The notes under the pieces are model-generated. The model was not told the DNA's origin. It searched no databases and saw nothing but the letters and a program-made list of their open reading frames with translations. A stretch of DNA of 61,669 bases, counting the filler, from Stramenopiles sp. TOSAG23-6 (lineage: Eukaryota), in assembly GCA_900128565.1 (NCBI GenBank). It is 13 parts of 13 records of this genome, joined end to end, with 100 filler letters (N's around TTAATTAATTAA, not from the genome) between each part and the next. Parts side by side here need not be neighbours in the genome. Positions count along the whole stretch, not along the records: positions 47,540 to 52,187 come from LT637106.1; 12 more parts are not named here. The stretch is one strand, 5' to 3'. The position numbers were made by a program, and so were the translations under genes. Within the stretch, counting starts at the first letter, position 1; each line of letters starts with the position of its first letter. This document shows, one piece after another, positions 1 to 61,669 of the stretch.

Positions 1-74
1 AAATCTAAAAAAAATTGTTAGGTACAAAATTTCGTACGAAAAAATAAATTCGAAAAAAAATAAATAAAACATAC

Positions 75-1454
75 ATGCTTTTTGCTTTTGACGATTTTCT
101 TTTTTTTGTTTTTGTTCTTTTTTCCTTTCTAAACGTCGGGCAATTTGTTTTCTTTTTTCCAATTCTTTTTTTTGTTTTTCTTTCAGTTTGAAATCATTAT
201 CTTTCATCTCTGTGAGTAAAGTATTTTTTTCGTATTGAACGTTTTGAAGTTTTGGAGGTTTTTGTGGTTTTTGTGGTTTTTGTGGTTTTTTTGGTTTTTG
301 TGTTTTTTTTGGTTTTTGTGGTTTTGGAAGTTTTTGTGGTTTTGGAAGTGTTTGTTGTTTTTCAAGTTTAGGAGGTTTTTGTGGTGGTGTTTGATGATGT
401 TTTTGTTCTCCACTAAAATTTGTTTTTTTACCAGAGATATAAATATTATGTATGTTTTGTTTACTATTATATTGATTTGCTGACAATTGAGTAGGTGATG
501 GTGGAGGAGTTGTTGTATCATTAGTACTACTCATAGTTATAAATGTAGACATTGTTTTCTCTCTACCCTTCCCACTTTCAATATTTGGAGGTGGAGGTGC
601 GTTTAGATTTTTGTCTGAAGTATTTATATTTGAATCATTCTCAGTAATAGTTTGTATCTTCAAATGTCGTTTTGCTTTTGGTTTGATGGTTGAATTTGTG
701 TCTGATATAAGTACAGTATCTATAGGGTTTATAGGATCTATAGGATCTATAGGGTTAGGGTTTATAGTCTCATTTATAGTCTCATCTATAGTATCAACAG
801 CATCTATTCTCTCATGTTCTCTTAGATCTTTCTTGGATGATTTGTTTGAGGATTTGTTTGAGGATTTGTTTGAGGATTTCTTTTCTGTTGATGGTATTGT
901 TTGCTTTGTTTTCTTATTAGTTTTCTTTGGATTTGTTTTACGTTTTTGTGATTTTTCCTTTCGAAACCATTTCAAAAGATTTCCAGATGATTGCCGTCTC
1001 TCTGTAATTACATTGTCATTACTTATATTTGTAACATTTGTAACATTTTTTTTAGTTGGTGTCGGTGATATTGTTGCCTTGAAACGTTGTTTTGGATCGT
1101 GAGGTTGATTACGTGGACTTCTATATTGACGTAAACGTTGTTTCGGATTATGTGGTTGATTACGTGGACTACGATGATGATGAAGTAAACGTTGTTTTGT
1201 ATCATGGGATTGATTACGTGGACTCATTGATGTTCTATGTAGTATAGTTCTATCTATAATTGTTCTATCTTTTGAATGTTTTGTTGTACTATTGGAAAGA
1301 ATTGCAGTTTCGGCAACTCTTCGTTTTCCAACACTAAGTAGAGCTCGTTCTCGTGTTGTAGCAAGTTGTTGTCGAATGGAAGCAAATGGTTGGATCTTTT
1401 GTCTCATTTCAATTAAACTTACTCCTACACCTACACCTACACCTACAGCAACAC

Positions 1455-1496
<42 letters not shown>

Positions 1497-1797
1497 GTTG
1501 ATATGACTGTGTATTTTGTATATGTTGTGCATGTTGTTTTGGATTTCCTAGTTTTTGAATGTAAGCAGGATTGTTTGATAATAGTTGTGTTGTTTTATTA
1601 TCGTCATATCCTAAATAATCCAAAGCAGCAGCTTGTTGGGCTATTACTTGATCACGAAAACTAATCTGACTTCTTAATTTGTCAATGAGAGACTCTTTTT
1701 CATTTACTAATGTTTCCTGTACTGTGTGGACAATAACATGATACTATACATTTGTTTTGTTAGGTACAACATTTCGCACAAAAAAAAAAAAAAAAAA

Positions 1798-1828
<31 letters not shown>

Positions 1829-2838
1829 GAAAAAAAAATAAATAAATAAATTAATAAATTCATGATAAAGACATACATGTACCATTTTAGCATGTTCTAA
1901 TTCCATATTTTCTAACTCTAGAGTGCCTATGCGTAATTCTAATGCAATTAATTCTTTTCTATCAGTATTTGGAATATTTTTCATTTTGTATTTAATATTT
2001 TCAGCAACGTTTATATTATTCAATTGTTTTGCTTCTAATTCTTTTTTCACTGTACAATTTTGTTCTGATGCAATAATTAATTCATTTAATCGTCTTTCTG
2101 CATTGATTCTTTTTTTTTCATTTTCTTGATGTATATTTGATATATTTGATATATTTGATATATTCATGTTTTGATTTTGAGTTTGAGTTTGAGTTTGATC
2201 TGATAGTGTAACTAATTTTGTATTTGTTTGGTTTGTTGTTGGACTCCTAGATGAGTTTGAGTTGATACCAAATAAAGTTGCTCCGCTTATTTTGTTTGTA
2301 TGATTTTGGTTTTGTTTATTTCGAATACTTTTCTTATCATTTGAATATTGAACTATATCCATCTGACATTTTCTAATTTCTATCGCATTTTGAACATTTT
2401 GTACTTCGAGTTCAATCAAAGACTTTCGTAAGGAAATTTTTTCTTTGAAATTTGTTATTAAAGTTTCACGAAATATTTTCATTTTTTTTTGTTCTTTTCT
2501 ATTTTTTTCAATATCTTTAGTATTTTCAATATTTTCAGTATGTAGACTTCTTTTTGTAAAGAGCATATTATTATCATTACTACCCGTACTATTTATACTA
2601 CTACTATCATCAACATTATCAACATTATTAACATTATTAACATCATTAACATTATCAACATTATTAACATTATTAACATTATTAACATCCTCATGAGTAG
2701 GGTTAGGGTTTGCTAATCGTGCTTTTCTCATTTGTGTACGCAACACATTCACTTCATTCCTTAAAGACGCAATCATGTATTGTGAAAAAAAAAAATTCAA
2801 AAATTTGTTAGGTACAAATTTTCATACAAAACCAAAAC

Positions 2839-2872
<34 letters not shown>

Positions 2873-3646
2873 AAAAAAACAAACATGTCGACATATTGTG
2901 AGATGTGATATGAAACGCTTTGGACATTTCTACTAACTTTCGTCTTGATATTTTTAGCACGATTTGCATATTTAAGTGTATTCAATGTTTCTTCAAATGA
3001 AGATGCTGCGGGTGATACATTTGCAATCCTATTGTATACAGAAATATTAAAAAAATTGAAAAAATGTTAGGTGTATATTTTGATAAAAATTTTTTTTGAA
3101 TTTTTTTTTTTTTTTTTGAAATTTTTTTTTTTTTGAAAATTTTTTTTTGAAATGTGTTGTGATGGTTTGGATTAGAATTAGGTTTTTACATACATTACAG
3201 TTCTACAATTTCCTCCTAATGAATCTTTTAATAAACGTGTCAATTTTGAATCTCTGTAATTGACATATGCGCCACTAGAGCCCATTACTAAAGCATTAAT
3301 ACAATTACCCAATGCCAATAAAGAACGGTTAATGTTTGCTCCTTCTATATTGTAAAAAAATATATTTGTGTTTTGTTAGCTACGATATTTCGTACGAAAA
3401 AAAAATTGAAAAAAAAAATTGAAAAAAAAATATATTTTTTTTGTTTTTTTACTTAGGTACAAAATTTCGTACGAAAAAAAAAATTGAACAAAAATAAAAC
3501 ATACCTAATAATCGAATTCCTCTATTACTTGTTCTTGATGCTCGTTCACTTCCTGCCAAGTCTATCAAACTTAATTTTCCTACTTTTAAATTATTTCCCA
3601 TTCCAACTATTTTGTCATTATACTCGACTAATACTTGAAGAATTGC
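75..3646 (-). CDS. Kinesin-8 family (KIF18/KIF19-like) motor protein, partial, multi-exon
   Basis: Spliced translation gives AILQV...[78 protein letters not shown], then coiled coil and a low-complexity tail. Exons 3646-3505, 3344-3194, 3028-2885, 2774-1877, 1716-75. The N-terminal half of the motor is missing. Confidence 0.9.
1717..1876 (-). other. Intron, family architecture, GT-AG ends
   Basis: CAT|GTATGT...TGTACCTAAC...CAGTACAG|GAA restores the frame; the AG sits at the same position as the AT of other family members. Confidence 0.8.
2775..2884 (-). other. Intron, GT-AT ends
   Basis: GAC AT|GTTTGT...TGTACCTAAC...CACAATACAT|G ATT gives the kinesin-8 neck [16 protein letters not shown]. 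Confidence 0.8.
3029..3193 (-). other. Intron, GT-AG ends
   Basis: GTA AT|GTATGT...ACAATAG|G ATT rebuilds the conserved RTVMIANVSP and fixes the donor cut as AT|GT. Confidence 0.9.
3345..3504 (-). other. Intron, GT-AG ends
   Basis: TTA G|GTATGT...ACAATATAG|AA rebuilds RLLEGANIN. Confidence 0.9.
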
Positions 3647-3824
3647 ATGTATTGTGAAAAAAACTGTCAACATGAAAACACATTGTTAGGTATAAAATTG
3701 TTTTTTTTGGGAAATCAAAAAAAAAAAATATAAAAAAAAAAAAAAAAATTCTACCAAAAAAAAAAAAAATAAATAAAAAAAATAAAAAAAAAAATAAAAT
3801 AAAAAATAAAATAAAAAAACATAC

Positions 3825-4580
3825 ACGGATTTTCCCACTCGTCATTTCGTTTTTCTTGATCCGTTTCTTCTTCTCGGTATTTTTTGAAATATTTTGTTTT
3901 TGTTATACTAGCTCCATTAAATGCGCTTCCAGCCAAAGGATGTATTGTAAAAAATATTTTTTTGTAAAAAAATTATTTTTTGTTTAGGTACAAAATTTTC
4001 AAAAAAAAAAAAATTAAATTTGAAATTAATTGTGAAAACGTACATGCACCTGCTTACCTTCTGCTAAATGACGCCATTTTTGGTATACCCCTGGATGCAT
4101 TTCATGAAAGGGTGAGTTAACATCAATTTTATACCAAAAAATCTTTTCTCGGTGAGAATCATGTAATCAAAGGAAAATATTTCATTTGTTTTTTTGTTAG
4201 GTACAAAATTTACTACGAAAATAAAATTGAGTTTTTTTTTTTTTTTGAAACGGACATGAGTATTGTCCCAGCGGAAGTATAAATCACCACCACCACTATC
4301 TTTTGGTACCGTCCAATGATCTTTCAAAGGTGGAATCATATAATCAATTTTATCCGTCCACACTGCGTTGCCTTCTTCATCTTTTGCTTCTCCTTGAACA
4401 ACAATTTTTTTAGATGGCATATTTTTAGGTATAAAAAAAATGGTACGGCCGAGATAACCCTCGAAATACATTTTCACTTTTCCTTTGACTTGAGCTTGTG
4501 CCCAAAATAATTGTGTTTCCCATTCTACAAAGTTATTTTCTTCTACTGGAATAATTCTCTCGTAAATCATTCCTGGATTA
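3825..4580 (-). CDS. GOLD-domain-like protein, partial, multi-exon
   Basis: GGGDLYFRWDNTH|DSHREKIFWYKIDV resembles the GOLD C-terminal motif (xFDNxxS...K.V.Y). GT-AT introns at 4161-4255 and 3940-4043 keep the frame. Confidence 0.6.
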
Positions 4581-4663
4581 CTGTATTGTAAAAAAATATA
4601 AAATTTCAAATTTTGTTTAATTAAAAAAAAAAAAAAAAAAAAAAAAAATTTTTTTTTTTTTTT

Positions 4664-4763
4664 NNNNNNNNNNNNNNNNNNNNNNNNNNNNNNNNNNNNN
4701 NNNNNNNTTAATTAATTAANNNNNNNNNNNNNNNNNNNNNNNNNNNNNNNNNNNNNNNNNNNN
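4664..4763. other. Artificial contig spacer. Identical spacers at 9421-9520, 14177-14276, 18932-19031, 23686-23785, 28439-28538, 33190-33289, 37940-38039, 42690-42789, 47440-47539, 52188-52287, 56932-57031
   Basis: 44 N + TTAATTAATTAA (stops in six frames) + 44 N, recurring every ~4.75 kb. Confidence 0.99.
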
Positions 4764-5239
4764 TGCAACACTTCTGAATTTCATCTTTAAAGATATACGT
4801 GTAGTTCTCTTGAATAAAAACTTGCGCGTAAAGTTGACTTAATTGTGACGATTCTTCTTGACTAAGTAGACGATTGTCAACCTACTACAATAATATTGTA
4901 AATAATTATATAGTGATGTCGAGATGGTGTGTGTGAAAAAAAATGTGGATGCGATGTCGATGGATGAATTAAATTTTTGCTACTCANNNNNNNNNNNNNN
5001 NNNNNNNNNNNNNNNNNNNNNNNNNNNNNNNNNNNNNNNNNNNNNNNNNNNNNNNNNNNNNNNNNNNNNNNNNNNNNNNNNNNNCAAGAAACGTTAAAAA
5101 GTTCGCTCATCTTCTCAAACGAATCCAAAAAATTTCAAAAAAATCCCAAAACATTGGATTTGAATCCTGCATCGGTTGGAAAATCGTATCCTGCACAATA
5201 TAATCTGCTAAAGGCTGTATTTTGTACCACGAAACAAAA

Positions 5240-7151
5240 ATGTTGAAAACTATTCTTTTACTATTGTGTCTGCTAACTCCTAGGCAATCTATCTCGATCA
5301 AAATAAGGAGGGCAGGCGCAAAACGCAAACGTCGTGTTTTGGTTGATGGGACTTTGGGGTCGGGGGATGAGAACACTGAGGAGAAAGACAAAAAGTGCAT
5401 GCAAATAATGGACTCAAATGAGNNNNNNNNNNNNNNNNNNNNNNNNNNNNNNNNNNNNNNNNNNNNNNNNNNNNNNNNNNNNNNNNNNNNNNNNNNNNNN
5501 NNNNNNNNNNNNNNNNNNNNNNNNNNNNNNNNNNNNNNNNNNNNNNNNNNNNNNNNNNNNNNNNNNNNNNNNNNNNNNNNNNNNNNNNNNNNNNNNNNNN
5601 NNNNNNNNAGAAGGAAGAACAAGAGCGCGTTGTAGATATGTATGCAGAGTGGAAGAAAAAAAGTGCTGCAAAGATGATCCAGAATGTGCCTTTTTACGTG
5701 ATTCACCATATTCTATCGATTATGCTTCTCAGGTTTACAAAGATGGTCATACGTTTCTTAAAAAAGCCAATGACAAAGACAAAGAAATTGAACTTAAAGA
5801 GATCGAAGAAGGAGAACGACAAACTCCTCAAGACCAAAAATGTCTTCAATTCATGTCCATACAAGAAGCAAACACAGCAAAAGCAACGGTTGCGGAGGTT
5901 TCAAAAATGGTAAAAAACCAGATTGAAGCTGTGAAAAAAGGCAAAGATGCGTGGCAGAATCAAGTTGACGTAATCAGTGAAATGAAGGCTCAACTTGTCA
6001 AGGAGATTTACGAAGTGTCAAAGGAAATTATGGAGTTAGAGGAGGAACAGCAAAAAATAAAAAATGAAGAATTTGTAAAAGAAAAGGAGTCCCAAAGAGA
6101 AGCTATGAATAAAACGAAAAAGGAAATGGAGGAGGCCTTACAAACACACAATGAATTTCGCCTNCAAAGACAAAAAGAGTTATGTCCGAATTTCCACATC
6201 TTCTGTATGGAAAACTTGGGATACCTTACATACCCATCTCAAGATGATTTGGAAAGTTGTTGTTCCTGTTTAGACTGGGATAAAAAATGCGATGCCCAAA
6301 CAATTTTACGCGAGGGAAATGAAGATGTCTGTAAAAATAATGCGAAAAAAACATGTTCTGCAATCAACAAGGATAACCCAATGGCTTGGAATAATATTTT
6401 GGAAAATCCGTCTACATTTGGTGCCGTTTATCTTCTGTTGCAGTCATATAATCCAGCAAAACCGGTAAATTATGACAGAACGTATTATACTATTTCCCAA
6501 ACCACAATTTCAAATTTTGAAAGTGATAAGCCCGACAGTGAACTTGTTGAACTAATGTATGACAACAGAAATCACCAGGATTATGGTTTGGAAATCTATT
6601 TTGTGAAAAAGATAGAAGAAGAATTAACGAAAATTGCCGAAAGATTTACCGAACACACTCAAAAAGATGATGAACGTCATCATGAAAAAATGAGAGCAAA
6701 CTTTGAACTTCTGGGGGAAACCCCTGATACTGGAGAAGCTCGACATGCTAAGGAAGAACACATTGAGAAGCAACAAAAAAAGGATCTTGTGTTCCACACA
6801 GATACAGCATTCAAGACATTTGAGACAAACATCATCAACGAATTGAAAAAGAAAAACATAAGTGGTAAAATTCCGCTGGCGCCAGGAAGAAACGTAAAAC
6901 TTCCAATGGAACTCTTTTTAAATGCAGTAAAAACGGCATATCAACTCCGGGAAGCTAACTTCAACAACCCAGATTTGATCGAAACGTCTTCCAGGATTTA
7001 CCAAAAACAAAAAGACAAAATGAATGAAATTCATGAGGCAATCTTGAAAGCAAATCAGTCAAGGAATAAAGCATTTACACAACAAGTGGAGTTAAGTGCT
7101 GTGAACACTGTTGAGGAGACTGTAAGAGATAACATGATGCCTACCCGTTGA
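5240..7151 (+). CDS. Hypothetical secreted coiled-coil protein, no intron seen (contains N gap)
   Basis: Signal-peptide-like start MLKTILLLLCLLTP; Cys clusters; long open frame after the gap. Confidence 0.55.
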
Positions 7152-7284
7152 GTACTCGCACTTGGTAATTCATTATAATATAACCTAGCAATCAATATAT
7201 CGGTTCAAGAAGTTGTTTATAAAAAGACGTATAAAATAAAAATTGTTTATTCGTATGTTTTTCTACTTTGTTTTTAGCAAAACT

Positions 7285-9411
7285 CTATATAAAACTAAGT
7301 TTACCATCACGATAAATCATTCTCTTTCCACCAGGTGTCTTCATATATATCTTTTGTGCTGGATCAAAAAATATTTTTTGGTTGATGTTTACCCACAAAC
7401 CTGAAACTATATCATATGTATAGCTACCCTTTACTCTTGACAAATCTAAACATACTTTTCTGCCATTCACAACTGTAGTAGAAGTATTGGCGAAGCAATC
7501 GGNGTTGTTTCTGCGAACAGCTTTTGGTTTAGTGTTAGGGCTGTTTCTGNGAACAGCTTTTGGTTTAGATATTTGTCCTTTTATTATACTTGCAGGTTTT
7601 GTGGGTTTTTTTGCAGGTGGTGATCTAGGTAACGGTATATTGATGGAAGTAGCCTTAATAGTTTGGGGGGTTTCAGAATGCTGCCTTGATATAGGATTAA
7701 AGAAACATAATCTTTTNGGGTGTCTCGGATAAACCCAGAGACCACTAACAATGTCTCTATAGTATGAACCTTTTTTCTGCTTAATATCAAGGGTAACTTT
7801 AATTCCATTACACACGCCCTCCTTTAAATGTGAAGTGCGTATCTTTGACTTTGTCTGAGACCTATTAGGAGATATANTCTGTGTTGAATGATGTTTTANA
7901 TTTTTCTTTGGTTTTGAACCTANTGGAGGAGGTGGTTTTACATTTGGCTTTAGCTTTAGCATTGCTGATACATCATGAGAATTTACCTTTGGTGGTACTC
8001 TGAAGTGTCGTTTCTTTACAGGATCATAAAACGTTTTTTGCTTTGGTTGAACCCAGAGCTTGGATTTAACATCATATAAATAATTTCCCTTTTTACGTGA
8101 CATATCAAGACTAACATCGACACCGTTAATAGTATCAAATATTATATTATTCTTCGATTTACCGCAACTTAATTTAGGTTTTCCTTTCACTGGCGATGTT
8201 TTTGATATCTTTAATCCATTTCTCATTTTCGTATTCAATATTTTACATGGTATTGGTGGTGGCGGAGNTTGCTGTTGTTTCGGGTAAAGTTTTTGACTCG
8301 TTAAGAGTTCACGTGATTCATCGATAGATTTAGTATTTCTATGTGGTTTATTTGATTCATCAATAGATTTAGTATTTCTTTGTGGTTTATTTGATTCATC
8401 AACAGATTTAGTATTTCTATGTGGTCGCTGAGGACGAATAGGNCTGATAGGCCCAGTAGTAACTACCTCTGAACCCAAAGACACATCTTTGTTTCTTTGT
8501 TTTACATATCTTTGCTTATCAGCAGGAACTGTTTCTGGTGTACTTGATTGAGTTTTCGGAGGTACCGGTTTCCCCTTTGATCTAGCGGGTACGTCTTTCA
8601 TCTTTGGTTTTACAATTTCATGTTTTACTGCTCTATGTTGATTGCAATTTTGCGATTCTATTTCCTTTTTTCGATGATCTTGCTGTACNGTCATAGTTTT
8701 GTCTTTGTTGTGAGATTTTAGAACACCTGAAGACTTTTTTAANCTAGCAGCCATCGCATCTCTCAATTGACTCATCATGTCATTTNCTTTAGAAATCTTT
8801 GCTTTTTTTGGTAAAATTTTCTTTGCCTTTTTCAATTTCTTTCCTTTTTTTATATCAGCTAATAAATCAAAACTTGCATTAGTAGATGTATAAAGTACGG
8901 CACGAGGATCTACATCATTTGAAGTAGTAGTACTACTAGAATTAACATTATTATTCTCAAGAATAGCAGGATCAAGACCAGCACAACGCATTTTATGTTC
9001 CACAGCGGGTCTAGGTACACGCATCTTTAGCATTTTTAAATATGGCGCAGCACGAGGATCTACATCATTTGAAGTAGTAGTACTACTAGAATTGATATCA
9101 GCGTTTGCTTTAACAGATGAAAGTCCTAATATCTCTCTCTTTATATCGGCATAGTCATCATTGGTAATAAGACATTCATCTAACATCGCCTTTGCTTCAC
9201 GAAGTCTTTGTACTTTATTACTATTTCCACTATTAGAAAAAGACGACTCGCTTGCTTCAGGAAGTCTTTGTACTTTATTACTATTTTCACTAGTAGAAAA
9301 AGACGTCTCACTTGAGTTTGTCCTATCATACACTTTAGACGGAAAAGTCGTTGTGGCTGATAATACATTACCACAATTTGCATTATATTCGGATAAATCA
9401 ATTTCTCGCAT
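7285..9411 (-). CDS. Pro/Lys-rich putative actin regulator (SHOCT-like, CCDC53-C-terminal-like, WH2-like motifs; 3 aromatic repeats), probably 5'-truncated
   Basis: RLREAKAMLDECLITNDDYADIKREIL; DPRAAPYLKMLKMRVPRPAVEHKMRCAGLDPAILE; DLLADIKKGKKLKK; three NG.....LD....KG.Y.YD..S.LWV repeats. Confidence 0.6.
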   Translation of the reverse strand: MREIDLSEYNANCGNVLSATTTFPSKVYDRTNSSETSFSTSENSNKVQRLPEASESSFSNSGNSNKVQRLREAKAMLDECLITNDDYADIKREILGLSSVKANADINSSSTTTSNDVDPRAAPYLKMLKMRVPRPAVEHKMRCAGLDPAILENNNVNSSSTTTSNDVDPRAVLYTSTNASFDLLADIKKGKKLKKAKKILPKKAKISKXNDMMSQLRDAMAAXLKKSSGVLKSHNKDKTMXVQQDHRKKEIESQNCNQHRAVKHEIVKPKMKDVPARSKGKPVPPKTQSSTPETVPADKQRYVKQRNKDVSLGSEVVTTGPIXPIRPQRPHRNTKSVDESNKPQRNTKSIDESNKPHRNTKSIDESRELLTSQKLYPKQQQXPPPPIPCKILNTKMRNGLKISKTSPVKGKPKLSCGKSKNNIIFDTINGVDVSLDMSRKKGNYLYDVKSKLWVQPKQKTFYDPVKKRHFRVPPKVNSHDVSAMLKLKPNVKPPPPXGSKPKKNXKHHSTQXISPNRSQTKSKIRTSHLKEGVCNGIKVTLDIKQKKGSYYRDIVSGLWVYPRHXKRLCFFNPISRQHSETPQTIKATSINIPLPRSPPAKKPTKPASIIKGQISKPKAVXRNSPNTKPKAVRRNNXDCFANTSTTVVNGRKVCLDLSRVKGSYTYDIVSGLWVNINQKIFFDPAQKIYMKTPGGKRMIYRDGKLSFI

Positions 9412-9577
9412 GTAAGATGCNNNNNNNNNNNNNNNNNNNNNNNNNNNNNNNNNNNNNNNNNNNNTTAATTAATTAANNNNNNNNNNNNNNNNNNNNNNNN
9501 NNNNNNNNNNNNNNNNNNNNATTTTGTACCTAACAAATTTTCAAAATTTTTTTTTGAAATATTTTTTCACAATACAT

Positions 9578-10271
9578 TTACAAAAAAGTCAATTCTACAT
9601 ACGAAAACACCACGTGGCATATTTCAAAAAATTCAAGAATCTGTTATTTCGTGTTCTATGACACCCATTTCAAATTTTGAAGCCGCTTGTTTTTCTTGGT
9701 TTTTTCTTGCAAAGTTTTGTACGTAACCCTAACCCTAATCCATTTGTTTTTTCATAGAAAAATTTGTATCTAACAATTTTTTTTTGAAAAAAATTTTTTT
9801 TTTTTTAATTTTTTTTTTTTTTTTTTTTATACGAAATTTCATACCTAAAAAATTTTTAATTTTTTTTTTNNNNNNNNNNNNNNNNNNNNNNNNNNNNNNN
9901 NNNNNNNNNNNNNNNNNNNNNNNNNNNNNNNNNNNNNNNNNNNNNNNNNNNNNNNNNNNNNNNNNNNNNNNNNNNNNNNNNNNNNNNNNNNNNNNNNNNN
10001 NNNNNNNNNNNNNNNNNNNNNNNNNNNNNNNNNNNNNNNNNNNNNNNNNNNNNNNNNNNNNNNNNNNNNNNNNNNNNNNNNNNNNNNNTTCGTACGAAAT
10101 TTTGTACCTAACATTTTTTTTTTTTTTTGAAATATTTTTCCAAAATACATTCTTGATGGTATAAAAATATTAGAAAAATTAGCTCGTTCTTCGAATGATC
10201 GTATTCGACTCCAGGCACATCGAGCGGTGAAAAATATGACCCCGGTAGAATCTTCTACGGATGCAAAATAG
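9578..10271 (+). CDS. 3' exons of an ARM/HEAT-like protein (gap inside)
   Basis: Exons after AATACAT acceptors at 9577 and 10150; last exon LDGIKILEKLARSSNDRIRLQAHRAVKNM. Confidence 0.4.
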
Positions 10272-10482
10272 GAACCCTCTTTTATGATGCGAAATAAATT
10301 TAAAATACACTCTTTACCGTATTTTGCTGGTTACACTTTACAACTCACCCGAAAAGTGATGACGTCACCATTTTTTAAAAAATCAAAAATTAAAAAAGGT
10401 AAAAATAAAAATGAAAAACTTCGCGACGTTTTCTTTTTACTTTTATTGTGTTTTTTACACCACCTTTGAGATCCAAAAGTAA

Positions 10483-12081
10483 ATGTCAAACGTGCCTAAT
10501 ATTCTCAACTTTATAGGAGGTGAATTCACACCTCTTCTGTCTGGGAAAACATTTTTGCAAGTTACTGCTCCAGCTTCGGGTGATCACATTGCTAATGTGT
10601 GTGTTTCTAATGCTGATGACGTAAATATTGCTGTAGAAGCTGCGCAAAAATCACTTGAAGGTTGGAGGTCTCTTACAACTATGAAACGCGCCAAGATCAT
10701 GTACAAATTCCGCGAGCTTGTGGAACGCGATGCTGATGAAATTTCTCGTCTTATTGTTCTCGAAAATGGTAAAAATTTTGCGGAAGCTCGAGCTGAGGTA
10801 GCAAAAGGTAATGAAACAGTTGAGTGGGCTTGTGGAATGCCTTCGTTGCTAGCTGGTCGCAGAACCGAAGTTAGTCGTGGTGTTACATGTTACGATGTCC
10901 GCGATGCTCTTGGTGTTGTTGCATGTATTGTTCCCTTTAATTTCCCTTTTATGGTTCCTATGTGGACCGTTCCTATCGCTCTTACTGCCGGAAATTGCGT
11001 CATCTTAAAACCCAGTGAAAAAGTTCCTCTCACAATGAACAAAACTGCTGAGTTAATGAAAGAAGCAGGAATTCCCCCTGGAGTCTTTCAAATTGTACAT
11101 GGTACTCGAGATGCCGTTGAAGGTTTATGTGACGCACCAGGTGTCAAAGCTGTGACTTTTGTCGGTTCGTCTCTTGTCGCAAAATTAGTCTCCCAAAGAT
11201 GTTCAAAATTGAATAAAAGAGTGATGGCAATGGGTGGAGCAAAGAATCACCTTGTTGCTTTAGAAGATTGTGATGCAGAGGGCGCAGCAAGAGATATTGT
11301 TGCCTCATTTGCGGGTTGTGCAGGACAACGTTGCATGGCTGCGTCTGTGTTGCTCTTGGTCGGAGAATGCTCAAAGTTGTTGACAAATGTTGTGCAAAGA
11401 GCTCAGGCATTACAACTAGGACAAGAAAAAGGACAGGTTGGTCCAGTCATTGATGCTACCAGTAGAGCTCGTATTTTGAGCTATATTGAAGGAGCAATAT
11501 CTAGGGGAGCTAAAGTTCTCGTGGATGGGAGAAAAATGGCTCAAACAAATCCAGGAACTTGGGTTGGACCAACTATACTTTTACACCAAACTCATGACGA
11601 TGAAGCCGTTCGAAGTGAAATTTTTGGACCTGTTCTTTCTGTAGTTCGTGTAAAAACTTGGCAAGATGCCATAGACATTGAAAATTCTTCTCCCTATGGT
11701 AACGCTGCGTCTATATACACTTCCATCGGTGCTCATGCAGAATGGTTTTCTCCTCGATTTCGTGCAGGAATGATTGGAGTTAATATTGGCGTACCGGTAC
11801 CAAGGGAACCTTTTTCATTTGGAGGACATGCACTGTCAACCTCAAAATATGGTAGCTTTGATGTTACTGGTGATGGAGCGATGGAATTTTTCACGACTAG
11901 AAGAAAAGTTACTTCAAAATGGACAAAGATTGTGGGTACGTTTCCAACATTCAATTTCAAATTCTTTTTTGTGTCACATTTTGTACTTAACGATTTTTTT
12001 TTGTGGCATATTTTTCACAATACTTGGAGACCTGAGGAAGTAGATTCCACCGATCACGCAAACTTTGCAGGACAAATGTGA
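10483..12081 (+). CDS. ALDH6A1: Methylmalonate-semialdehyde dehydrogenase (acylating)
   Basis: PFNFPFMVPMW, KPSEKVP, FVGS, MGGAKNH, GCAGQRCMA, EIFGPVL, GVNIGVPVP. One intron starts at 11936 near the C-terminus. Confidence 0.95.
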   Translation: MSNVPNILNFIGGEFTPLLSGKTFLQVTAPASGDHIANVCVSNADDVNIAVEAAQKSLEGWRSLTTMKRAKIMYKFRELVERDADEISRLIVLENGKNFAEARAEVAKGNETVEWACGMPSLLAGRRTEVSRGVTCYDVRDALGVVACIVPFNFPFMVPMWTVPIALTAGNCVILKPSEKVPLTMNKTAELMKEAGIPPGVFQIVHGTRDAVEGLCDAPGVKAVTFVGSSLVAKLVSQRCSKLNKRVMAMGGAKNHLVALEDCDAEGAARDIVASFAGCAGQRCMAASVLLLVGECSKLLTNVVQRAQALQLGQEKGQVGPVIDATSRARILSYIEGAISRGAKVLVDGRKMAQTNPGTWVGPTILLHQTHDDEAVRSEIFGPVLSVVRVKTWQDAIDIENSSPYGNAASIYTSIGAHAEWFSPRFRAGMIGVNIGVPVPREPFSFGGHALSTSKYGSFDVTGDGAMEFFTTRRKVTSKWTKIVGTFPTFNFKFFFVSHFVLNDFFLWHIFHNTWRPEEVDSTDHANFAGQM

Positions 12082-12237
12082 TTTTTTTTATAAAAGAGAA
12101 ATAATCAATATAAAACTTGTGTAATTCTATCTTTTCATGTAAAATAATACAGAATATAACGAAAAAAAANAATGTTGAGCTGAAAAATTTTATATAATAT
12201 ATATACATATTATTATTATTACTTCAATGTGCCACGA

Positions 12238-12894
12238 TTAAAATGGTGGGCTCCATGCATCCTCCGATCTGGTTTCTGGATGCCAAGTATTATCGACTCT
12301 ACCTTCGCCATACTTTGACTGTGGTGTCCATTTTTTGCCTCTACCAGGTACCATGTCCATCTGATGATGAGCTTTTCGCCTACGATCCATTGGTGAAAAA
12401 TCTGCTTTAGTAAGAGAAGATGGTGGTGCAAGTCTTGAATCACCGAAAACCAAATTAGAACTACGAAGGCGGAGACCTAGTGCTGCGTTAAGTTGGCCCC
12501 GAGACTCTCTCATTTCCTTCAGAGTTGGACGTCGAAGAACGTTAGTACTTGCTCCAGTGAAGCGCGCACCTGGAGCTCCAAATTGCAATGCACTACGTCT
12601 AATTCGTTCCCCAATTTCTGGATTTAGCACACCCCTACATTCGTTACGTTGTCGGGTATTCGGACGTGGTAGCCACGCTGCTGTCTCTTCTTTTCTTGAG
12701 AAGGACGAGGCTTGGTCACCAATAACCAGATGGGACGCTTGAAGAGCTGCTTTCATCTTCCTTGAACGAGCTGCTTCGGCCTTAAGAGCAACTATATCGG
12801 GTTTTTTAAAAACAAATGTCTCCCTCATAACAGAATTTTTTACATATTGTTGCGTATGCATTTCAGCTGGGGATGAGCGGCGGTACGGGTACAT
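12238..12894 (-). CDS. Hypothetical basic protein with repeated S(S/H/N)L.(F/I)G motif
   Basis: Coding-like GC content; open frame from MYPYRR; three weak repeats (SHLVIGD, SALQFGA, SNLVFGD). Confidence 0.55.
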   Translation of the reverse strand: MYPYRRSSPAEMHTQQYVKNSVMRETFVFKKPDIVALKAEAARSRKMKAALQASHLVIGDQASSFSRKEETAAWLPRPNTRQRNECRGVLNPEIGERIRRSALQFGAPGARFTGASTNVLRRPTLKEMRESRGQLNAALGLRLRSSNLVFGDSRLAPPSSLTKADFSPMDRRRKAHHQMDMVPGRGKKWTPQSKYGEGRVDNTWHPETRSEDAWSPPF

Positions 12895-13171
12895 GTTTAA
12901 AGAAATCTGCTGTAAAGTACTTACTACCTTGAGAATAGTCCTACCTACAGGTATACTAATACAAATCTTTTGAAGTAGCAAAATCAAAATATGAAACTGT
13001 TGAGTGTTGACCGTAACGAAAAAAAAATGTGTTGACAGCGACAGGTTTGTCTTTTTTTTGAACAGTCCGTCTGAGTTTGTCGTGTGTCCGTTGTGTTCCA
13101 TTATCTTAAGTGTACCACAAAGAAATACTACTACACATAACGAATAAGATACCATCTGAAATATATTTTAG

Positions 13172-14111
13172 ATGGGTTCTATTGATCGAGTCGCTCAAAC
13201 AGTGGGAATTCCAACTTCTCGTATCCATTGCTCTGAAAAGCTTCAGAAAAAANGGCAACCTTTAATATCTAGTACTACTATATATGACCCTGCATATTGG
13301 TTACACTCAGATGTTAGAAGCCTTCTCACTGCCACTAGACCTTGGAGTATTCCAATATCACTTGTGCCGATCGCACTGACTGGGGTTTTATTATATAAAG
13401 GTGGTGTAGTGACAACACTTCTTACGAAGGATTTTATATTTACCATTGTTTGTATACTTTTTACACATTTAGGGTCTAATATTGTCAATACCTTATTTGA
13501 CTATCAGAACGGGGTTGACACATTTGAACACTCTGAGGATAGGTCACTTGTCGATAAAAAAGTCACAAAAGAGGGATTAANGATGATGTCACTAGTATCG
13601 TACACAATTTCAACAATCACTGCTATGTATATTGCTTATTGTGGAGAATCTTTTCGTTTATTATGTCTTTTTACTATAGGTATTCTTTTATCAATTTTTT
13701 ACACAGCCGATCCATTTGGCTTAAAATATATTGGTCTTGGAGACTTGACCGTTTTTATTTGCTTTGGGCCACTTTTAATGGAAACAACTTCAGTAGTTCT
13801 TACTGGTGCATTTTCGATAGAAATATTGATGTATTCATTCGCAGTGGGCTGTGTCAGCATGGCCATCGTTCATGCGAATAATACGAGAGACATTGTGTGT
13901 GATCGAAAGAGTGGGGCTAAGACTCTGGCCATGTTAATTGGTATTGAAAAAAGTTATTACTTATACTGCGCCCTGTTAGCCGCTGCATATATTATCATAT
14001 TTGGACTCTCTATGTGGTCAATTTGTCTGAAATTGACCAAGTCAAAAACTCTAGTAACAGATTATTATAGTGAATGGAAAATACTCATTAGTCTTTCTGT
14101 GTCTCTTCCAT
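13172..14111 (+). CDS. UBIAD1: UbiA prenyltransferase (UBIAD1/MenA-like), 3'-truncated at an intron
   Basis: ATRPWS, NTLFDYQNGVD, YTADPFGLKYIGLGD, HANNTRDIVCDRKSGAKTLA; donor CCA T|GTATGT at 14112. Confidence 0.9.
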
Positions 14112-14276
14112 GTATGTTTTATTTTTTTTTAACAAAAAAATCGAATTTATTTTTCGTACGAAATTTTGTACCTAACNNNNNNNNNNNNNNNNNNNNNNNN
14201 NNNNNNNNNNNNNNNNNNNNTTAATTAATTAANNNNNNNNNNNNNNNNNNNNNNNNNNNNNNNNNNNNNNNNNNNN

Positions 14277-16793
14277 TCTTACTTCTTATTATTTTACCAC
14301 GTTGATGGGCTTGTATATGCACTGCTGCTTTATGTTTCTTTTGTTTTTGAATTCTCCATTTTTCCCGTTTCCTTTTTTCATCATTTCTTTTTTTTTCTAA
14401 CTTGGCGTCACTCAATAATAAATTTGTTTTACATCTTGAAACTGAACCTCTTTGATGTTTCTGTATAACTATTGATGCTTTATCTCTCATTTTGTTTTGT
14501 AACAAAATTTCAGATTCCTTTGTTGCATTTGCTTGTAAAATACGTCGTATTTCTTTGGCTTTTATCTGACGTTGTTTACACTGTATTACTACTGATGCCT
14601 CATTCATTTTTTGTTTTTGTTGATTTAATAAGAGTTTCAAATCATTATTTCGTTTTTTTGTGATAAGAATACTTTTTGTATATCGGCTTTTAATGGCTTG
14701 TGGAGCTTCATTACTATTCCGTTTTTCCCAGGATAGTTTAACTGTATATCTTTTATTTTTCGTTTGTTTTGNTTTGTCATGTTCCTCTATAATATTGTCT
14801 ATTTCTTGTAATGTATATTTTTTCATTCCCATAGAATGTCCATGACAATTAGAAATATCAATGCTTCCAACAGCACATATTTTCATTGGTATTTTGGTTT
14901 GTAGACAAATTATTAAGTGAGTATCATTAGTAATTGGGTCATCATTGACACATAGCCAAAATACTTGTTCAATTGTTGATTCTTGACTAGTCTTATTATC
15001 ATTTATTATTTGTATATTTCGTGATTTTTGATGTCTATGTAGTGGTGTATTTTGGTGAATGTATTCTATGTCTTTAACAGGATTCAGTATAGTTTTGTTA
15101 TCTTTATGAAATGTAATATTTGGAATAGTACAAAACACATTACCTGAATTTTTCATTGAATTCTCATTATTTTGAGTATTATACATACTATTATCAATAC
15201 TACTACTTGTATTCATTGAATTTGTTGAAACAGTAGTAGCAGAAGTAGAGCCACTACTAGTATCACTACTACTAGTATCACTACTACTAGTATCACTACT
15301 ACTTGTATCACTACTACTTGTATCACTATTACTAGTATCAATACTAGGATTATCACCACTACTGCTTTTATCACTTGCTTTTAAAGTATTATCTTGACTA
15401 CTATTCTTTTTAGTAGTAACAAAATTTGTACTCTTTTCTTTAACAATATTTGTACTACAACTTTGTACGTGTATTCTTATCCAATTACCACCTGGTTTGA
15501 CACGTGTCGTTCTTCTAGATACCATCCCACGATACGCAGATGAAATTTGCGTTGATGATTTATGACTATGCTTTTTTCTTTCAATTTGTTGTGGTATACA
15601 TTGTGGATAAATATATCAAATTTGAAATGTATGAATACAAAAATAATAAAAATTATAAGTACAAAATTTAAAAAAAAATAGAATTCAGAAATGAAAATGT
15701 ACATGACGTCACTATGACGAAGTTGTCTCCCCCGTTCTATTCTTTGAATGAGGATGGTTGCTCTTAAAGTTTTCATTTCATGAACTATTTTTTTACGTAA
15801 TGAACGTCCACGATGTCTTGCTTGAATGTATGATGCAATTGTATGTGCGTCTTTTATGTAAGGGTGAAGAAAATATCAAATTCTATTTCTATTGTTAGAT
15901 ATTTAATTTAGTACGAAAAACAAAAACTCAAATTTGAATAATACATTTGAATTATACATTTGAATAATACATTTGAATTATACATTTGAACAATACATTT
16001 GGAATTTCTAATGAAAACATACATATGTTTTGGATGTCGCCAGGGACGCCATCTTCTTGTTGCATTTGTCCAGAGTCCAACTTGAATAAAATCATCTGTA
16101 CCTTTTTTCTTACCTAAAACTTCATCATCAAGTTGAACTTCGTTTTTCAAATCAAAAGCATTTTGAAATAATCCACCAACTTCATCAAAGTCATCGCCCC
16201 ATNTTTTGTGAACAAATATTTCAAACATTCAACTTTTTCTGTTAGGTATAAAATGTACNAAAAAAAAAGCNATACANTANGGTTAGGGTTGAAAACGTAC
16301 ATATTTCTCCAGCACCATACGCATCCATATTTTGTTCTATATTTTGATCACTTGATTCATTTTTTTTATAAATAGTATGGTTATCAAATGGATCAACTTC
16401 ACCACTTACATAACTCAAATCATCATCCGAATGAAATATAAAACTATTTTGTGAACTTTCCAAGACAGTACTATTTAATGAGTTTTTACTATATGCACTA
16501 TGAATTCTTTTATGTCTATGGCCTAATTGTTTTTGATGTTGCTGATAGTTTTCTGGACGATCATACGTCGAATGATTTGTTTTTCTGTTCCAATAATAAA
16601 AAGAACCTTCGTTGTATTCGTCAGCAATCTTTTCCCAGTCAGTTTTCAATTCCANTGGACGATTCAAATAACTTTTCTTACTTATTGGATTCCACCAAAC
16701 TTCATTTCCGTTTTCATCAAAATACAAAACAATCTCTTGATTTTGAGATATGTGAGGTGTAGAATTATGAATTATATCACTGGAACTAATCAT
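14277..16793 (-). CDS. WW-domain and multi-IQ-motif protein, 3'-truncated
   Basis: WEKIADEYNEGSFYYWNRKTNHSTYDRP; many IQ...RG motifs. GT-AT introns 16201-16300, 15856-16022 and 15596-15702 chain the exons in frame. Confidence 0.8.
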
Positions 16794-17124
16794 GTCTTAC
16801 GTTTGTTGAAATTCTTTTATATATGACTTAAAAGTGTCGTATTTTGTTGCATGGTGTTTATGTTTGTTTTTTTAATATAAATAAATATTCAATAACATAT
16901 TGTACACGTAATACACTATCCTACACAAATGTTCAAAGTATACAATTTCTATACAAGTTTACTGTGTTCCAAGACAAAAACAAGAAAAAACATAACACAA
17001 AGTACGTAATAGAAAACATATATATATCACTATTTTGGCAGTTACAACTTTGTAAGTTGCAACCCTAACCCTAGAAATAATACTCTACTTTAAAAATTGC
17101 CAATAGAATAACATTTAATTTTTA

Positions 17125-17796
17125 TTAACTCAACACGGACCACCATAGCGTAAAGCATAATANCAGTCCAATCAATATGGCTATAATGGTATTATCCCGA
17201 GTTTTCTTATTTTTAATGCGATGAATTAATTTCTTTGCACCAGGAAAAACACTTCCTATTTCTACTAATTTTGAACTCGCTGCAGTAAAAATTCGTCTTT
17301 GAGCAAAAATCTCATTTCGTGCTTCCATTGCATTATATATTATGTCTCCAGTCATTCTACTAGACTTATTGATTGCTCCTCGTTCACGTAAGAGTTCATC
17401 TGTCTCTCCTCTCATTCTATCCTCATCAGACAAATGAGCGTTTTTGAATAAAGAATTACTTTCTTGTTTTCTTCGTATACTAGTCTGAGTTCTGTTAAAG
17501 AATGTCCGATTGTCCCGTAATATATCCTTATATCTACGAAGGAGAGCCATGTTTGATACTTTTTTACACTGCTCAGTGCAGCTAGACATTTGTGTGACAG
17601 TGGCCTGTAATTTCTCAAGGAGTTCACTGGTTTCCGAAGCAGTGCGGGTCTCAGAACCTCTTGATCCACTCGATTGACTCTCAGCATCACCAAATGTTAA
17701 AGAACTATTGGAATCAAATTTTGAATATTCTTGTAGTTTAGATTCAAGGTCTCTCTCTAACTTTCGTGCTCGTTTCTTCAAATTTTCCCACAGCAT
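17125..17796 (-). CDS. GOSR1: Golgi SNARE Gos1/GS28, intronless
   Basis: WENLKKRARKLERDLESKL, LLRRYKDILRD, Qb-SNARE motif, C-terminal TM helix. Confidence 0.9.
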   Translation of the reverse strand: MLWENLKKRARKLERDLESKLQEYSKFDSNSSLTFGDAESQSSGSRGSETRTASETSELLEKLQATVTQMSSCTEQCKKVSNMALLRRYKDILRDNRTFFNRTQTSIRRKQESNSLFKNAHLSDEDRMRGETDELLRERGAINKSSRMTGDIIYNAMEARNEIFAQRRIFTAASSKLVEIGSVFPGAKKLIHRIKNKKTRDNTIIAILIGLXLCFTLWWSVLS

Positions 17797-18301
17797 TTTT
17801 TAAACACTTTGATGGAAAACGTACTCTTCTGTCAGTTGCCTTTGTACACTACAAATGAAACCTTTTCTACACTGTATGCCTATATATGCTATACAAGACA
17901 ACGTAGAGAAACTTATATTCTAAAAAAACTAAGTATGTAAAGACAATGTTCCTTTGACAATTTGTATTTATTTTTATACCGGTCTACTACGTAAACTACG
18001 TGTACAGTACTACAAAAAGGTACCAGGAATCCAGGATCTCAGATCCGGAACTTCAGGAACCCTAACCCTAATTTTCTTTTATATATATTCGTCAGAATCA
18101 GTTTCTTGCACAGACTCTTCTGGAGTCACCATAATATTATGATCTTGAAGGTGCTGGAGTTGCGGTACCATTAGAAAGTACTATCAAAAATTAAAATTGA
18201 AGAAAAAAAATAAAAAAATTCATCATTTATCAGAATTTCAAAAACAATCAAAAATATAAAAAAGACATTTTTTTGAGCTCTTCACAAAAATATTCAAAAT
18301 A

Positions 18302-18931
18302 TTATGCATCAGTGTCCATCTTATTCTCATCGCCTTCTTGTACAGCAGATAAAAAATCAATTAATTTTTGACCTTTGACATATTCAAACGGTTTGTCTTT
18401 CCCAACTACTGCGATAGAAATGTTTTTAGCTGTTAAATCACCATTTTCGTGAACGCAACCTTTCAAAGAACGAATGGCATATATTGTAGGAAAATATTTC
18501 AGATGCAATTATTTTGTTAGGTATTTTTGTTGATGATTTTTTACACGAAAAAAAAAATATGTAAAACAATGAAATAATGAAAACATACATGTTTGACTAC
18601 TTCATCCACAGACATATTATCAAAGCCAGTCTTACCATCAAGATAAAATTTGTCAATATACGTTTTTGCAGATTGTGCTCGAGCGCCTATTGCCATGTAG
18701 AGTGAACATATATTTGAAATTTGAAAAATATGTTAGATATGAAAATAATAGTAAATTTGAAATTGAAAGATGAAAAATGAAAACATACATTGCCGAGTAT
18801 TCATAATAAGACCCAGAAGGTGATGTTTCATATAAATGTGCACCAGTACGATCGTAACCAGCGACTAGAAGTCCAACACCAAATGGTCGATTATTCCAGG
18901 TCGAGTATGCAATGCAGGCTGTCCGTCAGGG
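18302..18931 (-). CDS. PSMA1: 20S proteasome subunit alpha-6 (alpha type-1), 5'-truncated
   Basis: [62 protein letters not shown]; two introns. Confidence 0.9.
18479..18588 (-). other. Intron, GT-AT ends
   Basis: AAA CAT|GTATGT...TACCTAAC...CAATATAT|GCC gives VKHAIRSL. Confidence 0.85.
18695..18788 (-). other. Intron, GT-AT ends
   Basis: GCA AT|GTATGT...TATCTAAC...CTCTACAT|G GCA gives YSAMAIGAR; the nearest downstream AG is out of frame. Confidence 0.85.
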
Positions 18932-19087
18932 NNNNNNNNNNNNNNNNNNNNNNNNNNNNNNNNNNNNNNNNNNNNTTAATTAATTAANNNNNNNNNNNNN
19001 NNNNNNNNNNNNNNNNNNNNNNNNNNNNNNNTTTTGTACCTAACAAATTTTTTTAGATTTTTTTTGAAATATTTTTCCAAAATACAT

Positions 19088-19650
19088 ATCGAATGATTGT
19101 ATTAATATTATATCTTTTATTATCATTTATCGAACCACCTGCTTGGTGTGCTTCAAGTATGTTTTATGTTTCTTGAATTTTGAGTGTAATTTTGTTTTCG
19201 TAGTAAATTTTGTACCTAACATATTTTTTAAAATTTTTTTTGAAATATTTTTCCAAAATACAATCTCACCCAGTGAAGATTCAGATAATTCAGTGGACAT
19301 TGATACAAAAATACCTGGATGTGACAAAGTACCTCGTTGGCCTATTCCACAATTGTCACCCAATGTTGCTCATATTTATGAAATACTTTGTCTTGTGTTT
19401 TTTACATGCGAACTTTTATTAAAAAAAACGTTTCAAGGTAGAGAATTATTTGTCCGGAATCGCTGGCATTTAGTTCAAATGTGTATTATTTCGTTTTCAT
19501 TTGGCTGTGTTTTGGCGTCAATACTCTTACCCTATTTACCCCATCGCCCAGCGTCGATTCTTCGTCCACTACTTTTTATTGCAATGAGTGAAAAAGTCAG
19601 GAACGAGGTGGCTACACTAGTCAGAGCATTACCCAAGTTTTTGGATGCAT
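19088..19650 (+). CDS. Two-pore channel (TPC)-like fragment (S1-S4)
   Basis: LSFIEPPAWC, IYEILCLVFF..ELLLK, ASILRPLLFI....VRNEVATLVRALPKFLD. Confidence 0.75.
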
Positions 19651-19793
19651 GTATGTTTTTTTTTTTTTTTGTATGAATTTTTTTTTTATAAAAATTTTGT
19701 ACCTAACAAAAATTTTTTTTTTTTGAAATATTTTTTTTCGTACGAAATTTTGTACCTAACATTTTTTTTTTGAAATATTTTTTTAAAATACGT

Positions 19794-22640
19794 GCTAGGC
19801 CGTTTTGCAACCGTTTGGCATCCAAGTGTTTGTGGTTTTGAACATACAAACCCTAACCCTAATAGTATTACAAATACAAAAAATACAAAAAATACAAAAA
19901 ATACAAAAAAAAATTCAGATAGTTTTGATGTTTTAACAATAGAACAAAAATATCGTAATACATTTTATCAGCATGCAACAGGTTTGTGCAAATTGTCATC
20001 GTTTGTGTTGTGTTGTATCGCAAAAAGAGATTGGCAGGTGATTATTGATTATTCGAAAATTGTGAGAGATTCGATTGGTGTATGTTACGTTTTTTTTTGA
20101 ATTTGAATTTGAATTTGAATTTGAATTGTTTTTTTCATACGAAATTTCATACCTAACAAAAAAACAAAAATTAAAATTTTTTTTTTTCGAATTTCGAATT
20201 ATTATTTTTTTTTCTTTACACTTTTAAACCTCTTCATACCTAACAAAAAAAAAAATTTTACAAAAAAAAAAAAATATTTTTCAACATACATGTAAAATGT
20301 GACGCATTGACCTTACAAAAAGTTGTACCTAGCTTAGATCTGTTAATTTCGTTAGTTGTTTGTGCTACAAAATTTCGTATTCAACAAAACGAAAAAAAAT
20401 TGAAGGAAGAAAATTCGTTAGGTACAAAATTTGCTACAAAAAAGAAATCTGACAAATTTAGCTGTAATGAAATGATTGAAAGAATAAACACTACAGAATT
20501 AGATTCTTTATCAATATTGTTGCTATCGTCTGTTTGTGGAAAAGTTAGATTTCGTGCAGTAGCTTTGATGAAGTATTGTTCAGAGTTAAATTTTCATCAT
20601 TGTAACCCTAACCCTAACCCTACAGATGCTATTAGGGTTAGGGTTCCAAAATCATTATATGACGTCATACAAATGGAAGGTGAGTTGTGGTCTTTAACAT
20701 CTGGAGCAACTTCGAATGAAGAAGAAGCAATTTTAAATTTATTTACTATGACGTCATTATATGAAGAGCATAAAGAGTATCGTCCGTACATGCAGAACCC
20801 TAACCCTAATGTACAAAAAACATATGAAAATAATTATACACACGAAAAACATGAAAAACATGAAAAACATGAAAGTAATAAAAGTATTTGGCAAAATGTT
20901 CTTCAATCTTCTGAAAGTAGTATAATAGCTCAAGATATTTGGAGTCGTATATTCTGTTTTATAATGTATGTTTTATTTATTTAAAAAAAAAAAATCGATT
21001 TTTTTTTTTTACAAAATTTTTGTACCTAACAAAAAAATTTAGATTTTTTTTTTTAAATATTTTTCCAAAATAAATGAGACGTGTTCGAATCACTCATTCA
21101 CGAGCAGTCGAAATGTATGTCTTTATTATTAACCCTAAAAAAACTAAAAAAAACTAAAAAAAACTAAAAAAATAAAAAAAAAAAGATTCCACAAAAAAAA
21201 ATAAAAAAAAAGCTAGATTTTTTTTTTTGTAGGAAATTTTGTACCTAACAAATTTTTGAGTTTTTTTCTTTTTCTACAAGAAAAAAAAAAAACACTAATC
21301 AATATATATATATATGTATATCTCCTAATATAACATGGCTCGTGGAACTGCGTTGCGTATATCAAATGTACTACGAAATTCACTAACAATGAAAAATGGA
21401 ACAAACCTGACATCAACATCTGAGGGACATCCTTTTTTATCTTTATACAATAGTGAATTTTTGTCCATTTATGATCAAAACCCCAACCCTAGTACTAATC
21501 CTGATATATTTTTGTTACACTCTTCAAAATCAAATCAAACTCAACATTCTTACAAACAAAAACAGGTTTGTATCGAAGCGCAATATTGGAGAAATTTATC
21601 AATCATCACAAATTCATATATTTCGTGTACTGAAGAGTCAAACACAAAAAATACGAAAAACACGAAAAATACGAAAAATCAAAATTTTAAAAAAAATTCA
21701 ATTTCTTTGCATACTTTACTTCAAGCTTTACATAGTCAATGTATATATATGAGAGATGTATGTTTTTTTTTTTTTTTTTTAAATTTAATTTTAATTTTTT
21801 TCGTACGAAATTTTGTACCTAAGAAATTTTTGAATTTTTTTTCAAATATTTTTTCACAATTTATACCCCCGCCATTGTATTTCGACATATGCATCCTAAT
21901 CAAGTACAAGAAGTACTAACAAAACTATTTTCATTTGAAAGTGAAGTAATTGCCTCTGTAAAACGGACAAACCTGTCATCTCGTACAGCGGCTGAAGCGG
22001 CATCAAAATCAAATGTATGTTTTTTTTACTATGATTTTTTTTTTTTTTTTTTTTCTAGTACTTCTACTCAATAAGGGTTAGGGTTAGTTTTTTTTTTTTT
22101 TTTTTTTTTCAACCACGAAATTTTTTTTTGTATGAACATTTCGTACCTAACAATATTTTTTTTTTTTTTTCAACTACGAAATTTTTTTTTTTTTTTTTTG
22201 GTTTCGTAGGAAATTTCGTACCTAACAATATATTTTAATTTTTTCTTCAAAATATTGTTCATCTTATATGTTGCTTCCGCTTGGTATGCAAATAATAAAA
22301 ATAAAAAACAAAACCGTAAAATTGTTAAAGAGCGACGTCGGCAAAGAGCACTACTAACGGCATTGACACGAATTTTTTCAAATATTGCAAAATTAGCTGC
22401 TGAGCCTCATTGGTCAAATTCGAACATTCAACAAAAAAGTACAGAATAACCCTAACCCTAACCCTAACCCTAATCACACGAAAAACACAGAAATGAAAAA
22501 TATTCCTATCAGTCATGACCAAACGATACGAAATCGATTTGTTGCATTCATCATTGCTGTTGATGAAGAGCTGATACTACATTTGCCAGTGTTTTATATT
22601 GATCAATGTAGCACAATGTGTGTTTTCATTATGAATTTCA

Positions 22641-22672
<32 letters not shown>

Positions 22673-23613
22673 TTTTTCCCAAAAAAAAAAAAAATTTTCA
22701 AAAAAAAAAAAAAAAAAAAAAAATTATCTAACATACAAAAAAAGATTTTTTAAATCATTCACATATTTTTCACCAAATTGTCTAGAACCGTATGACACGA
22801 AATCATTACAAATCTTACAATGCGAATTGTGTCGATGTATGTATGTTTTTTTTTTTCAAATTCGATTTTTTTTTTGTAGTAAATTTTGTACCTAACAAAA
22901 AAATTATAAAAAAAAAAAAATATTTTTCCAAAATACATACAAAATGTCTGTGATACTTGGGACGCTCCCTTTACATCTGAAGTTGCGGCTAAATTATGGT
23001 CCATTTTACACCAAAGATGGTCCAATTATTTACACGAAATCACAAAAAAAACAAAAAAAACGAAAATGGTACAAAATTTGTACCTAAATACATTTCAAAA
23101 ATCGTTTTTACTAGCAATGACATCACTGTTAAAGTGTCAAATTGATAAATCAAATGAAATTATTTTTGACTGGATTGATGAATTATTTTGGTGTAATACT
23201 TCATTTACACGAAATATGGCTAAAATTGCATTAACGCATATTTTATCAAGATCGGAAGTTTCAAGAGATTTTTGTTTACATCGTTGTTATTTTGCGTCAG
23301 GTAAGAATATTTGGTACGAACACTATTTTGGTGCTTTGTCTGAAATATGTCCAGTCTTACCAAAATTACCATCATTGATTGGAATTTTACACTTATGTAT
23401 TTGTATGGTGTTATTGTACATATTTAACTTAAAAAAAAATTTAACTTTTTTCAAAAAAAAAAAAAATTTAAATTTTTTTTTTTTTTTAATTTTTTAAAAA
23501 ATTGTACCTAACTTTATTTTTTTTGTACAATGACTATTTTTTGTACAATACATGTATGCTACAATACCGTCCTCATTATATTCGACAGAAAGCATTGCAT
23601 TTACTTGTCATAT
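19794..23613 (+). CDS. Furry/Tao3/MOR2-like scaffold protein, internal fragment, ~9 exons
   Basis: Helical-repeat sequence with RRRQRALLTALTRIF, LWSILHQRWS, IRQKALHLL. Family assignment is from memory of motifs; one apparent homopolymer frameshift near 22435. Confidence 0.5.
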
Positions 23614-23876
23614 GTAGGTTTTTTTGATTTAATTTTGTTTTAATTTTAAAAAAAAAATTTCACTTTTTTTTTTTTTTTTTTTTTTNNNNNNNNNNNNNNN
23701 NNNNNNNNNNNNNNNNNNNNNNNNNNNNNTTAATTAATTAANNNNNNNNNNNNNNNNNNNNNNNNNNNNNNNNNNNNNNNNNNNNGAGAAAATATTTCAA
23801 AAAAAATCTAAAAAAATTGTTAGGTACAAAATTTCGTACATAATGTTTAAAAATTAAAAAAAAATAAAAAACTTAC

Positions 23877-45657: not shown

Positions 45658-46491
45658 ATGCCATCCTCCAAAGTACGACATAATGAGGTACAAGCTGGAA
45701 AAACAAAAAAAGTACTCATGTCTAATTTCACCTCTCGCCGTGCTCACAACGTCAACCAACATCAGAAACCTCGTAAAAAAACAACAACATTGCAAAAGAG
45801 TCATACTACCAATATAACAACAAGTGAAAAGCATACATCCAATTTCACAGTCGGGGATAATGCCATGGGTGGTTGGATGTTCCCAGGGAATACAACTCTA
45901 GGGCCTTCAAGTCAACTCATCAAAAGTAAAAAAATGACCTCCCCATCAACATCAACAAACCAAAGTATGGTAAACTCCTTCGATAGTAATCCTAGGATGA
46001 CGGCATCGTTAATGGATGTTAATGCTCTACGGTCTATTTTACCTGTGGCACAATCATATAGTCGAAGTACGTCTGATAATAGACGTCGTGAGAGACTACA
46101 ACAATCTGTTGGACTTGGAAAGAGACAATCGACACTTGCCATGAGACGACGAAACCGTCGAGGCTGGCGTCAGATGCGTACTGGTAACAATCAAATAGGT
46201 GAAGCACCGGTACTTCGACGACAACGCCTTCAAACTGAAAACGATCGTAGAAAAATAGCATCAAATTTAGGTTTATCAACGAAACAATTAAACCAATTGG
46301 ACCAAATTGAAAAACGTGATTCAGCAGATGATGACAACTTACGGGAAGATTATATCAATGCATTTAAAAAATTTGATATTGATGGTAGTGGAGCCATCGA
46401 TGCAGATGAGCTTCAATCTGTTTTAGATTACCTAGGGGAAGATTTAGACCCTAAAGATGTTAAAAAACTAGCAGATGATGCTGATAAAGAT
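45658..46491 (+). CDS. EF-hand protein, first exon
   Basis: AFKKFDIDGSGAIDADELQSVL; second loop ADKD cut by the donor at 46492. Confidence 0.85.
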
Positions 46492-46517
46492 GTACTTTTT
46501 TTTTTTTTTACACCTAC

Positions 46518-46563
<46 letters not shown>

Positions 46564-46578
46564 TTTTTTCCCAAAATT

Positions 46579-46618
<40 letters not shown>

Positions 46619-46633
46619 TTTTACAAAATACAT

Positions 46634-47354
46634 GCCTAATCATTTCGATAGAAATTGGCCACGTTTAAAAACATCAAATATAAACATGACAATGAATAAT
46701 CCATCTGCAAAATCACAAAAAATACCACAAGTAAAAATATTAAGTACAAATGTAAGTACAAATAATTTGAATACAATTTTACGAGATGGAACAAATGAAA
46801 TTGTTCGTCGACATTCTAAATCTCCTGTTGTTGTGCCTGTTTCTGTTGCAGCTGCTGCAACTGCCGCAGCAACACGTGATTGTGATGTGAATATTCCAAC
46901 AATGAATGCAACTTCTCCAATCAGTATGTTTTATCATGAAATTTAAATGTATTATTCAATTCTAGTTTTGTTTTGTACCTATTTTTTTTATCATTTCAAA
47001 TCTTATCCTTATGAAATGTTTTAGTTTTGTACCTAACGAATTGTTTACAGCACATATATTCTTTTTAATACAGATGCACATGTTGTTACATGTATGTTTT
47101 AATTTTTTTTCAATTTTGAATTTATTTTTTTTTATAAAAATTTTGTACCTAACAAATTTTTATGATTTTTTTGAAAAATATTTTTCCAAAATATATCAGG
47201 TCGAGATTTGTTATTGAGAGGTCCTACATTATTTTCAGCACATTTAAAATATGGGGAATTTCGACCAACACCTGATGTTTTGTCTAAAGTTCTTTCCCTT
47301 GGCATTCCTCCTCGTATAGTATCGTCGTTGCCTATACAGACACATAATGTAGGT
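46634..47354 (+). CDS. Exons of an unidentified protein, including an 18-nt microexon (47074-47091)
   Basis: Frames chain across introns 46924-47073 and 47092-47196. Confidence 0.45.
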
Positions 47355-47539
47355 GTATCAAAATTGAATATTTTTACCTTACTGTTTTTTCAAAATTTTT
47401 TTTTTTTTCATAAAATAATTTTTTTCATAGGAAATTTTGNNNNNNNNNNNNNNNNNNNNNNNNNNNNNNNNNNNNNNNNNNNNTTAATTAATTAANNNNN
47501 NNNNNNNNNNNNNNNNNNNNNNNNNNNNNNNNNNNNNNN

Positions 47540-47650
47540 ATTGAAATGAATATTGAAATGAATATTGAAATGAATATTGAAATGAATATTGAAATGAACA
47601 TTGAAATGAATATTGAAATGAATATTGAAATGAATATTGAAATGAATATT
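47540..47650. repeat. 12-bp intronic tandem repeat (ATTGAAATGAAT) x~9
   Basis: Directly visible, just inside a TMEM94 donor. Confidence 0.9.
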
Positions 47651-47661
47651 AAAAGACATAC

Positions 47662-50600
47662 ATACAAAACATCAACCAAAATGGAGTAGAAAAAACTTTC
47701 ATAAAAGATGTATCAAATTGAGATCCATTGGAATAAAACATGGAAAATATAAACTGACAAAACCCTGAAGTAACTGCAGAAATTATCCAAAATATATTAG
47801 ACCAAGGAGGACCAGATAAGATACTTTTTACACGATACAGTAAAGTCATTGATAATACAATTAATAAGTTTGATAGACACCACAATGCAACTGATCTTGC
47901 CTGTCTCACAATAATCTGTCCTTCAACACTTGATCCTTTCAATTCTTCTATAAATGAAATTTCACTCAATGATGTTCCCCATGTATTGTTGAAAAAATAT
48001 ATTTTTTTTTTGTCAGTAAAAATAAAAAACATCGTAAAGTACAAAATTTCCACACGAAACATAATAATGAAATGAATGATGAAAACGTACATAAAATGTG
48101 TTTGAGTACATCTTTACTAGCCTCTGGTGATAGTTCAAGTAAAGCCCAAATAAATATCACTACAGTTGAGGCTGCAATGGGAATACAACGAATTAATAGA
48201 ATGAATAAAATACGAGATCTTTTTATCACAATTTCATCATTTACAAATCTTTTCTGTGGAACTCTCAGTCGACTCATAGCCTGAGCCTCAACTGGTGTAA
48301 ATAAAATAGGAAATAATAAAAGAGGTATTTGGAAACAACACAACCAAAAGCAACACATTGGAGTTAACACAATAGGTATATCAAATAGTTGACCTATGAG
48401 TATTGTTAGACCACAACAGACTTGGGAAAAAAATCCAAACAGAATACTCTGCCGGCAATTATATATTGTGAAAAAATATTTGTATAACCCTAACCCTAAT
48501 AACAATTCATTAAGTACGGAATTTCATACAAAACAAAATTTAGGTAGAACAATCAATTTTGAAAACATACATGTAACATGCGTCTTCCCTCTTTAATCAA
48601 CCGAACAATAACTGATATCGATTGTAAACTGTCAACTCTTAATTCACAACCTAAGGAACAGATTGTATTATTTAATCTTAATTCGCGTCTTGAAGGTAAA
48701 GTTGAACCTACATTCACTTTATCAGGATCATCATACACTGCAATTGACAGATCTGCACAACGTAAAACTGATGCATTTGATGCATACATTGAACTTCCAA
48801 GGGCTCCGACAACTTCACCATTTTGTTGCATAATATTTATCATTTGTTTTACTCGTGATGGTGTACTATCCGTAAATAAAGAGACGAGCAATGGAACATT
48901 ATCTACATTTTCTAAATGTTCACGAATGGCAGGTATCCCATGAGGTAGTCTAGCCCTTGCATGTATTGTGAAAATTTTTTTTTTTAGGAAAACACAAAAT
49001 ATTCGTTAGGTACAAAATTTACTATAAAAAAAATAAATTTAAAATTAATTGTCAAAACGTTCATCCCAACGATCTGTACCTAATCTTTTGCTCGCTTCAT
49101 TATCTTTTTCACTCAGTGAAATTGCAGTGTTCCAACCAGTATCTAAACCCATTTTTGCGGCGAATGGTTTCGCTTGACGGAAACTTTTTTCAGAGAAAAC
49201 AACAAAACGGATTCCTGCTGTTGTGACATCATCAATAACTTTGTGCAAACCTGTCTTCGGTTGCAGACGGCACGCAATCCTGTTTTGTGGAGAAATTAAA
49301 AACAAAAGTTAGGTAACATTTTTGGTACAAAACAAAATACATTTGAAATCAATAATAATACATTAAATAGATTAGAAAAGATTATCAAATATTGATCTAC
49401 AAAAAAAAAAATTAAATGTTTTTCGTTAGGTACAAAATTTCATACAAAAAAAAATCAATAATAATAACGTACATACCTAAGAAAATGAAGCCATCTGACA
49501 TCATATCTCTCACAGCTTTTTGTGCTTTTGAAAAGGTTTGTCCCACATTATTTGAAAGTTTTGGCGTTGTAAATACATCTGAAGTATTCACAGGAGATTT
49601 CGATGTTTTTACACGTAATCTTTTTGTATTTATGTCTTTTGTTTTTTTATGTTTTATATTTTGATCAGAAAGTGTGAAATTTCTATTGGATGACAATTTT
49701 TCTGATGTATTCAAAACTTTTTCATCTTGAGTTTTTTTTTGATCTTCATTTATACTTTTATTTTCTTCATTTTTAGTTTGTTGAGTATCACTAGCTTCCA
49801 ATATATTCGTCATATTACTCATTCTTATATGACTTTGCATATTTCCATTTTGAGATAATTTTAAAAAATGTTTCCGATCAGGAGCAGGAACGGGTAAAAA
49901 TCCAAATGCCACTGCGTCAAGATCCTCTTGCTCCCAGCGCATACACATTGCTTGAAGACCTCTTCGGCAGGCATCTCCGAGGGGACAGATACACTCCCCA
50001 TCCCAATAATGGATTGTACAAAAATATTCTACAATTAGGTTTGGGTTAGGGTTGTACAAAAATATTCTAAAAATGTATTACATTTATAAATAAGAATTTG
50101 AAATTCATGATGGAAACAATACATTTGAAATTCATGATGGAAACATACATGAGCACAGTTTGCTAATAAAGTTTTTGGAGACCCAGCACTCATTAACTTC
50201 AATAAACCAACATTTCTACAATCTTCTGTGACTTTTAATGTCAGCTGTGGAACACAAAGCTTCAACAAACCTCCATCAGAAGAATCTAAAACAGAAATAG
50301 ATTCAAATAAATCATTTCTTGTTGTAGACATTGTTTGCTCTGAATTTCGTGTTTTAGACGTTTTCTGAAACGTTTCATGAGTTTTATCATCTGATCCCAT
50401 CAACTGGAATTCTTGTAAAACACGAAAACAAGAAACATCAGATCCGACAAATCCCATATACTGTGAAAACAATGTAGTAAAAAATTCGTTAGGTAAAATA
50501 TTTTCATAGAAAAAAAATGTAGGTAAAAAATTAAATTTTGAAAACTTATATTTCTCGTGCTAAACTTGCCATGGCAAGGCGTATTGGAGGAGAAATACTG

Positions 50601-52132
50601 TCAATCACTAAATCAGTCAAATATTTTGTCTTTGATGGGACAACATTTGCATGTAACATCAAACCCATTCCTAAAGGCTTCAAGGAAGACAAATGTATTT
50701 TGGAAAAATATTTCAAAAAAAAAATGTTAGGCACAAAATTTTTATAAAAAAAAAAATCCAATTTGAAAAAAAATAAAACATACATGTCTATGCCATTGAA
50801 TTGATTCAAACTTTACTTTATTTTTACTTTCAGGATCAGGATGTAAATCTAAAATAGTATGTACTTTTAGGAAAATATTTAAAAAAAAATGTTAGGTACA
50901 AAATTTCGTACGAAAAAAAACATATGAGTTTTTTTTTTATAACGTACATGAGTGCCTTCATCACCATTTCCTGTATAACTCTCCTCTTTGATACAGACTT
51001 CTTCTACTAGTGGAGTTCGTTCTCGTACAGCTTCCGAATCAATACAGCATAATACTGTGATGCTTCCAAGTTTATCAATGAGACCAAGAGGATATGTATT
51101 TTGGAAAAATATTTCAAAAAAAAAACTAGAATTTGTTAGGTACAAAATGTTTATAAAAAAATAAATTCAAAATTGAAAAAAAATATAACATACATGGATC
51201 AGCATCAGGTGGAAGAGACGCTAAAGTCAATCGATTCCATTTCTTAGTGAGACCAAAACTCATGTATAATGAAAAAATATTTAAAAAAAAAAATGTTAGG
51301 TACAAAATTTTTATAAAAAAAAAATGTAGACAAAAAATTGAAATGAAAAAATATTTAAAAAAAAAAATGTTAGATACAAAATTTTTATAAAAAAAAAATG
51401 TAGACAAAAAAATGAAATGAAAACGTACATCAATACATGCCTTAACATTAACGATATAATAACCATACAGCGTTTAGGTTTACTCATATTATCATCCAAT
51501 ACATTCTCCGTACCATTAGGGTTAGGGTTATTATCAGACAATGATCGAGATAGTGATGGCAAGGCTCCTGAGTGTGTCAAAATGTTTGAAGTAGCTACGG
51601 AATCTAAAGTTAACAACATTGGAGGACTTAATAATGAGCACATGCATATATTGTGAAAAAAAAAATTGTATAAAATTCGTTAGGTACAAAATTTGGTACA
51701 AAAAAAAAATTGTATAAAATTCGTTAGGTACAAAATTTGGTACAAAAAAAAATTTGAAATTGATAAAATGTACATATACTCACAGATAATGGCTTTATAA
51801 TAAAAAGTCTGACGGCATTTTCAGATGTTTTATCATCTGATCGTCTTACCCAATGGAGTATGAAAAATATTTCAAAAAATGAAAATCGTTAGGTATAAAA
51901 TTTTTTGAAAAAAAAAAATAAATTCGAAATTGAAATGAAAACGTACATGAAGTATTGATAATAGTAAACTACATATTGTACTTATTATTAATAAATATCG
52001 TGCATTTCGTTGAGCTTCCTTCAAGCGCGACCGAAAAGCTGTTGGTCTATAACTAGTATTTGGTTTTAATGCAGCATCTAATAAATTTAATAAAAACGTT
52101 TCCTGCATTACAAACTGATCATACGGTGCCAC
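47662..52132 (-). CDS. TMEM94: TMEM94 (KIAA0195) P-type-ATPase-like protein, internal part, 13 exons
   Basis: LGSITVLCCID, WHRHLSSLKPLG, YWDGECICPL, GIRFVVFS..KPFAAKMGLDTGWNTAISL, ARLPHGIPAIREHLENVDNVPLLVSLFTD. 12 complete introns: 47981-48090, 48461-48570, 48961-49062, 49280-49472, 50009-50148, 50456-50549, 50693-50783, 50859-50947, 51094-51193, 51262-51428, 51646-51773, 51853-51946. Confidence 0.92.
48961..49062 (-). other. Intron, probable GA-AT ends
   Basis: TGG GAT|GAACGTTTT...TGTACCTAAC...CACAATACAT|GCA AGG GCT AGA. Confidence 0.6.
50456..50549 (-). other. Intron, probable AT-AT ends
   Basis: GAA AT|ATAAGTTTT...TACCTAAC...CAGTATAT|G GGA TTT gives LAREMGF. Confidence 0.65.
50693..50783 (-). 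other. Intron, GT-AT ends
   Basis: AGA CAT|GTATGT...TGCCTAAC...CCAAAATACAT|TTG TCT gives the conserved WHRHLSSLKPLG. Confidence 0.88.
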
Positions 52133-52341
52133 ATGTATTTTGGAAAAATATTTCAAAAAAAATCGTTAGGTACAAAATTTCGTACGANNNNNNNNNNNNN
52201 NNNNNNNNNNNNNNNNNNNNNNNNNNNNNNNTTAATTAATTAANNNNNNNNNNNNNNNNNNNNNNNNNNNNNNNNNNNNNNNNNNNNTTTGTACCTAACA
52301 AATTTTAGTTTTTTTTTTTGAAATATTTTTCCAAAATACAT

Positions 52342-53185
52342 TCGCTTTATTGAAACATTAAAACAGTTACAAGAAGATTTCCCAAGACCAATTTTGATGG
52401 AAAATGCAAAGAGTTTATTTGATAAAATCGGTTTAAATTTGTCCCTTCAATATAAGTTGGAACCTGAAGGAGTTCTGGAAAGACAATTATCATTAGCCAA
52501 TGTATGTTTTTATTTTTTTTTTAACAAAAAAAATCGAATTTTTTTTCGTACGAAATTTTGTACCTAACAAATTTAAGGTTTTTTTTTTTTCAAATATTTT
52601 TCCAAAATACATAGATGTTCTACGTCGACTTTGGCTTTGAAAAGACACTGTTCTTCCCTATCTTTGCTAGTGGAATCTGCTATTAGAGACGAATCCTATA
52701 GTGTAAAAGATAAATGTCATACTGTCTTATCGTGTATGTTTCTTTTTTCACTTTTTTTTCAGTTTCGAATTCATGTTTTTTTTTATAAAAATTTCGTACC
52801 TAACAAATTTTACAAAAAAAAAATATTTTTTCATAATACATGTTTATATCCTTTTGTAGTAGAGCCACCAGATTTTGAACCTAATATTTCATCAAAATAT
52901 TGTAATGACGATAAAAAAGAATATGTATCATTTGAAAATTTTTGTGTTTTTGACGACGATTACGAGATTCAAAAATCTAGGATGATTGATGATAAAAAAA
53001 ACAATAATTATGCACATGAAAAATCTAGGATGATTGTTGTAGTTATTGGTGGTGTGTCTTATTCAGAAGTTAGAGAAATGAAGCGTTTAAGCAAGTATAT
53101 GAACAAACAAATAATTTTATTAACCACTGGGATATTGACACCCCTCCAACATTTACAAAGATTTGGAGGAATCTCAAAATTTTAA
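52342..53185 (+). CDS. Sec1/Munc18 family protein, C-terminal exons
   Basis: RMIVVVIGGVSYSEVREMKRLS....QIILLTTGILTP; introns 52502-52612 and 52734-52841. Confidence 0.85.
52502..52612 (+). mobile_element. Representative near-consensus copy of the Introner-like GT-AT intron family
   Basis: AT|GTATGTTTTT...AATCGAATTTTTTTTCGTACGAAATTTTGTACCTAACAAATT...AAATATTTTTCCAAAATAC AT|; matches copies in unrelated genes (e.g. 14112-14176, 29293-29400, 38040-38099, 51094-51193). Mobility is inferred. Confidence 0.6.
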
Positions 53186-53279
53186 AATTAAAATATTCGA
53201 AAAAATAAAAATATGAGACAAATATTGAAAAAATAATAAAGTATTTGTTTTAATCATAAAAAATCATAAAACTAAGATT

Positions 53280-55211
53280 TTAAGATTTTGAAACTTTTCT
53301 TTTTTTTTTACTCCCTTTCTTACCTATTTTAGGGTTATGGCTTGAATTTGCTGTACGTTGTAAAAATGCTGCAGCCTGTGCAGCATTTTTCTTTTTTTTT
53401 CTTAGTTTTCGTTTCTGTTTTTTCGTTAGGGTTGGGGTGATATCCTTGGTTTCGATCAATTCATCATTTGTCTTTTCTATTGTTTTCTTTGTATTATTTT
53501 CAAAAATATCTTGTGTGTTTTTTGTGTTTTGGTTTTGCTGTATTTCAAAATCATCATGCAAATCATTTTCTGTCTGTTTCCTGTTTACAAAAGAGGAACT
53601 AAATAAATAATTGCTATCAGAAGAGTCAGAGTGATCAAAATCATCAGAATGATGAGAATCAGAATGACCAACCTTCAAATTAGGGTTATTATTTGATGTA
53701 ATTGGAATTGGAGGTGGCATTGTATCACTTGAGATGAGACCTTTCTGTTGAGTGATGTTTACATTCATACTATGATTATTCAAGATAGGAGTTGGGGATT
53801 GTACAATATCATTATCATCATCCATCGGATTACAATCATCATCATCATCATCTTGACAGTCTAACTCTATCATTTTGTCTACAATATCTAAAGAAGAAAT
53901 AGAGTCTGTACGAAATTTTGTACCTAATGATTTTCGAATTTGACGCTGTTTCCTTTTTTTCTCTTTTGCTTTGCTCCTTTTCTTCTTTTTTGTATTATTA
54001 CTAGGGTTTGTTATCATACTTTTTAGGGTTTGGGTTTCATTCCCATCTGTATGGGATTGCATTGAACGATGAAATAATTTTTCTGTTTTTTCTAGTAATT
54101 CTTTCGGTTTAAAATTTGATACAATATTATTTTTTTTTTCTTCTTCTTCTCTGACTAACATTTTAGCATATGCTTTCTTATGCTTTTTTGACTGTTTATG
54201 TCCAATCAAAGCCGCTTCTGATTTAAACTTTTTCTTACACGCCTTACAATCCCAAGTGATCTCTTCTTCATCATTATCTAGATAAACAATACGTCCCTTC
54301 TTTCCTTTTCCTTTACCTTTACCTTTTCCAGCGTTGTTCCCTTCTCGTTGATGAATTTCTGGTACCAAATTTGGATTGAATTCCGTACCTAAGACATCGC
54401 ACTGATCCTCATTTGCATCTAACCAAGCTTCACGATAATCTAAACGTGCCTTTGCTTTATCTTTATTAAAATTAAAAGCACGTTTCAATTCTTCGAGTTC
54501 TTTTGCAGCTCGCTGATTGCGTCTTTCTGCAACACGAGGGTCTTTACGGTGTGCATGATTTGCCAAACGTCGAATCGTTTCAATCCATTTTTTTTTGGCT
54601 GCTTTTCGAGCCATAAAATTCTCTTTTTCAATAGCTCTTCTTACGCGACGATCAGGAAAGTCCCCAGGTTTATACTTGTCACACCATGCAAAAGATCTCT
54701 TGGACAAGAAAGAACGAAAAAAACTATAAAATGAAGAAACTTCTTTCCACTTAGTGTCTGCTGTACCAAAAGAAGGAATCTCAGTAGAGTCATCTTTCTC
54801 TAACGCTGAAACAGTTTCAAAAGCTCCACGAAAGACTCTATAAAAACCACATTCATCAGAACCAAAACCAGAGAATGCACACGGACTGAAGAGGTGAAGA
54901 ATTTCAGTACCCATACCATCATCACCTGTTGCTGTCGTAGAATCCCCTTCAGCTTTTGTACCATCACCACCACGAAGAATTACTTCACGATGAGAGTCAT
55001 ACCAAGCACGTTCCTGATCATCACTCAGAACTTCATACGCATGTTGAATACATTTAAAGCGTTCTGCAGCCTCCTCCTCGCGGTGCAGATTTTTATCTGG
55101 ATGCCATTGTAAAGCACGCTTTCTGTACGCTTTCTTTATTTCATTTGACGTGGCTTCTCGATCAACTCCTAATTCCTCATAAAAGCAAGTCAAAGACTTT
55201 AATGTAGCCAT
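53280..55211 (-). CDS. DNAJC21: DnaJ + C2H2 zinc-finger co-chaperone (Jjj1/DNAJC21), intronless
   Basis: J-domain with [45 protein letters not shown]...HKQSKKH. Confidence 0.93.
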
Positions 55212-55641
55212 TATAAAACACTTTACACAGTCGCTACCGCATGCAATATAAACTTAAAAACGAGTTTCTAGATAATCCTTATTTTTACTAGTATTACCTG
55301 TAGGCTGTAGTAGTGACGATATACCGTAATGTTGAGTTGACATGAAAATTCTGACTCGAAACCGCCGGTACCGGGTACTCCAGGTAGTACCACGAAAAAA
55401 AAAAAAAAATAAAATAAAATGAACTCTCAACGGAATAATGATGTAATCAAATCATACTTGCATCATACTTGTTATATATGAAACATAAAAAAAAAGTAAA
55501 AAAAAAAAAAAAAGTCCTGCCAGGGAGTCGAAGAACCCTAACTGTTTTTATAAGATGTCATTATCAATTTTTTTTTTCATTCAAAAACAAAATAAAACAA
55601 AAAAAACAAAAACAAAAACCAAAACATAAAAAAAAAAAAAA

Positions 55642-55714
55642 AGTCCTGCCAGGGAGTCGAACCCTGAATCTTCTGCTCCGTAGGCAGACGCCTTATCCAT
55701 TGGGCCAACAAGAC
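55642..55714 (-). tRNA. tRNA-Arg (anticodon ACG)
   Basis: GTCTTGT TGGCCCAATGGATAAGGC G TCTGC CTACGGA GCAGA AGATT CAGGG TTCGACT CCCTG GCAGGAC T folds as a cloverleaf and is followed by a poly-T Pol III terminator. Confidence 0.95.
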
Positions 55715-56008
55715 TTGTTTTGTACTATCTGCTCCGTAGCGATAGTCTTCTGCTCCGTAGGCAACAAGACATTTTCTATAGTATCCGTTCCGTAGTGACA
55801 CGACTTCCATTGGGCCAACAATTTCGAATAAACGACATCATCAAGTTTTATAAAGAAATTTTTTTTTCCCCCTAGTCACTAACATTCATAAAGAACCAAT
55901 ATGATTTATAGTTCAAATTGTTGTAGAGAAGAAAATACATAAAACTTTGAATGTTTCATCAAATACAATTTAATAATTTAACATTCATTATGATTCAAGA
56001 ATTTTGAT

Positions 56009-56931
56009 ATGGATCGCTTTTTAGTACGCCTCGATCGTGGTGAAGACCCTTTTCAGGAAAAGGAAAATAAACCCCAAGCTAGTGTATTATTGAAAGACAC
56101 AGATGAGGCAATGGCTCTCCGACTTCAAATGGAAGAGTATTCGAATCAACGTAAAAGTACACTAGGTAAGCGACAACGTTCACCACTTATTATACAACGA
56201 ACATCAAATGGTATAGGTTTTGCAAATCTAACTCATAAGACGTATCCAGAAAAGCGGCAACGTAAGAGTGTAAATACAGTGATGACGGATCACTTTCGGA
56301 GAGTTGATCATGACGAGGTAGTTGCTGCTGCAGCTGCAAGGCGTCGAACATTAATCGCTGCATTTAAAAGTCGATGTGGTGTTGGTAACACATTTTTGGT
56401 CGATCGTCAAATTATAGGACGTGCAAAGAGCGAGGCTCTTCGTTCTCGCATTTGTCGGTTAGTATCTGATTATGTTCCCTTTCCAGTTGTTCTTGGAGTC
56501 AAACCTTCAGAGTCAATAAATCCAATGTTCAACCGTCCATTATCTCGTGCTGGCGTTGCACATACTGTTAGTATGGATTTTGACAGTATGGGATGTCTTC
56601 TTGCAACGGGGGGGAAGGAGGGACGTCTTCGACTATTTGATTTTGATGAATATTTCAGTCAAATTCAAAAACAGGAAGTTTTGTTCAGCAAACTAGAAAA
56701 TCAAATGCAGAATACTCATATTTCAAATAATGTGGAATCTTTAGACTGTATAGAAATTCAATCTCAAATCCGAAATAATTTTGAGTGTGCTCCGCTCGAC
56801 TATGAGTGCTATACAGGAATTCCTATCTCACAAGTTCAGTGGAATCCAATCAATCAAAATCAAATCGTCACTTCATTTGGTACGTCATCTGATATTCATA
56901 TGTATGATGTTGAGAATGAAGATGAGTCTCG
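56009..56931 (+). CDS. WD40-repeat protein, N-terminal part
   Basis: VSMDFDSMGCLLATGGKEGRLRLFDF; ISQVQWNPINQNQIVTSF...IHMYDV. Confidence 0.8.
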
Positions 56932-57031
56932 NNNNNNNNNNNNNNNNNNNNNNNNNNNNNNNNNNNNNNNNNNNNTTAATTAATTAANNNNNNNNNNNNN
57001 NNNNNNNNNNNNNNNNNNNNNNNNNNNNNNN

Positions 57032-59548
57032 TCTTACTTCTTATTATTTTACCACGTTGATGGGCTTGTATATGCACTGCTGCTTTATGTTTCTTTTGTT
57101 TTTGAATTCTCCATTTTTCCCGTTTCCTTTTTTCATCATTTCTTTTTTTTTCTAACTTGGCGTCACTCAATAATAAATTTGTTTTACATCTTGAAACTGA
57201 ACCTCTTTGATGTTTCTGTATAACTATTGATGCTTTATCTCTCATTTTGTTTTGTAACAAAATTTCAGATTCCTTTGTTGCATTTGCTTGTAAAATACGT
57301 CGTATTTCTTTGGCTTTTATCTGACGTTGTTTACACTGTATTACTACTGATGCCTCATTCATTTTTTGTTTTTGTTGATTTAATAAGAGTTTCAAATCAT
57401 TATTTCGTTTTTTTGTGATAAGAATACTTTTTGTATATCGGCTTTTAATGGCTTGTGGAGCTTCATTACTATTCCGTTTTTCCCAGGATAGTTTAACTGT
57501 ATATCTTTTATTTTTCGTTTGTTTTGNTTTGTCATGTTCCTCTATAATATTGTCTATTTCTTGTAATGTATATTTTTTCATTCCCATAGAATGTCCATGA
57601 CAATTAGAAATATCAATGCTTCCAACAGCACATATTTTCATTGGTATTTTGGTTTGTAGACAAATTATTAAGTGAGTATCATTAGTAATTGGGTCATCAT
57701 TGACACATAGCCAAAATACTTGTTCAATTGTTGATTCTTGACTAGTCTTATTATCATTTATTATTTGTATATTTCGTGATTTTTGATGTCTATGTAGTGG
57801 TGTATTTTGGTGAATGTATTCTATGTCTTTAACAGGATTCAGTATAGTTTTGTTATCTTTATGAAATGTAATATTTGGAATAGTACAAAACACATTACCT
57901 GAATTTTTCATTGAATTCTCATTATTTTGAGTATTATACATACTATTATCAATACTACTACTTGTATTCATTGAATTTGTTGAAACAGTAGTAGCAGAAG
58001 TAGAGCCACTACTAGTATCACTACTACTAGTATCACTACTACTAGTATCACTACTACTTGTATCACTACTACTTGTATCACTATTACTAGTATCAATACT
58101 AGGATTATCACCACTACTGCTTTTATCACTTGCTTTTAAAGTATTATCTTGACTACTATTCTTTTTAGTAGTAACAAAATTTGTACTCTTTTCTTTAACA
58201 ATATTTGTACTACAACTTTGTACGTGTATTCTTATCCAATTACCACCTGGTTTGACACGTGTCGTTCTTCTAGATACCATCCCACGATACGCAGATGAAA
58301 TTTGCGTTGATGATTTATGACTATGCTTTTTTCTTTCAATTTGTTGTGGTATACATTGTGGATAAATATATCAAATTTGAAATGTATGAATACAAAAATA
58401 ATAAAAATTATAAGTACAAAATTTAAAAAAAAATAGAATTCAGAAATGAAAATGTACATGACGTCACTATGACGAAGTTGTCTCCCCCGTTCTATTCTTT
58501 GAATGAGGATGGTTGCTCTTAAAGTTTTCATTTCATGAACTATTTTTTTACGTAATGAACGTCCACGATGTCTTGCTTGAATGTATGATGCAATTGTATG
58601 TGCGTCTTTTATGTAAGGGTGAAGAAAATATCAAATTCTATTTCTATTGTTAGATATTTAATTTAGTACGAAAAACAAAAACTCAAATTTGAATAATACA
58701 TTTGAATTATACATTTGAATAATACATTTGAATTATACATTTGAACAATACATTTGGAATTTCTAATGAAAACATACATATGTTTTGGATGTCGCCAGGG
58801 ACGCCATCTTCTTGTTGCATTTGTCCAGAGTCCAACTTGAATAAAATCATCTGTACCTTTTTTCTTACCTAAAACTTCATCATCAAGTTGAACTTCGTTT
58901 TTCAAATCAAAAGCATTTTGAAATAATCCACCAACTTCATCAAAGTCATCGCCCCATNTTTTGTGAACAAATATTTCAAACATTCAACTTTTTCTGTTAG
59001 GTANAAAATGTACNAAAAAAAAAGCNATACANTANGGNTAGGGTTGAAAACGTACATATTTCTCCAGCACCATACGCATCCATATTTTGTTCTATATTTT
59101 GATCACTTGATTCATTTTTTTTATAAATAGTATGGTTATCAAATGGATCAACTTCACCACTTACATAACTCAAATCATCATCCGAATGAAATATAAAACT
59201 ATTTTGTGAACTTTCCAAGACAGTACTATTTAATGAGTTTTTACTATATGCACTATGAATTCTTTTATGTCTATGGCCTAATTGTTTTTGATGTTGCTGA
59301 TAGTTTTCTGGACGATCATACGTCGAATGATTTGTTTTTCTGTTCCAATAATAAAAAGAACCTTCGTTGTATTCGTCAGCAATCTTTTCCCAGTCAGTTT
59401 TCAATTCCANTGGACGATTCAAATAACTTTTCTTACTTATTGGATTCCACCAAACTTCATTTCCGTTTTCATCAAAATACAAAACAATCTCTTGATTTTG
59501 AGATATGTGAGGTGTAGAATTATGAATTATATCACTGGAACTAATCAT
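57032..59548 (-). CDS. WW/IQ protein (duplicate copy)
   Basis: Same translation as 14277-16793. Confidence 0.8.
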
Positions 59549-59879
59549 GTCTTACGTTTGTTGAAATTCTTTTATATATGACTTAAAAGTGTCGTATTTT
59601 GTTGCATGGTGTTTATGTTTGTTTTTTTAATATAAATAAATATTCAATAACATATTGTACACGTAATACACTATCCTACACAAATGTTCAAAGTATACAA
59701 TTTCTATACAAGTTTACTGTGTTCCAAGACAAAAACAAGAAAAAACATAACACAAAGTACGTAATAGAAAACATATATATATCACTATTTTGGCAGTTAC
59801 AACTTTGTAAGTTGCAACCCTAACCCTAGAAATAATACTCTACTTTAAAAATTGCCAATAGAATAACATTTAATTTTTA

Positions 59880-60551
59880 TTAACTCAACACGGACCACCA
59901 TAGCGTAAAGCATAATANCAGTCCAATCAATATGGCTATAATGGTATTATCCCGAGTTTTCTTATTTTTAATGCGATGAATTAATTTCTTTGCACCAGGA
60001 AAAACACTTCCTATTTCTACTAATTTTGAACTCGCTGCAGTAAAAATTCGTCTTTGAGCAAAAATCTCATTTCGTGCTTCCATTGCATTATATATTATGT
60101 CTCCAGTCATTCTACTAGACTTATTGATTGCTCCTCGTTCACGTAAGAGTTCATCTGTCTCTCCTCTCATTCTATCCTCATCAGACAAATGAGCGTTTTT
60201 GAATAAAGAATTACTTTCTTGTTTTCTTCGTATACTAGTCTGAGTTCTGTTAAAGAATGTCCGATTGTCCCGTAATATATCCTTATATCTACGAAGGAGA
60301 GCCATGTTTGATACTTTTTTACACTGCTCAGTGCAGCTAGACATTTGTGTGACAGTGGCCTGTAATTTCTCAAGGAGTTCACTGGTTTCCGAAGCAGTGC
60401 GGGTCTCAGAACCTCTTGATCCACTCGATTGACTCTCAGCATCACCAAATGTTAAAGAACTATTGGAATCAAATTTTGAATATTCTTGTAGTTTAGATTC
60501 AAGGTCTCTCTCTAACTTTCGTGCTCGTTTCTTCAAATTTTCCCACAGCAT
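59880..60551 (-). CDS. GOSR1: Golgi SNARE Gos1 (duplicate copy)
   Basis: Same translation as 17125-17796. Confidence 0.9.
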   Translation of the reverse strand: MLWENLKKRARKLERDLESKLQEYSKFDSNSSLTFGDAESQSSGSRGSETRTASETSELLEKLQATVTQMSSCTEQCKKVSNMALLRRYKDILRDNRTFFNRTQTSIRRKQESNSLFKNAHLSDEDRMRGETDELLRERGAINKSSRMTGDIIYNAMEARNEIFAQRRIFTAASSKLVEIGSVFPGAKKLIHRIKNKKTRDNTIIAILIGLXLCFTLWWSVLS

Positions 60552-61039
60552 TTTTTAAACACTTTGATGGAAAACGTACTCTTCTGTCAGTTGCCTTTGT
60601 ACACTACAAATGAAACCTTTTCTACACTGTATGCCTATATATGCTATACAAGACAACGTAGAGAAACTTATATTCTAAAAAAACTAAGTATGTAAAGACA
60701 ATGTTCCTTTGACAATTTGTATTTATTTTTATACCGGTCTACTACGTAAACTACGTGTACTACAAAAAGGTACCAGGATCTCAGATCCGGAAGCTTCAGG
60801 AACCCTAACCCTAATTTTCTTTTATATATATATTCGTCAGAATCAGTTTCTTGCAAAGACTCTTCTGGATAATATGATGATCTTGAAGGTGCTGGAGTTG
60901 CGGTACCATTAGAAAGTACTATCAAAAATTAAAATTGAAGAAAAAAAATAAAAAAATTCATCATTTATCAGAATTTCAAAAACAATCAAAAATATAAAAA
61001 AGACATTTTTTTGAGCTCTTCACAAAAATATTCAAAATA

Positions 61040-61669
61040 TTATGCATCAGTGTCCATCTTATTCTCATCGCCTTCTTGTACAGCAGATAAAAAATCAATT
61101 AATTTTTGACCTTTGACATATTCAAACGGTTTGTCTTTCCCAACTACTGCGATAGAAATGTTTTTAGCTGTTAAATCACCATTTTCGTGAACGCAACCTT
61201 TCAAAGAACGAATGGCATATATTGTAGGAAAATATTTCAGATGCAATTATTTTGTTAGGTATTTTTGTTGATGATTTTTTACACGAAAAAAAAAATATGT
61301 AAAACAATGAAATAATGAAAACATACATGTTTGACTACTTCATCCACAGACATATTATCAAAGCCAGTCTTACCATCAAGATAAAATTTGTCAATATACG
61401 TTTTTGCAGATTGTGCTCGAGCGCCTATTGCCATGTAGAGTGAACATATATTTGAAATTTGAAAAATATGTTAGATATGAAAATAATAGTAAATTTGAAA
61501 TTGAAAGATGAAAAATGAAAACATACATTGCCGAGTATTCATAATAAGACCCAGAAGGTGATGTTTCATATAAATGTGCACCAGTACGATCGTAACCAGC
61601 GACTAGAAGTCCAACACCAAATGGTCGATTATTCCAGGTCGAGTATGCAATGCAGGCTGTCCGTCAGGG
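61040..61669 (-). CDS. PSMA1: Proteasome alpha-6 (duplicate copy), 5'-truncated
   Basis: Same sequence and the same two GT-AT introns as 18302-18931. Confidence 0.9.

Follow-up and report, generated by a model that had tools for sequence, protein, structure and literature searches.

Source organism and genes

The window analysed here, 61,669 nt in full, belongs to the fragmentary assembly of an uncultured marine protist, Stramenopiles sp. TOSAG23-6 (GCA_900128565.1), and consists of short contigs chained together with N positions. Its genes include those for a kinesin, a proteasome alpha subunit, eIF5 and a P-type-ATPase-like protein (47640–52132). An Rfam scan of the window matched one tRNA and no other RNA. 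The window's proteins match EukProt entries labelled GSMAST32, and its eIF5 is identical to the EukProt 'GSMAST32...' protein except for two internal gaps; the closest named relatives of eIF5 are stramenopiles only. Judged from these protein matches, the source organism would be an uncultured marine stramenopile of MAST-3 type, an assignment that forms part of the best explanation given below. Grazers of this marine group are abundant. An origin from the larvacean Fritillaria, first suspected from the published majority of 3' AT ends in that genus, was dropped because the nearest named relatives of eIF5 are stramenopiles. The initial annotation of this DNA had overlooked the stramenopile host, the repeat-family nature of the introns and the ambiguity of termini caused by an AT..AT direct repeat.

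Intron termini

AG is the near-universal end of introns and among the most constant of eukaryotic signals; an AT ending is rare. Among the 35 supported introns of the window, 28 end in AT, six in AG and one in AA, the terminal pairs being GT-AT (26), GA-AT (1), AT-AT (1), GT-AG (6) and GT-AA (1). Of the 35, 33 begin with GT, all have A as the second-last base, and the last base is T in 80%, G in 17% and A in 3%. Six more candidates were kept outside this tally (3647–3824, 24513–24603, 19651–~19793, 20966–21075, 21115–~21331 and 22015–~22255). The 3' motif TTTGTACCTAAC..TTTTYCAMAATAYAT occurs 13 times in the window, whereas 100 shuffles gave 0.00 matches, and three of the six AG endings occupy the same position in the motif, as AATATAG (3345) or AATACAG (24747 and 47073). 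The initial annotation had traced about 35–38 AT endings and about seven AG endings in some 50 introns, with most of the AGs at this shared position; the AT majority is confirmed, and half of the AG endings agree with the second claim. The six introns that it cited as clearest also hold at the coordinates given there, by RNA joints in the proteasome gene, by the homologue P0122 in the P-type-ATPase-like gene, there called TMEM94, and by reading frame at 2775–2884 and 30129–30238.

When 36 candidates were cut at their family-aligned ends, 30 were in frame, or 31 with one donor corrected, compared with about 12 expected by chance, and five to six copies were out of frame. Many introns are free of in-frame stops close to where they end, and ORF continuity alone therefore leaves several acceptors open. 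Precise removal that restores the mRNA is found for three copies from RNA contigs, for 12 from collinearity with a homologue, and for 31 of 36 from the frame.

RNA joints in the proteasome alpha gene and at 16201–16300

Contigs, not reads, of polyA seawater metatranscriptomes were compared with positions 16281–18931. The proteasome alpha gene (minus strand) contains a 110-nt family intron at 18479–18588, cat|GTATGT..CAATATAT|, and a 94-nt one at 18695–18788, aat|GTATGT..CTCTACAT|, both of which keep the frame. RNA contigs from samples X3 and X4 omit 18478–18587 (plus up to 3 nt), and an X4 contig omits 18694–18787 (plus up to 3 nt); this second joint is based on one X4 contig, with 33 nt on the shorter side and two mismatches on the other. 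A third family intron, of 100 nt (16201–16300, minus strand, tat|GTACGT..CAAAANAT|, in frame), is crossed by an X4 contig that aligns from 16300 and whose loose end equals window 16170–16199, joining 16300 to 16199/16200. Both samples with joints belong to one study; contigs of X1 and X6, which stem from two further studies, match exons with no joint, and these, like the parts of the stretch that no contig covers, are uninformative either way. A possible fourth junction at 18891/18892 was rejected, where the diverging contigs contain mismatches and may derive from a paralogous gene, from another strain or from the chimeric end of a contig. Removal of the copies from mRNA is precise: on the 5' side the cut separates the exon's AT from the GT, and on the 3' side it follows the closing AT.

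Introns of the P-type-ATPase-like gene

Removal of 12 introns from 47640–52132 (minus strand) yields 1021 codons with no stop, and the 1021-residue product is collinear with P0122, a full-length homologue, at 48% identity over 1114 columns; 11 of the 12 junctions have no alignment gap within four residues. Nine are GT-AT family introns: 51853–51946 (in frame; against P0122 a four-residue gap begins one residue past the junction), 51646–51773 (GTACAT donor; gap-free PLSVSI|CMCSL), 51262–51428 (internal tandem duplication; gap-free RHVL|MSFG), 51094–51193 (gap-free PPDADP|YPLGLIDK), 50859–50947 (GTH|TILDLHPDPES, with an unused AG 5 nt from the end), 50693–50783 (gap-free WHRH|LSSLKPLG), 50009–50148 (a diverged copy; gap-free NCAH|YWDGECICP), 48461–48570 (containing TTAGGGTTAGGG; EGRRMLH|NCRQ) and 47981–48090 (KHIL|WGTSL). 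The other three family introns differ at one terminus. At 50456–50549 the first base is A for G, aat|ATAAGT..CACAGTATAT|; only 94-nt cuts yield LARE|MGFVG as in P0122, and a GT reading is impossible. The intron at 48961–49062 is GA-AT with a GAACGT donor (GTDRWD|ARARLPHG), and that at 49280–49472 is GT-AG, follows an exon ending in AT with no left slide, and joins FIFLG|MIACR as in P0122 and the public model P0121. The public model GSMAST32.ASY1.ANO1.1309.1 has 242 residues and, in a gene that encodes at least 1021, is confined to the segment enclosed by two non-AG introns.

These data bear on whether the AT ends are artefacts of assembly or sequencing errors or of mistraced borders, with nearby AGs as the true acceptors. 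Such errors could be imagined here, because the joined contigs are short and include N positions, at least one of them is probably mis-joined inside a repeat copy, and the frame alone leaves several acceptors open. However, two RNA joints and one loose-end join cut exactly at AT, the homologue fixes 11 AT-ending junctions to the residue, the terminal T is common to 28 independent copies, and the AG 5 nt upstream in 50859–50947 and 50456–50549 is out of frame or adds a residue. We find an artefact scarcely credible.

Introns elsewhere in the window

Pfam profiles run on single short exons fixed only two junctions, both in kinesin (minus strand). Across the family intron at 3345–3504, tag|GTATGT..CAATATAG|, the Kinesin profile is continuous from 248+3 to 252; across the GT-AG intron at 3029–3193, ..TACAATAG|, it runs from 300 to 301 with the AG acceptor, and an AT acceptor 15 nt upstream would insert five residues. 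Family introns supported by frame on the same strand lie at 4161–4255 (GT-AT, GTCCGT donor), 3940–4043 (GT-AT), 2775–2884 (cat|GTTTGT..CAATACAT|, YVDM|IASL) and 1744–1876, where an AG at 133 nt and an AT at 136 nt are both in frame. The copy at 3647–3824 (minus strand), which is outside the tally, has flanking exons that are out of frame, from frame and Pfam analysis; the contig is probably mis-joined inside the repeat. A homologous-protein search for longer proteins with the two upstream 'kinesin' exons gave no match, and these exons proved not to be kinesin-like.

Further family introns on the minus strand, all supported by frame, are 24747–24855 (cat|GTACAT..CAATACAG|, with AG at the family's terminal position and no slide, from a chain of frames) and the GT-AT copies 24977–25079 (..CAATTCAT|), 29293–29400 (93% identical to the copy at 50693–50783), 29737–29942 (206 nt), 30129–30238 (RRAM|SWHLGS) and 38208–38375 (internal duplication). 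The copy at 24513–24603 (minus strand), also outside the tally, keeps the frame only if its acceptor is moved 2 nt upstream (AC) or 1 nt downstream. On the plus strand, the frame supports the family introns 19157–19263 (caa|GTATGT..AATACAA|, intron and exon both ending in AA), 31942–32063 (caa|GTACGT..CAATACAT|gag, frame strongly kept, no left slide), 52734–52841 (cgt|GTATGT..TAATACAT|, left slide of 1 only) and, as GT-AT, 21758–21864, 22841–22938, 47092–47196 and 52502–52612, the last being the top match of the family model (nhmmer E 7.5e-14). Support at 46924–47073 (plus strand, family intron GT-AG, ..TAATACAG|) is weak because the next exon has only 18 nt. In eight further copies, which are truncated by contig ends, the family-aligned end is always YAT; they comprise the 3' part at 19032–19087 (plus strand, ..CCAAAATACAT|) and seven more 3' ends located by family alignment at 9577, 10150, 23553, 42633, 42885, 52133 and 52341.

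The intron repeat family

Nearly all introns of the window are copies of a single repeat of about 100 bases that is removed from RNA, hence the uniform motif. An nhmmer model made from 17 copies, themselves among its hits, found 63 hits (E<0.01) in 1–56931. The median length of a copy is 109 nt, and identity between copies from different genes reaches 93% (pairwise median 65.5%), compared with a maximum of 62.5% in a shuffled control. Contig ends often fall within copies of the family, and the assembly probably contains at least one mis-join within them. Searches for the family motif gave 0 matches in JGI metagenome contigs and 0 in viral contigs. By its sequence the family is an introner-like element; it would also be mobile, judging from the similarity of its copies, and neither an empty site nor a transposase was encountered.

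The family is characterized by the donor GTA(T/C)GTTTT, a branch-like box (G)TACCTAAC, a T-rich tract and the end ...CA(A/C)AATA(C/T)AT. Among 32 introns this donor occurs in 30, and the donor RTATCCTT was not encountered; G stands at +1 in 32 and T at +2 in 31, and at the 3' end Y stands at -3 in 31, A at -2 in 32 and T at -1 in 27. The upstream exon has C or T at -3 in 25 of the 32 and AT at -2,-1 in 27. A CTAA-type box is present in all 32, with CCTAAC 16–62 nt, mostly 33–48 nt, before the 3' end, and in 11 of the 32 an AG between the box and the 3' end is skipped. The yeast-like donor described in the initial annotation thus recurs as GTAYGT in real introns, and its statement that U12 signals are absent agrees with 0 matches in the window to the U12 branch box TCCTTAAC and with the distance of the branch-like box. 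However, the branch-like motif is this CCTAAC box further upstream and not the terminal AATAYAT.

Position of the cut

For 30 of the 35 introns the preceding exon likewise ends in AT, and most cuts can therefore slide by 2–3 nt. As a consequence, cDNA alone cannot separate GT-AT from TG-YA or AT-AY, and the exceptions alone fix the GT-AT register. The exons before 31942 (..caa) and 52734 (..cgt) have no terminal AT, which makes GT the first bases of the intron. In the GT-AG copies 24747–24855 and 49280–49472 the exon ends in AT with no left slide, placing the 5' cut between AT and GT. Deviant exon and intron ends also agree with each other, as AA/AA (19157) and AG/AG (3504).

The same ambiguity would accommodate true AT-AC termini, with each intron starting 2 bases earlier (ATGTATGT...), ending ...ATAC and being removed by the major or the minor spliceosome. 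The 2-nt slide yields the same mRNA wherever the exon ends in AT, and the copies 3647–3824 and 24513–24603 come into frame if the 3' cut follows AC; the former exception is better explained by a chimeric contig. The U12 branch box sits about 10–20 nt from the 3' end, and U2-type AT-AC introns have the 5' consensus ATAAGT. Against AT-AC, the 5' end would read ATGTAT, unlike ATATCC (U12) or ATAAGT, whereas a start at GT produces a perfect GTAYGT; AT-AC is excluded for the introns at 31942 and 52734, whose upstream exons lack a final AT, and the two GT-AG copies above place the 5' cut elsewhere; a U12 route is further opposed by the absence of TCCTTAAC and by a branch-like box too distant from the 3' end. 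We therefore regard AT-AC termini as very improbable and retain GT-AT.

Around the presumed insertion point the consensus is cAT|g, and inverted repetition of the ends is limited to GTAT/ATAC. Compared position by position, 5' and 3' flanks match more often than random pairs at -1 only (28 vs 23.9), so that a 2-bp target duplication is indistinguishable from a required exonic AT signal.

Proposed mechanism

The explanation that we favour, with a probability of roughly 0.8, is that the genes of this host have been colonised by one short intron-forming repeat family whose copies undergo U2-type splicing at AT ends. Since most of the introns do not end in AG, the most economical reading is a major-type spliceosome whose last-base rule is relaxed. 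From the motifs, removal would be by the major (U2-type) spliceosome, which may need the second-last A, accept T, G or A as the last base, and pick the 3' site by context and not as the first AG past the branch. The exon-end AT together with cAT|g would most simply be a 2-bp target-site duplication; the 5' splice site would then come with the element and the 3' splice dinucleotide from the duplicated target. The initial annotation had already proposed a U2-type spliceosome with a relaxed 3' rule, which is consistent with the non-AG ends and stands as the most economical reading; its 're-wired' system is inferred.

Removal might instead be non-spliceosomal, either by pairing of the intron ends, a route proposed for non-conventional introns of euglenids and introner elements of Amoebophrya, or by DNA excision in an expressed nucleus. 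The 5' AU|GUAU and the 3' AUAC AU| could pair over 6 nt, and several minimum-energy folds include a terminal GUAU/AUAC helix. However, the folds of eight copies are no better than those of shuffles (z -2.06 to +0.72), the conserved parts, a GTAYGT donor and a CTAAC box, are classic spliceosomal signals, and the copies are present in assembled DNA and missing from polyA RNA contigs. The elements of Amoebophrya, moreover, have 8–20 nt inverted repeats and no common terminal motif in the available parts of PMC7789003. This makes non-spliceosomal removal highly improbable, and splicing by the major spliceosome remains our preferred reading.

Significance

In a broader interpretation, which we give an even chance, a free-living stramenopile would have independently evolved genome-wide non-AG splicing in parallel to Fritillaria. 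Its spliceosome would retain the canonical GU start, the branch box and A as the second-last base and leave the last base unread, which would have allowed a transposon whose 3' splice site comes from a 2-bp AT target duplication to become the source of nearly all introns. If so, a GT-AT majority would be described here for the first time in a protist, and the single family with its uniform signals would make the organism a simple natural system for studying 3' splice-site choice without AG. A second, unrelated lineage that uses AT and keeps GT, the branch box and the second-last A would narrow the contacts that are dispensable, and would be a cleaner test case than Fritillaria because the ends of the latter are very diverse. 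The window also contains an introner-like family with a non-AG 3' dinucleotide, of a kind that surveys based on canonical annotation would miss. Gene finders that accept only canonical introns break these genes, and the repeat also interrupts assemblies and is a probable site of mis-joins; conclusions on the function and ecology of the MAST marine grazers may be affected.

Comparison with known systems

Non-GT-AG termini are also handled by the spliceosome in AT-AC introns, and the copy at 50456–50549 begins with ATAAGT. The introns described here differ from U12 and AT-AC introns in having no RTATCCTT donor, no TCCTTAAC near the 3' end, and the terminal pair G..T, not A..C.

Introners are known from Micromonas, Aureococcus, Chrysochromulina, Symbiodinium and others, and are frequent in marine protists, according to the parts of PMC9860276 and PMC12130899 available to us. 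They resemble the present family in forming hundreds of near-identical, short, AT-rich introns in sense orientation in unrelated genes, and in some families the element brings its own 5' splice site and the 3' site comes from the target-site duplication. However, the introners described in those parts end in GY-AG, and here AT; the target duplications reported are 3–9 bp, and here at most 2 bp. The surveys begin with annotated introns, and curation accepts only AG and AC 3' ends (PMC9860276; PMC12130899).

In Amoebophrya, parasitic dinoflagellates that are likewise marine protists, more than 60% of introns are non-GT-AG, and there are repeated introns with direct repeats overlapping their borders; in the same available text these introns have no common terminal dinucleotides, their inverted repeats form hairpins, and a distinct splicing mechanism was proposed (PMC7789003). 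In contrast, the ends and the branch box vary very little here, and fold prediction gives nothing significant. The ends share only 4–6 complementary bases, short of the extended end pairing of Euglena and Amoebophrya.

The literature on MAST and stramenopile genomes, including PMC5778133, PMC12614181 and bioRxiv 2026.04.17.719054, contains no report of GT-AT introns or other splicing oddities in the parts available, and the supplements might hold splice-site tables. A non-AG majority is already published for Fritillaria (PMC13326754), and none was found for a protist in the literature as far as it was accessible; the earlier statement that no such lineage was known is thus outdated. The available parts of PMC13326754 give 44% 3' AT in Fritillaria pellucida, and 34% 3' AT with 5% canonical introns in F. 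borealis. As in the present window, non-AG 3' ends are the majority there, genome-wide, with 3' AT the commonest, and YAY is found both directly ahead of the 5' splice site and as the final intron triplet (PMC13326754; PMC11282704). Splicing in Fritillaria is by a U2-type spliceosome after U12 loss, with a link to introner/MITE insertion, a duplication of U2AF and m6A changes in snRNA (PMC13326754; PMC11282704). However, Fritillaria is a chordate and the present host a stramenopile protist. The 5' end is a conserved GTAYGT here, whereas in F. borealis it is mostly AG, with GT/AG in only 5% (PMC13326754). Furthermore, the termini are far less diverse here than in Fritillaria, and nearly all of the introns come from one repeat family.

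An intron family with AT 3' ends

Seventeen candidate introns could be aligned along their full length and share one sequence, which starts with GTA(T/C)GTTTT(A/C), continues through (C)GTACGAAATTTTGTACCTAAC and a T run, and ends in GAAATATTTTT(C/T)CA(A/C)AATA(C/T)AT. The profile built from these 17 has 63 matches (E<0.01) in the non-duplicated part of the window; at least 11 of them are truncated where a contig stops, so that breaks in the assembly fall within the repeat. Identity between copies in different genes reaches 93% (median 65.5%), compared with at most 62.5% in a shuffled control, and a two-part family motif has 13 occurrences where 0.00 would be expected. Introns of another kind were not found in the window: the two inter-ORF gaps inspected are gene ends, and the eIF5 gene, a DnaJ/zuotin-like ORF and an ankyrin ORF contain no introns. 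Several copies have a tandemly duplicated central part, and with it a second CCTAAC-type box (38208-38375, 3345-3504, 19651-19793, 22015-22255 and 51262-51428). A partial copy at 20411-20452 (model positions 28-69) is antisense to the neighbouring copies, the only such match noticed among the 63.

Using a codon model trained on long ORFs to assign the frames of the flanking exons, we found the frame kept at the family-aligned ends in 30 of 36 candidates, where about 12 were expected, and in 31 once one donor was moved to the family-aligned GT. The resulting tally comprises 35 supported introns, with six more candidates left outside the count: 26 are GT-AT, six GT-AG, and one each GA-AT, AT-AT and GT-AA. 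All eight truncated copies have YAT at the aligned end. These figures agree with the AT-ending majority estimated in the initial annotation, and confirm its observation that GT-AT introns dominate here.

Removal of 12 introns from the gene at 47640-52132 (- strand) leaves 1021 stop-free codons, and the product is 48% identical over 1114 columns to a full-length homologue, P0122 (EukProt 'g4610.t1', 1412 aa, weak Cation_ATPase_C match). Eleven of the 12 junctions have no gap within 4 residues in this alignment; at the twelfth, a 4-residue gap begins one residue past the junction. The termini of these introns are GT-AT (nine), GA-AT, ATAAGT..AT and GT-AG (one each). The Pfam Kinesin profile continues over two AG-ending introns. 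An 18-nt exon (47074-47091) lies between family introns with an AG end (46924-47073) and an AT end (47092-47196). At 24513-24603, keeping the frame would require cutting either after AC or one nucleotide further on. The exons on either side of 3647-3824 are out of frame. Kinesin profile positions 204-327 are matched by the downstream exons, whereas the upstream ones (within 3647-4663) do not resemble kinesin; the best account of this clash is that the contig was probably mis-joined within the repeated intron.

The exon also ends in AT at 30 of the 35 introns, which lets the cut slide. Three observations favour the GT-AT register: it yields a perfect GTAYGT; the exons preceding 31942 and 52734 lack the AT ending; and two GT-AG copies, 24747-24855 and 49280-49472, come after AT-ending exons and have cuts that cannot slide left. 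The cut of 49280-49472 is fixed by FIFLG|MIACR, present both in P0122 and in P0121, a public 242-aa model (GSMAST32.ASY1.ANO1.1309.1). This model covers only the part of the gene between two non-AG introns, and the only intron that it crosses is the AG one, which suggests that the non-AG introns were left unmodelled.

The consensus cAT at the exon end, with g frequent after the intron, suggests cATg as the target, of which 2 bp (AT) were duplicated. In line with such a duplication are two deviant pairs, caa..CAA (19157) and tag..TAG (3504). Since matching of the 5' and 3' flanks exceeds random pairing only at -1 (28 vs 23.9), and five deviants are unmatched, target duplication at the insertion sites is likely rather than proven.

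Removal from RNA

RNA contigs, not reads, of four seawater metatranscriptome runs (X1, X3, X4 and X6) were aligned to 16281-18931. Contigs in X3 and X4 skip 110 nt (18478-18587), and one in X4 skips 94 nt (18694-18787), each with a cut shiftable by up to 3 nt; these segments coincide exactly with the two introns that the initial annotation had placed in a proteasome gene (18479-18588 and 18695-18788, - strand). Within the shiftable range neither joint has a GT-AG reading, the possible ones being TA-TG, GT-AT, TG-YA and AT-AY. The loose end of another X4 contig, aligned from 16300, corresponds to window 16170-16199, and therefore 16201-16300, a third copy, had been removed. The two samples that supplied all three joints belong to one study; X1 and X6 cover exons only. 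Within 18877-18931, RNA contigs depart from the window at 18877 and 18891 in differing ways, and one X6 contig joins opposite strands; a chimeric contig end, a paralogous gene or variation between strains may account for this divergence.

Splice signals

Signals were counted in 32 introns. Position +1 is G in all 32 and +2 is T in 31; at the 3' end, -2 is A in all 32, -3 is C or T in 31, and -1 is T in 27, G in four and A in one. A CTAA-type box lies 16-62 nt (mostly 33-48 nt) from the intron end, and in 11 of the 32 introns an AG between box and end is passed over. Neither a U12 donor nor a U12 branch box was found, as the initial annotation had claimed, and the predicted folds of the copies were not better than those of shuffles. 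We infer removal by a major-type spliceosome indifferent to the last intron base, which would still require the second-last A and would pick the 3' site through context.

Window and organism

The window is AT-rich (G+C about 24-40%), its pieces of about 4.65 kb being parted by N44-TTAATTAATTAA-N44 linkers (4664-4763, then every ~4750 bases). Linker spacing declines slowly from 4757 to 4744 bases, and the window therefore looks like short contigs ordered by size and chained, so that adjacent pieces may be non-adjacent in the genome. The piece 14177-18931 is repeated near-identically at 56932-61669 (offset 42755), and N positions mostly coincide. The sole Rfam match in the window is a tRNA-Arg (ACG) at 55641-55715 (- strand). 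With 1 mismatch allowed, (TTAGGG)2 is present at 30 places in the window where 0.10 are expected, in intergenic sequence, family introns and ORFs (for example 9727, 18060, 20606-20643, 22450-22473, 26114-26131, 29592-29609, 48488 and 51516); the repeat at 22450-22473 encodes NPNPNPNP in frame.

The intronless eIF5 gene (36527-37894, - strand) differs from the public model P0002 (EukProt 'GSMAST32.ASY1.ANO1.234.1') only in that the latter is missing two internal segments, 17 and 18 residues long. The window ORF is unbroken there, and the missing segments are possibly introns called within the exon. The remaining 119 matches listed are nameless or bear stramenopile names (oomycetes, diatoms, brown algae, chrysophyte-like). 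In the eIF5 tree, the window and unnamed environmental sequences join the row INCI with support of 91/90 on a long branch; we take the labels GSMAST32 and INCI to stand for MAST-3 and Incisomonas. The stramenopile matches and the tree placement therefore rule out a larvacean tunicate as host. The intron family is introner-like, its 3' ends being AT, and its host is a stramenopile of MAST-3 type.

Comparison with known systems

The belief in the initial annotation that no lineage has such a majority is outdated: in Fritillaria tunicates non-AG introns are in the majority, 3'AT being the most frequent end, and YAY triplets mark both splice sites (PMC13326754). Searches of the literature, including main-text passages of MAST genome papers, yielded no description of stramenopile GT-AT introns. 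In Amoebophrya, introner elements are non-canonical and diverse and carry hairpins (PMC7789003). Introners that carry the 5' splice site and obtain the 3' site from target duplication are also known, but those described end in AG, in contrast to the AT of the present family (PMC9860276, PMC12130899).

Follow-up and report, generated by a model that had tools for sequence, protein, structure and literature searches.

A probable AT-AT spliceosomal intron in a TMEM94/ERMA-like gene of a marine stramenopile, in a high-copy, transposon-like family of introns ending in AT

Background

To our knowledge the GT-AG rule is nearly universal, and the lineages known to us that break it on a genome scale are few (Fritillaria, Amoebophrya, the euglenids); such lineages are natural experiments on the recognition of intron ends by the spliceosome. 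Fritillaria borealis and F. pellucida, two larvacean tunicates, are said to carry non-canonical introns derived from MITEs, reportedly described by Henriet in 2019. In the excerpted text of Soo et al. (2026, PMC13326754), introns have AT at the 3' end more often than any other dinucleotide (34% in F. borealis and 44% in F. pellucida), and AG/AT borders make up 16% of F. borealis introns. According to the same excerpts, a YAY triplet stands directly before the 5' site and also forms the last three intron bases, inverted ends and a direct repeat indicate a transposon origin, a uridine-rich tract is kept, and the introns are removed by a U2-type spliceosome. Duplication of U2AF or altered zinc-finger residues are reported for F. 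borealis. Introners of Micromonas and Aureococcus are described, in extracts of PMC11282704 and PMC7789003, as DNA-transposon introns with TIR and TSD.

Literature searches returned no description of an intron class of this kind in marine stramenopiles. Term searches of the main texts of three MAST genome papers (PMC5778133, PMC8163842 and PMC12614181) returned no discussion of splice sites in those texts: among the three, "intron" is confined to the methods of PMC5778133 (two occurrences) and "splice" to the reference list of PMC8163842 (one occurrence).

We hereby describe an intron with AT at both ends, and the repeat family to which it belongs, in a window of 61,669 nucleotides from Stramenopiles sp. 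TOSAG23-6 (the whole stretch of DNA that was analysed, made of 13 assembly pieces joined end to end). An initial annotation, made from the sequence, had proposed this intron and taken it for a single exception, with its first and its last base both relaxed.

Results

The host gene

47540..52187, minus strand: assembly piece with the central part of a TMEM94/ERMA-like gene, with 12 complete introns and an open frame of 1021 aa.

Once the 12 introns are removed, the frame of 1021 aa contains the conserved motifs and is collinear with residues 269-1372 of P0001 (911 bits, 533/1113 identical), a 72%-identical full-length relative, which is a gene model named g4610.t1 and not a proven transcript. 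The likeness to TMEM94 put forward in the initial annotation holds: one exon matches the PDB entries 9ywq_A (E = 1.8e-18) and 9jjk_A (E = 2.5e-18), both at about 2e-18, many of the 127 database matches are named TMEM94, and similarity extends over the length of TMEM94, including the LARxIGF and RAKLPRGI...NVDNVPLLV motifs. Searched against the PDB by themselves, the two flanking exons did not return TMEM94, these pieces being too short or too diverged. By sequence similarity, the gene is classed as a TMEM94/ERMA-type P-type ATPase.

The best match covers 63% of the query exon at 100% identity and comes from a source whose name contains "MAST3". Next come the 72% relative, an insect (Ranatra), a metagenome protein, an oomycete and brown algae, and a xanthophyte is also among the matches; the oomycete, brown-algal and xanthophyte matches point to a stramenopile affinity. 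On these matches a Fritillaria origin of the window was rejected, and the organism is probably no animal but an uncultured marine stramenopile. A protein scan of metagenome contigs for orthologous loci gave 267 pattern matches, with 0 relatives among them.

Sequence and borders of the flagged intron

50456..50549, minus strand: flagged intron, 94 nt, first bases ATAAGT and last bases TATAT, delimited by frame, homology and family alignment.
50548..50549, minus strand: 5' terminal dinucleotide AT of the intron; position +1 is G in 11 of the 12 aligned family copies.
50456..50457, minus strand: 3' terminal dinucleotide AT, the family norm; the last base is T in 11 of the 12 aligned copies and base -2 is A in 12/12.
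50550..50692, minus strand: upstream exon, LSSLKPLG...ASLARE plus the AT of a split Met codon, delimited by homology.
50149..50455, minus strand: downstream exon, the G of the Met codon and then GFVGSDVSCFRVLQEF..., delimited by homology.
50488..50499, minus strand: branch-site-like motif ATTTTACCTAAC, a 2-mismatch member of the 73 matches to the family consensus TTTGTACCTAAC.

Read on the minus strand from 50549 to 50456, the sequence is AT|ATAAGT...CAGTATAT|G, in the context ...TTA GCA CGA GAA AT|ATAAGTTTTC...TTTTCACAGTATAT|G GGA TTT. Unspliced, the reading passes from GAA to ATA TAA, with the stop at 50548-50546. Translation would thus end one codon into the stretch, whose length of 94 nt is moreover no multiple of three; it therefore has to be excised. 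With 50549-50456 taken out, the product is ...ASLARE-MGFVG..., the same as P0001 at the joint (AMASLAREMGFVG over the joint), and the flanking exons are collinear with P0001. In a MAFFT alignment, 18 of 18 TMEM94/ERMA homologues have x[M/I/V]GF and zero inserted residues at this place. The LARxIGF motif put forward for TMEM94 is real, occurring as LARLIGF, LARRVGF and LARQMGF in animal TMEM94, and the predicted LAREMGF joint, identical across the junction in P0001, is beyond chance given the collinearity of the flanking exons. The borders first proposed, with neither GT nor AG, are thus confirmed by frame, by P0001 and by the 18 homologues.

Since AT is repeated at both intron ends, three equivalent cut placements give the same mRNA: AT-AT, TA-TA (-1) and AT-AT (-2), with no GT or AG in any of them. 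The 5' site ATAAGT agrees with U2-type GTRAGT/GTAYGT at five of six positions, retaining +2 to +6 of the GTAAGT consensus, and its mismatch is G1 to A. CCTAAC at 50493-50488 precedes a T-rich tract, and its candidate branch A (50489) is 33 nt away from the 3' end; the arrangement is that of U2-type introns, which have CTRAY about 18-40 nt upstream of the 3' end and then a pyrimidine-rich tract, and CCTAAC may serve as the branch point. The terminal AG of U2-type introns is replaced by AT, as in 11/12 introns of the gene. No conserved RNA fold was found (0 consensus pairs), and excess stability is absent (z = 0.21).

Protein collinearity supports the precise removal of the intron that is presumed to occur in mRNA. 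Among four runs the sole cDNA library is X8, metatranscriptomic and flagged as probably DNA; no read or contig was found to bridge the joint over 50456-50549, and of the X8 contigs two are specific to this gene (48648-48881 and 49525-49748), both of them within exons. Five candidate short protein fragments across the joint were found, none of them significant.

Intron ends across the gene

48961..49062, minus strand: second non-GT intron, GAACGT...ACAT (GA-AT); its joint DRWD|ARARLPHG is that of P0001 (DRWDAKARLPHG), and it is aligned in register.

The 12 complete, homology-validated introns comprise nine GT-AT, one GT-AG (49472-49280), one GA-AT (49062-48961) and one AT-AT, the flagged intron. 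Hence the 3' end is AT in 11/12 and AG in 1/12, and the 5' end is GT in 10/12, GA in 1/12 and AT in 1/12; 5' sites of the GTAYGT type are present in 10/12, and an exonic AT stands immediately 5' of the intron in all 12. The same piece (47540..52187) also holds, near 47664, a GT donor and, at 52133, the ACAT end of a partial intron. Of the two relaxed bases of the initial annotation, the 5' A is indeed exceptional, but the 3' T is the norm of this organism, given that 11/12 validated introns end in AT, so that the 5' A alone is the exception. Relaxed donors do occur here, as the same gene has a second non-GT donor (GA, at 49062).

The repeat family behind the introns

The family consensus is AT|GTAYGTTTT...TTTGTACCTAAC...AAAATACAT|. 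Allowing up to 2 mismatches, the window contains 73 matches to TTTGTACCTAAC, where shuffled sequences give 8.09 on average and 17 at most; these matches lie mainly in the orientation of the local gene, and 11 of the 13 assembly pieces have at least one. Maximum read depth in the bins that hold the element is 222,486 in X1, 50,704 in X3 and 3,099 in X7, and in exon bins about 70-96, 4-9 and 0-7, respectively; in these three DNA runs the element is therefore hundreds to thousands of times deeper than the exons. Many similar copies, mostly introns and in gene orientation, are the marks of an introner or MITE-derived intron family, and this family shows them. GTAYGTTTT and AAAAYAC form short AT-rich inverted repeats at the family ends, and 11/12 introns carry the direct repeat AT, in many cases as CAT, which may be a 2-bp target-site duplication; neither an empty site nor an autonomous element was seen. 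A search of metagenome contigs with the 17-nt family motif gave 64 loci, 0/64 of them family-like.

The flagged intron aligns in register with the 11 other copies, at 60-69% identity over its whole length. Each of the 12 introns is a copy of a single high-copy, transposon-like element. The intron is therefore not the isolated case that it had been taken for, being a diverged copy of a very high-copy family with a GA-AT intron in the same gene.

Discussion

Proposed explanation

The dominant family is a short, very high-copy, transposon-like intron element, whose copies are laid out as exon-AT | GTAYGTTTT ... TTTGTACCTAAC (presumed branch site) ... T-rich ... AAAATAC-AT | exon. The 3' AT of the element repeats the exonic AT before the 5' end, in the manner of a 2-bp target-site duplication, and a cut from the GT of the element through the second AT would give back the original coding sequence. 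Because excision of the family restores the coding sequence, the splicing machinery would routinely accept U in place of G as the last intron base. In the flagged copy the first base would have mutated from G to A, giving AT-AT, so that the first/last pair would be A...U against the local G...U. We thus regard the 94-nt stretch as a genuine U2-type spliceosomal intron, an old and diverged copy of the dominant family with G1 changed to A (probability roughly 0.7); the spliceosome would remove it and tolerate its A1.

Alternative explanations

Another cut is offered by an AT-AG intron at 50551-50461 that ends in CAG and is cut after GAA, which is in frame and adds one Tyr (LARE-Y-MGF). The 3' end of the family is 5 nt further downstream than this CAG, and some family copies do end in AG (49472-49280; 24855-24747); however, AG-ending copies align their G to the final T position, not 5 nt upstream, 0/18 homologues have an insertion between LARx and [M/I/V]GF, and P0001 has exactly LAREMGF. 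We consider this cut unlikely, and its donor would be AT even so.

The A1 occurs in 1/12 validated introns of the gene and in 0/16 in-frame candidates elsewhere in the window, and for this reason may reflect an error or else a defective allele. An error of base calling or amplification at 50549 would hide a true G1 (C on the plus strand) and an ordinary GT-AT member. The assembly of the window is in fact a rough draft, with 1,592 N in total and 33 isolated N, although the region between 49000 and 52000 is free of ambiguous bases. On the plus strand, 50549 is T in a DNA contig of X1 (655 nt, 50064-50718, depth about 96, 0 differences), and no variant is recorded at this position in any run listed. 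The base of the initial annotation is thus found again in reads, but in a run that may be the source of the assembly; in the independent run X3 the contig, among those listed, ends at 50545, four bases short, and X7 has loose ends only near this position. Given also the GA donor at 49062 in the same gene, an error is rather improbable.

A change of G1 to A blocks the second step of splicing in standard spliceosomes, as is known from yeast genetics. The flagged copy might accordingly be decaying, with splicing disabled and a truncated or unspliced product, and X8 has no RNA read across the joint. Against this, the rest of the gene is intact, its long frame and conserved motifs persisting after removal of the 12 introns, and in the excerpts of PMC13326754 an A...T first/last pair is spliced routinely in F. 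borealis; we judge a disabled copy to be very improbable.

Removal outside the spliceosome, by end pairing as in euglenid nonconventional introns or by DNA excision, is scarcely credible: non-canonical ends, short inverted ends (GTAYGTTTT / AAAAYAC) and a direct repeat do recall euglenid and Amoebophrya elements as portrayed in extracts of PMC11282704, but there are 0 conserved pairs and a stability z of 0.21, the strong GTAYGT 5' site, CTAAC and T-rich tract would not be expected of euglenid-type introns, and the introns are present in the DNA contigs of three runs.

Comparison with known intron systems

The closest known parallel of the spliceosomal family proposed here is, by analogy, that of the transposon-derived 3'-AT introns of Fritillaria tunicates. 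As in the excerpted description of those introns, CAT/TAT is found here at the 3' end in 11/12 introns and before the 5' site in 8/12, and the 3' AT, the inverted ends with a direct repeat, the A...T pair and the T-rich tract are shared. Unlike F. borealis, where according to the same excerpts AG dominates at the 5' end, 10/12 introns here have a strong GTAYGT, and, unlike in Fritillaria as excerpted, one family with the conserved motif TTTGTACCTAAC, known here from DNA alone, supplies most introns. The triplet before the 5' site of the flagged intron is AAT, in contrast to the YAY of Fritillaria. The host is a stramenopile protist by its best protein matches, not a chordate, and the likeness is therefore one of analogy and not of membership.

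With the introners of Micromonas and Aureococcus, as far as the extracts of PMC11282704 and PMC7789003 describe them, the family shares hundreds to thousands of near-identical short elements acting as introns in marine protists, a stramenopile included, and would likewise have one splice site on the element and another formed with the duplicated target. Theirs are canonical GT/GC...AG introns whose AG is co-opted from the TSD, whereas the presumed duplicated dinucleotide here is AT, so that the family introns end in AT and not in AG. The introners of the dinoflagellates Amoebophrya and Polarella, in extracts of the same two articles (PMC7789003, PMC11282704), are also repeated intronic elements of marine protists; they carry inverted as well as direct repeats and have borders other than GT-AG. 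In these extracts the borders of Amoebophrya are highly variable and its U1 is reported as apparently absent, whereas here a textbook U1/U6-type GTAYGT and uniform ends are found; the introners of Polarella are mainly GC-AG.

The family also differs from euglenid nonconventional introns, which have stable end pairing and no pyrimidine tract and to which it does not belong: its introns show 0 pairs (z = 0.21) and a T-rich tract. U12-type AT-AC introns have the 5' consensus ATATCCTT, a branch site TCCTTAAC about 10-20 nt from the 3' end, and a 3' AC. An initial AT is common to them and to the flagged intron, which opens with ATAT when placed in the -2 register; it differs from this class in its 5' end (ATATAAGT/ATAAGTTT), in its branch motif (ACCTAAC, at 33 nt) and in having AT as its 3' end.

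Significance

A tentative extension, to which we give somewhat less than an even chance, is that AT replaced AG as the default 3' splice site in an uncultured marine stramenopile lineage, independently of Fritillaria, upon invasion by a single introner family whose 2-bp AT target duplication came to serve as intron end, and that non-G first bases are tolerated as well. If RNA data confirm the introns, this would be a protist with most introns drawn from an AT-ending transposon-like family, and the AT-AT intron with its GA-AT neighbour would indicate how far the first base can drift. If the shift of the default 3' site is true, it would add to Fritillaria a unicellular system for studying which features of U2AF, Prp8 or the snRNAs impose the AG rule, and the public gene models of such genomes would be systematically wrong. 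P0002, a public protein model of the host gene, translates through two introns of the family, and for this reason proteomes of such genomes predicted with GT-AG only are likely to be corrupted, which would affect downstream functional and phylogenomic work.

Candidate introns elsewhere in the window

An earlier fuzzy-regex scan for introns was too noisy (21/42 in frame) and was replaced by a position-weight matrix trained on the introns of the host gene. The matrix scan gave 26 open-flank candidates elsewhere, 16 in frame against 8.7 expected (binomial P = 0.003) and ten out of frame. Within the training gene, three of the 26 (one in frame, two out of frame) join a 5' site to the wrong 3' site; other candidates have short exons. 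At least one more (24603-24513) could be read as GT-AC by its frame, but about 20 residues are missing there relative to homologues, and an assembly collapse between two element copies is just as probable as GT-AC. Rfam and tRNA scans found no snRNA in the window.

A gene at 2700-4300, which from kinesin motifs we take to be kinesin-like, presumably has two GT-AG introns and a further putative intron at 3824-3647; these stand outside the validated set. The 16 in-frame candidates comprise 14 GT-AT, one GT-AG and one GT-AA, the last with CAA at both repeat places. A copy of the family that ends in AG, at 24855-24747, is validated by four homologues.

The host gene and its introns

The initial annotation placed the intron in a TMEM94 gene, an identity supported by PDB matches of exon 48571-49005 to chains of the TMEM94 / 'ER magnesium-transporting P-type ATPase', 9ywq_A (E = 1.8e-18) and 9jjk_A (E = 2.5e-18), and by TMEM94-named protein relatives. 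Of 1082 candidates from the protein database, 127 are relatives of this exon, and many of these relatives carry the name TMEM94. The top match is a model with 'MAST3' in its source name, which matches 63% of the exon at 100% identity; P0001, a full-length relative (1412 aa) called the best match and 72% identical to the exon, is listed after it, and then, with similar scores, come insect, metagenome, oomycete and brown-algal proteins. DNA of the window is present in seawater and marine plankton runs. From these matches and sources the organism is taken to be an uncultured stramenopile of the sea.

Twelve introns were validated by frame, collinearity with P0001 and alignment of homologues. Removing them by coordinates with a script leaves an open frame of 1021 aa that aligns collinearly with residues 269-1372 of P0001 (911 bits, 533/1113 identical).

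Introns of the ATPase gene (all minus strand; here and below a slash marks a cut)
51946-51853, -, GT-AT
51773-51646, -, GT-AT
51428-51262, -, GT-AT
51193-51094, -, GT-AT
50947-50859, -, GT-AT
50783-50693, -, GT-AT
50549-50456, -, AT-AT (the intron under study)
50148-50009, -, GT-AT
49472-49280, -, GT-AG
49062-48961, -, GA-AT; GAACGTTTTG...CACAATACAT; joint DRWD/ARARLPHG agrees with P0001
48570-48461, -, GT-AT
48090-47981, -, GT-AT

AT is the 3' end of 11 of the 12 introns and AG of one; the final triplet is CAT or TAT in 11/12, exonic AT lies directly upstream in all 12, and ten begin with GT, the GA-AT intron being the second non-GT donor of the gene. After an exonic AT, introns with ACAT at the 3' end could alternatively be cut as AT-AC. 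This register is less economical than GT-AT: a single GT-AT rule also accommodates the CCAT and ATAT copies and keeps the strong GTAYGT site, and for GT-AG copies only the GT register is possible at the 5' end.

P0002, the public protein model of the ATPase gene itself (100% identity within the 63% of the query exon that it matches), runs straight through intron 48090-47981 and partly through 48570-48461 (positions 47966-48570, minus strand), and this read-through of family introns puts into it residues absent from all homologues, which suggests that the AT-ending class was unrecognised when the model was made.

Borders of the AT-AT intron

On the minus strand the intron reads ...TTA GCA CGA GAA AT/ATAAGTTTTCAAAATTT...TTTTCACAGTATAT/G GGA TTT GTC..., exactly as first described in sequence, borders, stop and joint. 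It runs for 94 nt from 50549 to 50456. Neither this length, which is not divisible by three, nor the read-through, ATA TAA with its stop, is compatible with coding sequence. The AT on both sides allows three equivalent cut registers (AT-AT, TA-TA and AT-AT), none of which has GT or AG ends.

Across the joint the ATPase model is identical to P0001 over AMASLAREMGFVG, where P0001 reads ...AMASLAREMGFVGTDV..., and a MAFFT alignment of 18 full-length homologues (animals, an oomycete, a brown alga and others) has x-[M/I/V]-G-F with no inserted residue in 18/18, which bears out the LARxIGF motif of the initial annotation. An AT-AG intron could be formed with a CAG 5 nt upstream of the 3' end, in frame and adding a Tyr; it is disfavoured because neither P0001 nor any of the homologues (0/18) has an extra residue there. 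Frame, homology and family alignment all agree on the AT-AT borders, and the joint is well supported by comparison.

A repeated intron element

Nearly all ATPase introns share one layout, AT/GTAYGTTTT ... (CGTACGAAAT)TTTGTACCTAAC ... T-rich ... GAAATATTTTTCCAAAATACAT/. The family 12-mer (up to 2 mismatches) has 73 matches in the 61.7 kb, where 8.09 would be expected and 100 shuffles gave at most 17; most of the matches lie on the same strand as the gene around them. With contigs of three DNA runs placed on the ATPase gene, depth in exon bins was about 70-96 (X1), 4-9 (X3) and 0-7 (X7), and in element-bearing bins up to 222,486, 50,704 and 3,099, respectively, which shows that the element has a very high copy number.

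Aligned with 11 other copies, the AT-AT intron has its first base in a G column (11/12), its second in a T column (11/12) and its final base in a T column (11/12, the twelfth copy having G). It is 60-69% identical to other copies, the nearest being a sub-family starting GTAC(A/G)TTTTCAAAATTGA (copies 24855, 25079 and 48570). The intron is thus best read as a family copy in which G1 has changed to A on top of the standard AT end. The initial annotation considered both end bases relaxed: the AT/AT ends are real, but 3' AT is the norm of the gene (11/12) and only the G1-to-A change is extra. The unusual feature would be the genome, with AT as the standard intron end, rather than one doubly relaxed intron.

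Family copies in other genes

A position-weight-matrix scan of the window, trained on the ATPase-gene introns and keeping candidates with open flanks, gave 26 further candidates, 16 of them in frame against 8.7 expected (P = 0.003): 14 GT-AT, one GT-AG and one GT-AA. Three of the 26 (one in frame, two not) are wrong 5'/3' pairings inside the ATPase gene, and without them 15/23 are in frame (P = 0.002).

In several of seven other out-of-frame candidates short exons defeat the frame test. The copy at 24513-24603 (-), in an RND/dispatched-like gene, is truly inconsistent: it is out of frame as GT-AT, only GT-AC or GT-TG registers are open, and it lacks about 20 residues that form part of a transmembrane helix in homologues; the assembly may have collapsed here between two copies of the element. 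The GT-AG copy 24855-24747 of the RND/dispatched-like gene is confirmed by four homologues.

An in-frame copy at 19157-19263 (+) ends in AA (CCAAAATACAA), and its upstream exon also ends in CAA, which would fit final intron bases that copy the target site and are not a fixed splice signal. A copy at 11936-12025 (+) lies close to the 3' end of the long open frame 10483-12081, which may encode an aldehyde dehydrogenase, judging by its sequence. This copy would be GT-TT (GTACGTTTCC...CACAATACTT); its removal keeps the frame, and reading through it also meets no stop. The gene at 2700-4330 (-), presumably kinesin-like by its motifs, has family-type introns: AG is the end of two (ACAATATAG, ACAATAG) and AT apparently that of two others. 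Its intron 3824-3647 has borders incompatible with the reading frame, and the switch-I motif expected of a kinesin was not found.

Proposed splicing mechanism

Of the features of U2-type introns the family lacks only AG: its 5' site, GTAYGT, is like that of yeast, and it has a T-rich tract and a CTAAC motif, which lies 30-45 nt from the 3' end across the family and 33 nt from it in the AT-AT intron. The AT that ends the exon and the one that ends the intron resemble the 2-bp target duplication of a small DNA transposon, and excision that starts at the element's GT and includes the whole second AT would restore the pre-insertion message, so that the splicing machinery would have to accept U as the last intron base. 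The AT-AT copy would add A at the first position, making the first/last pair A...U. Its 5' site, ATAAGT, matches the general GTAAGT consensus at +2 to +6, and these retained positions may help recognition.

Removal of the euglenid type is argued against by 0 conserved pairs between intron ends and no excess folding energy (z = 0.21), and the intron is not of U12 type. An Rfam scan of the window found no snRNA or other Rfam family.

Comparison with known systems

The closest known parallel to the AT-ending family is the system of the tunicates Fritillaria. As reported there, 3' AT is the commonest intron end (34% in F. borealis, 44% in F. pellucida) and in F. borealis, with 16% AG/AT introns, an A...U-type first/last pair is routine (PMC13326754); the introns derive from MITEs, have YAY triplets ahead of the 5' site and again at the 3' end, and are removed by a U2-type spliceosome with duplicated U2AF (PMC13326754; PMC11282704). 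The introners of Micromonas and Aureococcus are described as following the same transposon logic but end in AG (PMC11282704; PMC7789003), whereas the repeated non-canonical introns of Amoebophrya and Polarella are given as of other kinds (PMC7789003; PMC11282704). Large introner surveys, as they state their approach, took AG and AC as expected 3' ends and relied on existing annotations (PMC12130899). In the main texts of the limited set of papers searched, no description of AT-ending introns in marine stramenopiles was found. Transposon-derived non-canonical introns are already known as a class, which the AT-ending family would join.

Other features of the window

The window consists of 13 pieces of about 4.65 kb, not one locus, with 12 regularly spaced 100-base linkers (N...TTAATTAATTAA...N); genes flanking a linker need not be neighbours, and piece ends are frequently located within a copy of the repeated intron element.

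Linkers
4664-4763, 9421-9520, 14177-14276, 18932-19031, 23686-23785, 28439-28538
33190-33289, 37940-38039, 42690-42789, 47440-47539, 52188-52287, 56932-57031

One piece is present twice (14277-18931 and 57032-61669); the two copies differ by 4 mismatches and 14 gap openings in 4658 aligned columns (99.4% identity). The one tRNA gene found by a tRNA scan of the window is:
55641-55715, -, tRNA-Arg (ACG)

The short telomere-like repeat AACCCTAACCCTAA (up to 2 mismatches) has 33 sites in the window against 0.27 expected (for example 9725, 18058, 19849, 20604-20645, 22448-22473, 26118, 28667, 40761, 48486, 51516 and 60801). The sites fall in introns and in coding exons, the exonic ones reading as NPNPN-type peptides; such a peptide, DNNPNPNGT, occurs in the ATPase gene at about 51516-51529, in a stretch missing from P0001.

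What the first reader, a model, noticed from the sequence alone, without database searches (positions are those of the whole stretch)
52500..52612. The introns form one repeat family with AT target-site duplication and inverted termini (Introner/MITE-like)
Seen: most copies read AT[GTAT....ATAC]AT, so the exon-terminal AT is repeated at the intron end and the inner ends are reverse complements (often CATGTAT...ATACATG). Copies in unrelated genes share long internal blocks and cluster at ~90-110 nt. Many contig ends (e.g. 1, 9521, 14176, 19032, 28438, 38040, 42689, 52187, 52288) fall inside this repeat, as expected for a high-copy family. Established: Introners in Micromonas and Aureococcus are non-autonomous DNA transposons whose TSD/TIR supply splice sites. 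Inference: an element inserting at AT donates the GT from its terminus and uses the duplicated AT as acceptor, giving precise removal. This would explain why the acceptor is AT. No transposase is present in this window.
Basis: partly seen in the sequence, partly recalled or inferred. Interest (0 to 1): 0.9.

Follow-up and report, generated by a model that had tools for sequence, protein, structure and literature searches.

The report
Repeat-family introns ending in AT
In these contigs of a marine stramenopile nearly every intron is a copy of one ~100-base repeat that is cut out from GT to AT instead of the usual GT to AG, which points to a mobile intron family and an altered splicing rule, though no RNA data were available to confirm it.

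Summary
The feature is real. The window is a chain of ~4.65-kb draft contigs from an AT-rich marine stramenopile. The name of a near-identical public gene model suggests the MAST-3 group. I curated 38 complete introns, median 108 nt, and found 12 more cut by contig ends.

All share one layout: (C)AT|GTAYGTTTT, a core TCGTACGAAATTTTGTACCTAAC, a T-run, then TTC(C/A)A(A/C)AATA(C/T)AT|. Similarity extends beyond these signal motifs. In seawater metagenomes the repeat bins are up to about 5,000 times deeper than exon-only bins.

Removing GT…AT restores reading frames. In one gene, removing 12 introns gives an ORF of about 1,018 aa, and 11 of 12 junctions lie in gap-free blocks against a relative's protein. 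The last two bases are AT in 32 of 38 introns, AG in 4, TT in 1 and AA in 1. Three informative cases favour the GT…AT register over AT…AC.

The exon-end dinucleotide repeats the intron-end dinucleotide in 31 of 38 introns, including one AA/AA and one AG/AG pair (permutation P about 0.004). This is suggestive of a 2-bp target-site duplication.

The inverted termini are only 3-4 nt, and CATGTAT…ATACATG occurs in 0 of 37 (the 38th was not checked). I found no full-length copy outside genes or in antisense, no transposase, no empty site and no RNA evidence.

Verdict: an Introner-like family with a non-canonical AT acceptor. The transposon mechanism is plausible but unproven.

The parts
52500..52501 (+). 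Exon-terminal AT, the first copy of the direct repeat
52502..52612 (+). The intron/element of the finding. 111 nt, AT|GT..AT|A, phase 0, in a Sec1-family gene.
   Evidence: Frame test
52502..52510 (+). 5' splice motif GTATGTTTT
   Evidence: Position profile
52546..52568 (+). Conserved core TCGTACGAAATTTTGTACCTAAC, including the branch-point-like box
52590..52612 (+). 3' block CAAATATTTTTCCAAAATACAT, ending in the AT acceptor
52734..52841 (+). Intron, 108 nt, GT|GT..AT|G, same gene
2775..2884 (-). Intron, 110 nt, AT|GT..AT|G
3029..3193 (-). Intron, 165 nt, AT|GT..AG|G, in a kinesin-8-like motor. The junction reads TVM|IANVSP.
3345..3504 (-). Intron, 160 nt, AG|GT..AG|A (AG/AG direct repeat), in the kinesin-8-like motor
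   Evidence: The flanking exons map to consecutive residues of solved kinesin chains, with exactly one residue left for the split codon.
3940..4043 (-). Intron, 104 nt, AT|GT..AT|C
4161..4255 (-). Intron, 95 nt, AT|GT..AT|G, with 5' GTCCGT
11936..12025 (+). Intron, 90 nt, GG|GT..TT|G, in the methylmalonate-semialdehyde dehydrogenase gene
   Evidence: The relative's C-terminus KIVGRP... fits this register only.
15596..15702 (-). Intron, 107 nt, AT|GT..AT|A
15826..16022 (-). Intron, 197 nt, AT|GT..AT|T, with an internal 13-nt tandem repeat
16201..16300 (-). Intron, 100 nt, AT|GT..AT|G
18479..18588 (-). Intron, 110 nt, AT|GT..AT|G
18695..18788 (-). Intron, 94 nt, AT|GT..AT|G
19157..19263 (+). Intron, 107 nt, AA|GT..AA|T (AA/AA direct repeat), in a two-pore-channel-like gene
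19651..19789 (+). Intron, 139 nt, AT|GT..AT|A. The consensus ACAT is mutated to ACGT, and an AT 4 nt upstream fits the frame.
   Evidence: Frame. D-x-x-V-L spacing holds in 6 of the 7 homologue alignments that reach the junction.
20080..20291 (+). Intron, 212 nt, GT|GT..AT|G, with a doubled core
20966..21075 (+). Intron, 110 nt, AT|GT..AT|G
21758..21864 (+). Intron, 107 nt, AT|GT..AT|A
22841..22938 (+). Intron, 98 nt, AT|GT..AT|A
24747..24855 (-). Intron, 109 nt, AT|GT..AG|A
24977..25079 (-). Intron, 103 nt, AT|GT..AT|A
29293..29400 (-). Intron, 108 nt, AT|GT..AT|G, young subfamily
30129..30238 (-). Intron, 110 nt, AT|GT..AT|G
31942..32063 (+). Intron, 122 nt, AA|GT..AT|G
38208..38375 (-). Intron, 168 nt, AT|GT..AT|C, with an internal module duplicated
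47092..47196 (+). Intron, 105 nt, AT|GT..AT|C, young subfamily
47981..48090 (-). TMEM94-like gene, intron 12. 110 nt, AT|GT..AT|G.
48461..48570 (-). TMEM94-like gene, intron 11. 110 nt, AT|GT..AT|A.
48961..49062 (-). TMEM94-like gene, intron 10. 102 nt, AT|GA..AT|G.
49280..49472 (-). TMEM94-like gene, intron 9. 193 nt, AT|GT..AG|G.
   Evidence: The relative's LGMIA matches this junction.
50009..50148 (-). TMEM94-like gene, intron 8. 140 nt, AT|GT..AT|T.
50456..50549 (-). TMEM94-like gene, intron 7. 94 nt, AT|AT..AT|G.
50693..50783 (-). TMEM94-like gene, intron 6. 91 nt, AT|GT..AT|T, young subfamily.
50859..50947 (-). TMEM94-like gene, intron 5. 89 nt, AT|GT..AT|A.
51094..51193 (-). TMEM94-like gene, intron 4. 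100 nt, AT|GT..AT|A, young subfamily.
51262..51428 (-). TMEM94-like gene, intron 3. 167 nt, AT|GT..AT|G, with a doubled core.
51646..51773 (-). TMEM94-like gene, intron 2. 128 nt, AT|GT..AT|G, with a doubled core.
51853..51946 (-). TMEM94-like gene, intron 1. 94 nt, AT|GT..AT|T. This is the only junction next to an alignment gap.
12..74 (-). 5' part of a copy that runs off the window start
9521..9577 (+). 3' part of a copy at a contig end
10089..10150 (+). 3' part of a copy after an N gap
14112..14176 (+). 5' part of a copy at a contig end
19032..19087 (+). 3' part of a copy at a contig end
23786..23842 (-). Part of a copy cut by a contig end
28385..28438 (-). 3' part of a copy at a contig end
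38040..38099 (-). 5' part of a copy at a contig end
42634..42689 (-). 3' part of a copy at a contig end, upstream of a kinesin exon (STLQFADRAK)
42798..42884 (+). 3' part of a copy near a contig end
52133..52187 (-). 3' part of a copy at a contig end; the first exon of the TMEM94-like stretch follows it
52289..52341 (+). 3' part of a copy at a contig end, in the Sec1-family gene
53906..53935 (+). About 30 nt of the core, antisense inside the DnaJ/zinc-finger ORF on the minus strand
20342..20452 (-). Two core pieces in antisense orientation inside an open exon of the plus-strand channel gene
43127..43168 (+). Core piece in a stretch closed in all three plus-strand frames

Best explanation
These are spliceosomal-type introns of one high-copy, Introner-like family in an AT-rich marine stramenopile, apparently of the MAST-3 group.

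Each copy carries:
- its own 5' splice site, GTA(C/T)GTTTT;
- a yeast-like branch box, TGTACCTAAC, usually 30-55 nt from the 3' end;
- a T-run;
- a conserved 3' block ending in (C/T)AT.

Shown, indirectly: the unit removed runs from the G of GT to the T of AT, and its removal restores the coding sequence exactly.

Inferred:
- Removal happens at the RNA level, by a U2-type spliceosome.
- In this lineage that spliceosome accepts U instead of G as the last intron base. AG still works, in 4 of 38 introns.
- The family spread as a mobile element that inserts at AT and duplicates it. The element brings the GT and the branch site, and the second AT copy becomes the acceptor.

Of these steps, the mobilisation mechanism is the least secure.
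For: Family:
- The copies are collinear and similar over their whole length in unrelated genes, with subfamilies and internal module duplications.
- 235 of 666 pairs exceed the maximum of the reversed control after the signal motifs are removed.
- In seawater metagenome X3 the repeat bins reach a summed depth of 41,259, against about 5-9 for exon-only bins. 3,216 of 8,243 laid contigs fit two places.
- 10 of 24 contig ends lie in the repeat.

Precise removal:
- 30 of 38 intron lengths are not multiples of 3, yet every one joins open frames.
- Removing 12 introns from one gene gives a single ORF of about 1,018 aa.
- 11 of those 12 junctions lie in gap-free conserved blocks against relative P0121.
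- The kinesin exons flanking intron 3504-3345 map to 7z2b_K residues 216-261 and 263-301. That leaves exactly one residue for the split codon. The same holds in 5gsz_A, 7z2a_K and 7rs5_K.

Register GT...AT:
- The AG variants sit at the same aligned position as AT.
- For the MMSDH intron, only the GT..TT register gives KIVGRP, as in relative P0244.
- In intron 19651 the consensus ACAT is mutated to ACGT. Only an AT 4 nt upstream fits the frame and the D-x-x-V-L spacing of the homologues.
- GT and AT are better conserved (36/38 and 32/38) than the AT and AC of the shifted register (32/38; 22/37).

Duplication:
- The exon-end and intron-end dinucleotides match in 31 of 38 introns, against 27.1 expected (P=0.0036).
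- Two of the matches are non-AT, AA/AA and AG/AG (P=0.006).
- The match is confined to offsets -1 and -2.
- It holds in 9 of 9 young copies.

DNA-level dispersal: pieces of the core occur in antisense inside ORFs and in non-coding DNA.

The resemblance of the 5' splice site and branch box to the yeast consensus is recalled, not computed.
Against: - There is no RNA evidence. No RNA holder was usable, and the cDNA contigs lay inside exons only.
- The terminal inverted match is 3-4 nt, and the folds are no more stable than shuffles (z from -2.2 to +0.7 in 8 introns).
- None of the 38 complete copies is antisense or lies outside coding sequence, although about 17% of the unique sequence lies outside long ORFs.
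- Pfam found no transposase domain in the 10 ORFs scanned, out of 57 listed.
- No empty site was seen. Metagenome contigs that cross three exon-intron borders all carry the intron.
- The locus-specific duplication rests on two loci. The AG/AG one could simply be an old canonical intron.
- The exonic AT is also kept in old, diverged copies (14 of 16 GTAC-type introns, my count). This fits a splice signal as well as it fits a duplication.
- The draft contigs may be chimeric or collapsed inside the repeat. Intron 3824-3647 joins conflicting frames.
Confidence: 0.65

Rival explanations
1. There is no DNA transposon. The shared motifs are this lineage's extended splice signals: CAT|GTAYGTTTT, TGTACCTAAC and CACAATACAT|G. 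New copies arise through RNA, by reverse splicing of excised introns into transcripts followed by reverse transcription and recombination, or by another intron-duplication process. The exonic AT is then a 5' exon signal, not a target-site duplication.
For: - All 38 complete copies are sense-oriented within coding sequence; none is intergenic.
- Old, diverged introns keep the same three motifs and the exonic AT.
- The inverted termini are only 3-4 nt.
- No transposase domain was found.
Against: - Copies in unrelated genes share near-identical blocks of 40-100 nt outside the signal motifs.
- The locus-specific AA/AA and AG/AG repeats are not predicted by reverse splicing.
- Core fragments occur in antisense inside ORFs and in non-coding DNA.
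Confidence: 0.25
2. The true boundaries are shifted by two bases: AT...AC introns ([ATGTAYG...ATAC]), either U12-type or U2-type AT-AC.
For: When the flanking AT is duplicated, both registers give the same mRNA. That is the case in 29 of 38 introns (the 31 matches less the AA and AG pairs). A-C is a known compatible pair of first and last intron bases (PMC13326754, section 30, read).
Against: - The MMSDH junction fits G, not W.
- Intron 19651 in the AT..AC register would be 143 nt, which is out of frame.
- The junction of intron 49472 gives M, as in the relative, only in the GT..AG register.
- AC at that position occurs in only 22 of 37 introns.
- The 5' motif is not the U12 consensus, and the branch box lies 30-55 nt from the 3' end (the U12 consensus is recalled).
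Confidence: 0.03
3. The stretches are removed from DNA rather than RNA, like ciliate internal eliminated sequences bounded by TA. That would leave 6 extra bases in the product.
For: TA...TA lies just inside the termini, and the +6 product also stays in frame (my reading).
Against: - 11 of 12 junctions align to the relative with no two-residue insertion.
- The kinesin exons are contiguous in solved chains.
- Environmental DNA contigs carry the introns.
- The organism uses the standard genetic code and groups with stramenopiles.
Confidence: 0.02

Closest known systems
Introners of Micromonas pusilla, Aureococcus anophagefferens and the many families surveyed by Gozashti et al. 2022 and 2025 (PMC9860276 and PMC12130899; passages read)
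   Same: - Many sequence-similar short introns lie in unrelated genes.
- The elements are non-autonomous.
- They are AT-rich relative to the exons.
- One splice site is carried by the element, and the other can be taken from the duplicated target.
- The family is strongly genic.
   Different: - Described families use GY-AG. The 2025 survey accepted only AG or AC acceptors and discarded unfamiliar ones that lacked RNA support.
- Here the acceptor is AT in 32 of 38 introns.
- The putative duplication is 2 bp, against the 3-9 bp reported.
- The inverted termini are only 3-4 nt.
- The family makes up essentially all introns seen here, not a subset.
Non-canonical introner elements of Amoebophrya (PMC7789003; passages read)
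   Same: - The host is a marine protist.
- Most introns break the GT-AG rule.
- The repeated introns have a direct repeat overlapping the exon/intron border and complementary ends.
- No transposase accounts for them.
   Different: - Amoebophrya introns show no consensus terminal dinucleotide, direct repeats of 3-5 nt and inverted repeats of 8-20 nt that form hairpins, and U1 was not found.
- Here one clear GT...AT consensus holds, with canonical-looking 5' and branch motifs, a 2-nt repeat and no stable fold.
Non-canonical introns of the tunicate Fritillaria borealis (PMC13326754; abstract, introduction and one discussion section read)
   Same: The GT/AG rule is abandoned genome-wide while a U2-type spliceosome is kept. 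A link to introner transposons with weak splice sites is discussed.
   Different: - Fritillaria has many different termini, mostly with a non-GT 5' end, and duplicated U2AF subunits.
- Here the 5' GT is kept and only the last base changes, G to T.
- The spliceosome genes of this organism could not be examined.
U12-type and U2-type AT-AC introns
   Same: They are a non-GT-AG class with long conserved motifs.
   Different: The register, the 5' motif and the branch-to-3' distance do not fit (see the membership test).

Membership tests
Introner (intron-generating repeat family) | Many introns at unrelated positions share sequence well beyond the splice signals | tested here: met
   235 of 666 pairs score above the control maximum after the signals are stripped, and the alignment is collinear. 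Metagenome depth is up to about 5,000 times that of exon-only bins.
Introner (intron-generating repeat family) | The copies are removed precisely from the transcript | tested here: inconclusive
   Precise removal is needed to restore the ORFs and to match the relatives. No RNA reads were available.
Introner (intron-generating repeat family) | Recent gain: positions absent in orthologues or polymorphic in populations | not testable with these tools
   No gene structures of relatives are held. The metagenome contigs that cross three borders carry the intron. Two duplicate contigs are identical at their introns.
MITE / non-autonomous TIR DNA transposon | Terminal inverted repeats of about 10 bp or more | tested here: not met
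   GTA..TAC occurs in 18 of 37 introns, GTAT..ATAC in 9 of 37 and the 7-nt palindrome in 0 of 37. GTAC-type 5' ends show no covariation with the 3' end.
MITE / non-autonomous TIR DNA transposon | Target-site duplication that is locus-specific | tested here: inconclusive
   The 2-nt repeat occurs in 31 of 38 introns (P=0.0036). The non-AT matches are AA/AA and AG/AG (P=0.006). No other offset shows a match. Only two loci are informative.
MITE / non-autonomous TIR DNA transposon | Copies in both orientations and outside genes | tested here: not met
   None of the 38 complete copies is antisense or outside coding sequence. Only three short core fragments are.
MITE / non-autonomous TIR DNA transposon | An autonomous partner with the same termini | not testable with these tools
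   No whole genome is held. Pfam found no transposase domain in the 10 ORFs scanned.
U12-type intron | 5' /RTATCCTT and a TCCTTAAC branch site 10-26 nt from the 3' end (consensus recalled) | tested here: not met
   The 5' motif is GTAYGTTTT and the branch box lies mostly 30-55 nt from the end. Rfam found no snRNA in the window.
Amoebophrya-type introner element | Inverted repeat of 8-20 nt joining the intron ends, with a direct repeat of 3-5 nt | tested here: not met
   The terminal match is 3-4 nt, the direct repeat is 2 nt, and the folds are not better than shuffles.
Ciliate-type eliminated sequence (IES) | Absent from somatic DNA; TA-bounded excision | tested here: not met
   The +6-nt product is excluded at 11 of 12 junctions and in the kinesin gene. 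Environmental DNA holds the introns.

The most novel reading that the evidence does not exclude
A free-living marine stramenopile lineage has replaced the GT-AG rule with GT-AT across its genome. An Introner that duplicates a 2-bp AT target overran the intron complement, and the duplicated AT became the acceptor. The spliceosome now pairs the first G of the intron with a terminal U instead of a terminal G, while the few remaining AG introns are still spliced.
Probability: 0.45. Interest if true: 0.9.

Novelty: new variant of a known kind. Interest (0 to 1): 0.8.

Why it matters
- The terminal AG of introns is one of the most constant signals in eukaryotes. A lineage in which about five in six introns end in AT, with the 5' GT and the branch box intact, would be a clean natural experiment. 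It isolates the 3' splice-site step of spliceosome evolution more simply than the heterogeneous cases of Fritillaria or Amoebophrya.
- It would also show an intron-generating element imposing its own acceptor on a genome. That bears on how bursts of intron gain happen.
- There is a practical consequence. The public gene models that match this assembly force canonical sites and are wrong at these introns. Proteomes of such uncultured plankton, and introner surveys that accept only AG or AC acceptors, will therefore miss or distort this kind of genome.

Tried and rejected
- **Whole genome:** none is held.
- **Earlier findings:** nothing by place or by sequence.
- **RNA:** no RNA holder was listed. 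One run labelled cDNA (X8, share 0.07) gave only two contigs inside exons plus repeat fragments, and no junction.
- **First read-laying request:** I then laid one contig.
- **Presence/absence alleles:** none appeared among the joints shown; 603 further joints were not shown.
- **Metagenome contigs:** the 22-mer core gave 0 matches. The 16-mer gave 118 single chance matches, and my profile found no real family copy among those loci.
- **Viral contigs:** 28 chance matches and no family copy.
- **Rfam:** only a tRNA, no snRNA.
- **RNA folds of 8 introns:** not more stable than shuffles.
- **Pfam on 10 long ORFs:** no transposase domain.
- **Registers AT..AC and TA..TA:** rejected.
I dropped the typed list and derived the weights from stored seed introns instead.
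- **Introns left out of the counts** because their boundaries stayed unresolved or their frames conflicted:
  - 3824-3647
  - 24603-24513
  - about 21113-21330
  - about 22100-22269
  - about 23500-23552
  - about 29937-29738
  - about 46924-47059
  - about 46560-46640
  - about 27492-27340
  - about 1880-1744
  - 9735-10150, which spans an N gap
- **Also left out:** the 12 copies cut by contig ends and the 5 duplicates on contig 57032-61669.
- **Papers:**
  - 'GT-AT' with introns, non-canonical and branch point: 4 irrelevant papers.
  - 'GU-AU' with intron and spliceosome: 2 irrelevant papers.
  - 'GT-AT' with introner: 0 papers.
  - Introner with stramenopile and MAST: nothing relevant.
  - Three MAST genome papers do not discuss introns; 'intron' occurs 2, 0 and 0 times.
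  - Supplements were not seen, and species tables there could list this lineage.
Full report
**What the window is.**
- The 61,669 bases are 13 draft contigs of about 4.65 kb each, sorted by length. They are joined by N44-TTAATTAATTAA-N44 linkers.
- GC content is 24-40%.
- Long ORFs read in the standard genetic code.
- Contig 57032-61669 repeats contig 14277-18931 almost exactly.
- An intron-less eIF5 ORF is 100% identical, apart from two deletions, to a public model whose source name contains 'MAST32'. The next-best hit is 59% identical, and further hits are brown algae, diatoms and other stramenopiles. I therefore treat the organism as a marine stramenopile, apparently of the MAST-3 group.
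- No whole genome is held for it.

**The observation.**
- At 52500-52612 the sequence is ccaAT|GTATGTTTTT...TCGTACGAAATTTTGTACCTAAC...CAAATATTTTTCCAAAATACAT|aga.
- The box TACCTAAC occurs 52 times in the window. Nearly every hit lies in the same layout.
- A profile built from 10 seed introns finds 72 stretches.
- I curated 38 complete, non-duplicate introns. Their boundaries were set by alignment to the consensus together with continuity of the flanking open frames.
- Twelve further copies are cut by contig ends. About eleven candidates were left out because their ends or frames stayed unresolved; they are listed under Tried and rejected.
- Median length is 108 nt. Introns are 82% A+T.

**Is it a repeat family or only shared signals?**
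- I cut off the first 9 nt and last 12 nt and masked the 8-nt branch box. 235 of 666 pairs still score above the best pair of a control with one partner reversed. 35 of 37 introns have a partner above the best shuffled pair.
- The alignment of 12 copies from unrelated genes is collinear over the whole length. It shows subfamily blocks and internal duplications of the core module.
- In three seawater or marine metagenomes the bins that hold the element reach summed contig depths of 41,259 (X3), 12,970 (X5) and 2,467 (X7). Exon-only bins mostly reach single figures. This means thousands of pieces at least 90% alike.
- Ten of 24 contig ends fall in the repeat, which covers 11% of the unique bases.
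- The family is real. An older, diverged layer has 5' GTACGTTTTC or GTACATTTTC and 3' TTCACAATACAT|G. A young layer has 5' GTATGTTTTA and 3' TTTCCAAAATACAT.

**What is removed.**
- Thirty of 38 lengths are not multiples of three, yet every curated intron joins two open frames.
- In the TMEM94-like P-type-ATPase-like gene on 52132-47661 (minus strand), taking out 12 introns gives one ORF of about 1,018 aa.
- Against the 1,412-aa protein of a relative (P0121), 11 of 12 junctions lie in gap-free, often identical blocks. Examples are DADP|YPLGLIDKLGSIT, IQWHRH|LSSLKPLG, MASLARE|MGFVG and TDRWD|ARARLPHG. One junction sits beside a 4-residue gap in a variable stretch.
- The two exons around kinesin intron 3504-3345 map to residues 216-261 and 263-301 of one solved kinesin-8 chain. 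That leaves exactly the split codon between them. Three other chains show the same.
- A TA-to-TA excision would leave two extra residues. It is therefore excluded at these junctions.

**Which register.** Where the flanking AT is duplicated, GT..AT and AT..AC give the same mRNA. Four lines favour GT..AT:
1. Four introns have AG at exactly the aligned place of AT: 3193-3029, 3504-3345, 24855-24747 and 49472-49280. For 49472 only the GT..AG register gives the M seen in the relative.
2. The intron in the methylmalonate-semialdehyde dehydrogenase gene (11936-12025, GG|GT..TT|G) gives ...KIVGRPEEVDSTDHANFAGQM. The relative has ...KIVGRPVEEDKTDHANFAGQM, and the shifted registers give W.
3. In intron 19651 the usual ACAT has become ACGT. 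The consensus position is then out of frame, but an AT four bases upstream fits the frame. It also gives LDAYVL, with the D-x-x-V-L spacing seen in 6 of the 7 homologue alignments that reach that point.
4. GT (36/38) and the terminal AT (32/38) are better conserved than the AC two bases inside (22/37).

The intron consensus is therefore (C)AT|GTAYGTTTT...TGTACCTAAC...(30-55 nt)...A(C/T)AT|. The last two bases are AT in 32 introns, AG in 4, TT in 1 and AA in 1.

**Duplication and termini.**
- The two exon bases before GT equal the last two intron bases in 31 of 38 introns, against 27.1 expected from shuffled pairings (P=0.0036).
- The two matching non-AT cases are AA..AA at 19157 and AG..AG at 3504, where 0.1-0.2 such matches are expected (P=0.006).
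- Seven introns do not match: 3193, 11936, 20080, 24855, 31942, 49472 and 52734.
- No other offset from -8 to +8 shows a within-locus match.
- All 9 young copies show the repeat.
The AG/AG one could be an old canonical intron.
- The inverted termini are weak. GTA..TAC occurs in 18 of 37 introns, GTAT..ATAC in 9 of 37 and CATGTAT..ATACATG in none.
- The ends pair in five of eight minimum-energy folds, but no fold beats its shuffles convincingly.

**Points against a plain MITE.**
- All 38 complete copies are in the sense orientation inside coding sequence.
- None lies in the roughly 17% of unique sequence outside long ORFs and family hits.
- Pfam found no transposase domain in the 10 long ORFs scanned, out of 57 listed.
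- On the other side, short pieces of the core lie in antisense inside two ORFs (53906-53935 and 20342-20452) and in non-coding DNA (43127-43168). Splice signals alone cannot explain those.
- The exonic AT is kept in old copies too, so it probably now serves as part of the 5' splice signal, whatever its origin.

**What could not be done.**
- No RNA run holds the locus. One run labelled cDNA gave only within-exon contigs.
- Environmental DNA contigs cross three exon-intron borders and all carry the intron. No empty site appeared among the joints shown.
- Pattern scans of the metagenome and viral collections gave only chance matches.
- Rfam found no snRNA in the window.

**Comparison with what is known.**
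- Introners are described as repeat families of introns, many with 3-9-bp target duplications and/or inverted repeats. One splice site may be recruited from the duplication (PMC9860276, passages).
- The 2025 survey accepted GT, GC, GA or AT donors and AG or AC acceptors. It discarded families with unfamiliar sites that lacked RNA support (PMC12130899, passage). A GT-AT family in a poorly annotated genome would not have been reported there.
- Amoebophrya has non-canonical introner elements with longer direct and inverted repeats and no consensus termini (PMC7789003, passages).
- Fewer than 10% of Fritillaria borealis introns are GT/AG, and it has diverged U2AF paralogues (PMC13326754; abstract, introduction and one discussion section).
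- I found no paper describing a majority of GT-AT introns, or introners in MAST stramenopiles (searches; three MAST genome papers checked).

**Verdict.**
- The family, the precise excision unit and the AT acceptor are well supported by sequence, frames and homology.
- RNA-level splicing by an adapted U2-type spliceosome is the natural inference but is not shown.
- Spread by insertion at AT with a 2-bp duplication is plausible. An RNA-mediated route remains a serious rival.
- This is a new variant of a known kind, and it is worth following up with RNA data and the full genome.

Noticed in passing
48461-48570, 47981-48090, 11936-12025, 36530-37891: Public gene models that match this assembly (source names GSMAST32.ASY1.ANO1.*) mis-handle these loci. 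One keeps 13 residues of intron 48570-48461 and runs into intron 48090-47981. One deletes GRPEE around the MMSDH intron. One has two deletions in the intron-less eIF5 ORF.
   Followed up: partly
53906-53935; 20342-20452; 43127-43168: Pieces of the intron core, 25-45 nt long, lie outside introns. Two are antisense and in frame inside ORFs, where they read ..SLGTKFRT.. and ..NSLGTKFATKK... One is in non-coding DNA.
   Followed up: partly
14 unique sites, e.g. 20606-20617, 22450-22473, 26114-26131, 29592-29603, 48488-48499, 51516-51527: Short telomere-like runs, (CCCTAA/TTAGGG) repeated 2-4 times, are scattered through the contigs. NPNPN motifs recur in the ORF translations, so some runs may lie in frame in exons, which I did not check site by site; 48488-48499 lies inside an intron.
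   Followed up: no
3647-3824: This intron-like stretch joins an exon of a p24/GOLD-like gene to a kinesin-motor exon in conflicting frames. It is probably a chimeric assembly join inside the repeat.
   Followed up: partly
14277-18931 and 57032-61669: The two contigs are almost identical. They differ only by a few indels and substitutions in 18002-18138 and by N calls, and they carry the same introns.
   Followed up: yes
15935-15987 and 27415-27467: A 13-nt unit, AAATGTAT(T/A)ATTC, repeated in tandem four times, sits inside two introns of different genes.
   Followed up: no
19651-19789, 51262-51428, 51646-51773, 38208-38375, 20080-20291, 3345-3504: Several longer introns hold two tandem copies of the core/branch-box module.
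   Followed up: partly
33290-37939: This whole contig, which holds a RING-finger ORF and the eIF5 gene, has no copy of the family.
   Followed up: no
55642-55714 (-): A tRNA gene, the only Rfam match in the window.
   Followed up: no
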